Shown here in pieces: positions 1-64,000 of a stretch of DNA of 64,000 bases. Made by a program: the position numbers and the translations under genes. Position 1 is the stretch's first letter, and each line of letters begins with the position of its first letter. The notes under the pieces are model-generated. The model had not been told where the DNA came from. It was given only the letters and a program-made list of their open reading frames with translations, and made no database searches. This stretch comes from an uncultured Chlamydiae bacterium (GTDB lineage: Bacteria > Chlamydiota > Chlamydiia > Chlamydiales > Parachlamydiaceae). Location of the stretch: contig CAVWGN010000001.1 in NCBI GenBank assembly GCA_963754655.1, positions 1,888,001-1,952,000 of the forward strand, in the 5' to 3' direction.

Positions 1-986
1 TCCAATTCTGTCTGATAGTAATTAGCGCCCGCTTCTCTGGTCCCTTCCCTTGCTTGCTTAATCCTCTGCTGATTCGAAGGATCATATAACATCCAATTCA
101 AATTAACTCCCGTCTCCACATAAGGTTGATGATCAAAGCCATTGTTGATATAGCGATGGCCAGCATTTGCATAGAGGCTAAGTGTTGGAGAAGTCTCAGC
201 TTTTGTTTGGCATACCTTATTTTGAGATAACAAGTAAGAAAATTGCTCTTGTTTTAATTGGGGGCGATATTGAAATGCCCATTGTAACCATTGGCCTGTG
301 TCACACTTTTGCCAATTAAAGGAAGGAAGGGGAATGTCTTTTTCGGTCAAACAAAAAGGGGTATTGGAACTCAATCCAAGAAGAGTGAGTAAATCAAACT
401 GGCTGCTTTTAATGCTACTTTGAGTGGAATAGTAATCAATCCAAGCACTTTTCAGATGCACTTTTGTCTGATTAAATTCAAAAGGAATTGATGTTCCAAG
501 TTCTAAATGTCGCTCTTGTCTCTTGATTTCATCTTCCCAGAGTTGAATGACCATGTGATCAACAGCCAAATGGGCCTGATTTAAAAGAACGGCATAGTAG
601 GCGTCCCGCACTTGAAATAATATGTCGCACAGCTGCTGCCGCACTTCTAATCTTAAACGCTCCCATTCAATTTGAGCTTCTTTTAGATTATAAATAGCCG
701 CTTTATCATATAAAGGCTGAGTCACCTGCAAAAGGTTATTGATATTTCGCTGATCCTTCCCTACATTAGCTTCACAAGAGAAATTCACTTTAGGAAGAAA
801 ATAATCTTTTGAAGCTCTATATCCGTAATAGCCTTGCTCTAAACGATGCAAGCTTGCATTCAATTGATAATTATTTTGAATGGCCAGTTCTTCGGCATGC
901 CTCAATGATAAAAGCAGCGGCTCTTGAGCTTGCCCATTAGCCAAAACAAAAAGAAAAAGAATCAAAAAAAAGAGTCGATTTTTCAT
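1..986 (-). CDS. TolC-family outer membrane efflux protein, 3' end runs off the window
   Basis: Manual translation from ATG at 986: MKNRLFFLILFLFVLANGQAQEPLLLSLRHAEELAIQNNYQL...VRDAYYAVLLNQ...; signal peptide plus OEP-like helices; directly downstream of MacAB-like genes. Confidence 0.8.
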   Translation of the reverse strand, partial: MKNRLFFLILFLFVLANGQAQEPLLLSLRHAEELAIQNNYQLNASLHRLEQGYYGYRASKDYFLPKVNFSCEANVGKDQRNINNLLQVTQPLYDKAAIYNLKEAQIEWERLRLEVRQQLCDILFQVRDAYYAVLLNQAHLAVDHMVIQLWEDEIKRQERHLELGTSIPFEFNQTKVHLKSAWIDYYSTQSSIKSSQFDLLTLLGLSSNTPFCLTEKDIPLPSFNWQKCDTGQWLQWAFQYRPQLKQEQFSYLLSQNKVCQTKAETSPTLSLYANAGHRYINNGFDHQPYVETGVNLNWMLYDPSNQQRIKQAREGTREAGANYYQTEL

Positions 987-1019
987 AATATAACCCACAA
1001 TTTCTCGCTTGACGGATGA

Positions 1020-1712
1020 CTAAGTATTTTTTCGAATGTCCGAGGCAATCCGTCCATCATTTATCGTAATGCATCGTTGAGCTCGTTGAGCAATCTCTTT
1101 TTCATGCGTCACTAAAATAATTGTCGTCTGTCTAAGTTGATTAATCGTGCTAAAAAGATCAATAATCTTATTCGCGTTTTCCGAATCCAAATTGCCAGTG
1201 GGTTCATCCGCAAGCAATAGGGATGGATCCATGGCTAAGGCTCGCGCAATTGCCATGCGTTGTTTTTGTCCTCCAGACAATTGATGGGGATAATGATAGA
1301 GTCGAGGTCCAAGCCCAACCACCTCCAGTAATTCGATCGCTTTCTTTCGTGCAGTTTTTTCTGCTATGCCTCCATAAAGTTGAGGAAGGACAACATTTTC
1401 AATTGCGTTTAAATCGTTTAACAAATGAAAATTTTGAAAAACAAAGCCTATTTTTTGATTGCGCACATGAGCAAGCTTTTTAGAAGAGAATGAGGAAACC
1501 TCCTGTCCTTCCAGAAAAAATTGACCAGATGAGATTGAATCCAGACATCCTAATAAGTGCATAAGTGTTGTCTTTCCTGAACCGGAAGGACCAGTCAAAG
1601 CAACAATTTCCCCTTTTTTAATTTCCAAATCAATATTGCTCAATGCAATTAAAGCATGCTCCCCATTTTGAAATATTTTAGTCAATTTTTTAGTTTGAAT
1701 GAGCCACATCAC
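1020..1712 (-). CDS. ABC transporter ATP-binding protein (MacB/LolD type)
   Basis: Walker [14 protein letters not shown] signature, [12 protein letters not shown]. Confidence 0.92.
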
Positions 1713-1733
1713 AATTAACCACTAAATTAATAA

Positions 1734-2975
1734 TTATATAGATTGCAAAGCTTCAACAGGGTGAAGCTTGGAGGCTTTATAAGCAGGATAGAATCCAAAA
1801 AAAAGACCAACAATGAAAGTCGTTACAAAAGCAATAATTAAAGGCGTCTCACGCAAAGCCCATTCAAATTCTGTAAAAGTTCCTAATAGATAGGCGCCTC
1901 CGACTCCAATTAGTATTCCCATAATGCCTCCGCTCAAACACAACAAAATAGATTCGATAAGAAATTGAGTCAAAATATGCCCAGATGTCGCTCCTACAGC
2001 CATTTTAATTCCAATCTCTTTTCTTCTTTCGGTCATGGCAACAAGCATAATATTCATAATTCCAATTCCTCCCACTATTAATGAGACACTAGCAGCAATT
2101 AAAAGAAATTGATTGAAGACTTGGGAAGATTTATGCGCTGCCTGCATCATTGCTTGTAGATCCCAAATGGTAAAATCATCAGATTCTCCCTCCATTATTT
2201 TATGCCGAAATCGTAGCAGCCTGCGTAGACTAGAGACAAGCTGCGTAGAGTTCTTTCCTTCTTTAGGCCGCACGATGATATGATGAATAGAATGATTTTC
2301 TTCTGAAGAAATGATTTTTTTCCAAACAGATGAAAAAGGAACAACAATATTGATATTTGGATTTTGAATGCGGTTGACTTTTTTAGGAGCTTCATTAAAA
2401 ACACCTAAGACTTTAAAGGAATTTTTGCCAATAAGGATGATTTTGCCAATGGGATTTTCTTGTTTAAATAGCTCCTTAGCTACTTCTGAGCCCAATACAG
2501 CAACTGAGATCGCTCCCCTCTCATGATGGGAAGAAAAGGGAAATCCCATTTTAATCCCTCGTGGTTCAATCCGAAAAAAATCAGCATTTAACCCTTGAAT
2601 TTCAGCTACAAGTTGATTGCCTTGGTATTTGACCACTTCCTTTTTTTCAACGCATGGAGTACAAGCTTGAATATTTGAAGAAAATTGGTTTATCGCAAGA
2701 TAATCCTCATAACTGAGCTTTCTCTCCTGCTTTTTTGTTTTCCTTACTTTACCTTTACTCATAAAGTTACCTGGCATGATATAAACCAAATTTTCTCCCA
2801 TAGCCAAGATTTCTCTTCTTAGCCTCTCATTAGCCCCTTCTCCTAAAGCCATGGTTACCGTCATAGAAGCAATGCCAATGACAATTCCAAGAAGTGCCAA
2901 ACCTGACCGAATGGGATGCCGGCGCAGACTCAAAAAAGCCATCTTAAAAAAAATGAAAAGGGAAACTCGAGCCAC
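1734..2975 (-). CDS. ABC transporter permease (MacB/FtsX family)
   Basis: RSGLALLGIVIGIAS N-terminal TM; GGIGIMNIMLVAMTERRKEIGIKMAVGA motif. Confidence 0.92.
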   Translation of the reverse strand: MARVSLFIFFKMAFLSLRRHPIRSGLALLGIVIGIASMTVTMALGEGANERLRREILAMGENLVYIMPGNFMSKGKVRKTKKQERKLSYEDYLAINQFSSNIQACTPCVEKKEVVKYQGNQLVAEIQGLNADFFRIEPRGIKMGFPFSSHHERGAISVAVLGSEVAKELFKQENPIGKIILIGKNSFKVLGVFNEAPKKVNRIQNPNINIVVPFSSVWKKIISSEENHSIHHIIVRPKEGKNSTQLVSSLRRLLRFRHKIMEGESDDFTIWDLQAMMQAAHKSSQVFNQFLLIAASVSLIVGGIGIMNIMLVAMTERRKEIGIKMAVGATSGHILTQFLIESILLCLSGGIMGILIGVGGAYLLGTFTEFEWALRETPLIIAFVTTFIVGLFFGFYPAYKASKLHPVEALQSI

Positions 2976-2977
2976 GA

Positions 2978-4180
2978 CTATAACTTTCGATAAAATTTTT
3001 CGTAAATCTTTTGCATTTCATCCTGTTCCATTACATCCACAAGCACCTGCTCATCTCCTTTTAAGCCTGATTTGATTTCAAAGGAAATTTGATCTGTAAT
3101 TCCAATCTCCACAGGAATTTCTTTAAAGCAATCCTTGCAATCCTTCCAAATGAATTGAATATTTTCATCTTGATGCAATTTTACTAACGCCTGCTTATCG
3201 GATGCCTCCATTGGTTGAATCTTATAATTCAACAATTCTGCAATGGGTTGAAGATGTTCCTGTTTGATAAGAAAGGCTCGAGAAGTCAAAGTCAAAGCTG
3301 AATCAACCTCTGCCACATCTATTTTTGCATTGACGCTCATCCCAGGACGTAAAAGCAATTGAGGATTATCAATGTAAGCTTTGGCCTGATAGGTGCATTC
3401 TTTATCGTCATCTGTTTTGGCTGTAAAACTAATAGTATGAATGAGGCTATTAAAAACCTTATTAGGATAGGTATCTACCACCATCTGCACTTTTTGTCCT
3501 TTCTGAATTTGTCCTATATCTTTTTCGCTAATCTCTAATTCTGCTTCAATTTGCTTAATATCCGGAGCTAGCGATAATAAAGTCCCACCATCTAAATCAG
3601 AAGTGACTTTTTCTCCTTTGGCTACATTAATGTGAATCACGATGCCGGAGGCAGGCGCATAGACTTTATTATTTTCAAAAGCAATCATTTTTTTCTCATA
3701 ACTCGCTTTTAAAGATTTAATATCCGCCAACGTTGTGAGATAACTGCGCTTTGCTTCTTGTAAATCCATGTGGGACAGAAATTTTTCTTCGAATAATTGT
3801 TTTTTACGTTGATAATTGTTCTCTTGATATTCCATTTCAGCTAAAACTTTTTCATATGCTCCTTGAGCTTCGCGCACTTCGGTATCACCTAACCCCGTAT
3901 CAATTTCCACTAATAACTGTCCTTCTCTTACTGGATCATTTTCTTCCACATAAATAGCTTTCACACGACCGGTGACCACACTACCAATTTTGACCTGATC
4001 TTTAAGTTTTAAGCTGCCTGTTGCTGAAATCATTTGCTTAATTTCTTTTTTTGTAGGGGTTTCCACTTCATACAACTGCTCTAAGGGAATAGTAGCGGGT
4101 TTAAAATAAAAATAATAAATCGGGAAAGCGATAATAGTTGAAATTAGCATGATAACGAAAATAAATTTCAGAAATCTCAT
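2978..4180 (-). CDS. Efflux periplasmic adaptor subunit (MacA-like)
   Basis: N-terminal anchor, lipoyl-like GSVVTGRVKAIYV and APASG motifs, coiled coil, LRPGMSV; first gene of the efflux operon. Confidence 0.88.
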   Translation of the reverse strand: MRFLKFIFVIMLISTIIAFPIYYFYFKPATIPLEQLYEVETPTKKEIKQMISATGSLKLKDQVKIGSVVTGRVKAIYVEENDPVREGQLLVEIDTGLGDTEVREAQGAYEKVLAEMEYQENNYQRKKQLFEEKFLSHMDLQEAKRSYLTTLADIKSLKASYEKKMIAFENNKVYAPASGIVIHINVAKGEKVTSDLDGGTLLSLAPDIKQIEAELEISEKDIGQIQKGQKVQMVVDTYPNKVFNSLIHTISFTAKTDDDKECTYQAKAYIDNPQLLLRPGMSVNAKIDVAEVDSALTLTSRAFLIKQEHLQPIAELLNYKIQPMEASDKQALVKLHQDENIQFIWKDCKDCFKEIPVEIGITDQISFEIKSGLKGDEQVLVDVMEQDEMQKIYEKFYRKL

Positions 4181-4408
4181 TACATCCTCCTGCTGAAGGA
4201 ATTTTAAGTAGAATTCTCTTAGTTGAGAAAATTTTTGGGAATAATATTGCTAATAATTGTATGATTTATTCTCTTTCTTCACAACTAATATCCTTTCTCT
4301 TTAAACCTTCTAAAAAACGCTCCCTATCCTCTATATAGAATTGTCAAAAAAAATCAATATTTGTTATTTTTTAACTAAAATTCCTCATACATTAAGCAGA
4401 GTGTTTTT

Positions 4409-4672
4409 ATGCCTTTTACAATTGGAGGAGAATGGATACCAGAACCCTCTTCAAAGCCTAAGCAACCGATTAAAATCATTAAAGAAAAAAGACGCTCTTC
4501 TTACGTGACAATCATCTTAAATCTTGCTCAAGAAGATTCTCAACTGAAAAGCGTCTGTTCAATTTTAAAGCAACGGCTTGGATGCGGAGGATCGGTCAAA
4601 AAAGGTTGTATTGAATTACAAGGAGATCAAGTCGATTTAGTGCGAGCCTACCTCAAAGAGAAAGAAATGTAA
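4409..4672 (+). CDS. SUI1/YciH translation initiation factor family protein
   Basis: LKQRLGCGGSVKKGCIELQGDQ matches the SUI1 consensus. Confidence 0.85.
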   Translation: MPFTIGGEWIPEPSSKPKQPIKIIKEKRRSSYVTIILNLAQEDSQLKSVCSILKQRLGCGGSVKKGCIELQGDQVDLVRAYLKEKEM

Positions 4673-4704
4673 ATGAAGTAAGAAGAACCCACCTCTTGCT
4701 TTAT

Positions 4705-5409
4705 TTATTCCTTAATTCTTTTATTAATTGTATCTTTTACAACGCTTAATAAGGATGCATTCACCCAAGGTAAAGCTTCGACTACATTTTTAGACCATTT
4801 AAAATAATCTTGAATCCGTTGTTCAGACCAATCAGGCATAGGATTTGTTAAAAGATCACTTAAGTTATCCCATTTATCTGCTAATTTAATTTGAGCAGCT
4901 CCTGCTGATTTATAAGGAGCTGTCATAATTTGGAGCTTTTTGCGCTCCTCTTTAGGAAGAGTTTTATCATCTGTCACTTCTTGTACAAAAGCAGTTATTC
5001 GCTCTCCAAATAAATCTAGAAGTTCTTGATAAGAAGTTTCAGTATCTTCCAATGTATCATGGAGTAAACCTGCGATAATGATAGAGGGATCTCGAATGCT
5101 TCCTACCGTGACCAAGTGATGCGCGACTGAAAGAGGATGGACGACATAAGGTGTTTGTGCCTCATCTTTGCGCACTTGCTTGTGATGTTTATGAGCAGCA
5201 AATTCGACTGCTTTTAGAATGAGATGTACATCTTCTTCAATCCAACCTTCCCCTCTTTCATAAACAACCATTAAAACCTTTTGAAATTGAATAGACTTTT
5301 CTTGTATCTGAAAGACAGGAGGGCCAAAATATTCTTTCACAACCTCATCTAACCTTTTAAAATGCTGCTGTATTCTTTGAAGAGTAGAGGGATGGGGACG
5401 AATAAGCAT
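4705..5409 (-). CDS. HD-domain (p)ppGpp hydrolase-like protein (Mesh1/small alarmone hydrolase type); the only intact copy
   Basis: AAHKHHKQVRK...PYVVHP...LLHDTLEDT...VTDDK...IKLADKWDNL; no synthetase domain. Confidence 0.85.
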   Translation of the reverse strand: MLIRPHPSTLQRIQQHFKRLDEVVKEYFGPPVFQIQEKSIQFQKVLMVVYERGEGWIEEDVHLILKAVEFAAHKHHKQVRKDEAQTPYVVHPLSVAHHLVTVGSIRDPSIIIAGLLHDTLEDTETSYQELLDLFGERITAFVQEVTDDKTLPKEERKKLQIMTAPYKSAGAAQIKLADKWDNLSDLLTNPMPDWSEQRIQDYFKWSKNVVEALPWVNASLLSVVKDTINKRIKE

Positions 5410-5752
5410 ACACCTCTATTAAAACGACTTGCTTTTTAGCATGCTCAAGAAGCTATGGCTTTCCCAACTTTTTTGGTACTTATCTTCTCGCCATAGGCAT
5501 TCCTATTTTTATAATAAATTTTTCATATAAACGAAATAGAGAAAAATAAATAAATCATTTATGAGCAAAAATATCCGCCGCTTCCATGGCTTCCTATTCT
5601 CGCTTCTCCTATCTGGCATAAAACGTTCATGAGCAAAATATGCAGTTAGTGCTTGCAATTGATCCCATTTAAACAGGACCTTTAATATTTTCAAGGCTAG
5701 TACTCTAACTTTTCTCTCAGTAAGGCTTTTTTTAAAGAAATCGGTGCTTGAA

Positions 5753-7276
5753 TTAACTTGCTATAAGATTGTAGCAGCCGGTTGAGTCAAACTTTTTTAA
5801 GCTTTTGGGAAGCTTGTCCAACGAGGCTATATTAGTGTATCCTACATTAAGCTTTTCTAGCTTTGAAAAAGACTCATCAAGCTTTTGAAAGGATTCTGCC
5901 GTAAGAGACTCGCATCCCTTTAAGTCAAGCTCTTTTAAGCTTTTGGGGAGCTTGTCTAGGGAGGCTATCGAAGTAGATGCTATATTAAGCTTTTCTAGCA
6001 TTGAAAAGGACTCATCAAGCTTTTGAAAGGATTCTGCTGTAAGAAGCCGGCATCTCTCTAAGTCAAGTTCTTTTAAATTTTTGGGGAGCTTGTCTAGGGA
6101 GGCTATTTCAGTCGATCCTACATTAAGCTTTTCTAGCTTTGAAAAGGACTCATCAAGCTTTTGAAAGGATTCTACTATTGTAAGAGCCATGCATTTGTAT
6201 AAGTTAAGCTCTTTTAAGTTTTTGGGGAGCTTGTCCAGGGAGCCTATGTGAGTGCCTCCTACATTAAGCTTTTCTAGCATTGAAAAGGACTCATCAAGCT
6301 TTTGAAAGGATTCTGCCTTAAGAGAATGGCATGCCGTTAAGTTAAGCTCTTTTAAGCTTTTGGGGAGCTTGTCTAGGGAAGCTATGTGAGTAAATGATAC
6401 ATTAAGCTTTTCTAACTTTGAAAAGGACTCATCAAGCTTTTGAAAGGCTTCTGCCGTAAGAGACCTGCATCCTTCTAAGTTAAGCTCTTTTAAGTTTTTG
6501 GGGAGCTTGTCTAGGGAGGCTATGTCAGTCGATCCTACATTAAGCTTTTCTAGCTTTGAAAAAGAAGATAAATCTAATTTCTCTATTGGAGTAGTGCCTA
6601 ATAGAGTCAGGGATCGAAGATTGGGAAATGCTTGTTGTAATCTTCTGAGTTTTTCATTATCTAAGCTTGTAAAATTGGAGAGATCGAGTGTAGTGATTTC
6701 TAGCTTTGAAAAAGAAGATAAATCTAATTTCTCTATTGGAGTAGTGCCCGATAGAGTCAGGGATCGAAGATTGGGACAGGCTTGTTGTAATCTTCTGAGT
6801 TTTTCATTATCTAAGCTTGTAAAATTGGAGAGATCGAGTGTAGTGATTTCTTCTCCAAATTGAAAGATAGCCTCAAATCTTTGCTTAGGAGAAAGGTTAC
6901 TATCTAACAAGTTAAAAGCTATTAATTTTCCCATAATTTGTGAATAGATGTCCATTGAACCCGCTGCCTCAAGCAACTCAGGATAGCGTATATAATGTGG
7001 AGAAGGATTGTCTAAATACTGCATGATTTGCTTCCAAAGATTTTGATCTTCGGGTTGAATCTTAAGTTGTTGAAGTAAGTTTTTAACTTCCTGTGCAGTT
7101 TCTTGTGAAGACAAAGAAAAGGCTGCTTGTCTTAAAAAATCTTGAATAATGAAATTAATTTTTTCTAAATTTTTCGTTTTATGTGAAGAAACCTTCTCAC
7201 TATTATAAGTGTTGATTAATTCCTTAAAAGAAACTTCGATAGACGAAGGTAAATGGTAAGAATGAGTCGGATCCAT
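5753..7276 (-). CDS. LRR protein, array copy 1 (intact)
   Basis: ~140-aa N-terminal domain, duplicated 50-aa block, 46-aa super-repeats, terminal cap KKFDSTGCYNLIAS. Confidence 0.9.
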   Translation of the reverse strand: MDPTHSYHLPSSIEVSFKELINTYNSEKVSSHKTKNLEKINFIIQDFLRQAAFSLSSQETAQEVKNLLQQLKIQPEDQNLWKQIMQYLDNPSPHYIRYPELLEAAGSMDIYSQIMGKLIAFNLLDSNLSPKQRFEAIFQFGEEITTLDLSNFTSLDNEKLRRLQQACPNLRSLTLSGTTPIEKLDLSSFSKLEITTLDLSNFTSLDNEKLRRLQQAFPNLRSLTLLGTTPIEKLDLSSFSKLEKLNVGSTDIASLDKLPKNLKELNLEGCRSLTAEAFQKLDESFSKLEKLNVSFTHIASLDKLPKSLKELNLTACHSLKAESFQKLDESFSMLEKLNVGGTHIGSLDKLPKNLKELNLYKCMALTIVESFQKLDESFSKLEKLNVGSTEIASLDKLPKNLKELDLERCRLLTAESFQKLDESFSMLEKLNIASTSIASLDKLPKSLKELDLKGCESLTAESFQKLDESFSKLEKLNVGYTNIASLDKLPKSLKKFDSTGCYNLIAS

Positions 7277-7597
7277 ATTTTCTTCTCTCTTTTGATTATG
7301 ATTAAAAATTTAATACAATAATTAATAAATAATTTATTATATTTACAAATGCTATTATACAAACTATTTTGATTTTAAGCGAGTACTAAAAACACTTTTT
7401 ATTTAATTGACATTTGCATTAGATTTATTTTCAACTTAAGATTGATTTAATATCAAATGAATTTAGTAAAAAAATTTGATTTGATATTAAATCTATGGAA
7501 ACAGTTTTCCTTCAAAAGGATTTAACTAAATCGATCATAAAAATGAATAAAAATAAAAAAATCCTGCCTTTTGTTGGCATGAAGATGACCGAATTGC

Positions 7598-7920
7598 CAG
7601 GGTGTTTTTACTAAACATATTTGACACTTGCAGCCCTTCAGGCTGCATGACACAACCCGCTCATAACCAGGGCGTTGCTGGTCTATTGCACTTACAGCCT
7701 TTCAGCTGATAGAGAACCTCAGCTTACAATATTAGACCGCAAGTCTCTATATTTTGGACCTTTTTTATAGACAGCACGTCTAAAAGTAAAATAGGAAATT
7801 TCCTGTATTAGCCGGAAGAGCTTTAAGTGCAATAGACTATGGCAACTCCCTGGGTATGAGCGGGTTGTGTCACGCAGCCTGAAGGGCTGCAAGTGTCAAA
7901 TATTTTAGTAAAAAACACTG
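7598..7920. mobile_element. Palindromic CAGGG-ended MITE, copy 1 (right end fused to the thioredoxin fragment)
   Basis: Starts CAGGGTGTTTTTACTAAACATATTTGACACTTGCAGCCC with an inverted copy at the right; internal AGCCTGAAGGGCT palindromes. Confidence 0.8.
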
Positions 7921-8425
7921 ATTGTTCAACTTTTTCATGAAAATTATTTTTGGTGAATTGAATAATTTCCAAAGCTTTTTTGGAACTTTCTCTTTAACTT
8001 TCATAGCCAATTTAAAGATGATCCTGAAATTTGACCTCAGACACTTTAACACTTTTTTGAACGATAGAATTTAATAAATCATCCATGACTTGCACATTCG
8101 CTTTGGTAATGGAAAAAGAGTGCTTCATATCCTTTATTTTTTACAATAATCAAAGCCTAAAGTAATATTATGTATTTGAATATTAATAAGATAATGATAA
8201 AATATTTATGTGATTAGAATTGCTATTTTTTGTAAAAAATTAGCACCCTAACCAAGGTAAAGCTTCGATTAAATTTTTAAATCATTTAAAATAATCTTGA
8301 ATCCGTTTTCAGACCCATCAGCCATAGGATTTGTTAAAAGATTGCTTAAGTTATTCCATTTATCTGCTCATCACACTTCTTCAATCCAACCTTCCCCCTC
8401 TTTTATAAACAACCATTAAAACCGG
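7921..8425 (-). pseudogene. Deleted thioredoxin and HD-hydrolase fragments
   Basis: Patches match 37495-37697 (trx) and 4762-5277 (HD), with internal deletions and a stop. Confidence 0.8.
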
Positions 8426-8593
8426 TTGTCCTATTTTTATAATAAAATTTCATATAACGAAATAGAGAAAAATAAATAAATTACTCACCTTACGCAAGCG
8501 AGGTTAAAGAATCAGTGATATCTTTAAATAACCAGTAGCATGATTTGTTTAATAGCCTGAAAGGCTTCAAAGAAAATAGCCCAGGGCATCGCC

Positions 8594-10085
8594 CTTGTCA
8601 TTACCCAAATTTTTCAAAAATTTATTATTTTCATTAACTTTGCACCTTCTACAAGATCTATAAGCCTACTCATGCCAAGCCAAAGGGTCTTTAATCCCGG
8701 CATTCCATCACTTTTTCTGTTAATGTGACCTCCTAGCTTCCCGATCGCTAGCGCTACACATTTAACCGTCTTTATCTTCCTTTTAAGATAGGTTTCAAGG
8801 ACTTTTATTTCAAATTGACTAAGTCCGCTTTCTTTTGCGTCGCCATCAGGATTAGTCCTTAAAGATTCTCTGAGATCTACTAATCTAAGTGCAACAATAC
8901 TCATAATCGCAATTGCAGCAAAAAGTCTATGAGCATTTTCTAATTGAAGATCTTCGGCTCTTAATCCACTTTTAAGAGTTTTATGAAAATCTTCTATCAT
9001 CCAACGTAGCGAATAATATTTTACAATAAGATATGCAGATTCAATATTATTTATGCTTAAAGAAGTATATAAAAACCATTCAATCGTACTGCCATCCTCG
9101 GGATCAACGCCCCAAACATGTACTACAGTCACTTGCAGCGTAGGTAATTCCCCAATACTATAACCGGGCCTTGCAGGAGCCCGTAGGGATACTTCTTGCC
9201 AATTTACATTCAATGAAATCGTTCTTTTTGTTGTTCCATTTCTTCCTCTGCGATCAATTGTAGTAGCTCCTATTGGGGGTAATTCTCTTAATGTTTCAAA
9301 CAAACGAATTTCCCAATCGTTATTATCTACACGATCATGTTTGACTCGGATGATATAATCATATCCAGATGCCTGAGTATCCTGAAGAACTTCGTAAATA
9401 TCTGCATTGCGATCACAGACTCTAATCAATCTATTTTGATTACTCTTTGGAGCCTGGTTTTTAAGCATCTTTGACCACAAATCTGTCTCGAGCCCTTGTT
9501 GTCCGTTTCCTTGTTTATGGGTCTTCTCTCTTTTAGGAGGACGCACATAATATTGTTGAGAGGGCAAACCTAAAATTTTTACACAGGGATCTTTTGAAGA
9601 GGTTTTGTTCCTTATTCCTAAAGCAATAGTAGAATGCAAAATAAATCCTTGATCCCCTTTTCTGCCAGAGCCTACAGGACCCAAACCTTCAATTGGTTCT
9701 TGTCCATTCCATTCAAATTCTGAACTATCTTCGATAAGTAAGATATCGCCATGCCAATTTAACATGTTTTGTGTTGCTAAAGCCCGATGGTTTGATTGAA
9801 TGGTATCAGGTGTCATAACATTTTGATCAAGAAGATTATAGGATGCTTTAATATCATACCACTTTGTATAAAGAGAGGAAAAAAATTGTCCTGGATGCAT
9901 AGCTAGTTTTGTTGCCATATCAACTAATCTCCGCGTCCTCCTTTTATCAAATAGCTGAACTTTCCCAAAGTTTTTATAAGCCCACATGCCTGTATCAAAT
10001 TCATATCGTGTTGTATGCATAAATATCTCCTTTGTTGAAAAACATCTATTATACAACAACCTTGAAAAATTTGGGTAATGACAAG
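8594..10085 (-). mobile_element. IS4-family (IS50/Tn5-like) insertion sequence, complete
   Basis: TIR CTTGTCATTACCCAAATTTTTCAA; 9-bp direct repeat GGCATCGCC at 8585-8593 and 10086-10094. Confidence 0.92.
8614..10020 (-). CDS. IS4-family transposase
   Basis: DKRRTRRLV, IEDSSE, VCDRNAD, YSLRWMIEDFHKTLKSG (YREK motif), LGGHINRKSDGMPG; likely start MHTTRY. Confidence 0.92.
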   Translation of the reverse strand: MHTTRYEFDTGMWAYKNFGKVQLFDKRRTRRLVDMATKLAMHPGQFFSSLYTKWYDIKASYNLLDQNVMTPDTIQSNHRALATQNMLNWHGDILLIEDSSEFEWNGQEPIEGLGPVGSGRKGDQGFILHSTIALGIRNKTSSKDPCVKILGLPSQQYYVRPPKREKTHKQGNGQQGLETDLWSKMLKNQAPKSNQNRLIRVCDRNADIYEVLQDTQASGYDYIIRVKHDRVDNNDWEIRLFETLRELPPIGATTIDRRGRNGTTKRTISLNVNWQEVSLRAPARPGYSIGELPTLQVTVVHVWGVDPEDGSTIEWFLYTSLSINNIESAYLIVKYYSLRWMIEDFHKTLKSGLRAEDLQLENAHRLFAAIAIMSIVALRLVDLRESLRTNPDGDAKESGLSQFEIKVLETYLKRKIKTVKCVALAIGKLGGHINRKSDGMPGLKTLWLGMSRLIDLVEGAKLMKIINF

Positions 10086-10314
10086 GGCATCGCCCTGGGT
10101 TAGATTGACCCTCGTCATGTAGTCTGAAGGACTACAAGAGAATCATCTGTCCCAAACATGTTTTTATCAAACGCAATTCCCATTTGTTTTATTTAGTTAG
10201 CGGATTTCTAAAAAATATGAAATTGAGTTTGATTAAAACATGTTTGGGATGAGATGATTCTCTTGTAGTCCTTCAGACTACATGACGAGGACTAATCTAC
10301 CCCAGGGCGATGCC

Positions 10315-10450
10315 CTTGTCATTACCCAAATTTTTTAAAAATTTATTATTTTCATTAACTTTGCACCTTCTACAAGCTCTATAAGCCTACTCATGCCGAG
10401 CCAAAGGGTCTTTAACCCCGGCATTCCATCACTTTTTCTGTTAAGGTGAC
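10315..10450 (-). mobile_element. Terminal fragment of the same IS4 element
   Basis: Diverged copy of 8594-8729, preceded by GGCGATGCC. Confidence 0.85.
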
Positions 10451-10571
10451 TTCTACTGCCAATAATTTAAGTAACATTTATCAAAATTTTAATTTCGCTG
10501 TCTTACGTCTGTAAATGAAGGTAAGCTGATTCTCATTCATAGATAATGAGACAATGCCTTAAAAATGCTGA

Positions 10572-11873
10572 CTATAAAATGATGTGTAAACGATTCCTAA
10601 AAAAGTCTCTTAATTGATTACACCCTTGATTGGTTATATTACAAAAACTTAAGTTTAAAGATTGCAAAGAGGTCAAATCCTTTAAATGCGCAAGTCCTTG
10701 ATCGGTTAGCTTCGTCTGTCTTAAATCTAAAGATTGCAAAGAATTCAAATTCTTTAAATGCGCAAGCCCTTGATTGGTTATATTACAAAAACTTAAGTTT
10801 AAAGATTGCAAAGAGGTCAAATCCTTTAAATGCGCAAGCCCTTGATCGGTTATATCACAAAAACTTAAGTTTAAAGATTGCAAAGAGGTCAAATCCTTTA
10901 AATGCGCAAGCCCTTGATCGGTTATATCACAAGAACATAAGTCTAAAGATTGCAAAGAATTCAAATTCTTTAAATGCGCAAGCCCTTGATCGGTTAGCTT
11001 CGTATGTCTTAAATCTAAAGATTGCAAAGAATTCAAATTCTTTAAATGCGCAAACCCTTGATCGGTTATCTTCTTGCATCCACTTAAATTTAAAGATTGC
11101 AAAGAGGTCAAATTCTTTAAATGCGTAAGCCCTTGATCGGTGATCTGCTGACAATTTTTTAAATTAAGAGAAGTAAGATGAGTCAAGTTTTGGCTCAGTT
11201 TTTTAAGACCTGTATCTGTGATATTGCTATTAATTAAATCTAGACTTTCACAATTGCGGCAATGCTTAAGAACAAGTTGCAGATTAGACTGAGAAGGTTT
11301 TATAAGGGTTAAATTTTGAATCAAACCTCCAATCTGTGCATTCAATACTTGATTGAATGAAGAAAGACGATGGAGGTTAGCTTCGAAAAGCAAGGCGGTA
11401 ATGGGAGGATGAGAAGGAACAGATTTTAAGCTTTTGCAGACGGAACCTATTCCTTGTCTGCTATGAAAAATAATATTTTGCCAAATATCCAAAGGAAGAG
11501 TGTCAAGTGTCAAAAGAGATTCTCCTTCAGTAGCTTTTTTAATTTGAGAATTATCTTGAGACAAAAATTCTTCTTCATCTTCAGCAGAAAAATCTATCTC
11601 GTGTTGATCAACAAAGAGACTCCCAAGATCTGAATCTTGGTTGTGAATGCGATCTGAATCTTGAATGGAATCTGGGTCTTGAATAGGATTGAAAAGTTCT
11701 TTTGCTTTAAAATAAGAAGAGCAATAGGAAAAAGCAGCATAACAAGCTGCTAACAAACCTAAAGCTACAGAGACAATAATTAAAATTTTTTTATTTTGAC
11801 TCGTTAAAGTCGACTTAAACTTATCTATAAGCAAAATAGGACAAAAAGAATTAAAAGCCGGAAAATTAAACAA
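10572..11873 (-). CDS. F-box-like plus LRR protein with N-terminal hydrophobic leader (candidate effector)
   Basis: LDTLPLDIWQNII...SVCKSL F-box-like motif; 24-25-aa repeats LTSLQSLNLSFCDITDQGLAHLKD. Confidence 0.8.
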   Translation of the reverse strand: MFNFPAFNSFCPILLIDKFKSTLTSQNKKILIIVSVALGLLAACYAAFSYCSSYFKAKELFNPIQDPDSIQDSDRIHNQDSDLGSLFVDQHEIDFSAEDEEEFLSQDNSQIKKATEGESLLTLDTLPLDIWQNIIFHSRQGIGSVCKSLKSVPSHPPITALLFEANLHRLSSFNQVLNAQIGGLIQNLTLIKPSQSNLQLVLKHCRNCESLDLINSNITDTGLKKLSQNLTHLTSLNLKNCQQITDQGLTHLKNLTSLQSLNLSGCKKITDQGFAHLKNLNSLQSLDLRHTKLTDQGLAHLKNLNSLQSLDLCSCDITDQGLAHLKDLTSLQSLNLSFCDITDQGLAHLKDLTSLQSLNLSFCNITNQGLAHLKNLNSLQSLDLRQTKLTDQGLAHLKDLTSLQSLNLSFCNITNQGCNQLRDFFRNRLHIIL

Positions 11874-12122
11874 AATATTACTCCTAATTTATTAATTCTA
11901 TGAATTATAATCCTAAAATCAGTTTAAGTTCAATATTTACACATTATCTGGATGCCTTAGCAGCATGATGATTAAGCTGCTGTACTCGTGCCAACTTCAC
12001 CTTTCAAGATGAATATCGTAGATTTCTAAAAAAAATATGAGGTTGTGTTTGATGAAAAATATGTTTGGAATTCGGTGATTCTCTTGTAGTCCTTCAGACT
12101 ACATGAGGATAGGAAATATGCC

Positions 12123-14453
12123 CTTGTCATTACCCAAATTTTTCAAAAATTTATTATTTTCATTAACTTTGCACCTTCTACAAGATCTATAAGCCTACTC
12201 ATGCCAAGCCAAAGGGTCTTTAATCCCGGCATTCCATCACTTTTTCTGTTAATGTGACCTCCTAGCTTCCCGATCGCTAGCGCTACACATTTAACCGTCT
12301 TTATCTTCCTTTTAAGATAGGTTTCAAGGACTTTTATTTCAAATTGACTAAGTCCGCTTTCTTTTGCGTCGCCATCAGGATTAGTCCTTAAAGATTCTCT
12401 GAGATCTACTAGGGAGCGTACCTAAAAGATTTAAAATAATAACTCTTATGATTTATAATTTTCTGTGATAAAACAAGGGGGAAATTTGAATGAGTAGGAT
12501 AGTATTAACTAATGAAAGATGGATAAAAATAAAACCTTTATTGCCAAAAGAACGAGGATATTGGGGCAGACCAAGTCGGCCTCATCGTAAGATTTTAGAA
12601 GGCATTATTTGGATTTTAAGAACAGGAGCCGCTTGGAGGGATCTACCACCCAAGTATGGTCCTTGGAGCACATGTTATAATCGCTTTAATCGATGGACAA
12701 AGGCTGGAATCTGGCAAACGATTTGGCAAGCTTTAAAAGATGAAATTGACGAAGAAAATTACTCTGTAGACAGCTCAATTGTTGAAGCGCATCAAGATGC
12801 TTGTAGGATAAAAAAAAAGCCGAAGAAGCCATGGGAAAATCAAGGGCCGGAACAACCACAAAAATTCATGCAGTAACAGATGGATTAGGTCGTTGTATTG
12901 ATTTTATCTTGACAGAAGGTCAAGTACACGAGAGCACTCAAATGAAGCTTTTACTCAGTGGAAAAAATCCACAAAATGTTATAGCTGATAAAGCTTACGA
13001 CTCAAATGAAATCAGAAATTTTATAGAAAAGATGGGAAGTCAAGCTGTCATACCCAGCAAAGTATCAAGAGCTGAACTAATTGAACATGATAAACATATC
13101 TACAGAGAGCGTTGCTTGGTAGAAAATTTTTTTCAGTTTATAAAACGATTTAGGCGTATTGGAATAAGATACGAAATGAAAGCTCAAAATTATGCAGGAA
13201 TGTTGACGATCGCTTGTATTATACAATGGTTAATCTTTTAGGTACGCTCCCTAATCTAAGTGCAACAATACTCATAATCGCAACTGCAGCAAAAAGTCTA
13301 TGAGCATTTTCTAATTGAAGATCTTCGGCTCTTAATCCACTTTTAAGAGTTTTATGAAAATCTTCTATCATCCAACGTAGCGAATAATATTTTACAATAA
13401 GATATGCAGATTCAATATTATTTATGCTTAAAGAAGTATATAAAAACCATTCAATCGTACTGCCATCCTCGGGATCAACGCCCCAAACATGTACTACAGT
13501 CACTTGCAGCGCGGGTAATTCCCCAATACTATAACCGGGCCTTGCAGGAGCCCGTAGGGATACTTCTTGCCAATTTACATTCAATGAAATCGTTCTTTTT
13601 GTTGTTCCATTTCTTCCTCTGCGCTCAATTGTAGTAGCTCCTATTGGGGGTAATTCTCTTAATGTTTCAAACAAACGAATTTCCTAATCGTTATTATCTA
13701 CACGATCATGCTTGACTCGGATGATATAATCATATCCAGATGCCTGAGTATCCTGAAGAACTTCGTAAATATCTGCATTGCGATCACAGACTCTAATCAA
13801 TCTATTTTGATTACTCTTTGGAGCCTGGTTTTTAAGCATCTTTGACCACAAATCTGTCTCGAGCCCTTGTTGTCCGTTTCCTCGTTTATGGGTCTTCTCT
13901 CTTTAGGAGGACGCACATAATATTGTTGAGAGGGCAAACCTAAAATTTTTACACAGGGATCTTTTGAAGAGGTTTTGTTCCTTATTCCTAAAGCAATAGT
14001 AGAATGCAAAATAAATCCTTGATCCCCTTTTCTGCCAGAGCCTACAGGACCCAAACCTTCAATTAGTTCTTGTCCATTCCATTCAAATTCTGAACTATCT
14101 TCGATAAGTAAGATATCGCCATGCCAATTTAACATGTTTTGTGTTGCTAAAGCCCGATGGTTTGATTGAATGGTATCAGGTGTCATAACATTTTGATCAA
14201 GAAGATTATAGGGTGCTTTAATATCATACCACTTTGTATAAAGAGAGGAAAAAAATTGTCCTGGATGCATAGCTAGTTTTGTTGCCATATCAACTAATCT
14301 CCGCGTCCTCCTTTTATCAAATAGCTGAACTTTCCCAAAGTTTTTATAAGCCCACATGCCTGTATCAAATTCATATCGTGTTGTATGCATAAATATCTCC
14401 TTTGTTGAAACATCTATTATACAACAAACTTGAAAAATTTGGGTAATGACAAG
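12123..14453 (-). mobile_element. Second IS4 copy, inactivated and interrupted by IS5
   Basis: Same TIRs as 8594-10085; 1-bp deletion near 13900, TGG>TAG near 13685, IS5 inserted at 12412. Confidence 0.9.
12412..13251 (+). mobile_element. IS5-family (IS427-like) element, copy 1; orfA 12490-12876 and orfB to 13241, joined by a probable -1 frameshift
   Basis: TIR GGGAGCGTACCTAAAAGATT, TA duplication, WRDLPPKYGPWSTCYNRFNRW, ADKAYDS, A9G slippery run at 12810-12819. Confidence 0.92.
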
Positions 14454-14465
14454 GGCGATGCCCTG

Positions 14466-16316
14466 GGCTGGGATGAGAAAACAAAAAAATATTTAACAAC
14501 TAATTATTAGAACGCTTTTCCTCCTATTTTAAATTCGCTTGGCTTTTTAAAAAGAGGCTTTTATAATTGATTGCTCAAAATTAGATGAGGCATAAAATGG
14601 ATTCAAAAAGCACTCAAAAGCATGAGCGTCCTTCAGATATACGTAAACAAGTGAAGCATTACCAGGAAAGTCGCGATGAATGGAAGCAAAGAAACGCAGA
14701 AAAAAGAACTAAGATTCAAGCTCTAATGACTGATAAGAAACGATTAGGAGAAAGGCTACAAAAGGAACAAGATAATGTCTTGGCATTAAACAAACAGATA
14801 AAATGCCTTCAGTCGAGATTAGAAGAGGTAGAAGAGAAAAGTAAAATCAAAGATAAGCAAATTGATGAATTAAAAAAAAACTTGTGCAATAATTGAGCAA
14901 GAAATTAGCAACAATCGAAGGGTCGCTCGACATCAATATCCTATATTATTTATATTTTTTGTGATTTCACTTGCATTAGCTGCAATAGCATTTAGAGCGA
15001 TTCAGCGAATTTTCATCTCCATGCAGAGTTGTAACATTCCAATATTTAAATATTTCAATTTCCAGCCTTCATGGAAAAGCGTCGAATTGTGGTTTTTACG
15101 ATATGGGCTTTACAAGCTTATAAAGGCTAAGGAAAAGGCTTCAGATTGGATTATCCTTGTTGATTTTAAAGTTCAAGCTGGTTACCAAAAGTGCTTAATA
15201 GTTCTTGGAGTTCAATTAAGTACATTACAAAGTAAGTTTGAAAAAAGGGGCAGCTTTGATATTCATCATGAAGATTTCCAACCACTAGCGCTACAACCCA
15301 TGAATTCATCAACTGGTGAAAAAGTTGCGCATGTTTTAGAAGAAATATCGGAAAAAATTGGCCCATTTCTGCAGATAGTGGCAGATCATGGCAGTGATGT
15401 AAATAAAGGTGTAAGACTATATTGCCAAAACCATGAAAAAACAATAAACACCTATGATGTGGTCCATAAACTAGCAATTCTATTAAAAAAGGAACTGGAA
15501 AAAGATGATACTTGGAAACACATAATTCAATTGATTACAGATACAAAACAAAAGACAAAACAGAGTCCAGAGGCTTTTTTGAGCCCTCCCAAACAAAGAG
15601 AAAAAGCGCGATTCATGAATGCTGATATTTTAATTGATTGGCTACAAGATATTTTAAACCTTCTTCAAATGCAAGAGACGATTCCCCATTTAGATATAAA
15701 TAGATTAAAAGATAAAGCTGGTTGGATAGTTGATTTCGAAGAAGTCATTGAAAAATATGCTCAGATGATAGAAATCATTCGTTTGGCAAGGCATTTAGTA
15801 AGAACTGAAGGTCTTCATAGACGAAGCTATGCGACTTTTTTTCTTAAAGCAAGACTTCACTTTAGAAGTTTGAAACCAGAAGCACTACATTTGGCAAAAG
15901 AGATTTTTTATTTTTTGAAACAGGAAGGTAGAGTGCTATCCAAGGGACAGGTGTTAGTGGGAAGCAGCGAAGGAATAGAGTCTTTGATAGGAAGACAGAA
16001 AATAATAGTAGAGAGAACCAAAGCGACATCTAGTATAACTAAAAGTATCCTAAGTCTTGCAGGAATGGTTGGGGAAAATAATTGTGATATCTTACAAGAG
16101 GCTTTAGAAACGGTGTCAGTCGAAATGTTGGAGGAATGGGAAGAAACATGGATTGGCAAAACGGATTTAGCAAAACGAAAAGAAGTTTTGAGTTTGGGCA
16201 AAGTAAATTCAGATGTCATTGAACTTACTATAAAATCAAATAAATTGGAACCAGAACCGTTAGCGATTTTAGCTGTGTAAAAATCGGTTTTTAGCCCTCG
16301 TTTTCTCATCCCAGCC
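14466..16316 (+). mobile_element. Unclassified IS-like element with two ORFs (14585-14896 coiled coil; 14961-16280 putative DDE transposase)
   Basis: TIR GGCTGGGATGAGAAAAC; target duplication centred on CCTGG (length ambiguous); acidic motifs LVDF, VADHGSD, SSEGIES. Confidence 0.8.
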
Positions 16317-16610
16317 CTGGGCTATTTTCTTTGAAGCCTTTCAGGCTATTAAACAAATCGTGCTATTGGTTATTTAAAGATATCACTGATTCTTTAACCT
16401 CACTTACGTAAGGTGACTAAATCATTCATGAGCAAAAATATCCGCCGCTTCCTATTCTCGCTTCTCATATCTGGCATAAAACGTTCATGAGCAAAATATG
16501 TAGCCAGTGCTTGCAATTTATCCTATATTAAACACGATCTTTAATATTTTCAGAAACTCGTGCTCTAACTTTTCTCAGTAAGGCTTTTTTTAAAGAAATC
16601 AGCGCTTGAA

Positions 16611-18396
16611 TTAACTTGCTATAAGATTGTAGCAGCCGGTTGAGTCAAACTTTTTAAGCTTTTGGGAAGCTTGTCCAACGAGGCTATATTAGTGTATCCT
16701 ACATTAAGCTTTTCTAGCTTTGAAAAAGACTCATCAAGCTTTTGAAAGGATTCTGCCGTAAGAGACTCGCATCTCTCTAAGTCAAGCTCTTTAAGCTTTT
16801 GGGGGGCTTGTCTAAGGAGGCTATGTCAGTCCCTCTTACATTAAGCTTTTCTAGCATTGAAAAGGACTCATCAAGCTTTTGAAAGGATTCTGCTGTAAGA
16901 AGCCGGCATCTGTCTAAGTCAAGCTCTTTTAAGTTTTTGGGGAGCTTGTCTAGGGAGGCTATGTGAGTCGATCCTAAATCGAGATTTTCTAGCTTTGAAA
17001 AGGACTCATCAAGCTTTTGAAAGGATTCTGCTGTAAGATAATTGCAATACCTTAAGTCAAGCTCTTTTAAGTTTTTGGGGAGCTTGTCTAGAGAGGCTAT
17101 GCGAGTCGATCTTACATTAAGCTTTTCTAGCTTTGAAAAGGACTCATCAAGCTTTTGAAAGGCTTTTGCTGTAAGAGACTCGCCGCCGCATCCCATTAAG
17201 TCAAGCTCTTTTAAGTTTTTGGGGAGCTTGTCTAGGGAGGCTATGCGAGTCGAGCCTACATTAAGCTTTTCTAGCTTTGAAAAGGACTCATCAAGCTTTT
17301 GAAAGGACTTTGCTGTAAGAGACTTGCATACCCTTAAGTCAAGCTCTTTTAAGCTTTTGGGGAGCTTGTCTAGGGAGGCTATGCGAGTCGATCTTACATT
17401 AAGCTTTTCTAGCCTTGAAAAAGACTCATCAAGCTTTTGAAAGGATTCTGCTGTAAGAGACTTGCATTCGGCTAAGTCAAGCTCTTTTAAGCTTTTGGGG
17501 AGCTTGTCTAGGGAGGCTATGCGAGTCGAGCCTACATTAAGCTTTTCTAGCATTGGAAAAGACTCATCAAGCTTTTGAAAGGATTCTGCTGTAAGAGTGC
17601 ATCTCTTTAAGTCAAGCTCTTTTAAGTTGTTGGGGAGCTTGTCTAGGGAGGCTATGTAAGTCCTTCTTACATTAAGCTTTTCTAGCTTTGGAAAAGACTC
17701 ATCAAGCTTCTGAAAAGCTTCTGCTGTAAGATAATAGCAGCGCGCTAAGTTAAGCTCTTTTAAGCTTTTGGGGAGCTTGTCTAGGGATGCTATGTCAGTC
17801 GATTCTACACTAAGCTTTTCTAGGTTTGAAAAAGAGGATAAATCTAATTTCTCTATTGGAGTAGTGCCTGATAAAGTCAGAGATCGAAGATTGGGACAGG
17901 CTTGTTGTAATCTTCTGAGTTTTTCATTATCTAAGCTTGTAAAATCAGGAAGATCGAGTGTATTGATTTCTTCTCCAAATTGCAGGGCAGCCTCAAATGT
18001 TTGCTCAGGAGAAGGGTTACTATCTAACAACTCAAAAGCTATTACTTTTCCCATCATTTGTGAATAGATGTCCATTGAACCCGCTGCCTCAAGCAGCTCA
18101 GGGTAGCGAATATCATGTGGAGAAGGATTGTCTAAATACTGCATGATTTGCTTCCAAAGATTTTGATCTTCGGGTTGAATCTTAAGTTGTTGAAGTAAGT
18201 TTTTAACTTCCTGTGCAGTTTCTTGTGAAGGCAAAGAAAAGGCTGCTTGTCTTAAAAAATCTTGAATAATAAGATTAATTTTTTTTAAATTTTTCGTTTT
18301 ATCTGAAGAAACCTTTTCATTATTATAAGTGTTGATTAATTCCTTAAAAGAAACTTCGATAGACGAAGGTAAATGGTAAGAATGATTCGGATCCAT
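16611..18396 (-). pseudogene. LRR array copy 2; frameshifted near the 3' end (ORF 16777-18396)
   Basis: Single-T losses in T runs near 16790 and 16651 relative to other copies; normal terminal cap present out of frame. Confidence 0.85.
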
Positions 18397-18719
18397 ATTT
18401 TCTTCTCTCTTTTGATTATGATTAAAAATTTAATAAAATAATTAATAAATAATTTATTATGTTTACAAATGCTATTATACAAACTATTTTAATTTTTAAG
18501 CGAGTATTAAAAACAATTTTTATTTAGTTGACATTTGTATTAGATTTATTTTCAACTTGAGATTGATTTAATATCAAATGAATTTAGTAAAAAAATTTGA
18601 TTTGATATTAAATCTATGGAAACAGTTTTTCCTTCAAAAATATTTAACTAAATCGATCATAAAAATGAATAAAAACAAAAAATCCTGCCTTTTGTTGGCA
18701 TGAAGATGATCCGAATTGC

Positions 18720-19011
18720 CAGGGTGTTTTTACTAAACATATTTGACACTTGCAGCCCTTTAGGCTGCATGACACAACCCGCTCATAACCGAGGCGTTGT
18801 TCTAGTCTATTGCACTTACAGCCTTTCAGGCTGATAAAGAACCTCAGCTATAATATTAGACCACAAGTCTAAAAGTACAATAGGAAATTCCCTGCATTAG
18901 CCTGAAGGGCTTTAAGTGCAATAGACCATGGTAAAGCCCTTGTTATAAGTGGTTTATGTCATGCAGCCTGAAGGGCTGCAAGTATCAAATATGTTTAGTA
19001 AAAACACCCTG
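18720..19011. mobile_element. Palindromic CAGGG-ended MITE, copy 2 (complete, 292 bp)
   Basis: CAGGGTGTTTTTACTAAACATATTTGA...TCAAATATGTTTAGTAAAAACACCCTG. Confidence 0.85.
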
Positions 19012-19024
19012 ATTGAATTGCTTT

Positions 19025-19357
19025 TTATTGAATTTCTTGAAAGAAATCTTTGATCTTTGCTTCACATTCTTCTTTTGACATATATCCTACAAGGCGAGAA
19101 ACAACCTTTCCTTTATACATTAAGATAGTTGTCGGATAGGCTTTGACCTTTAAAAAGTTGACTAATAACGTCTCTTCATCAGCATCAATTTTAGCAAATT
19201 GGCATTCTTTCTTATATTTTTCATGTAATGTTTCAAAAATGGGAGCAAAATATCTACAAGGACGACACCAGTCTGCATAGACATCAATAATGAAGACCTT
19301 ATCTGATTGTTCAACTTCTTCATGAAAATTATTTTTGGTGAATTGAATAATTTCCAA
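19025..19357 (-). pseudogene. 5'-truncated thioredoxin duplicate (complete Trx domain, WCRPC)
   Basis: Near-identical to the C-terminal 110 aa of 37215-38063; only a TTG start. Confidence 0.75.
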
Positions 19358-19644
19358 AGCTTTTTGGAACTATCTCTTTCTCTTAAACTTTCATAGCCAA
19401 TTTGAAGATGATCCTGAAATTTGACCTCAGACACTTTAACGCTTTTTTGAACGATAGAATTTAATAAATCATCCATGACTTGCACATTCCGCTTTGGTAA
19501 TGGAAAAAGAGTGCTTCATATCCTTTATTTTTCACAATAATCAAAGCCTAAAGTAGTATTATTTATTTGAATATTAAAAAGATAATGATAAAATATTTAT
19601 GTGATTAGAATTGCTATTTTTTGTACAAAATTAACACCCTAAAC

Positions 19645-20239
19645 CCACGGTAAAGCTTCGATTAAATTTTTAAATCATTTAAAATAATCTTGAATCCGTT
19701 TTCAGACCTATCAGCCATAGGATTTGTTAAAAGATCGCTTAAGTTATCCCATTTATCTGCTAATTTAATTTGAGCAGCTCCTGCTGATTTATAAGGAGCT
19801 GTCATAATTTGGAGCTTTTTGCGCTCCTCTTTAGGAAGAGTTTTATCATCTGTGACTTCTTGTATAAAAGCAGTTATTCGCTCTCCAAATAAATCTAGAA
19901 GTTCTTGATAAGAAGTTTTCAGTATCTTCCAATGTATCATGGAGTAAACCTGCGATAATGATAGAGGGATCTCGAATGCTTCCTACCGTGACCAAGTGAT
20001 GCGCGACTGAAAGAGGATGGACGACATAAGGTGTTTGTGCCTCATCTTTGCGCAGTTGCTTGTGATGTTTATGAGCAGCAAATTCGACTGCTTTTAGAAT
20101 GAGATGTACATCTTCTTCAATCCAACCTTCCCCTCTTTCATAAACAGCCATTAAAACCTTTTGAAATTGAATAGACTTTTCTTGTACCTGAAAGAGAGGA
20201 GGGCCAAAATATTCTTTCACAACCTCATCTAACCTTTTA
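19645..20239 (-). pseudogene. Frameshifted, truncated HD-hydrolase duplicate
   Basis: Extra T at GAAGTTTTCAGT (~19918); 5' end removed by a deletion joining it to LRR copy 3. Confidence 0.85.
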
Positions 20240-20246
20240 GGTTGAG

Positions 20247-21536
20247 TCAAACTTTTTTAAGCTTTTCTAGCTTTGAAAAGGACTCATTAAGCTTTTGAAA
20301 GGATTCTGCTGTAAGAAGCCGGCATCTCTCTAAATCAAGCTCTTTTAAGTTTTTGGGGAGCTTGTCTAGGGAGGCTATGTCAGTAAATCCTAAATTAAGC
20401 TTTTCTAGCTTTGAAAAGGACTCATCAAGCTTTTGAAAGGCTTCTGCTGTAAGATAATTGCAATAGCTTAAGTCAAGCTCTTTTAAGTTTTTGGGGAGCT
20501 TGTCTAGAGAGGCTATGTTAGTCGATTTTACATTAAGCTTTTCTAGCTTTGAAAAGGACTCATCAAGCTTTTGAAAGGCTTCTGCCGTAAGAGACGACCT
20601 GCATCCTTCTAAGTTAAGCTCTTTTAAGTTTTTGGGGAGCTTGTCCAGGGAGGTTATATTAGTGAATCCTACATTAAGCTTTTCTAGCTTTGAAAAGGAC
20701 TCATCAAGCTTCTGAAAAGCTTCTGCTGTAAGAGACTTGCATACCATTAAGTTGAGCTCTTTTAAGTTTTTGGGGAGCTTGTCTAGGGAGGTTATATTAG
20801 TGAATCCTACATTAAGCTTTTCTAGCTTTGGAAAGGACTCATCAAGCTTTTGAAAGGATTCTGCTGTAAGAGACTCGCATCCGGCTAAGTTAAGCTCTTT
20901 TAAGTTTTTGGGGAGCTTTTCTAGGGAGGTTATGTTAGTCGATTCTACATTAAGCTTTTCTAGGTTTGAAAAAGAGGATAAATCTAATTTCTCTATTGGA
21001 GTAGTGCCTGATAAAGTCAGAGATCGAAGATTGGGACAGGCTTGTTGTAATCTTCTGAGTTTTTCATTATCTAAGCTTGTAAAATCAGGAAGATCGAGTG
21101 TATTGATTTCTTCTCCAAATTGCAGGGCAGCCTCAAATGTTTGCTCAGGAGAAGGGTTACTATCTAACAACTCAAAAGCTATTACTTTTCCCATCATTTG
21201 CGAATAGATGTCCATTGAACCCGCTGCCTCAAGCAACTCAGGATAGCGAATATCATGTGGAGAAGGATTGTCTAAATACTGCATGATTTGATTCCAAAGA
21301 TTTTGATCTTCGGGTTGAATGTTAAGTTGTTGAAGTAAGTTTTTAACTTCCTGTGCATTTTCTTGTGAAGGCAAAGAAAAGGCTGCTTGTCTTAAAAAAT
21401 CTTGAATAATAAGATTAATTTTTTCTAAATTTTTCGTTTTATCTGAAGAAACCTTCTCACTATTATAAGTGTTGATTAATTCCTTAAAAGAAACTTCGAT
21501 AGACGAAGGTAAATGGTAAGAATGACTCGGATCCAT
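20247..21536 (-). CDS. LRR array copy 3, C-terminally truncated by deletion
   Basis: Same N-terminus and repeats; ends KLEKLKKV without the cap. Confidence 0.8.
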   Translation of the reverse strand: MDPSHSYHLPSSIEVSFKELINTYNSEKVSSDKTKNLEKINLIIQDFLRQAAFSLPSQENAQEVKNLLQQLNIQPEDQNLWNQIMQYLDNPSPHDIRYPELLEAAGSMDIYSQMMGKVIAFELLDSNPSPEQTFEAALQFGEEINTLDLPDFTSLDNEKLRRLQQACPNLRSLTLSGTTPIEKLDLSSFSNLEKLNVESTNITSLEKLPKNLKELNLAGCESLTAESFQKLDESFPKLEKLNVGFTNITSLDKLPKNLKELNLMVCKSLTAEAFQKLDESFSKLEKLNVGFTNITSLDKLPKNLKELNLEGCRSSLTAEAFQKLDESFSKLEKLNVKSTNIASLDKLPKNLKELDLSYCNYLTAEAFQKLDESFSKLEKLNLGFTDIASLDKLPKNLKELDLERCRLLTAESFQKLNESFSKLEKLKKV

Positions 21537-21860
21537 ATTTTCTTCTCTCTTTTGATTATGATTAAAAATTTAATACAATAATTAATAACTAATTTATTAT
21601 GTTTACAAATGCTATTATACAAACTATTTTAATTTTTAAGCGAGTACTAAAAACACTTTTTATTTAATTGACATTTGTATTAGATTTATTTTCAACTTGA
21701 GATTGATTTAATATCAAATGAATTTAGTAAAAAAAATTTGATTTGATATTAAATCTATGGAAACAGTTTTTCCTTCAAAAATATTTACCTAAATCGATCA
21801 TAAAAATGAATAAAAATAAAAAAATCCTGCCTTTTGTTGGCATGAAGATGACCGAATTGC

Positions 21861-22151
21861 CAGGGTGTTTTTACTAAACATATTTGACACTTGCAGCCCT
21901 TTAGGCTGCATGACACAACCCGCTCATAACCGAGGCGTTGTTCTAGTCTATTGCACTTACAGCCTTTCAGGCTGATAAAGAACCTCAGCTATAATATTAG
22001 ACCATAAGTCTAAAAGTACAATAGGAAATTCCCTGCATTAGCCTGAAGGGCTTTAAGTGCAATAGACCAGGGCAACGCGCTGGGTATAAGTGGTTTGTGT
22101 CATGCAGCCTGAAGGGCTGCAAGTGTCAAATATTTTTAGTAAAAAACACTG
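21861..22151. mobile_element. Palindromic CAGGG-ended MITE, copy 3 (short-unit type)
   Basis: As copy 1; right end AAAAAACACTG fused to ATTGTTCAAC of trx. Confidence 0.8.
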
Positions 22152-22532
22152 ATTGTTCAACTTCTTCATGAAAATTATTTTTGGTGAATTGAATAATTTC
22201 CAAAGCTTTTTTGGAACTTTCTCTTTCTCTTAAACTTTTATAGCCAATTTGAAGATGATCCTGAAATTTGACCTCAGACACTTTAACGCTTTTTTGAACG
22301 ATAGAATTTAATAAATCATCCATGACTTGCACATTCCGCTTTGGTAATGGAAAAAGAGTGCTTCCATGGCTTCCTATTCTCGCTTCTCCTATTTGGCATA
22401 AAATGTTCATGAGCAAAATATGCAGTTAGTGCTTGCAATTGATCCCATTTAAACAGGACCTTTAATATTTTCAAGGCTAGTACTCTAACTTTTCTCTCAG
22501 TAAGGCTTTTTTTAAAGAAATCGGTGCTTGAA

Positions 22533-25171
22533 TTAACTTGCTATAAGATTGTAGCAGCCGGTTGAGTCAAACTTTTTTAAGCTTTTGGGAAGCTTGTCCA
22601 ACGAGGCTATATTAGTGAATCCTACATTAAGCTTTTCTAGCTTTGAAAAAGACTCATCAAGCTTTTGAAAGGATTCTTCTGTAAGAGCCATGCAGTTAAC
22701 TAAGTCAAGCTCTTTTAAGTTTTTGGGGAGCTTGTCTAGTGATGCTATGTGAGTCGATCCTACATTAAGCTTTTCTAGCTTTATGAAAAAGACTCATCAA
22801 GCTTTTGAATGGATTCTGTTTTAAGGGAATGCAACCGATAGAGAGGTCAAAATGGATTTAACTAAATTATATTGCAGTGTAGATGATTTTTGGAAGTCAT
22901 TTAAACAAGAATGGGATAAGCATTTGATTGATAATGGCAAAACAAAGCGAGGGCCTGAACCAGAATTATCAATTCCAGAGATGATGACAATTGTGATTTT
23001 ATTTCATCAATCGAATTATCGAACATTTAAATATTTTTATGACTACGTTTGTAAGTATTTACGAAGAGATTTTCCAAAATTAATTAGCTATAGCCGTTTT
23101 GTTTATTTAATGAAGAATTTATTTATTCCATTATTTGCCTACCTTTTAGAGAGAAGAGGAGAGATAACAGGAATTGCTTTTATTGATTCTACATCTCTAG
23201 ATGTTTGCCATAATAAACGCATTAAAAGAAATAAAGTTTTCAAAGGTTTAGCCAAACGTGGAAAAACGACCTCTGGATGGTTCTATGGATTTAAATTACA
23301 TTTGATTATTAATGAGAAAGGAGAAATTTTAGCCTTTCAGCTGACTCCTGGGAATATTGCGGATGTATCTGTTGCTGAAACGTTATCAAAAGGAATTTTT
23401 GGAAAGTTATTCGGTGACAAAGGATATATTTCGGCAGAACTTGCAAAAACAGCTTTTAAAACAAGGACTTGAGTTGTTTACAACTATAAGATCAAATATG
23501 AAGCAAAAGCTCATGAAGTTAACAGATAGAATTCTTCTTAGAAAACGAGCAATAATTGAAACAGTAAATGATCAATTAAAAAATATTTCTCAAATTGAAC
23601 ATACACGTCATAGAAGTGCTGGAAACTTTTTGATCAATCTATTAGCTGGTATTGTAGCTTATACTCATCAGCAAAAAAAGCCATCTATAAATTTAGCTGA
23701 GCAAGATCGTATGTTATTAATGGCTGCATAAAAAACCCAAAACTCAGGTTACATTAAGCTTTTCTAGCTTTGAAAAAGACTCATCAAGCTTTTGAATGGA
23801 TTCTGTTGTAAGAGACCTGCATCCGAGTAAGCTAAGCTCTTTTAAGTTTTTGGGGAGCTTGTCTAGTGATGCTATGTTAGTCAATCCTACATTAAGCTTT
23901 TCTAGCTTTGAAAAAGACTCATCAAGCTTTTGAAATGATTCTGCCGTAAGAGAATTGCAATACGATAAGTCAAGCTTTTTTAAGCTTTTGGGGAGCTTGT
24001 CTAAGGAAGTTATGTCTGTTGATCTTCTTACATTAAGCTTTTCTAGCTTTGAAAAAGACTCATCAAGCTTTTGAAAGGATTGTGCTGTAAGAAGCTGGCA
24101 TCTTTCTAAGTCAAGCTCTTTTAAGCTTTTGGGGAGCTTGTCTAGGGAGGTTATATTAGTGAATCCTACATTAAGCTTTTCTAGCTTTGAAAAGGACTCA
24201 TCAAGTTTTTGAAAGGATTCTGTTGTAAGAGAATAGCATTTCGCTAAGTTAAGTTCTTTTAAGTTTTTGGGGAGCTTGTCTAGGGAGGCTATGTCAGTCG
24301 ATCCTACATTAAGCTTTTCTAGCTTTGAAAAAGACTCATCAAGCTTTTGAAGGGATTCTGCCGTAAGAGACCTGCATAAGTTTAAGTTAAGCTCTTTTAA
24401 GTTTTTGGGGAGCTTGTCTAGGGAGGCTATGTCAGTCGATCCTACATAAAGCTTTTCTAGCTTTGAAAAAGACTCATCAAGCTTTTGAAAGGATTCTGCC
24501 GTAAGAGACCTGCATAAGTTTAAGTTAAGCTCTTTTAAGTTTTTGGGGAGCTTGTCTAGGGAGGCTATATTAGTTAATTCTACATTAAGCTTTTCTAGCT
24601 TTGAAAAAAAGGATAAATCTAATTTCTCTATTGGAGTAGTGCCTGATAAAGTCAGAGATCGAAGATTGGGACAGGCTTGTTGTAATCTTCTGAGTTTTTC
24701 ATTATCTAAGCTTGTAAAATCAGGAAGATTGAGTGTATTGATTTCTTCTCCAAATTGCAGGGCAGCCTCAAATGTTTGCTCAGGAGAAGGGTTACTATCT
24801 AACAACTCAAAAGCTATTACTTTTCCCATCATTTGCGAATAGATGTCCATTGAACCCGCTGCCTCAAGCAACTCAGGATAGCGAATATCATGTGGAGAAG
24901 GATTGTCTAAATACTGCATGATTTGCTTCCAAAGATTTTGATCTTCGGGTTGAATCTTAAGTTGTTGAAGTAAGTTTTTAACTTCCTGTGCAGTTTCTTG
25001 TGAAGGCAAAGAAAAGGCTGCTTGTCTTAAAAAATCTTGAATAATAAGATTAATTTTTTTTAAATTTTTCGTTTTATCTGAAGAAACCTTTTCATTATTA
25101 TAAGTGTTGATTAATTCCTTAAAAGAAACTTCGATAGACGAAGGTAAATGGTAAGAATGATTCGGATCCAT
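22533..25171 (-). pseudogene. LRR array copy 4, interrupted by IS982 (ORF 23744-25171; 3' remnant 22533-22820)
   Basis: LRR repeats and terminal cap resume on the other side of the IS. Confidence 0.85.
22821..23749 (+). mobile_element. IS982-family element, frameshifted transposase (22852-23731), left end missing
   Basis: [44 protein letters not shown]; right end AACTCAGGT with no matching left IR; extra A near 23447. Confidence 0.88.
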
Positions 25172-25494
25172 ATTTTCTTCTCTCTTTTGATTATGATTAA
25201 AAATTTAATAAAATAATTAATAAATAATTTATTATGTTTACAAATGCTATTATACAAACTATTTTAATTTTTAAGCGAGTATTAAAAACAATTTTTATTT
25301 AGTTGACATTTGTATTAGATTTATTTTCAACTTGAGATTGATTTAATATCAAATGAATTTAGTAAAAAAATTTGATTTGATATTAAATCTATGGAAACAG
25401 TTTTTCCTTCAAAAATATTTAACTAAATCGATCATAAAAATGAATAAAAACAAAAAATCCTGCCTTTTGTTGGCATGAAGATGATCCGAATTGC

Positions 25495-25786
25495 CAGGGT
25501 GTTTTTACTAAACATATTTGACACTTGCAGCCCTTTAGGCTGCATGACACAACCCGCTCATAACCGAGGCGTTGTTCTAGTCTATTGCACTTACAGCCTT
25601 TCAGGCTGATAAAGAACCTCAGCTATAATATTAGACCACAAGTCTAAAAGTACAATAGGAAATTCCCTGCATTAGCCTGAAGGGCTTTAAGTGCAATAGA
25701 CCAGGGTAACTCCGTGGTTATAAGCCGTTTGTGTCATGTAGCCTGAAGAGCTGCAAGTATCAAATATGTTTAGTAAAAACACCCTG
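25495..25786. mobile_element. Palindromic CAGGG-ended MITE, copy 4
   Basis: Complete TIRs as in copy 2. Confidence 0.85.
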
Positions 25787-25799
25787 ATTGAATTGCTTT

Positions 25800-26132
25800 T
25801 TATTGAATTTCTTGAAAGAAATCTTTGATCTTTGCTTCACATTCTTCTTTTGACATATATCCTACAAGGCGGGAAACAACTTTTCCTTTATACATTAAGA
25901 TAGTTGTCGGATAGGCTTTGACCTTTAAAAAGTTGACTAATAACGTCTCTTCATCAGCATCAATTTTAGCAAATTGGCATTCTTTCTTATATTTTTCATG
26001 TAATGTTTCAAAAATGGGAGCAAAATATCTACAAGGACGACACCAGTCTGCATAGACATCAATAATGAAGGCCTTGTCTGATTGTTCAACTTCTTCATGA
26101 AAATTATTTTTGGTGAATTGAATAATTTCCAA
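25800..26132 (-). pseudogene. 5'-truncated thioredoxin duplicate
   Basis: WCRPC domain as at 19025-19357. Confidence 0.75.
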
Positions 26133-26417
26133 AGCTTTTTGGAACTATCTCTTTCTCTTAAACTTTCATAGCCAATTTAAAGATGATCCTGAAATTTGAC
26201 CTCAGACACTTTAACACTTTTTTGAACGATAGAATTTAATAAATCATCCATGACTTGCACATTCGCTTTGGTAATGGAAAAAGAGTGCTTCATATCCTTT
26301 ATTTTTCACAATAATCAAAGCCTAAAGTAGTATTATTTATTTGAATATTAAAAAGATAATGATAAAATATTTATGTGATTAGAATTGCTATTTTTTGTAC
26401 AAAATTAACACCCTAAA

Positions 26418-27063
26418 CCCACGGTAAAGCTTCGATTAAATTTTTAAATCATTTAAAATAATCTTGAATCCGTTTTCAGACCTATCAGCCATAGGATTTG
26501 TTAAAAGATCGCTTAAGTTATCCCATTTATCTGCTAATTTAATTTGAGCAGCTCCTGCTGATTTATAAGGAGCTGTCATAATTTGGAGCTTTTTGCGCTC
26601 CTCTTTAGGAAGAGTTTTATCATCTGTCACTTCTTGTACAAAAGCAGTTATTCGCTCTCCGAATAAATCTAGAAGTTCTTGATAAGAAGTTTTCAGTATC
26701 TTCCAATGTATCATGGAGTAAACCTGCGATAATGATAGAGGGATCTCGAATGCTTCCTACCGTGACCAAGTGATGCGCGACTGAAAGAGGATGGACGACA
26801 TAAGGTGTTTGTGCCTCATCTTTGCGCACTTGCTTGTGATGTTTATGAGCAGCAAATTCGACTGCTTTTAGACTGAGACGTACATCTTCTTCAATCCAAC
26901 CTTTCCCTCTTTCATAAACAACCATTAAAACCTTTTGAAATTGAATAGACTTTTCTTGTATCTGAAAGACAGGAGGGCCAAAATATTCTTTCACAACCTC
27001 ATCTAACCTTTTAAAATGCTGCTGTATTCTTTGAAGAGTAGAGGGATGGGGACGAATAAGCAT
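26418..27063 (-). pseudogene. Frameshifted HD-hydrolase duplicate with intact 5' end
   Basis: Near-identical to 4765-5409 but with the extra T near 26692 and an altered 3' end. Confidence 0.88.
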
Positions 27064-27406
27064 ACACCTCTATTAAAACGACTTGCTTTTTAGCATGCTC
27101 AAGAAGCTATGGCTTTCCCAACTTTTTTGGTACTTATCTTCTCGCCATAGGCATTCCTATTTTTATAATAAATTTTTCATATAAACGAAATAGAGAAAAA
27201 TAAATAAATCATTTATGAGCAAAAATATCCGCCGCTTCCATGGCTTCCTATTCTCGCTTCTCCTATCTGGCATAAAACGTTCATGAGCAAAATATGCAGT
27301 TAGTGCTTGCAATTGATCCCATTTAAACAGGACCTTTAATATTTTCAAGGCTAGTACTCTAACTTTTCTCTCAGTAAGGCTTTTTTTAAAGAAATCGGTG
27401 CTTGAA

Positions 27407-29200
27407 TTAACTTGCTATAAGATTGTAGCAGCCGGTTGAGTCAAACTTTTTTAAGCTTTTGGGAAGCTTGTCCAACGAGGCTATATTAGTGTATCCTACA
27501 TCAAGCTTTTCTAGCTTTGAAAAAGACTCATCAAGCTTTTGAAAGGATTCTGCCGTAAGAGACTCGCATCTCTGTAAGTCAAGCTCTTTTAAGCTTTTGG
27601 GGAGCTTGTCTAAGGAGGCTATATCACTGAATCCTACATTAAGCTTTTCTAGCATTGAAAAGGACTCATCAAGCTTTTGAAAGGCTTCTGCTGTAAGAAG
27701 CCAGCATCTCTCTAAGTCAAGCTCTTTTAAGCTTTTGGGGAGCTTGTCTAGGGAGGCTATTCCAGTGAATCCTACATCAAGCTTTTCTAGCTTTGAAAAG
27801 GACTCATCAAGCTTTTGAAAGGACTCTAAGGAATCTATTGTAAGATCCGTGCATTTATATAAGTTAAGCTCTTTTAAGTTTTTGGGGAGCTTGTCTAGGG
27901 AGCCTATGTGAGTCGATCCTAAATCGAGCTTTTCTAGCTTTGAAAAGGACTCATCAAGCTTTTGAAAGGATTCTGCTGTAAGATAATTGCAATACCTTAA
28001 GTCAAGCTCTTTTAAGTTTTTAGGGAGCTTGTCTAGGGAGATTATATTAGTGTATCCTACATTAAGCTTTTCTAGCTTTGAAAAGGACTCATCAAGCTTT
28101 TGAAAGGATTCTGCCGTAAGAGACTCGCATCTCTCTAAGTCAAGCTCTTTTAAGTTGTTGGGGAGCTTGTCTAGGGAGGCTATGTGAGTAAATCCTAAAC
28201 TAAGCTTTTCTAGCTTTGGAAAAGACTCATCAAGCTTCTGAAAAGCTTCTGCTGTAAGATATGTGCATCCGGCTAAGTTAAGTTCTTTTAAGTTGTTGGG
28301 GAGCTTGTCTAGGGAGGTTATGTTAGTCGAGCCTACATTAAGCTTTTCTAGCATTGAAAAGGACTCATCAAGCTTTTGAAAGGATTCTGCCTTAAGAGAA
28401 TGGCATGCCGTTAAGTCAAGCTCTTTTAAGTTGTTGGGGAGCTTGTCTAGGGAGGCTATGTAAGTAAATCCTAAATTAAGCTTTTCTAGCTTTGGAAAAG
28501 ACTCATCAAGCTTTTGAAAGGATTCTGCTGTAAGATAATAGCAGCGCGCTAAGTTAAGCTCTTTTAAGCTTTTGGGGAGCTTGTCTAGGGATGCTATGTC
28601 AGTCGATTCTACACTAAGCTTTTCTAGGTTTGAAAAAGAGGATAAATCTAATTTCTCTATTGGAGTAGTGCCTGATAAAGTCAGAGATCGAAGATTGGGA
28701 CAGGCTTGTTGTAATCTTCTGAGTTTTTCATTATCTAAGCTTGTAAAATCAGGAAGATCGAGTGTAGTGATTTCTTCTCCAAATTGCAGGGCAGCCTCAA
28801 ATGTTTGCTCAGGAGAAGGGTTACTATCTAACAACTCAAAAGCTATTACTTTTCCCATAATTTGTGAATAGATGTCCATTGAACCCGCTGCCTCAAGCAA
28901 CTCAGGATAGCGAATATCATGTGGAGAAGGATTGTCTAAATACTGCATGATTTGATTCCAAAGATTTTGATCTTCGGGTTGAATCTTAAGTTGTTGAAGT
29001 AAGTTTTTAACTTCCTGTGCAGTTTCTTGTGAAGGCAAAGAAAAGGCTGCTTGTCTTAAAAAATCTTGAATAATAAGATTAATTTTTTCTAACTTTTTCG
29101 TTTTATCTGAAAAAACCTTCTCATTATTATAAGTGTTGATTAATTCCTTAAAAGAAACTTCGATAGACGAAGGTAAATGGTAAGAATGATTCGGGTCCAT
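27407..29200 (-). CDS. LRR array copy 5 (intact, 597 aa)
   Basis: Eight 26-aa Cys-type modules; terminal cap present. Confidence 0.9.
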   Translation of the reverse strand: MDPNHSYHLPSSIEVSFKELINTYNNEKVFSDKTKKLEKINLIIQDFLRQAAFSLPSQETAQEVKNLLQQLKIQPEDQNLWNQIMQYLDNPSPHDIRYPELLEAAGSMDIYSQIMGKVIAFELLDSNPSPEQTFEAALQFGEEITTLDLPDFTSLDNEKLRRLQQACPNLRSLTLSGTTPIEKLDLSSFSNLEKLSVESTDIASLDKLPKSLKELNLARCYYLTAESFQKLDESFPKLEKLNLGFTYIASLDKLPNNLKELDLTACHSLKAESFQKLDESFSMLEKLNVGSTNITSLDKLPNNLKELNLAGCTYLTAEAFQKLDESFPKLEKLSLGFTHIASLDKLPNNLKELDLERCESLTAESFQKLDESFSKLEKLNVGYTNIISLDKLPKNLKELDLRYCNYLTAESFQKLDESFSKLEKLDLGSTHIGSLDKLPKNLKELNLYKCTDLTIDSLESFQKLDESFSKLEKLDVGFTGIASLDKLPKSLKELDLERCWLLTAEAFQKLDESFSMLEKLNVGFSDIASLDKLPKSLKELDLQRCESLTAESFQKLDESFSKLEKLDVGYTNIASLDKLPKSLKKFDSTGCYNLIAS

Positions 29201-29524
29201 ATTTTCTTCTCTCTTTTGATTATGATTAAAAATTTAATACAATAATTAATAAATAATTTATTATGTTTACAAATGCTATTATACAAACTATTTTAATTTT
29301 TAAGCGAGTACTAAAGACATTTTTTATTTAATTGACATTTGTATTAGATTTAATTTCAACTTGAGATTGATTTAATATCAATCAATTTAATAAAAAAATT
29401 GATTCGATATTAAATCTATGGAAGGAAATAGTTTTTCTTTCAAAAAAGTTTATCTAAATTGATCATAAAAATGAACAAAAATAAAAAATGCTGTCTTTTG
29501 TTAGCATAAAGATGACCGAATTGC

Positions 29525-29816
29525 CAGGGTGTTTTTACTAAACATATTTGACACTTGCAGCCCTTCAGGCTGTATGACACAAGCCACTCATAACCAAGGC
29601 GTTATCTTAGTCTATTGCACTTACAGCCTTTCAGGCTGATAGAGAACCTCAGCTTACAATATTAGACCGCAAGTCTAAAAGTAAAATAGGAAGTTCCCTG
29701 CATTAGCCTGAAGGGCTTTAAGTGCAATATACCAGGACAACGCCCTGGGTATGAGTGGGTTGTGTCACGCAGCCTGAAGGGCTGCAAGTGTCAAATATTT
29801 TTAGTAAAAAACACTG
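29525..29816. mobile_element. Palindromic CAGGG-ended MITE, copy 5 (short-unit type)
   Basis: As copies 1 and 3. Confidence 0.8.
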
Positions 29817-30140
29817 ATTGTTCAACTTCTTCATGAAAATTATTTTTGGTGAATTGAATAATTTCCAAAGCTTTTTTGGAACTATCTCTTTCTCTTAAAC
29901 TTTCATAGCCAATTTGAAGATGATCCTGAAATTTGACCTCAGACACTTTAACGCTTTTTTGAACGATAGAATTTAATAAATCATCCATGACTTGCACATT
30001 CCGCTTTGGTAATGGAAAAAGAGTGCTTCCATGGCTTCCTATTCTCGCTTCTCCTATCTGGCATAAAATGTTCATGAGCAAAATATGCAGTTAGTGCAAT
30101 TGATCCCATTTAAATAGGACCTTTAATATTTTCAAGGCTA

Positions 30141-30979
30141 GGGAGCGTACCTAAAAGATTTAAAATAATAACTATTATGATTTATAATTTTCTCTGATAA
30201 AACAAGGGGGAAATTTGAATGAGTAGGATAGTATTAACTAATGAAAGATGGATAAAAATAAAACCTTTATTGCCAAAAGAACGAGGATATTGGGGCAGAC
30301 CAAGTCGGCCTCATCGTAAGATTTTAGAAGGCATTATTTGGATTTTAAGAACAGGAGCCGCTTGGAGGGATCTACCACCCAAGTATGGTCCTTGGAGCAC
30401 ATGTTATAATCGCTTTAATCATGGACAAAGGCTGGAATCTGGCAAACGATTTGGCAAGCTTTAAAAGATGAAATTGACGAAGAAAATTACTCTGTAGACA
30501 GCTCAATTGTTGAAGCGCATCAAGATGCTTGTAGGATAAAAAAAAAGCCGAAGAAGTCATGGGAAAATCAAGGGCCGGAACAACCACAAAAATTCATGCA
30601 GTAACAGATGGATTAGGTCGTTGTATTGATTTTATCTTGACAGAAGGTCAAGTACACGAGAGCACTCAAATGAAGCTTTTACTCAGTGGAAAAAGTCCAC
30701 AAAATGTTATAGCTGATAAAGCTTACGACTCAAATGAAATCAGAAATTTTATAGAAAAGATGGGAAGTCAAGCAGTCATACCCAGCAAAGTATCAAGAGC
30801 TGAACTAATTGAACATGATAAACATATCTACAGAGAGCGTTGCTTGGTAGAAAATTTTTTTCAGTTTATAAAACGATTTAGGCGTATTAAAATAAGATAC
30901 GAAATGAAAGCTCAAAATTATGCAGGAATGTTGACGATCGCTTGTATTATACAATGGTTAATCTTTTAGGTACGCTCCC
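30141..30979 (+). mobile_element. IS5-family element, copy 2 (orfA frameshifted)
   Basis: Same TIRs, inserted in CTAG; 1-bp deletion at TTTAATC^ATGG (~30420). Confidence 0.92.
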
Positions 30980-31033
30980 TAGTACTCTAACTTTTCTCTC
31001 AGTAAGGCTTTTTTAAAGAAATCGGTGCTTGAA

Positions 31034-32740
31034 TTAACTTGCTATAAGATTGTAGCAGCCGGTTGGGTCAAACTTTTTTAAGCTTTTGGGAAGCTTGTCC
31101 AACGAGGCTATATTAGTGTATCCTACATTAAGCTTTTCTAGCTTTGAAAAAGACTCATCAAGCTTTTGAAAGGATTCTGCCGTAAGAGACTCGCATCTCT
31201 CTAAGTCAAGCTCTTTTAAGCTTTTGGGGAGCTTGTCTAAGGAGGTTATATTAGTGAATCCTACATTAAGCTTTTCTAGCTTTGAAAAGGACTCATCAAG
31301 CTTTTGAAAGGATTCTGCTGTAAGAAGCCGGCATCTGTCTAAGTCAAGCTCTTTTAAGTTTTTGGGGAGCTTGTCTAGGGAGGCTAGGCGAGTCGATCCT
31401 AAATTGAGCTTTTTTAAGTTTTTGGGGAGCTTGTCTAGGGAGGCTATGTGAGTCGATCCTAAATCGAGCTTTTCTAGCTTTGAAAAGGACTCATCAAGCT
31501 TTTGAAAGGATTCTGCTGTAAGATAATTGCAATACCTTAAGTCAAGCTCTTTTAAGTTTTTGGGGAGCTTGTCTAGGGAGATTATATTAGTGAATCCTAC
31601 ATTAAGCTTTTCTAGCTTTGAAAAGGACTCATCAAGTTTTTGAAAGGATTCTGCCGTAAGAGACTTGCATCTCTCTAAGTCAAGCTCTTTTAAGCTTTTG
31701 GGGAGCTTGTCTAGGGAGGCTATATGAGTCGATGCTAAATCGAGCTTTTCTAGCTTTGGAAAGGACTCATCAAGCTTTTGAAAGAATTCTGCTGTAAGAG
31801 ACTTGCATCCGGCTAAGTCAAGCTCTTTTAAGTTGTTGGGGAGCTTGTCTAGGGAGGTTATATTAGTGAATCCTACATTAAGCTTTTCTAGCTTTGAAAA
31901 GGACTCATCAAGCTTTTGAAAGAATTCTGCTGTAAGAGACTTGCATCCGGCTAAGTCAAGCTCTTTTAAGTTGTTGGGGAGCTTGTCTAGGGAGGTTATG
32001 TGAGTAAATCCTAAATTAAGCTTTTCTAGCTTTGGAAAAGACTCATCAAGCTTCTGAAAAGCTTCTGCTGTAAGATATGTGCATCCTGCTAAGTTAAGCT
32101 CTTTTAAGTTTTTGGGGAGCTTGTCTAGGGATGCTATGTCAGTCGATCCTACATCAAGCTTTTCTAGCTTTGCAAAAGAGGATAAATCTAATTTCTCTAT
32201 TGGAGTAGTGCCTGATAAAGTCAGAGATCGAAGATTGGGACAGGCTTGTTGTAATCTTCTAAGTTTTTCATTATCTAAGCTTGTAAAATTGGAGAGATTG
32301 AGTGTAGTGATTTCTTCTCCAAATTGCAAGGTAGCCTCAAATCTTTGCTCAGGAGAAGGGTTACTATCTAACAACTCAAAAGCTATTACTTTTCCCATAA
32401 TTTGTGAATAGATGTCCATTGAACCCCCTGCCTCAAGCAGCTCAGGGTAGCGAATATCATGTGGAGAAGGATTGTCTAAATACTGCATGATTTGCTTCCA
32501 AAGATTTTGATCTTCGGGTTGAATCTTAAGTTGTTGAAGTAAGTTTTTAACTTCCTGTGCAGTTTCTTGTGAAGGCAAAGAAAAGGCTGCTTGTCTTAAA
32601 AAATCTTGAATAATAATATTAATTTTTTCTAAATTTTTCGTTTTATCTGAAGAGACCTTCTCACTATTATAAGTGTTGATTAATTCCTTAAAAGAAACTT
32701 CGATAAACGAAGGTAAATGGTAAAAATGATTCGGATCCAT
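31034..32740 (-). CDS. LRR array copy 6 (intact, 568 aa)
   Basis: Seven 26-aa modules, one doubled 20-aa module, terminal cap present. Confidence 0.9.
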   Translation of the reverse strand: MDPNHFYHLPSFIEVSFKELINTYNSEKVSSDKTKNLEKINIIIQDFLRQAAFSLPSQETAQEVKNLLQQLKIQPEDQNLWKQIMQYLDNPSPHDIRYPELLEAGGSMDIYSQIMGKVIAFELLDSNPSPEQRFEATLQFGEEITTLNLSNFTSLDNEKLRRLQQACPNLRSLTLSGTTPIEKLDLSSFAKLEKLDVGSTDIASLDKLPKNLKELNLAGCTYLTAEAFQKLDESFPKLEKLNLGFTHITSLDKLPNNLKELDLAGCKSLTAEFFQKLDESFSKLEKLNVGFTNITSLDKLPNNLKELDLAGCKSLTAEFFQKLDESFPKLEKLDLASTHIASLDKLPKSLKELDLERCKSLTAESFQKLDESFSKLEKLNVGFTNIISLDKLPKNLKELDLRYCNYLTAESFQKLDESFSKLEKLDLGSTHIASLDKLPKNLKKLNLGSTRLASLDKLPKNLKELDLDRCRLLTAESFQKLDESFSKLEKLNVGFTNITSLDKLPKSLKELDLERCESLTAESFQKLDESFSKLEKLNVGYTNIASLDKLPKSLKKFDPTGCYNLIAS

Positions 32741-33064
32741 ATTTTCTTCTCTCTTTTGATTATGATTAAAAATTTAATACAATAATTAATAAATAATTTA
32801 TTATGTTTACAAATGCTATTATACAAACTATTTTAATTTTTAAGCGAGTATTAAAAACAATTTTTATTTAATTGACATTTGTATTAGATTTATTTTCAAC
32901 TTGAGATTGATTTAATATCAAATGAATTTAGTAAAAAAATTTGATTTGATATTAAATCTATGGAAACAGTTTTTCCTTCAAAAATATTTAACTAAATCGA
33001 TCATAAAAATGAATGAAAATAAAAAAATCCTGTCTTTTGTTGGCATGAAGATGATCCGAATTGC

Positions 33065-33356
33065 CAGGGTGTTTTTACTAAACATATTTGACACTTGCAG
33101 CCCTTTAGGCTGCATGACACAACCCGCTCATAACCGAGGCGTTGTTCTAGTCTATTGCACTTACAGCCTTTTAGGCTGATAAAGAACCTCAGCTATAATA
33201 TTAGACCACAAGTCTAAAAGTACAATAGGAAATTCCCTGCATTAGCCTGAAGGGCTTTAAGTGCAATAGACCAGGGTAACTCCCTGGTTATAAGTGGTTT
33301 GTGTCATGTAGCCTGAAGAGCTGCAAGTATCAAATATGTTTAGTAAAAACACCCTG
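33065..33356. mobile_element. Palindromic CAGGG-ended MITE, copy 6
   Basis: Complete TIRs. Confidence 0.85.
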
Positions 33357-33369
33357 ATTGAATTGCTTT

Positions 33370-33702
33370 TTATTGAATTTCTTGAAAGAAATCTTTGATC
33401 TTTGCTTCACATTCTTCTTTTGACATATATCCTACAAGGCGGGAAACAACTTTTCCTTTATACATTAAGATAGTTGTCGGATAGGCTTTGACCTTTAAAA
33501 AGTTGACTAATAACGTCTCTTCATCAGCATCAATTTTAGCAAATTGGCATTCTTTCTTATATTTTTCATGTAATGTTTCAAAAATGGGAGCAAAATATCT
33601 ACAAGGACGACACCAGTCTGCATAGACATCAATAATGAAGACCTTATCTGATTGTTCAACTTCTTCATGAAAATTATTTTTGGTGAATTGAATAATTTCC
33701 AA
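33370..33702 (-). pseudogene. 5'-truncated thioredoxin duplicate
   Basis: WCRPC domain as above. Confidence 0.75.
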
Positions 33703-33987
33703 AGCTTTTTGGAACTATCTCTTTCTCTTAAACTTTCATAGCCAATTTGAAGATGACCCTGAAATTTGACCTCAGACACTTTAACGCTTTTTTGAACGAT
33801 AGAATTTAATAAATCATCCATGACTTGCACATTCCGCTTTGGTAATGGAAAAAGAGTGCTTCATATCCTTTATTTTTCACAATAATCAAAGCCTAAAGTA
33901 GTATTATTTATTTGAATATTAAAAAGATAATGATAAAATATTTATGTGATTAGAATTGCTATTTTTTGTACAAAATTAACACCCTAA

Positions 33988-34317
33988 ACCCACGGTAAAG
34001 CTTCGATTAAATTTTTAAATCATTTAAAATAATCTTGAATCCGTTTTCAGACCTATCAGCATAGGATTTGTTAAAAGATTGCTTAAGTTATCCCATTTAT
34101 CTGCTAATTTAATTTGAGCAGCTTCTGCTGATTTATAAGGAGCTGTCATAATTTGGAGCTTTTTGCGCTCCTCTTTAGGAAGAGTTTTATCATCTGTCAC
34201 TTCTTGTACAAAAGCAGTTATTCGCTCTCCGAATAAATCTAGAAGTTCTTGATAAGAAGTTTTCAGTATCTTCCAATGTATCATGGAGTAAACCTGCGAT
34301 AATGATAGAGGGATCTC
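33988..34317 (-). pseudogene. HD-hydrolase 3' fragment
   Basis: Carries the shared extra T; joined to LRR copy 7 at GGATCTC/TCTAGC. Confidence 0.85.
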
Positions 34318-35582
34318 TCTAGCTTTGAAAAGGACTCATCAAGCTTTTGAAAGGATTCTGCTGTAAGAAGCCGGCATCTCTCTAAGTCAAGCTCTTTTAA
34401 GTTTTTGGGGAGCTTGTCTAGGGAGGCTATGTCAGTAAATCCTAAATTAAGCTTTTCTAGCTTTGAAAAGGACTCATCAAGCTTTTGAAAGGATTCTGCT
34501 GTAAGATAATTGCAATAGCTTAAGTCAAGCTCTTTTAAGTTTTTGGGGAGCTTGTCTAGAGAGGCTATGTTAGTCGATTTTACATTAAGCTTTTCTAGCT
34601 TTGAAAAGGACTCATCAAGCTTTTGAAAGGCTTCTGCCGTAAGAGACCTGCATCCTTCTAAGTTAAGCTCTTTTAAGTTTTTGGGGAGCTTGTCTAGGGA
34701 GGCTATGTCAGTCGATCCTACATTAAGCTTTTCTAGCTTTGAAAAGGACTCATCAAGCTTTTGAAAGGACTCTGCTGTAAGAAGCCGGCATCTCTCTAAG
34801 TCAAGCTCTTTTAAGCTTTTGGGGAGCTTGTCTAGGGCTATGTCAGTCCCTCTTACATTAAGCTTTTCTAGCTTTGAAAAAGACTCATCAAGCTTTTGAA
34901 AGGATTCTGCTGTAAGAGAATGGCATGCCGTTAAGTTAAGTTCTTTTAAGTTTTTGGGGAGCTTTTCTAGGGAGGTTATGTCAGTCGATTCTACACTAAG
35001 CTTTTCTAGGTTTGAAAAAGATGATAAATCTAATTTCTCTATTGGAGTAGTGCCTGATAAAGTCAGAGATCGAAGATTGGGACAGGCTTGTTGTAATCTT
35101 CTGAGTTTTTCATTATCTAAGCTTGTAAAATCAGGAAGATCGAGTGTATTGATTTCTTCTCCAAATTGCAGGGCAGCCTCAAATGTTTGCTCAGGAGAAG
35201 GGTTACTATCTAACAACTCAAAAGCTATTACTTTTCCCATCATTTGCGAATAGATGTCCATTGAACCCGCTGCCTCAAGCAACTCAGGATAGCGAATATC
35301 ATGTGGAGAAGGATTGTCTAAATACTGCATGATTTGATTCCAAAGATTTTGATCTTCGGGTTGAATCTTAAGTTGTTGAAGTAAGTTTTTAACTTCCTGT
35401 GCAGTTTCTTGTGAAGGCAAAGAAAAGGCTGCTTGTCTTAAAAAATCTTGAATAATAAGATTAATTTTTTCTAAATTTTTCGTTTTATCTGAAGAAACCT
35501 TCTCACTATTATAAGTGTTGATTAATTCCTTAAAAGAAACTTCGATAGACGAAGGTAAATGGTAAGAATGAGTCGGATCCAT
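34281..35582 (-). CDS. LRR array copy 7, C-terminally truncated by deletion into the HD fragment
   Basis: Ends KLERSLYHYRRFTP, which is out-of-frame HD sequence. Confidence 0.8.
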   Translation of the reverse strand: MDPTHSYHLPSSIEVSFKELINTYNSEKVSSDKTKNLEKINLIIQDFLRQAAFSLPSQETAQEVKNLLQQLKIQPEDQNLWNQIMQYLDNPSPHDIRYPELLEAAGSMDIYSQMMGKVIAFELLDSNPSPEQTFEAALQFGEEINTLDLPDFTSLDNEKLRRLQQACPNLRSLTLSGTTPIEKLDLSSFSNLEKLSVESTDITSLEKLPKNLKELNLTACHSLTAESFQKLDESFSKLEKLNVRGTDIALDKLPKSLKELDLERCRLLTAESFQKLDESFSKLEKLNVGSTDIASLDKLPKNLKELNLEGCRSLTAEAFQKLDESFSKLEKLNVKSTNIASLDKLPKNLKELDLSYCNYLTAESFQKLDESFSKLEKLNLGFTDIASLDKLPKNLKELDLERCRLLTAESFQKLDESFSKLERSLYHYRRFTP

Positions 35583-35990
35583 ATTTTCTTCTTCCTTTTG
35601 ATTATGATTAAAAATTTAATACAATAATTAATAAATAATTTATTATGTTTACAAATGATATTATACAAACTATTTTAATTTTTAAGCGAGTATTAAAAAC
35701 ACTTTTTATTTAATTGACATTTGTATTAGATTTATTTTCAACTTGAGATTGATTTAATATCAAATGAATTTAGTAAAAAAATTTGATTTGATATTAAATC
35801 TATAGAAACAGTTTTTCCTTCAAAAAAATTTATCTAAATCGATCATAAAAATGAATAAAAACAAAAAATCCTGTCTTTTGTTGGCATGAAGATGATCCGA
35901 ATTGCCAGGGTGTTTTTACTAAACATATTTGACACTTGCAGCCCTTTAGGCTGCATGACACAACCCGCTCATAACCGAGGCGTTGTTCTA

Positions 35991-36150
35991 GTACTCCACC
36001 ACATTAGTTTTGTGTGTTTAGATTGCTTGAAAGCTCCCGCGGTTGAATTGACGTAAGTGGGTCAATATTAGCAATATGGACCCACTTACGCCAATTCAAC
36101 CCCGGGGCTTTGAAGCAATCTAAACACACAAAACTAATGTGGTGGAGTAC
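35991..36150. mobile_element. 160-bp near-perfect hairpin element inserted at CTAG
   Basis: ~78-bp arms GTACTCCACCACATTAGTTTTGTGTG..., 3-nt loop; no other MITE copy carries it (copies 2, 3, 4 and 6 read GTTCTAGTCTATTG here). Confidence 0.9.
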
Positions 36151-36152
36151 TA

Positions 36153-36991
36153 GGGAGCGTACCTAAAAGATTTAAAATAATAACTCTTATGATTTATAAT
36201 TTTCTGTGATAAAACAAGGGGGAAATTTGAATGAGTAGGATAGTATTAACTAATGAAAGATGGATAAAAATAAAACCTTTATTGCCAAAAGAACGAGGAT
36301 ATTGGGGCAGACCAAGTCGGCCTCATCGTAAGATTTTAGAAGGCATTATTTGGATTTTAAGAACAGGAGCCGCTTGGAGGGATCTACCACCCAAGTATGG
36401 TCCTTGGAGCACATGTTATAATCGCTTTAATCATGGACAAAGGCTGGAATCTGGCAAACGATTTGGCAAGCTTTAAAAGATGAAATTGACGAAGAAAATT
36501 ACTCTGTAGACAGCTCAATTGTTGAAGCGCATCAAGATGCTTGTAGGATAAAAAAAAAGCCGAAGAAGCCATGGGAAAATCAAGGGCCGGAACAACCACA
36601 AAAATTCATGCAGTAACAGATGGATTAGGTCGTTGTATTGATTTTATCTTGACAGAAGGCCAAGTACACGAGAGCACTCAAATGAAGCTTTTACTCAGTG
36701 GAAAAAATCCACAAAATGTTATAGCTGATAAAGCTTACGACTCAAATGAAATCAGAAATTTTATAGAAAAGATGGGAAGTCAAGCAGTCATACCCAGCAA
36801 AGTATCAAGAGCTGAACTAATTGAACATGATAAACATATCTACAGAGAGCGTTGCTTGGTAGAAAATTTTTTTCAGTTTATAAAACGATTTAGGCGTATT
36901 GGAATAAGATACGAAATGAAAGCTCAAAATTATGCAGGAATGTTGACGATCGCTTGTATTATACAATGGTTAATCTTTTAGGTACGCTCCC
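36153..36991 (+). mobile_element. IS5-family element, copy 3 (orfA frameshifted)
   Basis: Same TIRs, TA duplication, same 1-bp deletion as copy 2. Confidence 0.92.
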
Positions 36992-37214
36992 TAGTCTATT
37001 GCACTTACAGCCTTTCAGGCTGATAAAGAACCTCAGCTATAATATTAGACCACAAGTCTAAAAGTACAATAAGAAATTCCCTGCATTAGCCTGAAGGGCT
37101 TTAAGTGCAATAGACCAGGGCAACGCCCTGGGTATAAGTGGTTTGTGTCATACAGCCTGAAGGGCTGCAAGTGTCAAATATGTTTAGTAAAAACACCCTG
37201 ATTGAATTGCTTTT

Positions 37215-38063
37215 TTATTGAATTTCTTGAAAGAAATCTTTGATCTTTGCTTCACATTCTTCTTTTGACATATATCCTACAAGGCGGGAAACAACCTTTC
37301 CTTTATACATTAAGATAGTTGTCGGATAGGCTTTGACCTTTAAAAAGTTGACTAATAACGTCTCTTCATCAGCATCAATTTTAGCAAATTGGCATTCTTT
37401 CTTATATTTTTCATGTAATGTTTCAAAAATGGGAGCAAAATATCTACAAGGACGACACCAGTCTGCATAGACATCAATAATGAAGGCCTTGTCTGATTGT
37501 TCAACTTCTTCATGAAAATTATTTTTGGTTAATTGAAGAATTTCCAAAGCCTTGTTGGAACTCTCTCTTGAACTTTCATCGCCAATTTGAAGTTGATCCT
37601 GAGATTTGACCTCAGATACTTCAACGCTTTGTTGAATGATAGAATCCAATAAATCATCCATGACTTGCACATTCGCTTTGGTAATGGAAAAAGAGTGATC
37701 CATATACTTAATAAAAGCCTCATTTTCAAAGATTTGACGCAGCTGATGAATTTCTTCATCAGAGAAGGTGCCATAAGGTTGCATCAATTGTTGGCGCGCC
37801 TCTTTTGTGTGAATCGCCTGTCGTAAGCGTTTAACAACGAGCTCTAATGGTAATTTTTTTTGACTTTTATCAATTGCCTGTGCCGTATACATGGCTGCAA
37901 ACTTATCAAATGTCTGTTCTCTAAGAAAGCTTTGATCTAATATCATATTTAAATCTGCGTCGCGCGTTGTCGAAATTTTTGGTTTTTCAGCCTCTCGACC
38001 ATCTAAACCAATGTTCACTATTAAACTAAAACAAACCGCTAAAACATAGAAGCTGAATTTCAT
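37215..38063 (-). CDS. Exported thioredoxin-domain protein (intact parent of the fragments)
   Basis: Signal peptide MKFSFYVLAVCFSLIVNIG, helical N-domain, C-terminal Trx with WCRPC. Confidence 0.88.
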   Translation of the reverse strand: MKFSFYVLAVCFSLIVNIGLDGREAEKPKISTTRDADLNMILDQSFLREQTFDKFAAMYTAQAIDKSQKKLPLELVVKRLRQAIHTKEARQQLMQPYGTFSDEEIHQLRQIFENEAFIKYMDHSFSITKANVQVMDDLLDSIIQQSVEVSEVKSQDQLQIGDESSRESSNKALEILQLTKNNFHEEVEQSDKAFIIDVYADWCRPCRYFAPIFETLHEKYKKECQFAKIDADEETLLVNFLKVKAYPTTILMYKGKVVSRLVGYMSKEECEAKIKDFFQEIQ

Positions 38064-38265
38064 AAATCTTCCCCGTAATAATTAATAAAGTGAAAAGCCA
38101 TAATAAATTATGAAATATTTTAATATTTCTTTGCAACTTAAATGAATTTTTTAATTATTGCGAAAGAGCTATGAAATAATTTTAAATGAATTAGCATTTC
38201 AATTATAATCATCATAAAGTGAACGCAGGATTTAATTGTAAAACTTATTTAACTTTCTAGGATCG

Positions 38266-39351
38266 ATGAATACATTAAAGATTAAGCAACTTTATCTTAT
38301 GATCTTCTGTCTGTTTTTATTATCTGTTTTAGAGCTTCATTTCATCTCGTTGAGCGGAGCTCTTTTTGCTGCAGTTCTCCCTCCACACGTAGGTGAAAAT
38401 GGATCGACTGCGCCAAAGCTTTTATCAGTTTCACGCATTTGGGATCAGGCAGCGCACAATGCTTTTACAGATTTGATTGAGTATCAAGGCTCTTTCTTTT
38501 TGACCTTTCGTGAATCAAATGAACACGCAGAGGGTGAAGATGGTTCGATCCGCATTTTAACGAGCGAGGATGGAAAGACTTGGCGGCCAATCGCTTTTTT
38601 AAGCAAGGAAGGATTTGATTTGCGCGATCCTAAATTTTCCGTTATGCCGGATGGTCGATTAATGTTGACTTTAGGTGGATCGATTTATCGCCAAGAAGAA
38701 TACGTGACAACCCATCCTTTGGTTGCTTTCTCTCATAATGGAGTGGATTGGTCTGACATTGATCTTATCCAAATGCCTGGAAATTGGATTTGGAAAATGG
38801 CCTGGCATATAGGCATCGGCTATGGAGTCTCTTATCACCCTAAAGATCCCTTAAATATTAAAACTCCTTGGATCATTACTCTTCTTCAAACCAAGGATGG
38901 TCTCCACTATTCGCCTATAACGGATCTAGATGTTCCTAATCATCCAAGTGAAGTCACATTGCGCTTCTTACCTGATGGGACTATGATTGCCTTAGTGCGA
39001 CGCCAAGGAAATGGATGGATTGGCTCTTCGATGCCCCCTTATACAACATGGAAATGGTCCGATTCTGGTTCACGCCTTGGGGGCCCTGATTTTCTCATTC
39101 TATCTAATGGTGACATGTGGGCATCCTCTCGTCTCATTACTAAAGAAGCCGACAAAACACTGACTTATACTGCTTTAGGGCGAATGACATTGAGCTCTTA
39201 TCAACCAGAACTCGTATTGCCTAGTGGAGGAGACACAAGTTATCCAGGTATGGTTTACCGCCATGGCATTCTTTATCTTAGCTATTATTCTTCGCACGAG
39301 GGGAAAACAAGCATCTATTTTGCCCAAATTCAGTTAGCGAATATTCCATGA
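38266..39351 (+). CDS. Exported BNR/Asp-box (sialidase-like beta-propeller) protein
   Basis: HNAFTDL, SEDGKTW, SHNGVDW, TKDGLHY Asp-boxes; SGGDTSYPG. Confidence 0.75.
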   Translation: MNTLKIKQLYLMIFCLFLLSVLELHFISLSGALFAAVLPPHVGENGSTAPKLLSVSRIWDQAAHNAFTDLIEYQGSFFLTFRESNEHAEGEDGSIRILTSEDGKTWRPIAFLSKEGFDLRDPKFSVMPDGRLMLTLGGSIYRQEEYVTTHPLVAFSHNGVDWSDIDLIQMPGNWIWKMAWHIGIGYGVSYHPKDPLNIKTPWIITLLQTKDGLHYSPITDLDVPNHPSEVTLRFLPDGTMIALVRRQGNGWIGSSMPPYTTWKWSDSGSRLGGPDFLILSNGDMWASSRLITKEADKTLTYTALGRMTLSSYQPELVLPSGGDTSYPGMVYRHGILYLSYYSSHEGKTSIYFAQIQLANIP

Positions 39352-39459
39352 CTAAGGGACCTTGGCAGAATCCGGAATCGCGCTTGACAATCTATCCGGA
39401 TTTGATGCCATGCAAGCCAATCACATAAACTTAAGAACTGTTATCCTAAAAGAAGCATA

Positions 39460-39654
39460 TAGGCTCTTTCACGGTGATGGCTAGCACACCCCTATCATAA
39501 GTCTCAAAGACTACAACTATACAACCGTGACAAGAAAGCCCGGAGGGACATACGCATTAAGCTAAGAGATGAGCTTAGGCTAAGCGACGCGACGCATCAG
39601 TAGCTGCGCCGCTTCTTACTCGGGCTGGGATGAGAAAAAAAATATTTAACAACT
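39460..39654. repeat. Decayed arm of the 53.7-kb palindrome family plus a solo left end of the 14466 IS
   Basis: 39551-39626 resembles 53774-53845; 39622-39654 GGGCTGGGATGAGAAAA..AATATTTAACAACT matches 14465-14500. Confidence 0.7.
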
Positions 39655-39655
39655 G

Positions 39656-40795
39656 TCAAACTTCAAGACTTTTTAGCCTCAAAGAAGCAAGCGTTTGCAA
39701 CAAGGATAATGATGTCAAGTCCAGGTCCTGGCAGATCTTTAATTTAAGCTCTTTTACGCTTTTAGGGAGCATGTCTAGGGATGCTATATGAGTCAATCCT
39801 ACATTAAGCTTTTCTAGCTTTAAAAAAGAACCAAGCATTTGAAAGGATTCTGCTGTAAGAGCCGCGCATCCTTCTAAGTCAAGCTCTTTTAAGCTTTTGG
39901 GGAGCTTGTCTAGGGAGACTATCTTATTAAATTTCACAACAAGTTTTTCTAGCCTTGAAAAAGACTCATCAAGCTTTTGAAATGATTCTGCCGTAAGAGA
40001 ATAGCAATACGTTAAGTCAAGCTCTTTTAAGCTTTTGGGGAGCTTGTCTAGAGAGGCTATGTTAGTCAATCCTACATTAAGCTTTTCTAGCCTTGAAAAA
40101 GACTCATCAAGTTTTTGAAAGGATTCTGCTGTAAGAGAATGGCAATTCCATAAGTTAAGCTCTTTTAAGCTTTTGGGGAGCATATCTAGGGAGTCTATAT
40201 TAGCCGATTTTAAAGTAAGATTTTCTAGCTGTGAAAAAGAAGATAAATCTAATTCCTTTGAAGTGCTTGATAGAGTCAAGGATCGAAGATTGGGACATGC
40301 ATGTTGTAATCTTCTGAGTTGTTCATTATCTAATATTGTAAAAGTGGAGAGATCGAGTGTAGTGATTTCTTCTCTAAATTGCAGGGCAGCCTCAAATCTT
40401 TGCCCAGGAGTTGGGTTACTATCTAACAAGTGAAAAGCTAATAATTTTCCCATAATTTGTGAATAGGTCTCCATTGAATCTGCTGCCTTAAGCAGCTCAG
40501 GGTAGCGAATATAATGTGGAGAAGGATTGTCTAGGTACTGCATGATTTGATTCCAAAGATTTTGATCTTCTGGTTGAATCTTAAGTTGTTGAAGTAAGTT
40601 TTTAACTGCCTGTGCATTTTCTTCTGATTGCAAAAAAAAGGCTGCGTCTCTTAAAAAATCTTGAGTAATAAGATTAATTTTTTCTAAATTTTTCGTTTTA
40701 TCTGAAGGGACTTTCTCACTATTATAAGTGTTGATTAATTCCTGCAAATAAACATCCTTAGATGAATGTAAATGATAAGAATGACTCGAATCCAT
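39656..40795 (-). CDS. LRR protein, diverged paralog (copy 8)
   Basis: Homologous N-domain and 46-aa super-repeats; different C-terminus. Confidence 0.88.
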   Translation of the reverse strand: MDSSHSYHLHSSKDVYLQELINTYNSEKVPSDKTKNLEKINLITQDFLRDAAFFLQSEENAQAVKNLLQQLKIQPEDQNLWNQIMQYLDNPSPHYIRYPELLKAADSMETYSQIMGKLLAFHLLDSNPTPGQRFEAALQFREEITTLDLSTFTILDNEQLRRLQHACPNLRSLTLSSTSKELDLSSFSQLENLTLKSANIDSLDMLPKSLKELNLWNCHSLTAESFQKLDESFSRLEKLNVGLTNIASLDKLPKSLKELDLTYCYSLTAESFQKLDESFSRLEKLVVKFNKIVSLDKLPKSLKELDLEGCAALTAESFQMLGSFLKLEKLNVGLTHIASLDMLPKSVKELKLKICQDLDLTSLSLLQTLASLRLKSLEV

Positions 40796-41224
40796 ATTTT
40801 CTTTCCCCCTTTTTAGTTTTACTATGCACTAAAACCTGTCAGTAATTGAAATCCTATAAAGCAATACGCTGAGTATAATTCATCATACGTTCTACAATGA
40901 AGCCATATAAAATTTTGATTATAATACAAAATTTAATGTGATAATAAATAAAATAAATCTATAACATCTATAAAATTAATTATATAAATTATTTTATTTT
41001 AAATATATTAAATAACTATTTATTTAATGTGATTCATATTTATATTACATCTATTTTCACTCTACAGACAAGGTGTTTACTAAAAAGTTTATTATCTAAA
41101 TCGATAGGAAAATGAATTAAAAACAAAAAAAAATTTTCCTGTCTCTTATTAGCATTAAGATTATCAAATTGTGTTTTATTGAATTTCTTAAAAGAAATCT
41201 TTGATCTTTGCTTCAAGTTCTATG

Positions 41225-41375
41225 TGAGGGATTGTGAACCTACCGTTCGGTCGCACTCCAAGGCTCTGTCACGGTGAGGTTATGACCCTCCTCGCGAAGC
41301 GGCGCGGCGATTTTAAATGCGTCGCTTAGCTTGCTTTCTCTTTTAAATTGATAGATGCATTAGGGTGGCTAAGCA
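41225..41375. repeat. Decayed arm of the 53.7-kb palindrome family, inverted relative to 39551-39626
   Basis: ACCGTTCGGTCGCACTCCAAGGCTCTGTCACGGT and GCGAAGCGGCGCGGCGA match 53866-53898 and 54109-54125. Confidence 0.7.
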
Positions 41376-41421
41376 GCAAAATCTTTGACTTCGCTGGCGT
41401 AGGATAAGTGAATGAGTTAGC

Positions 41422-42879
41422 CTATTGAAACATTTGTTCTGTTTCTTTGGGGCCCCAGCTCCCCGCTAGATAATTAGGAAAGTTTAAAGGAGGCTGGGAT
41501 TTCCAGACATCTAAAATAGGTTGAATAATTTTCCAAGCCAATTCAACTTGATCGATGCGCATAAATAGAGTGGCATCATGATTAATGACATCCCAAAGCA
41601 AAGTTTCATAAGCTTTTTCTGAAGGCTTTTTAAAAGCTTGTTCATAATTAAACTTCATATTGACTTGAGCCAGTTTAAGATCATAACCGGGATGTTTGGC
41701 ATAAAATTGCAGAGTAATTTCTTCTTCAGGTTGAATGGATAAAACCAAGCACGCCGGTTGGTTGCTTAAAAAGCAACTCTGAGGAAAAGCACTATGCGGA
41801 ATATCACGAAAATAAATCACAATTTCAGATTTATGCTCTGTTAAGCGTTTCCCCGTGCGTAAATAAAAGGGAATCCCCTGCCAACGCCAATTCTCTACTT
41901 TCAATTTTAAAGCGACAAATGTTTCTGTATTTGATTGTGGAGAAACTTTATCTTCTGAACGATAGGCCATCACCTTTTGCCCATTGATTATTCCTTCATC
42001 ATATTGCCCTCTTATGACGTCATGGGCGATTTGCTCAGGTGTCAACGGTGAAATAGATTTCAAAACATCAGCCTTTTTATTGCGAACCTCATCCTCATTG
42101 AAAGAGATAATGGGCTCCATGGCGATTAGGCAAAGCAACTGCATAAGATGGTTTTGAACCATATCTCGCAACGCTCCCGCCCCTTCATAATACCCACCGC
42201 GATGCTCAATTCCTACTGTCTCAGCAGCTGTAATTGTCACATGATCAATATATCTGCGATTCCAAATGGGTTCAAACATGGGATTAGCAAATCGAAAGGC
42301 AATAAGATTGCGAACGGTATTTTTACCGAGGTAATGATCAATACGGAAAATTTGAGACTCTTTAAAACAACACAATAAGATTTTATTCAATGCGCAAGCT
42401 GACTCGAGATCATATCCAAAAGGTTTTTCAATCACAATGCGATCAAGCTCTTCGTTTTTCGTTAATCCAGCTTGATGCAAATATTGAGGAATGACAGGAA
42501 ATAATAGGGGAGGTGTTGCCAAATAAAAAATGTTTACAGTCTCTGTATGCCACTGTTGCTCATATTGCTTAATCCGGCTACTTAAGAGTTGATAAGTATT
42601 AGAATCTTTAAAATCTCCTTTTAAATAAGAAATATAGGGGGCAAACTCTTGCCAGGTTGTCTCATCGCTTTTTAAAGCAGAAAATTGTTGAACGCCTTGT
42701 TTATAGGAGAGAGCCAAATCTTCAGATTGAATATCTACTCGATCAATCCCAATGATGGCAAAATCTTTTGGAAGACAACCATTTAAATACAAAGTGAAAA
42801 GTGCAGGAATGACTTTGCGTTTAGCTAAGTCCCCTGATGCGCCAAATAAGGTAAAAACAGTCGATTTTACATGACTCAT
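41422..42879 (-). CDS. zwf: Glucose-6-phosphate 1-dehydrogenase
   Basis: GASGDLAKRK, EKPFG, RIDHYLGK, RDMVQNH. Confidence 0.97.
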   Translation of the reverse strand: MSHVKSTVFTLFGASGDLAKRKVIPALFTLYLNGCLPKDFAIIGIDRVDIQSEDLALSYKQGVQQFSALKSDETTWQEFAPYISYLKGDFKDSNTYQLLSSRIKQYEQQWHTETVNIFYLATPPLLFPVIPQYLHQAGLTKNEELDRIVIEKPFGYDLESACALNKILLCCFKESQIFRIDHYLGKNTVRNLIAFRFANPMFEPIWNRRYIDHVTITAAETVGIEHRGGYYEGAGALRDMVQNHLMQLLCLIAMEPIISFNEDEVRNKKADVLKSISPLTPEQIAHDVIRGQYDEGIINGQKVMAYRSEDKVSPQSNTETFVALKLKVENWRWQGIPFYLRTGKRLTEHKSEIVIYFRDIPHSAFPQSCFLSNQPACLVLSIQPEEEITLQFYAKHPGYDLKLAQVNMKFNYEQAFKKPSEKAYETLLWDVINHDATLFMRIDQVELAWKIIQPILDVWKSQPPLNFPNYLAGSWGPKETEQMFQ

Positions 42880-44303
42880 GATAGGGGATGCCCATGATCA
42901 ATTTTCGGTTGCCATTCTGTATGAAAAACTCCAGCCTTATCTAGGCGTTCATATGTATGAGCGCCAAAATAGTCGCGTTGAGCTTGGATAAGATTGGTCG
43001 GCAGCCATGATCCGCGAAAGGCATCATAATAGTTCAATGATGCCATGAGTGCTGGAGTAGGAATTCCCATTTGAGTCGCTTTAACCACCACATCTCTCAT
43101 ATCGAGTTGAGAATTTGACAATTCCCGATCTAATGCAGGATCTTTGAGGAGAGTCTCTAAATCAGCATTTTGTTGATAAGCCTGCCTAATTTTTTCGAGC
43201 AAAGCCGAACGAATAATGCAGCCCCCTCTCCAAATTTGTGCAATCTTTTCTAAATCCAAATGGTACTGATAATTTTGAGAAGCAACGCTCAAAAGAGACA
43301 TGCCTTGTTCATAAGTTAAGATAAATCCCATATAAAGCGCATTTTCCAGCTGGACGAGGAATGTCTCTCGATTGCCACTAAAAGCCGGAGTAGGTCCTTT
43401 TAATTCTTGTCGTTGATTGAGTTTCCAGCGATGCTTAAATACAGATAAGTCGCGCATCGCCACCGCCATATCAATAGTCGGAACAGGGACTTGCAATTCC
43501 ATCGCATTTTGAGAGGTCCACATGCCTGTTCCCTTTTGCTTAGCAACATCTAAAATGACATCGATCAACCCCTTCCCCTCTTCATCTTTTTGCATAAAAA
43601 TCTGGGCTGTAATTTCGATTAAGAAGCTTTGCAATTTTCCCTCATTCCAACGCTTATAAATTTGATGAAGTTCATCATCATTGAAATTTAACCCGTTTTT
43701 TAAAAGCTCGTAAGTTTCGGCTATCATTTGCATCAAGCCATATTCAATGCCATTATGCACCATTTTGACATAATGGCCGGCTGAGCCTGGCCCTAAGTAA
43801 ACGACGCAAGGCTGCCCATTTACATGAGCAGCTGCAGCCTCCAAAATCGATCTGACTTTTTGATAAGCCTCTTGTGGGCCGCCAGGCATCATGCTCGGAC
43901 CCAAACGTGCTCCAACCTCTCCACCCGAAATTCCCATTGCAAGCAGCTGAAAACCTTTATCTCGCACCATTTTTTGCCGCTGGTTTGTATCAGTAAAATG
44001 AGAATTGCCGCCATCGATGATGATATCACCAGGACTCAATAAAGGAAGCAATTCTTGAATCACAGCATCCACAGCTGGACCAGCAGGCACTAAAATGATA
44101 GAAATTCGCGGTTTTTGCAAAGACGAGACGAACTCTTTTAAGGATGAGACTGCTTGAGCTTTCGGATGTCTTTGCTGATTGAGCTCGTTTTTTTTATTAG
44201 TATCTTGATCATATCCTATAACCGAATATCCCTTATCTGCAATGTTAAGGGCCAAGTTACGTCCCATAGTGCCAATTCCAATGATCCCTATCTGAGCTGT
44301 CAT
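42876..44303 (-). CDS. gnd: 6-phosphogluconate dehydrogenase (NADP-dependent, decarboxylating)
   Basis: GIGTMG, DGGNS, KMVHNGIEY, QAQRDYFGAHTY; likely start MTAQIG. Confidence 0.97.
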   Translation of the reverse strand: MTAQIGIIGIGTMGRNLALNIADKGYSVIGYDQDTNKKNELNQQRHPKAQAVSSLKEFVSSLQKPRISIILVPAGPAVDAVIQELLPLLSPGDIIIDGGNSHFTDTNQRQKMVRDKGFQLLAMGISGGEVGARLGPSMMPGGPQEAYQKVRSILEAAAAHVNGQPCVVYLGPGSAGHYVKMVHNGIEYGLMQMIAETYELLKNGLNFNDDELHQIYKRWNEGKLQSFLIEITAQIFMQKDEEGKGLIDVILDVAKQKGTGMWTSQNAMELQVPVPTIDMAVAMRDLSVFKHRWKLNQRQELKGPTPAFSGNRETFLVQLENALYMGFILTYEQGMSLLSVASQNYQYHLDLEKIAQIWRGGCIIRSALLEKIRQAYQQNADLETLLKDPALDRELSNSQLDMRDVVVKATQMGIPTPALMASLNYYDAFRGSWLPTNLIQAQRDYFGAHTYERLDKAGVFHTEWQPKIDHGHPLS

Positions 44304-44304
44304 G

Positions 44305-46395
44305 TTACTTCTCCACATGCTTTTTTTGCTTTTGCAAGATTTCTATAGCTTTTTTGACGACATGATCGACGGTAAAGCCATATTCCTTCATGACAACATC
44401 ACCCGGTGCAGAGGCTCCAAAGCGATCGATTCCAATCATCCCTCCCTGTTCGCCCACATAGCGCTCCCATCCCATTTCAACTCCTGCTTCAACAGCTAAA
44501 CGCGCCTTAATATGAGGAAGAAGGACAGAATCTTTGTATTCTTGCGATTGAGCTTCAAATAACTCCCAAGAAGGCATTGAAACTAACCGAGCATAAACCT
44601 TTTGCTCTGCTAGCTTTTGTTGCGCAGTGACAATCAAATTGACTTCAGAACCCGTTGCAATGAGGATGAAATTGGGTTTTTGATCTGAAGGATCAGCTAG
44701 TACATAAGCGCCCTTCTTTAATCCATCTGCAGACGCATACTTAGTACGATCGAGAGTGGGGACATTTTGACGGGTTAAAATCAAAGCCACAGATTTCTTA
44801 TGGGTTTCAATAGCAGTTTGCCAAGCAACAGCTGTTTCATTGGCATCAGCAGGACGAATCACAATTAAATGAGGAATTGCTCTTAGACTTGCCACCTGCT
44901 CAATAGGTTGATGCGTAGGACCATCTTCCCCTAACCCAATGCTATCATGGGTAAAGACATAAATCACAAGAAGATCCATTAAAGAAGCAAGACGAATGGC
45001 AGGGCGCATATAATCAGAAAAAGTGAGGAAAGTGGCACAATAAGGGATAATACCTCCATAAGTTGCCATTCCATTCATCATTGATCCCATAGCATGTTCA
45101 CGAACGCCAAATTGAATATTTCGCCCCGCATAGTTCCATCCTCCTTCGATAGCTCCTTGGCGATCGCCAAAATCAGTCAGAGGACTTTCGAAAGTTCCTC
45201 CCTGATTGATCACTGTATGGGTGGAAGGATTGAGATCTGCAGATCCTCCTATTAAAGCGGGAAGATGAGGGGCAATCATATTCAATACTTTACCTGACGC
45301 CACCCGAGTTGCCATTCCCTTTGGATCGGCTGGGAAAGGTTTAATCTCTTTGTCCCAACCAGGAGGTAACTTTTGTTCCATGATTAATTTTAATTCTTTT
45401 GCCTCTTCTGGGAATGCCTTTTCATAGGCTAGCCAGCGTTTATTCCATTCTTCTTCCAGTTTCTTTCCCTTTTTAATAGATTCATTAAAATGCTTTTGAG
45501 CGGCTTCTGGGATATAAAAGGAGGGTTCTAAAGGCCATCCCAAATTCTCCTTTGTCAATTTGGTTTCCTCTTTTCCTAGTGGTGATCCATGAGCTTCGTA
45601 TGTATCTTGCTTGTTAGGCGAACCATAGCCAATATGCGTACGAATCAGAATTAAACTTGGCCGCCCTTTATCTTGCTTTGCAGCTAAAATGGCATCCTCA
45701 ATGGCTTTTAAATCATTTCCATCTTCTACCTTGATTGTTTGCCAACCATAAGATTGGAATCGAGCAGCTCGATCTTCTGTAAATGTCACCTGTGTGCTAG
45801 CTGATAGAGTCACTTCATTGTCATCATAAAGATAAATGAGTTTGCCTAATTTTAAGTGTCCGGCCAAAGAAGCTGCTTCAGATGCGACCCCTTCCATGAG
45901 ATCGCCATCACTGACAAGGCAATAAATATAGTGATCAATGATTTCATGCCCTGGCCGGTTATAACGCGCCGCTAAATAAGCCTCTGCGACTGCCATGCCA
46001 ACACTATTGGCGAATCCTTGTCCTAAAGGACCCGTCGTCACTTCTATTCCATTAGCAAGTCCCCTTTCTGGATGCCCCGGCGTGGTGCTCTCCCACTGAC
46101 GAAATTTTTTGATCTGATCTAGAGGAAAATCATAACCAGTGAGATGAAGCATACTGTATAAAAGAGCTGATCCATGGCCAGCAGATAAAATAAAGCGATC
46201 GCGATCATACCAACTTGGATTTTTGGGATTATAATTCATGAGTTTAGTCCATAGAATATAAGCCATCGGAGCGGCATCTAAGGGTAATCCTGGATGGCCA
46301 CTATTTGCTTTTTCAACGGCATCTACAGATAAAAAGCGAATAGTATTGACGCAGAGTTGGTCTAAATCTGAGTCAAGAGTTGCGGACTGTTGCAT
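44305..46395 (-). CDS. tkt: Transketolase
   Basis: [35 protein letters not shown]. Confidence 0.97.
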
Positions 46396-46510
46396 GTTTT
46401 TCTCCTTAGAGTTTAAAGACTTAAACCTATTAGTTTCTTTGACAAATCAATAAAAACATCAAATTATTTCTATTCTTCTTTTATCTTACTCTCTAATTAA
46501 AATAAACATT

Positions 46511-47572
46511 CTAATGTGGCGTATTAAAAACAGATTGGAAAAATCTTGTTGCTTCCTCTGCAACTTGTAATTGAATCCATGTGCGATCGATCGAAGCATC
46601 ATCTTCTAGAAGGAAATCGAATTGAGCGGTTGGATCGACTAATTTGCGCTGACGCTCATTCAAAGCAGAAATAAAAATATAGTGATCTGCCTTGCCGGGA
46701 ATAGTTTGATAAAGGGCATGAGGAATATGACGAGCAAAAAATCCAGCATTATTTTTCGTGACAAGTACTCGATCCGCTTCAGCAGCAATTAAGTAAACGG
46801 GAATAGAAATTGTAGTAAGGCTAGTTTCATCAAACAACCATGACCATGCAGGAGCCATAACAAAGGCAGCTTTAATACGGGGGTCACGCCAATTTTTGCC
46901 CATCATATCTTTATTCAGAGTAGAGAGAACTTCATTTGCGCGCATAAATTCACGTAAAGCAGCATATTCGGGGCCCGGCATCAAATTATCAAGCTTGGTT
47001 GTACGCCCTCCTGCCACCCAAATTGACGTTGTTCCACCTAGAGAATAGCCTGCAATTCCAATCTGATTTTCATCGACAAAATCAGAGAGGGAATTTGAGA
47101 AAAATTGGTCGAGAATGATTTTAATATCTCTTGCTCTTTGCCAATGGTTGGCATGAATTTTCCCGTCAATTAAATCAGTATGACGAATCCCTATAACCAT
47201 AAAACCTTGATGAACAAACTCTCGAATCAACCAGGATAAGTGATGCGGATTGCCCATATAACCATGCGAAAGAACAATCAAAGGCCTCTTTGTTGGAGTT
47301 TTTGCGGGAGTTGCATTCATTGCGACATGAAAAGTATCCCATGGGTAGGCCGATGGAGCGCCTACTACCTGCGGATCAACAGGATACCAAACCAACAATT
47401 GGCGATTAATTTGCTGAAAATGATCGAAAAACGGGACCTCTTTAAAACCTAAAACAGGATAAGGAGTGACAGGGTAAGGCTCAAAGGCTATTAATGCTAA
47501 AGGAAAAAAAAGAAGAATCAATAGATAATTTGGAAAAATTTCTCTACGTTTTCTTTCTATGTTAAACAACAT
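46511..47572 (-). CDS. Exported alpha/beta hydrolase (dienelactone hydrolase/PAF-AH-like)
   Basis: LSHG, GYSLGG nucleophile elbow, ADHY. Confidence 0.8.
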   Translation of the reverse strand: MLFNIERKRREIFPNYLLILLFFPLALIAFEPYPVTPYPVLGFKEVPFFDHFQQINRQLLVWYPVDPQVVGAPSAYPWDTFHVAMNATPAKTPTKRPLIVLSHGYMGNPHHLSWLIREFVHQGFMVIGIRHTDLIDGKIHANHWQRARDIKIILDQFFSNSLSDFVDENQIGIAGYSLGGTTSIWVAGGRTTKLDNLMPGPEYAALREFMRANEVLSTLNKDMMGKNWRDPRIKAAFVMAPAWSWLFDETSLTTISIPVYLIAAEADRVLVTKNNAGFFARHIPHALYQTIPGKADHYIFISALNERQRKLVDPTAQFDFLLEDDASIDRTWIQLQVAEEATRFFQSVFNTPH

Positions 47573-47581
47573 AACTACCTC

Positions 47582-47617
47582 ATCATTATCTAAATCATTA
47601 TCTAAATCATTATCTAA
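47582..47617. repeat. 12-bp tandem repeat x3 (ATCATTATCTAA)
   Basis: Directly visible, 10 bp upstream of the hydrolase start. Confidence 0.9.
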
Positions 47618-47632
47618 AAATACTTTTTGCTC

Positions 47633-48028
47633 TTAGACTGGTGGCTTGGGCGCGTCACTTTTTCCATCTTTGATTCTTGCTTTTATATTTGCTGCAAAAG
47701 CTTCATAGCGGGTATGGAGAACCTGAAGTTCTTCATCTGATAATTTTTCGATCTTTAACAATTCATTATTAGCTCCTTCTATGGCTCGTATAATTTCATC
47801 TAATTTAAGATGAATAGCCATCGTATCTCGGTTTTGAGTGTTTTGAATCAAAAAAACCATTAAGAAAACAATCACTGTTGTTGTTGTATTAATGGCAAGC
47901 TGCCAAGCCTCACTAAAGTTAAAATAATGGCCAAGAAGAGCCCAAGCCACAACCAAAAAAAGAGCGCATAAGAATGCGCGCGCATCTCCTAATTTTTCTG
48001 ATATCCATTTAGCAAATTTAGAAAACAT
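47633..48028 (-). CDS. Low-affinity iron permease family membrane protein
   Basis: WQLAINTTTTVIVFLMVFLIQNTQNRD...KLDE. Confidence 0.85.
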   Translation of the reverse strand: MFSKFAKWISEKLGDARAFLCALFLVVAWALLGHYFNFSEAWQLAINTTTTVIVFLMVFLIQNTQNRDTMAIHLKLDEIIRAIEGANNELLKIEKLSDEELQVLHTRYEAFAANIKARIKDGKSDAPKPPV

Positions 48029-48164
48029 AGATTTCTCTTAAAATGATTATAAATAAATAATTCTATTCACTATAAGCCGCACTGTAACAGTAAAAATTTT
48101 TTTAATCTATTGTTTAAAAGAAAGACTTACGCTATGTATCAATTTTGCCGGAATAAACCAGGAG

Positions 48165-48659
48165 ATGACAATGCTTCCCTTTATACTTTTTATATTAGCT
48201 GTCGTCTTTTCAGCTATTCATTTTTTCCTTAAAAATTATCAACCCAGTCTTTTGGAAATTTTTCTCTCCTATCTTATTTTTTTCAATATCGGGATCATGG
48301 GAATTTTAGGTTTTTATGCCCATATCTTTATGGCAGATCAAATTGCTAAATCAATTGGCTGGCCGGCAGGAAACCCTTTTCAGTTCGAAGTGGCAACCGC
48401 TAATTTGGCATTTGGAGTACTAGGTCTAACGGCGATGTGGTTGAGGGGTCTTTTTTGGGTGGCGACTATCCTAGGAACCTCTATTTTCCTCATAGGAGCT
48501 TTCATAGGACATATGATTCAATTTGCCCATGGCGATACTGCACCCTATAATAGTGGAATCTTTGTTTGGCTAGGAGACTTGATTCTTCCACTGCTTCTTC
48601 TTTCTTTACTCATCGTCTATTTGCGACAGCGTACACCTTATCCTTTCATTCAAGGTTGA
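48165..48659 (+). CDS. Hypothetical multi-pass membrane protein
   Basis: Several hydrophobic segments; IAKSIGWPAGNPFQFEVA. Confidence 0.7.
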   Translation: MTMLPFILFILAVVFSAIHFFLKNYQPSLLEIFLSYLIFFNIGIMGILGFYAHIFMADQIAKSIGWPAGNPFQFEVATANLAFGVLGLTAMWLRGLFWVATILGTSIFLIGAFIGHMIQFAHGDTAPYNSGIFVWLGDLILPLLLLSLLIVYLRQRTPYPFIQG

Positions 48660-48673
48660 TTGGAGCACAAGAA

Positions 48674-49690
48674 ATGGATGAAAATTCTTTGCTCGCTACA
48701 TTGACAAGACCAGAAGAAGCGGATAGGCTCCGGATTGTAGAAATTGTTAGACGTTGGGGAGGACTAACCACCGATGCCTTGCTTGATCCAGCCTGTCAAC
48801 TCTTTTGCATTCCTCAAGTTAAAGGAATCATTGGCTATCGTATTGAATTTGGCTGTGCAATCGCTTATGGAGACCCGGTATGCGAACCAAGCGATATGCC
48901 TCTCCTTGTTCAAGCTTTTCATGATTTTTGCCAAACGAAGTATAAAAATATTATTTATCTAGCCGCCTCGGAAAAGTTTGCCAAATGGGCGCTGCAAAAT
49001 GTTTGCAAGGCTTTTATTGAATATGGAGAAGAAATTTATTTAGATCCGCATTTTAATCCCAAAGATCGTCAAGGAACGCATGCGAGTTTGGTTCGCCGCA
49101 AAATACGCCATGCTCAACATGAAGAAGTCATCGTAAAAGAATATTTTCCCGTCGACGCTAAAATGGAACACTCTCTTGAGCAAGTAGGCGCTGCATGGCT
49201 TCAATCACGCCACGGTCTACAAATTCACATCTCTCATGTCCATCTTTTTAATGATCGAATGGGGAAACGCTGGTTTTATGCTCAGCAAAGAGAGCGCATT
49301 ATAGGCGTTGTCGTTCTCAATCAACTACAATCGCGCCAAGGTTGGCATCTTAATCACTTGATGTTTACTCCTAATGCGCCTCATGGCACACCAGAAATTC
49401 TCATTATCTCAGTGCTTGAAACCTTACAAAGCGAATGTTGTTCTTTTATTTCATTTGGAGTCGTACCAGCCAATCGATTAGGCGAAATTGTAGGATTATC
49501 GACCTCGACTTCTTGGATGACTCGCCAAATATATAAGCTTGCACATAAAATTTTTCATCTCGAAGGCCATAAAACGTTTTGGGGGAAATTTCATCCTCAA
49601 ACAAAGCCTTCTTACCTTTTATTTCATCAATCTTCTATTGGAATTCGAGAAGTGATCTCACTCATACGTTCTATGAATGTTTCTTTATAG
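48674..49690 (+). CDS. Phosphatidylglycerol lysyltransferase (MprF C-terminal/DUF2156-like) domain protein
   Basis: AYGDPVC, GEE, APHGTPE, FWGKFHP; likely start MDENS. Confidence 0.75.
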   Translation: MDENSLLATLTRPEEADRLRIVEIVRRWGGLTTDALLDPACQLFCIPQVKGIIGYRIEFGCAIAYGDPVCEPSDMPLLVQAFHDFCQTKYKNIIYLAASEKFAKWALQNVCKAFIEYGEEIYLDPHFNPKDRQGTHASLVRRKIRHAQHEEVIVKEYFPVDAKMEHSLEQVGAAWLQSRHGLQIHISHVHLFNDRMGKRWFYAQQRERIIGVVVLNQLQSRQGWHLNHLMFTPNAPHGTPEILIISVLETLQSECCSFISFGVVPANRLGEIVGLSTSTSWMTRQIYKLAHKIFHLEGHKTFWGKFHPQTKPSYLLFHQSSIGIREVISLIRSMNVSL

Positions 49691-49762
49691 AAAAAAATGA
49701 CTGCCTCTTACTTATTGCTTCGATCATTTTTTGTTTAGAACAGTATTTTAAGATTGAAAGAC

Positions 49763-50623
49763 TTAATCTTCTTTCACTTTCTGCGCTAAAATGACACTGA
49801 AACTTCCCTCTTGTTTAATTCTGCCTTCTTTATCTACAACTGTATCCAGATATTGCTCGATCTTTTTCAATAAAGTAGGCCGTTGGGATTCTTTCACTAA
49901 ATTCCAACTACTTCGCGATTGCACACGATTAAGATATTCTTGTTTAGTGTAATAATGAACGTAAGGAAATGTGGCATCAACAATGATTTTAAATCCATGT
50001 TCTTCCAAAACATCTGGCACAGGGGATGCCTGCTTTTTCATTTTCTGGACACCAGATTCTTCCATGATACGTTCAATATTTTCTCTTAAAGGGTTGGGCT
50101 TATGACTTGTTTGATAGCGAGCTTTTCCTCCAATCACAAAATAATACCCGTGTGGTTTTAAAATACGTGCAACCTCATGAATAGAAGAAGAATTTGAAAA
50201 CCAATGAAAAGCCGATGCAGCTGTCACAACATCAAATTGTTCGTCTGAAAAAGGCAATCCCATCGCAATATCCGCTTGAATATACTTAATTGAACAAGCT
50301 TGATTATTCGCAGCTCGAGCTTCTTTAATCATTAAAACATCGCGATCTACACCAATGACATTTTTAAAGCCATTTTTATGAAGCTGCCTTGTTGAAATTC
50401 CTGTTCCACTTCCTAAATCAAGAATATAGGCACTAGGAGTGACATACGACTTTAAAATGGCATAAACGGCATCTGGTTTTTCTTTTCGCCCTAACACATA
50501 ATATTTACTGAGAGGTCCAAATTGCGAACAAGGTTGTTTACATAAAGGCTCATCTAGACTTTGTGCTCCCTCAACTGCATAACCAAAACATAAAGCCATT
50601 AAACAAGCGAATTGATGCATCAT
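49763..50623 (-). CDS. Class I SAM-dependent methyltransferase with signal-peptide-like N-terminus
   Basis: LDLGSGTG, FDVVTAASAFHWF, RILKPHG. Confidence 0.85.
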   Translation of the reverse strand: MMHQFACLMALCFGYAVEGAQSLDEPLCKQPCSQFGPLSKYYVLGRKEKPDAVYAILKSYVTPSAYILDLGSGTGISTRQLHKNGFKNVIGVDRDVLMIKEARAANNQACSIKYIQADIAMGLPFSDEQFDVVTAASAFHWFSNSSSIHEVARILKPHGYYFVIGGKARYQTSHKPNPLRENIERIMEESGVQKMKKQASPVPDVLEEHGFKIIVDATFPYVHYYTKQEYLNRVQSRSSWNLVKESQRPTLLKKIEQYLDTVVDKEGRIKQEGSFSVILAQKVKED

Positions 50624-50971
50624 TATCCTCTCTCCCTTATTAATTTAGTATTCTCTTATCGCTTATCTAGGTTTTGGAATAGCAAGTAAAAATAAAATTT
50701 ATTGCTCATGCTATCACAAACTCCATTAATTTAGATAATCCAAGAAGCTGTTTTTTGCGCATCATCAAATGTTATCAAATTTTTTGCCGATTTGAGGATC
50801 ATGTCTGCTATCGATTTTTGACACTCACAAAAACTTATTTTAAGTCACCACTTTTTCGCAACATTATTTATTAATCGACGTAAATAATTGACTAAATTAG
50901 TAAAAATTAATAACCTAAATTAGTTTTATTTACCAATTTATTTTATCATAACACAAGAACATAGGAAATTT

Positions 50972-51367
50972 ATGAACATTCAATTTTTTTGCACGCGTAG
51001 TGTCGCTTTATTTAACGAAAAACTTGTGCCTCTCTTAACAGCTCAGCAAAAAAAAACTATCCTACTCGCTTCTATGATTTTTGCTGTGTTATTAATTGCG
51101 ATCTATGTCTTTAGAAATTGGACTGATAATAAAGTCGTCTATTTTAATGGGCATGGACACTTGATTGCACAAAACGGAGATGTCATGAACGGGGATTTCA
51201 AGGATGGGATGTTGGATGGGCTAGGTAAGGTCACTCGTCAGAATGGAGAAATATGGGAGGGAGAATTTAAATGTCACAAGTTGAATGGTCAAGGTAAGAA
51301 AACCTATTCAGATGGCAGAATAGAAGAAGGCCTATTTAAAGAAGGAGTTTTAGTCAAGGGAGGATAA
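50972..51367 (+). CDS. Small MORN-repeat protein with N-terminal TM leader
   Basis: GDFKDGMLDGLG, WEGEFKCHKLNGQG, EEGLFKEG. Confidence 0.8.
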   Translation: MNIQFFCTRSVALFNEKLVPLLTAQQKKTILLASMIFAVLLIAIYVFRNWTDNKVVYFNGHGHLIAQNGDVMNGDFKDGMLDGLGKVTRQNGEIWEGEFKCHKLNGQGKKTYSDGRIEEGLFKEGVLVKGG

Positions 51368-51556
51368 TATTTTTTGAATCATTACGATTGCTGATTCAAT
51401 TGAAAAAAAGGTTGATTCTGTTGATTCTGTTGGTGTGAAGAAGACGCTGAGCAATATCGAGCAAAGTGAGTCAATGATCTTAAAAAACATTCAACGATGA
51501 ATTGACAAAAAGAAAATAAATGATCATGGTAGAATTCAACTGCTGGAGGTCTCATC

Positions 51557-52453
51557 ATGGCAACAAGTGCAAGCTTTATGGGTCTTGGAAATATGGGGAG
51601 TGCCATGGCGCGTAACCTCGTTCGTAATGGGACACAATTATTTGTTTATAATCGTTCAAAAAATAAAGCTGAAGAACTTCTTCAAGAAGGAGCTCTACTC
51701 CTTCATTCTCCAAAAGAAGCCTTTATACATGCTCCTCTTGCTTTTTCAATGGTTGCTAATGATCAAGCCTTAAGAGAGATTACTGAAGGAAAAGAAGGTC
51801 TATTGGAAAACGCCAAGCCGGGCTGCATTCACGTTTCCATGAGCACAGTTTCTCCTAAACTCAGCCGCTATTTAGCAGAAAAGCACAGAGAAAAAGGAGT
51901 CGAATACGTAGCGGCACCTGTATTTGGCAGACCAGAAGCTGCTGCACAGCAAAGCTTAACCATCTGTATGGCAGGCAGCCAAAAAGGGAAGGCAAAAGTT
52001 GAACCTTTATTGCGCATATTAGGAAAAAAAATCTACGATTTTGGCGAAGATTCTAGCAAAGCGAATGCAGTCAAATTAACAGGCAATTTTTTTATTTTAT
52101 CCCTCATTGAATTAATGGCTGAAGCATTTGCTTTCGCCAAAAAAAGCGACATTCCAGTTGATATCTTACATGCCTGTTTTGCAGAAAGCTTGTTCCCTTC
52201 ACCCACTTTTCAAAACTATGGAAATATCATCCTCCATGAAAAATTCATTCCAGCTGGGTTTAAATTGTCTTTAGGATTAAAGGACATTAATCTTTTTCTA
52301 GACGAAGCGAATACGCGAAATGTGCCTTCTCCTATTGCAAATTTGCTTCACGAGAGACTCTTAACAGCTATAGCTAATCAGCGTGAAGACATGGATTGGT
52401 CGGCCATTGCCTTAACAGCTATGGAAGAGGCGGGCATCTCCTCAATCCATTAA
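51557..52453 (+). CDS. NAD(P)-dependent oxidoreductase, beta-hydroxyacid dehydrogenase family
   Basis: GLGNMG, APVFG, KLTGNF, GLKDI. Confidence 0.88.
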   Translation: MATSASFMGLGNMGSAMARNLVRNGTQLFVYNRSKNKAEELLQEGALLLHSPKEAFIHAPLAFSMVANDQALREITEGKEGLLENAKPGCIHVSMSTVSPKLSRYLAEKHREKGVEYVAAPVFGRPEAAAQQSLTICMAGSQKGKAKVEPLLRILGKKIYDFGEDSSKANAVKLTGNFFILSLIELMAEAFAFAKKSDIPVDILHACFAESLFPSPTFQNYGNIILHEKFIPAGFKLSLGLKDINLFLDEANTRNVPSPIANLLHERLLTAIANQREDMDWSAIALTAMEEAGISSIH

Positions 52454-52538
52454 GCTCTTTTAAATAACTTCTTGAATAGCTGCTATCTGAATGAATCACT
52501 CTATCAATCAAATCATTTTTCAGTCAGCATCCGAAGCT

Positions 52539-52904
52539 TTATTTTCGGGTATTTCCTTGTTTGTGATGAATGAGGCTCGATAATTCATTACGATCATGAT
52601 GAGGAAGATGAGAATAAATATTATGAATCTTATGGACTAATTGGGCTTGCTCATCCGGCTTGCCTTGTATCATTTTCCAATCTATTTCAAGAAAATGAGG
52701 TTCAACTTTACCTTGAGCAAATTGAATAAGTGCTTGAAGTGCTTCTCTTAGTAAAGGCAAGACTTGCTTTGGATCGCTCTTATCTTTTTTTTGATCTGCC
52801 ACGCTTTGTTCAACGGCATGTAAACGCTTTCCCTCAACAATAAATGCTGTGTCTGGATTTTCTCCTACTTCAGCAGCATTGAATAAGTTTCCGTTATTTT
52901 CCAT
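52539..52904 (-). CDS. Hypothetical protein
   Basis: 121-aa ORF with GAGGAAAGT upstream; no recognised motif. Confidence 0.6.
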   Translation of the reverse strand: MENNGNLFNAAEVGENPDTAFIVEGKRLHAVEQSVADQKKDKSDPKQVLPLLREALQALIQFAQGKVEPHFLEIDWKMIQGKPDEQAQLVHKIHNIYSHLPHHDRNELSSLIHHKQGNTRK

Positions 52905-52948
52905 ACTTTCCTCACGGGTTAGATAAGTTAAACTGAAATTACCTTAAA

Positions 52949-53177
52949 AAATTTAGGCACGATTCAAAAAGAGTAAATTTGGGTAACATGTTTATACCGT
53001 CCTTTCGAGGCTGACAGAAAATTGATAATTTCAGACCTTAAATAATTTTTTGAAACCACTCACACTATACTCAAGACCAGTTAAAATAAATTATATACGT
53101 CAGAAATTATCAATTTCCTGTCAGCCTCGAAAGGACGGCATAAACATGTTATCTTCAATTGAACTATGCCAAAATTT
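52949..53177. repeat. Palindromic MITE-like element
   Basis: ~53-bp arms TAACATGTTTATACCGTCCTTTCGAGGCTGACAG.. (52984-53036 / 53099-53151) plus weaker outer IRs. Confidence 0.75.
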
Positions 53178-53267
53178 CTTATAAAACAAAGGCCTTACCT
53201 AAGCAAGCCTTTAAATCTCCGGAAAAATTTTATTCTCATTCAGTAATATTAAAAAAGTTGTCTAGAC

Positions 53268-53633
53268 TCATTCTTTTAGATCAATTTTATGCCTCAGCTT
53301 TTTTTTCTCACCATGCTGGCTCTTTCTATTGAGCGTCTCCTCTTTTTTACTACGAGGAATGCGAGTCGGAATGCGCTTAAGCGGACGATAATTAAGGTGA
53401 GCGACTTTTTCTCGCAATTTCTTCAAGCATTGCATTTTGTTAAGATATTGACTTCTTTCTTTTTGACAGGTTACCACTATGTGACAAGGGCGATAAATGA
53501 GACGTACAGCACTATCAGTTGTATTGACATGTTGTCCCCCACTTCCGCTGGCCCGAAAGGTTTGAATATCGCAAAGCGCCAATAATTTCTCATCAGAATC
53601 TGGCAAAATGATTTTATTTGGAAAAACCGTCAT
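53268..53633 (-). CDS. Peptide chain release factor-like ribosome rescue protein (ArfB/YaeJ family)
   Basis: [21 protein letters not shown], basic tail; AAGGAG upstream of MTVFP. Confidence 0.85.
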
Positions 53634-53727
53634 CCTAGCTCCTTTTATTTGGCGCAAAATAAAACCTAATTTATCTTTTGGAAATTTTAAATGCATTAAA
53701 AGACATTTCCAAACAAGTCATGACTAG

Positions 53728-54217
53728 TACTCAACCACATTAGTTTTAGCCTATTGGGATGGTTTTAAATCCCTATGCGTTAAGGTAAGAGATGGGTGTA
53801 GGCTACGTGCCGCATTCAGTCGCCACGCCGCTTCGCTCTGGGCTCTATGAGAGGGGTCATGACCCACCGTTCGGTCGCCCTCCGGGCTCGGTCACGGTGG
53901 GCTAGAATCAGTCGTCCTACGGACTCTAGCGGCAATGTAGAAGTCATTGAATGTTAGGTAAGGTGTTTGATAATAGTGCTGCTAGAATGCTAGTCAAGGC
54001 GTTTTGATAATGCCGCTAGAGTCCGTAGGACGACTGATTCTAGCCCACCGTGACCGAGCCCGGAGGGCGACCGAACGGTGGGTCATAACCCCTCTCATAG
54101 AGCCCAGAGCGAAGCGGCGTGGCGACTGAATGCGGCACGTAGCCTACACCCATCTCTTACCTTAACGCATAGGGATTTAAAACTATCCCAATAGGCTAAA
54201 ACTAATGTGGTTGAGTA
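53728..54217. mobile_element. 490-bp palindromic element with ~207-bp arms, next to CTAG sites
   Basis: TACTCAACCACATTAGTTTT...AAAACTAATGTGGTTGAGTA; arms nearly perfectly complementary, 76-bp spacer. Confidence 0.88.
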
Positions 54218-54487
54218 ACTAGTACTCCATTAGATCAGTTTTAACCTATTGGAGCGTTTTTTTTATGCCTTTCGCCAACGACTATTAAAATTGTCATCCT
54301 CAAATGAAAATTATTATATGATTAAATAAATCAAAAATTTTAATTAAATTAAATAATTAATTTAATTATATTTATATTAATTTTTTGACAAATTAAACAT
54401 TAATTCATAAAATAATAATTAGGAAAGTGCTTAATTTTGATTTTTATTGTTTGAAGGTTGTGTATTGCACAATAAGGAGGAAAAAAC

Positions 54488-54622
54488 ATGGTTAAAGAAT
54501 CAAAACAGCGGAAAGAGGGAAGAAAAAAACCTCAAATGACGCTTAAAGAACGTAGAGCTAAAAAGCATGACAAAAAACAGTTTAAGCAAGAGCATCAAAT
54601 TGATGAGCATCTAACTGAATAG
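54488..54622 (+). CDS. Small basic protein (44 aa), absent from the ORF track
   Basis: AAGGAGG RBS 7 nt upstream; MVKESKQRKEGRKKPQMTLKERRAKKHDKKQFKQEHQIDEHLTE. Confidence 0.7.
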   Translation: MVKESKQRKEGRKKPQMTLKERRAKKHDKKQFKQEHQIDEHLTE

Positions 54623-54814
54623 CCTGTTAAGCGATCAGGTTAAGTCATTGTTAGTGTAAGAGTTGTGAGTGTAAGCCTTCTTTTAAAGTAAAAAAAACCA
54701 AAAGAGGCGATGAAATGTGACTTCCATACAAGAGCAATAAATTAATTGCAATTGCTGTGAAATGGTCCGATATTGGATAATGATTTTGCGTTTATCCAAT
54801 AAAGGAGTATAAAA

Positions 54815-55306
54815 ATGAAATCATTTCATCTATTGACAATTATTTTTTCTCTTGTTTTTGTAAATTTAGCTTGTGCTGAGCAAGAACAATCCCAACTTCT
54901 TGTAACTCCAATTAAGGAAGTAAAAGTTGAGGAAATTGATTTTGAAAATCTGCCTGAACAATCCCAAATTGGTAATTTAGCAGAGGTGGTAAAAAGTGAG
55001 GAAAGTCTATTAGAAAAGTTGTCTGACCATATTCAAGGCCAGCTTATTCTGCATCCTTATGCAGAAAGTTTAGCCTATATCAATGGACAACTTTGTCATG
55101 TAGGCAATTATTCTCAATCTGTTATCTATACTGTATTGGAAGGGCCTTATTACGGCACTCAAACTACATTAGCCTATAACGGAGTTGTTCTTTATGTGAA
55201 CTATGATTATGTCATGGAATATACTCCATATGGTGTTGTTCTCCACCATCATTACTCTGATTCAGAAGTTGTGACCGGTTCCAATCAAGTCATCATTTTC
55301 AATTAA
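54815..55306 (+). CDS. Hypothetical exported protein
   Basis: AAGGAG RBS, signal peptide, Tyr-rich C-terminal half. Confidence 0.7.
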   Translation: MKSFHLLTIIFSLVFVNLACAEQEQSQLLVTPIKEVKVEEIDFENLPEQSQIGNLAEVVKSEESLLEKLSDHIQGQLILHPYAESLAYINGQLCHVGNYSQSVIYTVLEGPYYGTQTTLAYNGVVLYVNYDYVMEYTPYGVVLHHHYSDSEVVTGSNQVIIFN

Positions 55307-55327
55307 TGATTGAATAGTTTGTCAAAT

Positions 55328-55351
55328 ACGCTTTAGCTATAGCTAAAGCGT
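55328..55351. terminator. Hairpin between convergent genes
   Basis: Perfect palindrome ACGCTTTAGCTATAGCTAAAGCGT. Confidence 0.55.
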
Positions 55352-55364
55352 TTCTGGAGTTTGT

Positions 55365-56177
55365 CTAATAAAGAATTTTAGGGTAGATAGGTGTTGCAAT
55401 GGCTAGGAGAATCACGAAAGCCAAAAAATTTATGCCAAAATCTGTCCACAAGCCAAAATGAGTGGTTTCTCCTACAATCATCAAATAGCGCAAAGCATCA
55501 ACTTGGTAAGTTAAGGGATTGACGCTGGAAAGTGTTTTTAGCCAAGAAGGCATCATGTCTATAGGATATAAGGCATTACTTGCAAAGAATAGAGGCATAG
55601 TCAGGACTTGACCAATTCCCATAAATCTTTCTCGTTTTTTGACAATAGCAGCGAAAGTGAGTGACAACGTTGAGAAGAAGGCGCCACCTAATAAAATCAT
55701 GGCGCAAATGCCCAACAAGGAAAACAAATCAAATTTTAAATGGATATCTAAAAAAAAAGAGAGTAAATAGATAACCAAAATTTGAGATAAGCCTCGAATT
55801 CCTCCAGCAATCGCTCTTCCTAAAATTAAGAGAGATCGTGGGGCTGGAGTGACTAAGATTTTATGCAGGATTCCCATATCTCGTTCCCATATCAAAGCAA
55901 TTCCAAAAAATATTCCAATAAAAAGGACGCTTTGCGCTAGTATTCCGGGGGCCATATAGTCAAGATAAGAAGATCCACTGATAGGAATAGCACGCACTTT
56001 AGCCATGGCCTGACCAAAAATCAATAGCCAAATGGCAGGCTGAATCATGCGAGTAAATAGCTCAAAAGGGTCGTGACGGAGCTTGCGTAAATCGGCTTCC
56101 ACAATTGCTAAAGTTTGTTGAAGGCCAATTAAAAATTTAGTCCAAATGTGAGAGGGTCTGCCTAATTTGCTTTGCAT
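55365..56177 (-). CDS. ABC-2 type permease (DrrB-like)
   Basis: YLDYMAPGIL, PLFFASNALYP, NPLTYQVDALR. Confidence 0.88.
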   Translation of the reverse strand: MQSKLGRPSHIWTKFLIGLQQTLAIVEADLRKLRHDPFELFTRMIQPAIWLLIFGQAMAKVRAIPISGSSYLDYMAPGILAQSVLFIGIFFGIALIWERDMGILHKILVTPAPRSLLILGRAIAGGIRGLSQILVIYLLSFFLDIHLKFDLFSLLGICAMILLGGAFFSTLSLTFAAIVKKRERFMGIGQVLTMPLFFASNALYPIDMMPSWLKTLSSVNPLTYQVDALRYLMIVGETTHFGLWTDFGINFLAFVILLAIATPIYPKILY

Positions 56178-56937
56178 GATTAAAATCGCCTCCTTCGACG
56201 ATGGAAGTGCCTGTAGACTGAATAAATACATCATTTAGAGTAGCTTCAGGACCTAACTCTTTTTTGAGGTTAGCCGGAGAGTCCATTTTCAAAATATGGC
56301 CTAAATGCATGAAAGCGATGACATCGCAAAGCATATCTGCTTCCTCCATATCATGGGTTGTCATGAGAATCGTGGTCCCAAATTGCTTACGTAACTCCTT
56401 AATGCGACTCCACACGATTCTCCGAGCAGAAGGATCTAAACCCACTGTGGGTTCGTCAAGAAAAAGGACATGTGGTTCATGGACCAGTGCTTGTGCAATC
56501 TCGAGCCGCCTAATCATTCCTCCTGAAAATTGATTGACCAGCTGATCGGCAAATTCTGATAAACCCATAAAATTGAAAAGTTCCTCTATTCTTTTTTGGC
56601 GTTTATGTTTAGGAAGTCCATAAAGTTTGGTCGAAAGTAAGAGATTTTCATAAGCTGTCAAATCGCCATCTGCAGAGAGAAGCTGCGGCACATAGCCAAT
56701 ATGTTGACGGACAAGTCGAGCCTCGCATACAATGTCATGTCCACTAATTTTAGCTGTTCCTAAGGTAGGAGGTAAAAGAGTCGTCAGCATTTTGAGGAGG
56801 GTACTCTTTCCTGCTCCATTAGGGCCTAATAAGCCTAAGATTTTTCCTGCTTGAACCGTAAAAGAAATATGATCTACCGCGGCATGTGAATTGTAACAAT
56901 GTGTTAACTCTAAGACTTCGATCGAAAGAGATTTCAT
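56137..56937 (-). CDS. ABC transporter ATP-binding protein (DrrA-like)
   Basis: GPNGAGKST, FSGGM, LFLDEPTVGLD. Confidence 0.9.
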   Translation of the reverse strand: MKSLSIEVLELTHCYNSHAAVDHISFTVQAGKILGLLGPNGAGKSTLLKMLTTLLPPTLGTAKISGHDIVCEARLVRQHIGYVPQLLSADGDLTAYENLLLSTKLYGLPKHKRQKRIEELFNFMGLSEFADQLVNQFSGGMIRRLEIAQALVHEPHVLFLDEPTVGLDPSARRIVWSRIKELRKQFGTTILMTTHDMEEADMLCDVIAFMHLGHILKMDSPANLKKELGPEATLNDVFIQSTGTSIVEGGDFNHAKQIRQTLSHLD

Positions 56938-56948
56938 GCGCTGGATGA

Positions 56949-57380
56949 TTAAAAAGATTTTAAAATAGAACAACAATGGCCACATTTTTTGGCGTCAATA
57001 GGAATGGACATCCGACATTCGGGGCAATCTTTAGTCTTTGGAACTTCTTCATTTTTTTCTGGTTCGGTTTGGCGAAGTTTATTCATAGCTTTAATGATGA
57101 GAAAAATTGTTCCAGCCACTATGAGAAAGTCGATAACATTATTAATAAATACGCCGTACTTCAAATCGACAGGTGAAGCAGCAGTTCCAGGTAGATGCAT
57201 TTTCAAGGCAAGTTTACTGAAATCAATTCCCCCAATAAAAAGCCCTAAGGGAGGCAGGATGACATCAGATACAAGAGAACTGACAACCTTGCTAAAAGCG
57301 GCTCCTATGATAATTCCGATGGCCATATCTACCATATTTCCTTTAAGGGCAAATACTTTGAATTCCTGCCATAATGACAT
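56949..57380 (-). CDS. mscL: Large-conductance mechanosensitive channel with C-terminal CxxC..CxxC
   Basis: FALKGNMVDMAIGIIIGAAFSKVVSSLV; CPEC...CGHC tail. Confidence 0.93.
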   Translation of the reverse strand: MSLWQEFKVFALKGNMVDMAIGIIIGAAFSKVVSSLVSDVILPPLGLFIGGIDFSKLALKMHLPGTAASPVDLKYGVFINNVIDFLIVAGTIFLIIKAMNKLRQTEPEKNEEVPKTKDCPECRMSIPIDAKKCGHCCSILKSF

Positions 57381-57884
57381 ATTTTCCTCCCTAGTATTGA
57401 TCTTTCAATCTTCTCATTTTTAATTGACATGAGTCATTGAAAGAGGTTAATAAGTCGCATTAGAACAAAGCAATCGTATATTGTCAATCCTGACTCTGTT
57501 TTTAGACACTTATTAGATGCAACCTCAGAAAACGAGGTTGTAAAAGAAATTAGGAATACCTCCCAGGGTGCGGGCCGAATTTCACTTGAAGAAAGTAGAG
57601 CTGCAATCCTATCTCTCTCTGATTGACCGTCCGGTTTGCGAAATCATTGTTCCGCTTTGATATTTACTTATCTCGAAAGACATCTGTGACCTCATGCCTT
57701 CTGCGGTTTCTAGAGTCCTGCCCGAAACACTTTCATGGCCTTATCAAACGCGCACTTCATTGCCTGCTTTTTAAGCCTTAAGAAAAAATTTTACAGCTCC
57801 GATTATCTATAGATTTTAAATCATTAAATTGTTATCGAAGAACAGAAATCTAAATTTGTCAATTACTTAAGGAGAAAATTAGCT

Positions 57885-58922
57885 ATGAGTTTTAGAAGTC
57901 TACTGCACATCGCCTTCTGTCTATGCATTTGTCCTCTCACCGCCTCTCTCATTTATGTTTCGGATCCACTAGTCACACAAGAAAATGGCGCATTTAATCC
58001 CATTCATTGGAGCCTTTTATCTGAGCTAAAATCTCAAAAATATTCTTTTTGGTTTAGAGATTCTACTCATAGACAAAATTTAGAAGAGCAACATTTTTAT
58101 CTTTTTGATGAACTATTAGCAATTGGACAAACCCCCTTTCAAGATTATGCTTTTATCCATTCAAAGAGCTATGGAAAGATTCTGTATATTGATGGAGAAG
58201 TGCAATCTTCAGAAAAAGATGAGTTTATTTATCATGAAAGTCTTGTGCATCCTGCCATGATTGCTCATTCTTGTCCTAAATCCGTTCTTGTAATTGGAGC
58301 AGGAGAAGGAGCCGCTGCTCGAGAAATTTTGCGACACCCTTCTGTTGAACAATTGGTTTTAGTTGATATTGATGGAGACATTATCCAAAAATGTAAAGAT
58401 CTCTTAAAAGAATGGCATCAAGGTTCTTTTGATCACCCAAAATCCCAATTGCTCATCATGGATGGAAAGGAATATGTGGAAAGCAAAATAAAAAAATTTG
58501 ATATTATTTTTATCGACATCTGTGACAAATTAGATAATAGCCCTGCTGGAAAGCTATATACTAAGGAATTTTATCAATCTGTAAAAGAAATTCTAAATCC
58601 CAATGGCATTGTCGTTGTTCAGGCCATGGAGTTTGATGCAAGAGTAAGTAATGATCATTTAATCGTTCACCATAACCTTCAGAAAGTCTTCTCTCATACC
58701 GTTTCATATGGGGCCTATGTTCCTTCTTTTTGGTGTATGTGGGGATTTGTCATTGCATCTGATCATTCATCCTTAATTAACCTCACGAAGAAAAAAATCA
58801 ATGAAACTTTGAAAAGTCGAGGTTTAGACCATCAATTGCAACATTATGATGGCGAAACACATAGAAATATGTTTTCTATACCTAAGGAACTAAGAAAAGC
58901 CCTTAAAAATGCTGTCTACTAG
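57885..58922 (+). CDS. speE: Spermidine synthase-family aminopropyltransferase
   Basis: TPFQ, LYIDGEVQ, YHESLVHP, IGAGEG, VDID. Confidence 0.85.
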   Translation: MSFRSLLHIAFCLCICPLTASLIYVSDPLVTQENGAFNPIHWSLLSELKSQKYSFWFRDSTHRQNLEEQHFYLFDELLAIGQTPFQDYAFIHSKSYGKILYIDGEVQSSEKDEFIYHESLVHPAMIAHSCPKSVLVIGAGEGAAAREILRHPSVEQLVLVDIDGDIIQKCKDLLKEWHQGSFDHPKSQLLIMDGKEYVESKIKKFDIIFIDICDKLDNSPAGKLYTKEFYQSVKEILNPNGIVVVQAMEFDARVSNDHLIVHHNLQKVFSHTVSYGAYVPSFWCMWGFVIASDHSSLINLTKKKINETLKSRGLDHQLQHYDGETHRNMFSIPKELRKALKNAVY

Positions 58923-58933
58923 ATAGGATGAAT

Positions 58934-58958
58934 GGAGCGGCAATGTCATTGCCGCTCC
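58934..58958. terminator. Hairpin between convergent speE and speD
   Basis: GGAGCGGCAATG-T-CATTGCCGCTCC. Confidence 0.65.
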
Positions 58959-58967
58959 TCAGGATAA

Positions 58968-59411
58968 TTAATCTTCTTTTTCGTTCACTTCTGAATTTCG
59001 AAGAAAAAGTTGTTTATGCATTTGCTTAGGCTTCAAATAACTTGCTAGAACCTCTTCAAACCTTGAGGCATCGCATGAATGTCCACAAGTAAAAAAATCG
59101 ATAAAGCAAGCACCGTATTCTGGATAGGTATGAATACTTGCATGACTTTCTGAGAGAAGAATGACCATTGTAAAACCATTGGGCGGAAAAATATGCTTGA
59201 CTGACGATAAAATGGTGGCACCGGACGCTTTAGCAGCCTCTGCCATGGTCTTCTCTAGATGATCTAAATCAACCAAAGCTTCCTTGTTGCAATTGATATA
59301 ACTAGCCATCAAATGATGCCCAACAAATTCATAAGCATTCTCTTCTGCCTGAAGAGAGACAAAATAAAGGAGAGCGCAAAGACCCAAAGATTTAAAATAT
59401 TTACTTATCAT
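58968..59411 (-). CDS. speD: S-adenosylmethionine decarboxylase proenzyme (short prokaryotic type)
   Basis: GHHL, LSESHASIHTYPE, DFFTCG. Confidence 0.88.
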   Translation of the reverse strand: MISKYFKSLGLCALLYFVSLQAEENAYEFVGHHLMASYINCNKEALVDLDHLEKTMAEAAKASGATILSSVKHIFPPNGFTMVILLSESHASIHTYPEYGACFIDFFTCGHSCDASRFEEVLASYLKPKQMHKQLFLRNSEVNEKED

Positions 59412-59500
59412 TTTTTTTGTTACCCAAAATTTTAAATGACTTTATTTTTATCTGAATAAATTTTTTTTTGCAATCCGCTTTATTTGTTTATGCTTTACTA

Positions 59501-60562
59501 TTAAATCGCTGTGAGGGGTTGTCTTGTGATCATCCAACAACGATGAATTTTGCAATCATGAAAATCGATAGGAATGGTTTTACCTGTAATATCTTCTATA
59601 GAATAACAGTTAAAAATTTGAGTTTCAAAAATAAATTTTCGAGAGTTCGTACTAAAAAAGATCATTCCTTCTTCTGAAAGAAGCTTCAAAGCTTTAGATA
59701 TAATAGGAATATAATCCACTTGGATATCAAATAGCTGTGCCATCTTCTTTGATCGCGAAATAGTGGGAGGATCAATGATGATGAGATCATATTTTGCTCC
59801 AGCTTGAATTTCCTCATCTAAAAATTTGAGACAATCTGCTCGCACAATTTCATTATTTTTAAGCGGAAGAGAATTCAGTTCAAAATTATCTTTTCCCCAA
59901 GCTGTGTAAGTGTTTGACATATCGACACTCTTGGTAAAAGCAGCTCCTGCAACAGCGGCATGTACACTAAAAGAACAAGTATAAGCGAAGAGATTCAGCA
60001 ATCGTTTTCCCTTAGCCCTAGCAGCAACCATGCGCCGCGTTTCGCGATGGTCAAGAAAAAGGCCTGTATCTAAGTAGTCGTATAAATTGACTTTGAATTT
60101 TATTCCATACTCAAAAACAGAAAAAAATTCTTGGGAATCATCTCTTTTTTCATATTGCCTTGTCTCCTTTTTACGTGCTCGAGTTCGCCAATAGATGTCT
60201 TGATGTGCAGCTCCAAAGACAATATGTAAAGCTTTTTCTGTCTCTTTAATAAGATCGAGCGGAGGTTCACTTTCCTCACGCGATCGAGAAAAATATTGCA
60301 CGCAGAATCTTCCAGCATAAAAGTCAATTGCTAAAGGATACTGGCGAATTTCTCGATCATAAATGCGAAAGCAATCTGTTGCAGATCGCTTAGCCCATTT
60401 ACGTACATGACGATAATTTTTTCGAAGGCGATTTGCAAGCGGCGAACTTTTATTTTCACCATCTGCAATATTAGGTAGAGAAAGGTCTATTTTATCAAAA
60501 TGCATTTTTTTTGCTTTGCTTTCCAAGCAGAAATATTTAATTCTGAAATCAATAAATTTCAA
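59501..60562 (-). CDS. RlmK/RlmI-type rRNA SAM-dependent methyltransferase
   Basis: DYLDTGLFLDHR, LLNLFAYT, VDMSNTY, IDPPT. Confidence 0.85.
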   Translation of the reverse strand: MKFIDFRIKYFCLESKAKKMHFDKIDLSLPNIADGENKSSPLANRLRKNYRHVRKWAKRSATDCFRIYDREIRQYPLAIDFYAGRFCVQYFSRSREESEPPLDLIKETEKALHIVFGAAHQDIYWRTRARKKETRQYEKRDDSQEFFSVFEYGIKFKVNLYDYLDTGLFLDHRETRRMVAARAKGKRLLNLFAYTCSFSVHAAVAGAAFTKSVDMSNTYTAWGKDNFELNSLPLKNNEIVRADCLKFLDEEIQAGAKYDLIIIDPPTISRSKKMAQLFDIQVDYIPIISKALKLLSEEGMIFFSTNSRKFIFETQIFNCYSIEDITGKTIPIDFHDCKIHRCWMITRQPLTAI

Positions 60563-60614
60563 AAAATGAAGTTTCTGGATAAATCAATAATTAAATCATT
60601 GGATTTAAATAATC

Positions 60615-61760
60615 TTAAGACTTGATTCTAACATCAATCGCCTTTAAATAAAGCTCTTGCTGAGTCATTATTGTTCCATTGAGAAGTTGGATACTTCCTC
60701 CCTTAGGAAGAATATAGGCTAAATTGTTATAGGGATCGACAAAGTTAGGATCAAGATCAATCGCTTTCAAATAAAGCTCAGGCCGAGTGATGGTTGTTCC
60801 ATTGAGGAGATGAATACTTTCTAAAAGGAGAATATTGGCTAAATTGTTATAGGCATAAACAAAGTTAGGTTTAAGATCAATCACCTTCAAATAAAGCTCA
60901 TACTGAGTCATTGTGATTCCATTGAGAAGCAGAATGCTTTCTCCTTTAGAGAAAGTATTGGCTAAATTGTTATAGGGATCAGCAAAGTTAGGATCAAGAT
61001 CAATAGCTTTCAAATAAAGCTCTTGTTGAGTCATTTTTGTTCCATTGAGGAGCCGCACGCTTTCTTCTTTTAGAAGAGTAGTGGCTAAATTGTTATAAGC
61101 ATAAACCAAGTGAGCCTCAAGATCAATCGCCTTCAAATAAAGCTCTTGCTTAGTCATTTTTGTTCCATTGAGAAGCTGAATGCTTTCCCCCCAAGGAAGA
61201 ATATTGGCTAAATTACTATAATGAACCTGGTTAGGTTCAAGATCAATCGCCTTCAAATGAAGTGCTTGCTGAGTCATTTTTGTTCCGTTGAGAAGCTGAA
61301 TGCTTTCTCCCAAAGAAAGAGTATTGGCTAAACTGTTATAGGCAGTAGCATGATAAGGGTGAAGATCAATCGCCTTCAAATAAAGTGCTTGCTGAGTCGG
61401 TTTTGTTCTATCTAGTAGTTCAGGGCTATCTTTTGTAGGCTGGATATCTTTCTCTTTCTTTTTTGGAACGACTGAATTTTTAAGACTCAATTCCTCATGG
61501 GTAGTTTGCTGAGCAGCCTGATGAAAAAGCGGTTGTCTATCTGTCTCATTGCTATTATCGCTATCGTCGTCGTTATTTCTTATGAAGTGCTCACCCCTGA
61601 AGCAGCAACAACAATTACTTAAATAGCGATCAGCTAAGACGTCAAAAGCTGTCGACGCAGCAGTGAAAATTCTTTTTTGCTGATTGGTTAGAGAGGAGAA
61701 CATTCGATTGCTGAAACAAGATTCAACATCATTAGATGGAGGTGGGAAGTTAATGTTCAT
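60615..61760 (-). CDS. Protein with about six 41-aa TPR-like repeats
   Basis: LYLKAIDLDPNFADPYNNLANTFSKGESILLLNGITMTQYE units, 120-123-bp DNA period. Confidence 0.8.
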   Translation of the reverse strand: MNINFPPPSNDVESCFSNRMFSSLTNQQKRIFTAASTAFDVLADRYLSNCCCCFRGEHFIRNNDDDSDNSNETDRQPLFHQAAQQTTHEELSLKNSVVPKKKEKDIQPTKDSPELLDRTKPTQQALYLKAIDLHPYHATAYNSLANTLSLGESIQLLNGTKMTQQALHLKAIDLEPNQVHYSNLANILPWGESIQLLNGTKMTKQELYLKAIDLEAHLVYAYNNLATTLLKEESVRLLNGTKMTQQELYLKAIDLDPNFADPYNNLANTFSKGESILLLNGITMTQYELYLKVIDLKPNFVYAYNNLANILLLESIHLLNGTTITRPELYLKAIDLDPNFVDPYNNLAYILPKGGSIQLLNGTIMTQQELYLKAIDVRIKS

Positions 61761-61922
61761 AGTTGGTATCCTATTTAACAGATTAAATTTAAAAAATTTT
61801 AAATGATTTATTCCTTCTTATCAATTTCTATTTTCATCCTCTCAGGGCAAAAGCTATAAAAAATAATTTCCTGTAATTACCTTGATCACGTTTGGTTGTT
61901 CACGGGCAATCTTTAAAGATGC

Positions 61923-63089
61923 CTATATGTCTTTGACTTCAATGGCTACAATATTCAAAGAAATCATTTCATTGCTTGCATAATACTTCAATAATTGAGA
62001 GAGTCCCTCATGCTGCTCCGTACCCTTTAGCAAAGCTAAACCCTCGCTAGGATCAAATAGAGCAAGGCCATCTTGTATTTTTACACATGCAATGGTGTGA
62101 TTGTTAAAATGAATTAAATAACTGCCTGTGTCCAATGCTTCCAATTGTGTCAAGACACACGAAATCTTACCTCCTAGACGCAAGGCTTCAATTAATTCTA
62201 ATCCTACGTAATTGGCCATTGTTTGTACAATTGCATTATGTACTGAGTCATTCTTTTTAATGCCTGGATGCTGTTGATAAGACCAAATGGTGTCTAATTC
62301 AAGGATGAGAGCATAAAGGTCGGTTGATAGATCTATCCCCTGATTTTCGATCTGGTCAAGTACAAAATGACGTAGCGTTTCAGGTTGATCTTCTAGATCC
62401 AAGAAAGCTTCGATAGAAGATAATAATTCTTGATGATGAATGAAGGGAAGAACGGGATTTTTTCTTTGTAGAACTTTACAAAAGAAATCCCTTTCTTGTG
62501 ATTGAACTCTTCCTTGAATTCCCATTAAGCCATCATAAATCGCTTGCAGCTTAACACACATTTCATTGCTCTTTCCCTCTACAGCTTGAGCTGCAAGCAA
62601 TAAGTTAGCTATGTCATCTGTCCCTTCAGCCAACACATACTGAGATAAGAAGGTCATGGATTTACCCAAACATATTCCACTTGCAGGATGGTAAACGATA
62701 TCATGGGTGATGCGAAGGCCTTGCGTACGACCCATCTCTTCATACACAACTTTCAGATCCGGATGCCAGGCAGTCACGAAGCACTTTTGCAATCCTTCTA
62801 GGTTGGCAAAATTGCGAGAAGACATGTATATATTTTGTTGTTTAAGAGCAGATGAGAACCAACACCAATGGCGCACTGTAAGACAAAGACGTACAGTGGC
62901 ATATTGAACAGCCATTGCAATGATGCGAAAAATGGCATGTGCCATTTCATAAAGAATAGATAGGGCAGCTATTGCCGAAGGCTCTGGCAATGCGTGAGAT
63001 ACATGATTCGAAATCGCCACTAAGGGTATCATGTTTTTGCTGGTATCACACGTAACTCGACTAAGAGCTGATGAATTGAACATGCACAT
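61923..63089 (-). CDS. Hypothetical protein, candidate YopT/C58-like cysteine protease
   Basis: GICLGKSMTFL ... NNHTIAC ... LFDPSEG; true start may be MIPLVA near 63032. Confidence 0.55.
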   Translation of the reverse strand: MCMFNSSALSRVTCDTSKNMIPLVAISNHVSHALPEPSAIAALSILYEMAHAIFRIIAMAVQYATVRLCLTVRHWCWFSSALKQQNIYMSSRNFANLEGLQKCFVTAWHPDLKVVYEEMGRTQGLRITHDIVYHPASGICLGKSMTFLSQYVLAEGTDDIANLLLAAQAVEGKSNEMCVKLQAIYDGLMGIQGRVQSQERDFFCKVLQRKNPVLPFIHHQELLSSIEAFLDLEDQPETLRHFVLDQIENQGIDLSTDLYALILELDTIWSYQQHPGIKKNDSVHNAIVQTMANYVGLELIEALRLGGKISCVLTQLEALDTGSYLIHFNNHTIACVKIQDGLALFDPSEGLALLKGTEQHEGLSQLLKYYASNEMISLNIVAIEVKDI

Positions 63090-63661
63090 AATGCTGCTCG
63101 AATGGCATCAATGCGCGCAAGATAATTAGTTAGCTTATTTTCTACTTGATTAACATCTAAATCGTCCTCTGGTATAACAGAAAGACGTTGAAAACAGATG
63201 GCTAGATAAAATTTATCACGATGCGGGCCATCTCCATGTCGATTCAGGTTCCTTTCAAAAGCACTATAATCTCGGCGCGCTTCATATGGAGTAAAAATGC
63301 CCATGAAGCCACATCCTGTCATCAAGGCTCCATATCCTAATGCACGAGCACTATCGAAAGCATTTTCATACACCGCAATTTGAGCTTCTTGCGAAAGACT
63401 TTGTCCGTCTAAATAGCGATAGACTTCTGAAATAATCAAAAAAACAGATAAAGCAAGACAATAAACGCTCCGGATGGCTGAAATGAGAGGTGTTAAACAG
63501 ACCAAAGCAAAGCATTTAAAACGAATAAGAAAAGCTGGATCATGATTAAAAACTTCTCCAGAAGGAATATGATAAGGAAATTCATACTCTTTTTCACTAT
63601 ACTGAAGAAAAAGGGATCCCCACTCTGCATTGGCCTGTTTTTCTAGCCTAATCCCTGTCAT
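63029..63661 (-). CDS. Hypothetical membrane-associated protein
   Basis: Long bilobed hydrophobic stretch near residues 45-80. Confidence 0.6.
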   Translation of the reverse strand: MTGIRLEKQANAEWGSLFLQYSEKEYEFPYHIPSGEVFNHDPAFLIRFKCFALVCLTPLISAIRSVYCLALSVFLIISEVYRYLDGQSLSQEAQIAVYENAFDSARALGYGALMTGCGFMGIFTPYEARRDYSAFERNLNRHGDGPHRDKFYLAICFQRLSVIPEDDLDVNQVENKLTNYLARIDAIRAALCACSIHQLLVELRVIPAKT

Positions 63662-63690
63662 CTTATATCATCATTTAAAGATTGAGAAAA

Positions 63691-63894
63691 TCATTTACGG
63701 CAGACAAGGCAGCACAACAAACAACAAATACTAAAAAGAATGCAAGTCACAGGTTCACAGCCCTGTCTTTCTTTAGCCAATTCCTGACGCTTTTGAATCA
63801 ATCCATCTAATTCTTGCTTCTCACTATCACTAAGTTCTCGAACACTGATTTTATGCTTGAGACGAATTTCATCGCTAACATAAGCAATGCTCAT
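63691..63894 (-). CDS. Small protein with Cys-rich hydrophobic C-terminus
   Basis: Charged helix followed by CEPVTCILFSICCLLCCLVCRK; same strand as the downstream genes. Confidence 0.55.
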   Translation of the reverse strand: MSIAYVSDEIRLKHKISVRELSDSEKQELDGLIQKRQELAKERQGCEPVTCILFSICCLLCCLVCRK

Positions 63895-64000
63895 TAGAGG
63901 AACGGCTAGAATTTGCCCCGGAATGAATAAAATGATTCCTATAAAAATACGAGCAACTTTTTGAAATCCTTGCGTTACTTTAGTTTCGATTTCTTGAACA

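What the first reader, a model, noticed from the sequence alone, without database searches (positions are those of the whole stretch)
5753..35582. Combinatorial LRR repertoire: identical variable modules shuffled among seven tandem paralogs
Seen: each paralog is a different string of 138-bp modules, and exact variants recur at different ranks. TACHSL is 2nd in copies 1 and 5 but 1st in copy 7. AGCTYL is 3rd in copy 5 and 1st in copy 6. EGCRS is 1st in copy 1 and 3rd in copies 3 and 7. RYCNYL occurs in copies 2, 5 and 6; DRCRLL in 2 and 6; ARCYYL in 2 and 5. ERCRLL occurs in copies 1 and 3 and twice in copy 7. VRGTDIA is late in copy 2 and early in copy 7. Module number varies (5-8 in copies that retain the cap). 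Established: lamprey VLRs and plant NLR clusters diversify LRR binding surfaces by cassette exchange. Inference: a bacterial diversifying system in which the invariant framework supplies homology for out-of-register recombination or gene conversion, and broken copies may act as donors.
Basis: partly seen in the sequence, partly recalled or inferred. Interest (0 to 1): 0.9.

Follow-up and report, generated by a model that had tools for sequence, protein, structure and literature searches.

The report
Recombining tandem LRR gene family
A chlamydia-like symbiont carries eight neighbouring copies of an orphan leucine-rich-repeat gene whose 46-residue modules share an almost invariant DNA scaffold, vary at the predicted binding-surface positions, and have been reassorted by what looks like ordinary homologous recombination rather than a dedicated diversity machine.

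Summary
"Identical modules shuffled" overstates it. Only one whole 138-bp module is identical at two ranks (c1 module 1 = c7 module 3). What recurs are short hypervariable cores: 18 of 44 A cores and 23 of 44 B cores have an exact twin. Arrays are largely collinear: 6 of 50 pairs of reciprocal-best matches cross.

The locus is a young tandem amplification of a ~3.5-kb unit: seven copies, an older eighth at 39656-40795, and an IS-severed remnant. The family is confined to this genome; one distant single-copy homolog exists in the same genus. Four of the eight copies are broken.

Recombination is well supported:
- PHI p=0.003 in the unique 5' flank and p=0.001-0.005 among modules.
- The 5' and 3' flanks give discordant relationships.
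- Half-module histories are discordant in 36 of 46 modules; 0 of 500 control partitions reach that.

Variation sits at LRR positions 5, 7, 8, 10 and 11/12 on a scaffold that is invariant even at synonymous sites.

Nothing shows a programmed system: no expression-site/silent-cassette layout, no reverse transcriptase, no population data. I read it as a new member of a known kind, repeat-effector families evolving by unequal exchange, conversion and diversifying selection.

The parts
5753..7276 (-). c1: intact paralog, 507 aa. N-domain, a 150-bp internal duplication of the N-cap (6547-6851), 5 modules and a cap.
4705..5409 (-). Full-length HD-domain (RelA/SpoT-like hydrolase) gene downstream of c1. 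It is the parent of the HD fragments carried in the amplified units.
16418..18396 (-). c2: the ORF 16777-18396 (539 aa) ends at a 1-bp deletion in module 8. An out-of-frame ERCESL module, cap and downstream spacer follow. This is the most divergent 3' flank.
20247..21536 (-). c3: 5 modules. The cap is partly deleted and fused to the HD fragment at 19643-20239.
23744..25171 (-). c4: 6 modules, cut by a 924-bp IS (22826-23749). Its B cores are mostly unique. Its 5' flank is nearly identical to that of c2.
22360..22825 (-). 3' remnant ('f'): a partial module, one VNCMAL module carrying a 2-nt insertion, the cap and the spacer. It is probably the severed end of c4.
27407..29200 (-). c5: intact, 597 aa, 8 modules and a cap. 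Its 3' 438 bp are identical to c1, and its first module is nearly identical to that of c2.
31034..32740 (-). c6: intact, 568 aa, 7 modules and a cap, with a 60-bp half-module duplication at 31339-31473.
34281..35582 (-). c7: 5 modules. A deletion fuses it out of frame into the HD fragment at 33988-34317.
39656..40795 (-). c8: older paralog, 79% identical in the N-domain.
37215..38063 (-). Thioredoxin-domain gene. Its 3' part is the parent of the fragments at 18802-19525, 25577-26299 and 33147-33870 that lie upstream of the copies.
19303..20239 (-). Amplicon junction J1: an HD fragment joined to the thioredoxin-gene fragment. The same junction recurs at 7918-8368, 26078-27063 and 33648-34317.
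22149..22640 (-). Amplicon junction J2: the spacer downstream of the cap joined directly to the thioredoxin-gene fragment, with no HD fragment. It recurs at 29814-30141. J1 and J2 alternate along the cluster.
30138..30981 (+). IS5-family element in the spacer below c6. Further copies lie at 12407-13258 and 36148-36998, all 99% identical.

Best explanation
This is a lineage-specific, probably secreted, LRR host-interaction protein family caught soon after tandem amplification.

Proposed history:
1. An ancestral gene (orphan helical N-domain, then an array of 46-residue double-LRR modules) had its array rebuilt or homogenised in this lineage.
2. The gene was duplicated once, giving c8.
3. A ~3.5-kb unit was then amplified seven-fold by unequal crossing-over. 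The unit runs: thioredoxin-gene 3' fragment, upstream region, LRR gene, spacer, HD-gene fragment.

Proposed mechanism: the 36-57 bp invariant framework stretches between the two hypervariable cores of each module serve as substrates for RecA-type homologous recombination and slippage. This produces (a) module gain and loss within a gene, (b) hybrid genes and conversion tracts between paralogs, and (c) new pairings of A and B cores. Point substitutions at LRR positions 5, 7, 8, 10 and 11/12 are retained by diversifying selection for new binding specificities. IS insertions, frameshifts and deletions kill copies (birth and death).

Shown here: the amplicon anatomy, the recombination signals, where the variation lies, and the decay of four copies.
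Inferred: selection as the cause of the hypervariability, RecA dependence, secretion, and a host target.
For: Anatomy.
- All 8 copies lie in this window and nowhere else in the 3.16-Mb genome. The modules also occur nowhere else: 0 of 66 blastn HSPs fall outside the locus.
- The same HD::thioredoxin-fragment junction recurs four times, a second junction type recurs twice, and the two types alternate.
- Unique flanks differ by only 0.6-5.9%.

Recombination.
- 5' flank: PHI p=0.003, with 171 of 406 site pairs incompatible.
- c2 and c4 have 0 differences over 825 bp, then 13-15 per 100 bp from the first module on, and no module pair within 12 differences.
- c1 and c5 differ by 5.9% at the 5' side but by 1 of 281 at the 3' side, with a 438-bp exact match.
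- An AU test on the 5' data rejects the split that the 3' flank supports (p=0.016).
- Among modules, PHI p=0.001-0.005 for 3-8 neighbours and 0.05 for 12, with 514 of 946 site pairs incompatible.
- The nearest A-half and nearest B-half come from different modules in 36 of 46 cases. 500 interleaved control partitions gave a mean of 22.6 and a maximum of 31.
- The quartet c6_7, c6_3, c6_2, c5_4 gives 4 sites for one split and 4 sites for the incompatible split within 138 bp.
- RecA is present.

Homogenised scaffold.
- 35 modules average 88% nt identity here. The six modules of the same-genus homolog average 59%.
- Many framework codons are a single codon in 37 of 37 modules.

Variation at binding positions.
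- Eleven codons carry up to 12 residues each. They lie on or just after the predicted beta-strands.
- pN at these codons is 0.386, against pS of 0.109 in the framework.

Effector-like character.
- LRR_4 scores above its cut-off.
- The nearest solved sequences are the LRRs of YopM, SKP2, SspH1 and IpaH9.8.
- The T3SS gate protein SctV is present above its cut-off.

Precedent: repeat effectors change repeat number and order by intra- and inter-genic recombination (passages of PMC4617103).
Against: - With exact core sequences alone, no strict four-gamete violation exists: 0 pairs of A types share two B types. The clean quartet needs two A cores that differ by 2 nt to be treated as one type.
- PHI can be inflated by strong rate heterogeneity and homoplasy at hypervariable sites.
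- The 11 hypervariable codons were chosen for being variable, so their pN/pS of 1.46 is circular. Synonymous diversity is also higher there (0.264 against 0.109), which could mean older variation or locally raised mutation rather than selection.
- Arrays are largely collinear (6 of 50 pairs cross), so much of the 'different rank' pattern needs only module loss and gain.
- The AU group was named after I had seen the 5' distances.
- Secretion, expression and a host target are untested, and the N-domain could not be modelled (pLDDT below 50 over residues 49-126).
- The assembly could not be checked against reads.
Confidence: 0.7

Rival explanations
1. A contingency or programmed diversification locus. 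Frequent gene conversion among the paralogs, with the broken copies serving as an archive of donors, would generate new LRR binding surfaces within a population on ecological time scales. That would be functionally analogous to VLR assembly or to cassette-based antigenic variation.
For: - The framework is invariant even at synonymous sites and flanks each hypervariable core.
- Exchange occurs at half-module grain.
- An identical 147-bp tract is shared by broken c7 and intact c1 at different ranks, although their flanks differ by 4.7%.
- There are very recent conversion tracts: 825 bp between c2 and c4, and 438 bp between c1 and c5.
- Four degraded copies are retained next to intact ones.
Against: - There is no single expression site. 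All seven copies keep the start codon, N-domain and upstream region.
- The broken copies are broken in four unrelated ways, which is typical of decay.
- 13 of 46 B patches have no relative within 2 nt in the locus, so they were not assembled from extant donors.
- Arrays are largely collinear.
- No dedicated recombinase or deaminase was seen. I did not search for a deaminase.
- No rate or population data exist.
Confidence: 0.13
2. No exchange between modules at all. The pattern would arise from whole-unit duplication, followed by in-register module loss and gain within each gene, and by bursts of positive selection confined to one core at a time. The flank discordance would come from a few conversion events outside the arrays.
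For: - 44 of 50 pairs of reciprocal-best module matches are collinear.
- No strict four-gamete violation exists with exact core types.
- N-proximal and cap-proximal modules are orthologous between copies.
Against: - The contiguous-halves test (36 of 46, with 0 of 500 controls reaching it) and PHI among modules both argue for distinct histories of the A and B halves.
- In c2 modules 3-6 the A cores repeat with a two-module period, while two of the four B cores are unique.
- Between c2 and c4 the divergence jumps from 0 to about 14% exactly at the array boundary.
Confidence: 0.1
3. Assembly artefact. The mosaics would be chimeras produced by mis-joining reads across near-identical 138-bp repeats and 3.5-kb units.
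For: - The locus is highly repetitive.
- No read set of this genome could be laid on it.
Against: - The genome is in 2 contigs despite many IS copies at 99% identity, which implies long reads.
- The reading frames of c1, c5 and c6 stay open through 5-8 modules.
- Mosaicism occurs at a grain of tens of bases and also in the non-repetitive flanks. Assembly chimeras would not produce that.
Confidence: 0.04
4. Targeted hypermutation of the cores by a diversity-generating retroelement or a similar system.
For: - Variation is confined to short patches on an invariant scaffold.
- Synonymous diversity is also raised in those codons.
Against: - No reverse transcriptase (RVT_1) was found in the genome, which is 96.7% complete, while the control genomes did ring.
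- No template repeat exists outside the locus.
- The substitutions are not confined to adenines (alignment).
Confidence: 0.01

Closest known systems
Expanded LRR gene families of Parachlamydiaceae (NEX1, PEX1; Domman et al. 2014, PMC4209131; passages read)
   Same: Chlamydial symbiont. C-terminal LRR arrays of variable number. Tandem gene arrays, lineage-specific, with no homologs outside the group. A birth-and-death pattern with pseudogenes. A presumed host-interaction role.
   Different: - Those families carry F-box, BTB or RING/U-box N-domains. This one has an orphan N-domain with no Pfam or NCBIfam hit.
- Those families are old and diverged. The authors found no convincing recombination and found purifying selection.
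- This one is young (flanks 94-99% identical) and shows clear recombination and hypervariable surface positions. That is the early stage which those authors said is rarely observable.
TAL effector families of Xanthomonas (as summarised in PMC4617103, passages read)
   Same: Several paralogs per genome. Arrays of near-identical repeats whose DNA scaffold is conserved. Specificity residues at fixed hypervariable positions. Repeat number and order changed by intra- and inter-genic recombination. This is the closest analogue for how the locus works.
   Different: The fold (alpha-solenoid of 34-residue repeats) and the ligand (DNA) are different. There is no sequence relationship. TALE recombination has been shown experimentally, whereas here it is inferred from one genome.
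lgr genes of Protochlamydia amoebophila (Eugster et al. 2007, PMC2216083; abstract and outline only)
   Same: A recently duplicated chlamydial LRR paralog family with 5-18 concatenated repeats. Its evolution is explained by adjacent concatenation of LRRs.
   Different: Those are 28-residue RI-like LRRs in very large G+C-rich genes dispersed on the chromosome. No hypervariable-core versus invariant-scaffold pattern is stated in the abstract.
Lamprey VLR assembly and plant NLR clusters
   Same: LRR concave-surface positions are the variable ones. Plant NLR clusters also combine tandem duplication, unequal crossing-over, gene conversion and diversifying selection.
   Different: VLR assembly is somatic. 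It uses an incomplete germline gene, flanking promoterless cassettes and cytidine deaminases. None of that layout is present here.
LRR domains of the type III effectors YopM, SspH1, IpaH9.8, XopAE and GogB (hits)
   Same: They are the best sequence matches of the array (YopM E=3e-7; XopAE E=8e-19, far below the family cut-off). They are short bacterial-type LRRs in proteins without a signal peptide.
   Different: The matches cover LRRs only. There is no NEL or other effector domain, and every score is far under the family cut-offs, so this is not a member of those families.

Membership tests
Leucine-rich repeat proteins (Pfam LRR_4 / LRR_6) | Repeats matching the LRR profile above the curated cut-off | tested here: met
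   c1 scores 92.4 bits and c5 109.5 bits on LRR_4, against a cut-off of 27. The AF2 model shows the alternating strand/helix solenoid from residue ~145 with pLDDT 64-88.
NEX1/PEX-type chlamydial ubiquitination-related LRR families | An N-terminal F-box, BTB or RING/U-box domain | tested here: not met
   No such domain appears in c1, c5 or c8 with Pfam at E<=0.01 or with NCBIfam. The N-domain has no relatives among 1.84 billion representatives other than its own paralog and one weak motif hit.
NEX1/PEX-type chlamydial ubiquitination-related LRR families | A C-terminal LRR array of variable number, in tandem gene arrays | tested here: met
Cassette-based antigenic variation (one expression site plus silent donor cassettes) | Donor copies lack a promoter, start codon and 5' region, and a single complete expression locus exists | tested here: not met
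   All seven amplified copies keep the ATG, the N-domain and 400 bp of upstream sequence, with 0-26 differences per ~400 nt. Three or four copies are complete.
VLR-type assembly | An incomplete recipient gene flanked by partial LRR cassettes, plus an AID/APOBEC-like deaminase | tested here: not met
   The layout is absent. A deaminase was not searched for.
Diversity-generating retroelement | A reverse transcriptase and a template repeat | tested here: not met
   There are 0 RVT_1 matches in the genome, while the controls ring. No module copy lies outside the locus.
Type III secreted effector | A type III secretion system in the genome | tested here: met
   SctV/HrcV scores 914.9 bits against a cut-off of 692. 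The secretin model scored only below its cut-off.
Type III secreted effector | Translocation of the protein into the host cell | not testable with these tools
   This needs a secretion or translocation assay.
Repeat-effector families evolving by repeat recombination (TALE-like dynamics) | A near-identical repeat scaffold, hypervariable fixed positions, variable repeat number among paralogs, and a recombination signal | tested here: met
   This is a similarity of process, not homology.

The most novel reading that the evidence does not exclude
The cluster is an active contingency locus. RecA-mediated conversion among the eight copies, broken ones included, would continually re-pair a small alphabet of A and B cores on the invariant scaffold. 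A clonal symbiont population would then carry many LRR binding surfaces at once, giving a bacterial, germline-only counterpart of combinatorial LRR receptor diversification, used to track variable amoebal host targets.
Probability: 0.13. Interest if true: 0.75.

Novelty: new member of a known kind. Interest (0 to 1): 0.4.

Why it matters
Large LRR families are a hallmark of amoeba-associated chlamydiae. In the published families the early phase of duplication and diversification is no longer visible, and recombination and positive selection were not detected (PMC4209131, passages read).

This locus is a compact, young example. The amplicon junctions, the conversion tracts, module turnover, core re-pairing and gene death can all be read in one 36-kb stretch. 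It has a single-copy, non-homogenised homolog in a sister species to serve as an outgroup.

That makes it a good natural system for measuring how fast, and by which events, a bacterial repeat protein acquires new binding surfaces. It is not, on present evidence, a new kind of mechanism.

Tried and rejected
- Promoter and terminator scan of the c5 unit: 7 promoter-like sites against 7.2 expected from shuffles, so uninformative.
- Sequencing runs: no RNA holder is listed. One soil-metagenome run holds 19% of the sampled words. 14 short contigs were laid, 2 of them at 99% or more, all at depth below 11. None spans a module boundary usefully. The one 'joint' is the laid stretch's end running into the repeated spacer. 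Nothing can be said about module order, strain variation or expression.
- ESM Atlas search with the N-domain: no usable hit.
- AF2 on c1 without an alignment: the N-domain came out below pLDDT 50, so I ran no fold search.
- First genome-contig scan, with the N-domain: 138 pattern matches, none confirmed.
- The search for homologous proteins: returned only this genome's own proteins.
- Second genome-contig scan, with a neighbouring transketolase, meant to learn the genus from record titles: it returned only distant non-chlamydial MAGs at 67% identity or less, so no name was obtained.
- Weak hit P0005 (E=4e-6): a repeated helical motif in an unrelated 1475-aa PD40/TPR protein, not a homolog of the domain.
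- T3SS secretin model: hits only below the cut-off, so I replaced it with the SctV search.
- Strict four-gamete test on exact core types: 0 violations.
- Literature searches for a description of this locus or of bacterial LRR cassette exchange found none. The library is limited to open-access papers.

Full report
WHAT IS THERE

The window is part of a 3.16-Mb, two-contig genome.

Between 4.7 and 41 kb, all on the minus strand, lie eight paralogs of one gene:
- c1: 5753-7276
- c2: 16777-18396
- c3: 20247-21536
- c4: 23744-25171
- c5: 27407-29200
- c6: 31034-32740
- c7: 34281-35582

A 3' remnant lies at 22360-22825. A tblastn of the N-domain against the whole genome finds these eight and nothing else. 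The 138-bp modules likewise occur nowhere else: 0 of 66 blastn HSPs fall outside the locus.

Each protein has three parts. First comes an orphan, helical N-domain of ~145 residues. Next is an LRR-like N-cap. Last is a string of 46-residue modules, each made of two 23-residue LRRs: LEKLNVGSTDIASLDKLPKNLKE followed by LNLEGCRSLTAEAFQKLDESFSK. In c1, c5 and c6 the string ends in a 36-residue cap.

Pfam sees only LRR families. The nearest solved sequences are the LRRs of YopM, SKP2, SspH1 and IpaH9.8.

THE OBSERVATION

The recurrences are identical at the DNA level.

Three qualifications matter.
- The recurring unit is not the module. It is the hypervariable core of a half-module. Among the 44 modules of c1-c7, 18 A cores (24 nt) and 23 B cores (21 nt) have an exact twin, yet 41 of the 44 A/B combinations are distinct. 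Among 1081 module pairs only one is identical (c1 module 1 = c7 module 3). The other close pairs are collinear orthologues or neighbours in the same gene.
- The arrays are largely collinear. Of 50 pairs of reciprocal-best module matches (<=12 differences) between genes, 6 cross. Most 'different ranks' therefore reflect module gain and loss between conserved N-proximal and cap-proximal modules.
- c2 has not lost its cap. A 1-bp deletion in module 8 shifts the frame, and a further module and the cap follow.

HOW THE CLUSTER AROSE

Each of c1-c7 sits in a ~3.5-kb unit. In the direction of transcription the unit runs: a 3' fragment of the thioredoxin-domain gene (parent 37215-38063), ~470 bp of upstream sequence, the LRR gene, a spacer, and a fragment of the HD-domain gene (parent 4705-5409).

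The same HD::thioredoxin-fragment junction recurs four times. A second junction, spacer::thioredoxin-fragment, recurs twice. The two alternate along the cluster. I read this as one founding duplication followed by amplification through unequal crossing-over, partly as a two-gene unit; that reading is inference.

The unique flanks differ by 0.6-5.9%. IS elements have since landed in and between the units.

Four copies are broken, each in a different way:
- c2 by a frameshift.
- c3 by a deletion that fuses the cap to the HD fragment.
- c4 by a 924-bp IS.
- c7 by a deletion running out of frame into the HD fragment.

EVIDENCE FOR EXCHANGE

In the non-repetitive 5' region (N-domain plus 400 bp upstream; c1-c7) the site patterns are visibly mosaic. 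PHI gives p=0.003, with 171 of 406 site pairs incompatible.

Different segments give different relationships:

| Segment | Comparison | Differences |
|---|---|---|
| Upstream 400 bp | c2 vs c4 | 0 of 400 |
| Upstream 400 bp | c5 vs the others | 23-26 of ~396 |
| N-domain | c5 vs c2, c3, c4, c7 | 7-9 of 429 |

c2 and c4 have no difference over 825 bp. They then have 13-15 differences per 100 bp from the first module onward, and no module pair within 12 differences.

Conversely, c1 and c5 differ by 5.9% on the 5' side but by 1 of 281 on the 3' side, and they share a 438-bp exact match. The 3' remnant of c4 groups with c1, c5 and c6, and lies 21 of 276 differences from c2. An AU test on the 5' data rejects that grouping (p=0.016). 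The group was named after I had seen the distances.

Within the arrays:
- PHI over 35 ungapped modules gives p=0.001-0.005 for 3-8 neighbours and p=0.05 for 12.
- The nearest relative of a module's A half and of its B half are different modules in 36 of 46 cases. 500 random interleaved partitions of the same variable columns gave a mean of 22.6 and a maximum of 31.
- In c2 modules 3-6 the A cores repeat with a two-module period while the B cores are unrelated.
- c6 carries a 60-bp duplication of half a module.

Against this, a strict four-gamete test with exact core types finds no violation. The cleanest incompatible quartet (c6_7, c6_3, c6_2, c5_4) needs two A cores that differ by 2 nt to be treated as one type.

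WHERE THE VARIATION LIES

Of the 48 modules, 37 are exactly 138 nt long and were used here. The 11 dropped are those with indels and the IS remnant.

In these 37, eleven codons (5, 6, 7, 8, 10, 12, 25, 27, 28, 30, 31) carry 3-12 residues each. Many framework codons are one and the same codon in all 37.

| Codon set | pN | pS |
|---|---|---|
| 11 variable codons | 0.386 | 0.264 |
| Framework | 0.033 | 0.109 |
| N-domain, between paralogs | 0.027 | 0.043 |

(All values.)

The variable codons are positions 5, 7, 8, 10 and 11/12 of each LRR. They lie on and just after the predicted beta-strands of the AF2 model. By recalled textbook knowledge of LRR structure, these are the ligand-facing positions of the concave surface.

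The choice of codons is circular, so this suggests diversifying selection but does not prove it.

A same-genus genome holds one homolog with the same N-terminus and six 46-residue modules (L002, 492 aa). Its modules are only 59% identical to one another at the DNA level, against 88% here. The scaffold in this genome has therefore been homogenised or rebuilt recently. That explains its invariance without invoking selection for recombination homology.

WHAT IT IS NOT

- There is no reverse transcriptase in the genome, so it is not a DGR.
- There is no expression-site/silent-cassette layout.
- There are no donor modules elsewhere in the genome.
- 13 of 46 B patches have no relative within 2 nt in the locus, so arrays such as that of c4 were not assembled from extant copies.
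- RecA and a type III secretion gate protein are present. This makes ordinary homologous recombination available and an effector role plausible. Secretion, expression and target are untested.

COMPARISON AND VERDICT

The nearest relatives in kind are the expanded LRR families of Parachlamydiaceae. Those carry F-box, BTB or RING N-domains. They are old, and according to the passages I read they show neither convincing recombination nor positive selection; the authors note that the window for seeing early diversification is small (PMC4209131).

The nearest analogue in process is the TAL effector family, where intra- and inter-genic repeat recombination is documented (passages of PMC4617103). For the lgr genes I read only the abstract and outline (PMC2216083).

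My searches found no paper describing this locus.

I therefore rate it a new member of a known kind. It is a young, recombining, partly decaying LRR effector-like family, and it is useful as a natural system. The bolder reading, an active contingency locus, is not excluded. It needs long-read population data that I could not obtain.

Noticed in passing
window 7602-7918, and the equivalent place upstream of each copy (e.g. 18720-19011, 21861-22151, 25495-25786, 29525-29816, 33065-33356, 37046-37200): A ~317-bp palindrome (77-nt arms, 90% complementary) lies 330-640 bp upstream of every LRR copy. It may be related to the palindromic mobile repeats noted earlier in this genome. I did not test that relation, nor any role in expression.
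   Followed up: partly
window 8560-14467: An F-box-like LRR_6 gene (10572-11873, with a 72-bp repeat array) sits between two IS4/Tn5-type transposase copies. These are 8614-10059, and 12120-14467, the latter split by an IS5 element at 12407-13258. The arrangement looks like a composite transposon, and it is inserted between c1 and c2.
   Followed up: partly
window 6547-6851: c1 alone carries a 150-bp tandem duplication (97% identical) of the LRR-like N-cap that precedes the modules.
   Followed up: yes
window 14961-16280: A 439-aa ORF on the plus strand between the IS block and c2 has no Pfam or NCBIfam match.
   Followed up: partly
window 60633-61408: Another coding tandem array (123-bp period, 6.4 copies, 79% identical) lies in a TPR protein (ORF 60615-61760).
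   Followed up: partly
window 44305-46395: For this transketolase, the best matches among species-representative genomes are non-chlamydial MAGs (Rhodanobacter, Acidobacteria, Gemmatimonadota) at 52-67% identity. This may be an acquired gene. The own genome and its near kin are left out by that tool.
   Followed up: no
P0005 (1475 aa): Residues 44-96 of the N-domain weakly resemble a helical motif of roughly 70 residues (spacing estimated by eye from the BLASTP segments). The motif is repeated at least five times in an unrelated PD40/TPR protein. It may be a small shared helical module, or it may be chance.
   Followed up: partly
L002 1486-2964 (G002, same genus): A single-copy homolog of the family with six non-homogenised 46-residue modules. 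It is a natural outgroup for dating the homogenisation and amplification.
   Followed up: partly

Follow-up and report, generated by a model that had tools for sequence, protein, structure and literature searches.

Which process keeps the repeats of a bacterial gene almost identical in DNA while a few codons in each repeat vary widely? This question is raised by g6, a complete open reading frame (ORF) coding for a leucine-rich repeat (LRR) protein of 597 residues, at positions 27407–29200 (minus strand) of the window, the whole stretch of 64,000 nucleotides analysed here. An earlier note on this DNA missed the main point: g6 is one of eight paralogues, of which it is the longest, that exchange their repeat modules.

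The protein begins with a helical region. Residues 11–89 form four helices, common to a homologue in a genome of the same genus (G002), and residues 92–125, modelled with low confidence, lie where relatives carry an F-box-like motif. Beyond two cap repeats comes an array in which nine A units of 20 residues, an LRR of bacterial type, alternate with eight B units, an LRR of cysteine type (26 residues in seven of them, 29 in the other). Tandem Repeats Finder describes it as 8.6 copies of a 138-nucleotide period with 84% matches. Over all paralogues, 46 of the 52 A-type segments are exactly 20 residues long. The A unit has the LxxLxVxxNxLxxL..LP pattern of the bacterial class (consensus sequences of both classes were taken from PMC2946307): L1, L4, I11, L14, L17 and P18 are invariant, position 6 is V or L, and position 9 is T. 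Pro15 of that class (LP(D/E)LP) is absent, aspartate standing there in 39 of 41 distinct units and glutamate in two. As for the B unit, C9, L12, L20 and F24 are invariant in 38 of 38, and it shares with the cysteine-containing class a length of 25–27, Cys9, hydrophobic positions 12, 17, 20 and 24, and a convex helix. Positions 12–14 read LTA in most units, with no Asp14, and depart there from the ITD motif of the class.

The AlphaFold model of g6 (pLDDT 84) is an LRR solenoid with predicted strands at unit positions 3–5 and helices in B units only; none is assigned to the A units, as expected of the bacterial class, which has no convex alpha-helix. Its best structural matches are FBXL2 (Z 28.3, rmsd 3.4), Leptospira LIC11098 (Z 26.6) and RipG4 (Z 26.4, rmsd 2.7). 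Foldseek with the full model returned only TLR7/8/9, at an uninformative TM of 0.36–0.49.

Regular alternation of LRR classes has precedents, ribonuclease inhibitor with its A/B alternation being one. Another is the STT super-repeat of SLRPs, TLR7–9 and FLRTs, which likewise has the 20-residue bacterial class as one partner but joins it to a 'typical' unit, where the cluster has a cysteine-containing one (PMC2946307). The 20/26 alternation and the two class assignments advanced in the earlier note are therefore borne out, with Asp for Pro15 and LTA for ITD as deviations. Its view that the alternation is unusual stands in part. A super-repeat pairing bacterial and cysteine-containing classes was not found in the open literature searched; yet alternation as such is published for STT proteins, and it is not unique to g6, because it recurs in the G002 homologue (26+20) and in four other genes there (~24+20).

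The eight tandem paralogues (g1, g2, g3, g5, g6, g7, g8 and g9) lie between 5.7 and 40.8 kb of the window; what was initially numbered g4 proved to be the 3′ end of g5, severed by an IS982-like element. No further copy of the N-terminus or of the 46-residue unit exists in the 3.16-Mb genome and, among its 26 ORFs with at least five LRR motifs, the 20/26 spacing is found in these eight only. Elsewhere in the genome (C1:2537619-2547052), two LRR ORFs have a spacing of 24/25 residues and an internal identity of 0.45–0.56. Four genes are complete (g1, g6, g7 and the diverged g9) and four of the eight are broken at the 3′ end (g2, g3, g5 and g8); each has its own leader and start. The cap duplication of g1 (window 6547–6851, 97% identity) is in frame.

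The cluster grew through tandem segmental duplication. Blocks of 1–2.4 kb, 90–99% identical, contain the beginning of the gene, the palindromic element that precedes it, and pieces of thioredoxin and HD genes. The palindromic element of g6 (29525–29810) has 109-nucleotide arms at 29532–29640 and 29702–29810, with copies at 7599, 18721, 21862, 25496, 33066 and 36991; Rfam gave no match over window positions 4000–42000, this element included. An IS5-like element is inserted in, beside or near two of the copies. The full HD gene (4705–5409) resembles a stand-alone SpoT-type hydrolase of the small alarmone hydrolase kind, and its fragments are scattered through the cluster. At least four types of insertion sequence are present there (window 12409, 30131, 36150; 8561, 13251; 14501; 22823), with 24 genome matches for the IS5-like, three for the IS4/Tn5-like and one for the IS982-like type; a 439-residue ORF counted among them (14961–16280) has 11 genome matches and itself matches nothing in Pfam or NCBIfam.

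Table 1. Features of g6, its paralogues and the duplicated flanking DNA (window coordinates)
Feature	Coordinates	Strand	Remarks
g6, N-terminal part	28772..29200	-	aa 1–143
g6, two cap LRRs (26 + 22 aa)	28628..28771	-	near-invariant across paralogues
g6, super-repeat array	27455..28627	-	9 A + 8 B units; variable codons 5, 7, 8, 10, (11/12)
g6, short C-terminal end	27407..27454	-	common to g1, g6, g7 and the broken tails of g2, g5
g1	5753..7276	-	complete, 507 aa; 150-bp tandem duplication of cap
g2	16610..18396	-	open for 539 aa; frame lost near 3′ end, end approximate
g3	20247..21536	-	429 aa, 3′-truncated; abuts HD-gene fragment
g5	22533..25171	-	475 aa open (23744–25171); IS982-like element ~22823–23749; 3′ tail 22533–22822
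g7	31034..32740	-	complete, 568 aa; one hybrid unit begins as B, goes on as A
g8	34281..35582	-	433 aa, 3′-truncated; runs into HD-gene-derived sequence
g9	39656..40795	-	379 aa, most diverged; N-terminal part 80% identical; different upstream DNA and C-terminus
Upstream block co-duplicated with g1–g8	29201..29820		AT-rich leader + 280-bp palindromic element
HD-domain (SpoT-hydrolase-like) gene fragment	26417..27063	-	full copy 4705–5409; passenger of segmental duplications
Thioredoxin-domain gene 3′ fragment	25800..26132	-	full copy 37215–38063; passenger of segmental duplications

Where, then, does the variation sit? Over the 35 canonical A+B modules of the eight paralogues, DNA identity is 0.941 in the framework and 0.607 at the variable codons; at the protein level the figures are 0.905 and 0.326, and 34 of the 35 modules are distinct. 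Taken by itself, g6 has a DNA identity of 0.91 in the A framework and 0.63 at the variable A codons; for B the two values are 0.94 and 0.53. Diversity is concentrated at A5, A7, A8, A10 and A12 (6, 6, 6, 9 and 6 residues) and at B7, B8 and B10 (12, 9 and 9), with three residues each at B5 and B11. Position x2 has a single residue in all 46 A and 38 B units, and x3 has two residues in each class. Frozen scaffold codons are interspersed with the variable ones (B6, B9, B12 and A11, one codon each), and a few framework sites are di- or trimorphic (A6, A19, A20, B16, B25 and B26). All three bases of particular codons vary while adjacent codons stay frozen. Of the eight in-frame indels in the unit list of the arrays, four fall at positions 7–11, three at 12–15 and one further on, in g9. 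No two genes have the same surface code.

In LRR geometry, the strand occupies positions 3–5 and an ascending loop follows; Toll-like receptors bind through this ascending lateral surface (PMC4598782). As the modelled strands of g6 are at positions 3–5, only x5 among the variable sites would be on the strand, while x7, x8, x10 and x11 would be in the ascending loop. The variable stripe is thus, as predicted from model secondary structure and published geometry, the end of the concave strand together with the ascending lateral surface. Confinement to the concave face, as first proposed, was too broad a statement: it suits x5 but neither the loop positions nor the frozen x2 and x3. That the framework is nearly invariant even in DNA is correct, whereas variation of the x positions applies to x5, x7, x8 and x10 and fails for x2, which is invariant, and for x3, nearly so. 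As for the clustering of indels, seven of the eight lie at positions 7–15. Among the variants and indels quoted for this ORF only TIDSLES belongs to it; EG, SY, MV, NL and RS come from neighbouring paralogues, as do CRSSL (g3), CGGESL and CT-L (g2), and RRSTD (g5).

Recombination, inside single genes and from one gene to another, has blended the 138-bp modules into a common pool. Indeed, module identity is the same within genes (0.877, 69 pairs) as between genes (0.876, 526 pairs), which is what a single recombining pool implies. Genes g1 and g8 share one 138-nucleotide module without a single difference, though it does not occupy the same position in the two. The nearest module lies in another gene for 29 of 35 modules, and at another position in 19 of those 29. 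In a four-gamete test 435 of 946 informative site pairs were incompatible, rising with distance (p=0.001, all sites); for framework sites only, the first three distance classes gave 2/25, 7/39 and 29/63. The halves flanking the invariant cysteine occur in crossed combinations, ER and AG each being found with both ES and KS. The genome has recA and mutS.

Could the mosaic be largely an artefact of assembling a repetitive region? Single-base losses of frame in homopolymer runs in the tail of g2 would fit such an account, and the sparse contigs of four sequencing runs do not span the array. We hold it to be very improbable, as mis-assembly could reorder modules but could not create an excess of non-synonymous change at specific codons; moreover, 34 distinct sequences are found among the 35 modules, and the reading frame is kept along the arrays. 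In a soil run, a short contig agrees with g1 at eight of eight listed differences, although it may come from a related sample.

A more elaborate idea is that a programmed diversifier writes the variable codons, be it DGR-like, VLR-like or a dedicated conversion from donors to expression sites. The way in which all three bases of certain codons vary beside frozen ones would be expected of it, as would near-identical modules common to broken and complete copies. The genome, 96.7% complete, has nevertheless no match to the reverse transcriptase family PF00078 (the control matched in 3 of 14 genomes), and positions with at least three bases have a consensus of G in 11 cases, A in 9, C in 9 and T in 2, which is no adenine rule. 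Alleles connect mostly by single-base steps, no hairpin couples the two sides of the patch, and every gene has its own leader and start. We regard such a device as quite improbable; in the absence of reverse transcriptase, adenine rule and hairpin coupling, ordinary recombination with selection suffices.

Three specific candidates were rejected. A DGR was set aside for want of a reverse transcriptase and because variation is not restricted to adenine. Template-switch hairpins were dismissed as the source of patch alleles, the folding energy of real patches being equal to that of shuffled halves (P 0.58 and 0.80). A VLR-like arrangement of incomplete germline gene and cassettes was discarded as all modules are within eight genes with their own starts and the genome has no other cluster of units.

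Selection was assessed on a class of x codons fixed in advance (positions 2, 3, 5, 7, 8 and 10 of the LxxLxLxxN/CxL consensus). The first test used a maximum-likelihood tree built from the distinct units of canonical length; segments with indels or stops, 6 among the 52 of type A and 11 among the 49 of type B, were excluded. Omega at x is 3.6 for A units (2dL 26 against omega=1) and 4.9 for B units (2dL 44), and framework omega is 0.61 (A) and 0.43 (B). Because recombination inflates tree-based tests, we added a tree-free one, our own implementation of an allele-frequency likelihood, with or without g9 and with two sets of codon frequencies. It gave omega of 4.5–5.7 at x (2dL 28–35) and ~0.4 in the framework, in four settings out of four. 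In 28 simulations with neutral x codons, linked or freely recombining, the largest 2dL was 4.3, with omega of 0.56–1.56. A conservative count favouring synonymous paths put the ratio of non-synonymous change at x to synonymous change at all sites at only 1.5 (p=0.036) to 2.1 (p=0.0003). The earlier proposal of diversifying selection therefore survives the comparison of x with framework (3.6–5.7 against 0.4–0.61 over both tests), the neutral simulations remaining far below.

It might be argued that there is no positive selection at all: a tandem amplification would be decaying in a genome rich in mobile elements, with surface codons drifting or mutating faster while conversion homogenises the rest. 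Half of the genes are broken, as this account would have it, and insertion sequences are found all through the cluster. In seven paralogues the first 143 codons have accumulated 27 non-synonymous and 9 synonymous steps, a ratio of ~1.2 without visible constraint that recent duplication or decay may account for; within x codons, synonymous changes are about three times as dense as in the framework. Against this, neutral simulations do not reproduce the signal; x2 and x3, predicted to be exposed too, are frozen; and eight of eight array indels are in frame. Scaffold codons within the patch have one synonymous step on 13.7 sites, to be compared with 0.31 per site in the framework, which excludes both a local hypermutable tract and ancient preserved patches. 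Set directly against neutral codon-level hypermutation, selection is favoured only moderately on the a-priori sites (2dL 4.6–7.8), and by 2dL of 9–15 on x5, x7, x8 and x10, sites picked after viewing the data; the five-parameter fits did not fully converge. Constraint on the scaffold's own synonymous sites, if present, would make the omega values too high. On balance a cluster without positive selection appears improbable: the scaffold is under purifying selection, and x5, x7, x8 and x10 are under positive selection.

As to the origin of this design, one of three genomes of the same genus, G002, has a homologue that shares the helical domain at the N-terminus (42% over residues 8–93) and alternates its units in the same 26+20 fashion, but is not syntenic with the cluster of the window; several further genes there (four) have ~24+20 units. 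DNA identity between units is 0.51–0.57 in these five homologues against 0.86 in the window cluster; hence the alternation is old in the lineage and the homogenisation new. A tandem trio of LRR genes in G002 (G002:C1:474000-482000), coding for 560–611 residues with ~24+20 alternation, has a hydrophobic N-terminal segment in place of the helical domain.

Ahead of the LRRs, an F-box-like segment is found in the G002 homologue and in two relatives from metagenomes (Pfam E 0.047–0.088, below the cut-off; profile E 1.5e-4), a weak call made from sequence. The same segment of the window family is unrelated sequence, with no Pfam match at E≤10 and an F-box profile E of 0.18. No BTB or RING/U-box domain of the PEX1/NEX1b type matched in Pfam at E≤1 within the N-terminal 143 or 190 residues of g6; its N-terminus matches Pfam Rx_N at E 0.028, below the cut-off, and scans of the protein with Pfam and NCBIfam reveal no nucleotide-binding, NTPase or TIR domain, nor any other domain known from signalling. 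The modelled N-terminus of the homologue (pLDDT 76.5) has no Foldseek match at E≤0.001 and, in a VIA comparison, aligns with generic helical repeats only (best Z 9.5). As no specific fold was matched, neither the F-box nor the Rx_N hint is confirmed structurally.

In searches for close relatives elsewhere, none of 143 candidate stretches was confirmed in metagenome contigs; of 131 candidates from genome contigs one was, through the motif 'EAFQKLDES', which an unrelated protein happens to contain; a protein search gave 10 matches at E≤1e-10, four of them from the window itself; and the N-terminal 165 residues of the homologue yielded none out of 541 candidates. The N-terminal domain (profile positions 1–85) was found in the source genome and G002 only, out of 400 genomes of the order with at most six candidates scored in each, so that not found does not mean absent; it is also present in two metagenomic proteins. 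An Atlas search with the paralogue P0025 provided leads only (best score 0.89). Other LRR proteins of the F-box-like kind, in which two classes alternate or long repeats are near-identical (P0030, P0031 and P0004, one of them named from Mycoavidus), suggest that the design recurs in intracellular bacteria.

What would such proteins do? Among the genes of the genome are one for the chlamydial histone Hc1, four for nucleotide translocases and one for a type III export gate (TIGR01399, 914.9 bits for a cut-off of 692), and there are two secretin matches. Histone, translocases and gate together indicate a chlamydia-type intracellular bacterium, and we infer that it belongs to the Parachlamydiaceae; Chlam_OMP6 had no match in the genome, the controls being silent as well. 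The first 25 residues of the paralogues contain 8–10 S/T/P/N, a composition only suggestive of a type III signal. In related LRR families of chlamydiae the type III signals are functional (PMC4209131). The best overall explanation, which we consider somewhat probable, is a cluster of LRR binders of such a bacterium. Its evolutionary part is very probable: homologous recombination, by unequal crossover and gene conversion in the near-identical scaffold, would deal point-mutated patches in new orders, and selection would keep the new surfaces. The proteins would descend from F-box-LRR genes with loss of the F-box, and would probably enter a eukaryotic host, probably a protist, through the type III system, there to bind variable host proteins as blockers or decoys, and not as ubiquitin-ligase (SCF) adaptors. 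This putative effector role, to which we lean without much assurance, is proposed from the secretion system of the genome, the F-box-LRR ancestry, the fold neighbours FBXL2 and RipG4, and secretion assays reported for further LRR families of chlamydiae.

The closest description of the cluster comes from fungi. In Podospora anserina about ten HNWD/NWD genes (het-d, het-e) draw on a single pool of WD40 repeats that evolve in concert: repeats are exchanged inside a gene as well as with other genes, and in each repeat four positions on the interaction surface are positively selected (PMC1805685, PMC4986451). The cluster shares both traits, its modules evolving in concert through such exchanges and a few positions of each repeat being under positive selection. 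Mean module identity in a measure of HNWD type (protein) is 0.79 over all pairs and 0.91 for the best partner, the published figure of ~85% having been measured differently. The HNWD proteins, on the other hand, are fungal WD40 propellers with NACHT and death domains, active in allorecognition, while the cluster encodes tandem bacterial two-class LRR solenoids without NTPase. It works like the HNWD repeats but, having no nucleotide-binding domain, it is not an NLR/STAND receptor.

This likeness invites a defensive role with the same evolution, the surfaces recognising invaders or competitors, be they phage proteins within the bacterium or giant viruses and other bacteria sharing its host cell, and the helical N-terminus being the signalling or effector part. 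The same signature marks fungal non-self receptors (PMC1805685), and the like has been proposed for cyanobacterial WRAP proteins (PMC9218822); the Rx_N match, weak as it is, points the same way. We deem this role rather unlikely: the protein lacks an NTPase, TIR or known signalling domain, the N-terminus of the homologue resembles generic helical repeats, and the F-box-like motif of relatives points to the host ubiquitin system.

Returning to the effector reading, the nearest chlamydial counterparts are NEX1 (F-box or RING/U-box with LRR) and PEX1 (BTB with LRR) of the Parachlamydiaceae, for which PMC4209131 reports birth-and-death evolution under purifying selection, with no convincing recombination. 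They too are chlamydial LRR expansions, partly in tandem arrays, with pseudogenes, and their tested members have type III signals (PMC4209131); relatives of the cluster have the F-box-like motif before the LRRs. The cluster differs in its strong concerted evolution and site-specific positive selection, and in that no F-box, U-box or BTB was detected in it. That study used global and pairwise dN/dS (PMC4209131), which would miss selection at specific sites. Ralstonia GALA/RipG proteins, F-box-LRR type III effectors with a single 24-residue class and weak positive selection on the convex side (PMC2244805), are also a bacterial paralogue family with cysteine-type LRR, and RipG4 is among the top fold matches of g6. 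GALA proteins keep the F-box; in the cluster, selection is strong and acts where the strand ends and in the ascending loop. WRAP propellers, which are joined to STAND ATPases and arise anew by amplification of one blade, share near-identical bacterial repeat units, rapid turnover and disrupted copies (PMC9218822), the cluster differing as eight genes with a common pool of two-repeat LRR modules. Protochlamydia lgr genes and the Tetrahymena group III genes also show recent LRR gene duplications and changes in repeat number, but their repeats are of a single class of 28 or 30 residues, not of two classes (20+26). The lgr genes are explained by adjacent concatenation (PMC2216083); the Tetrahymena genes undergo ectopic recombination within and between genes and are reported to be mostly under purifying selection (PMC6564038).

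No publication describing this cluster was found in the open literature searched. The phenomenon is real, statistically strong and mechanistically familiar, its evolutionary recipe being already known from the Podospora HNWD repeats; within the literature searched it is new for the bacterial group and for the repeat architecture. The NEX/PEX study, a systematic one on expansions of chlamydial repeat proteins, doubted an arms race as sole driver since it saw no positive selection or convincing recombination, and noted that there is little opportunity to catch early diversification (PMC4209131). The cluster looks like such an opportunity, with the selected codons identified, and the G002 homologue with its diverged units offers a before/after comparison for the onset of concerted evolution. 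A frozen scaffold with four variable positions per repeat is, besides, a natural modular scaffold for binders. One may go further and imagine a library of variable binders, g1, g6 and g7 being expression sites and the broken copies module donors, where F-box-less binders with new surfaces, antibody-like in effect though unprogrammed, would be made continually and injected to track immune proteins of the host or co-infecting viruses and bacteria. This is speculative and, to our mind, unlikely; were it true, a symbiont population would continually produce new LRR surfaces by recombination.

Other repeats of the window deserve a mention. Inside the cluster, an unrelated F-box-like gene with 24-residue LRR of the CC/GALA type (10572–11873) has near-identical 72-bp repeats (7.2 copies, 84% matches) with residues variable around position 9. 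Towards the end of the window, where two ORFs (61923–63089, 388 aa; 63029–63661, 210 aa) have no match in Pfam or NCBIfam, a TPR-like protein (60615–61760) has 6.4 copies of a 123-bp (41-residue) repeat, 79% identical, with variable residues between fixed blocks, and may be a second concertedly evolving repeat.
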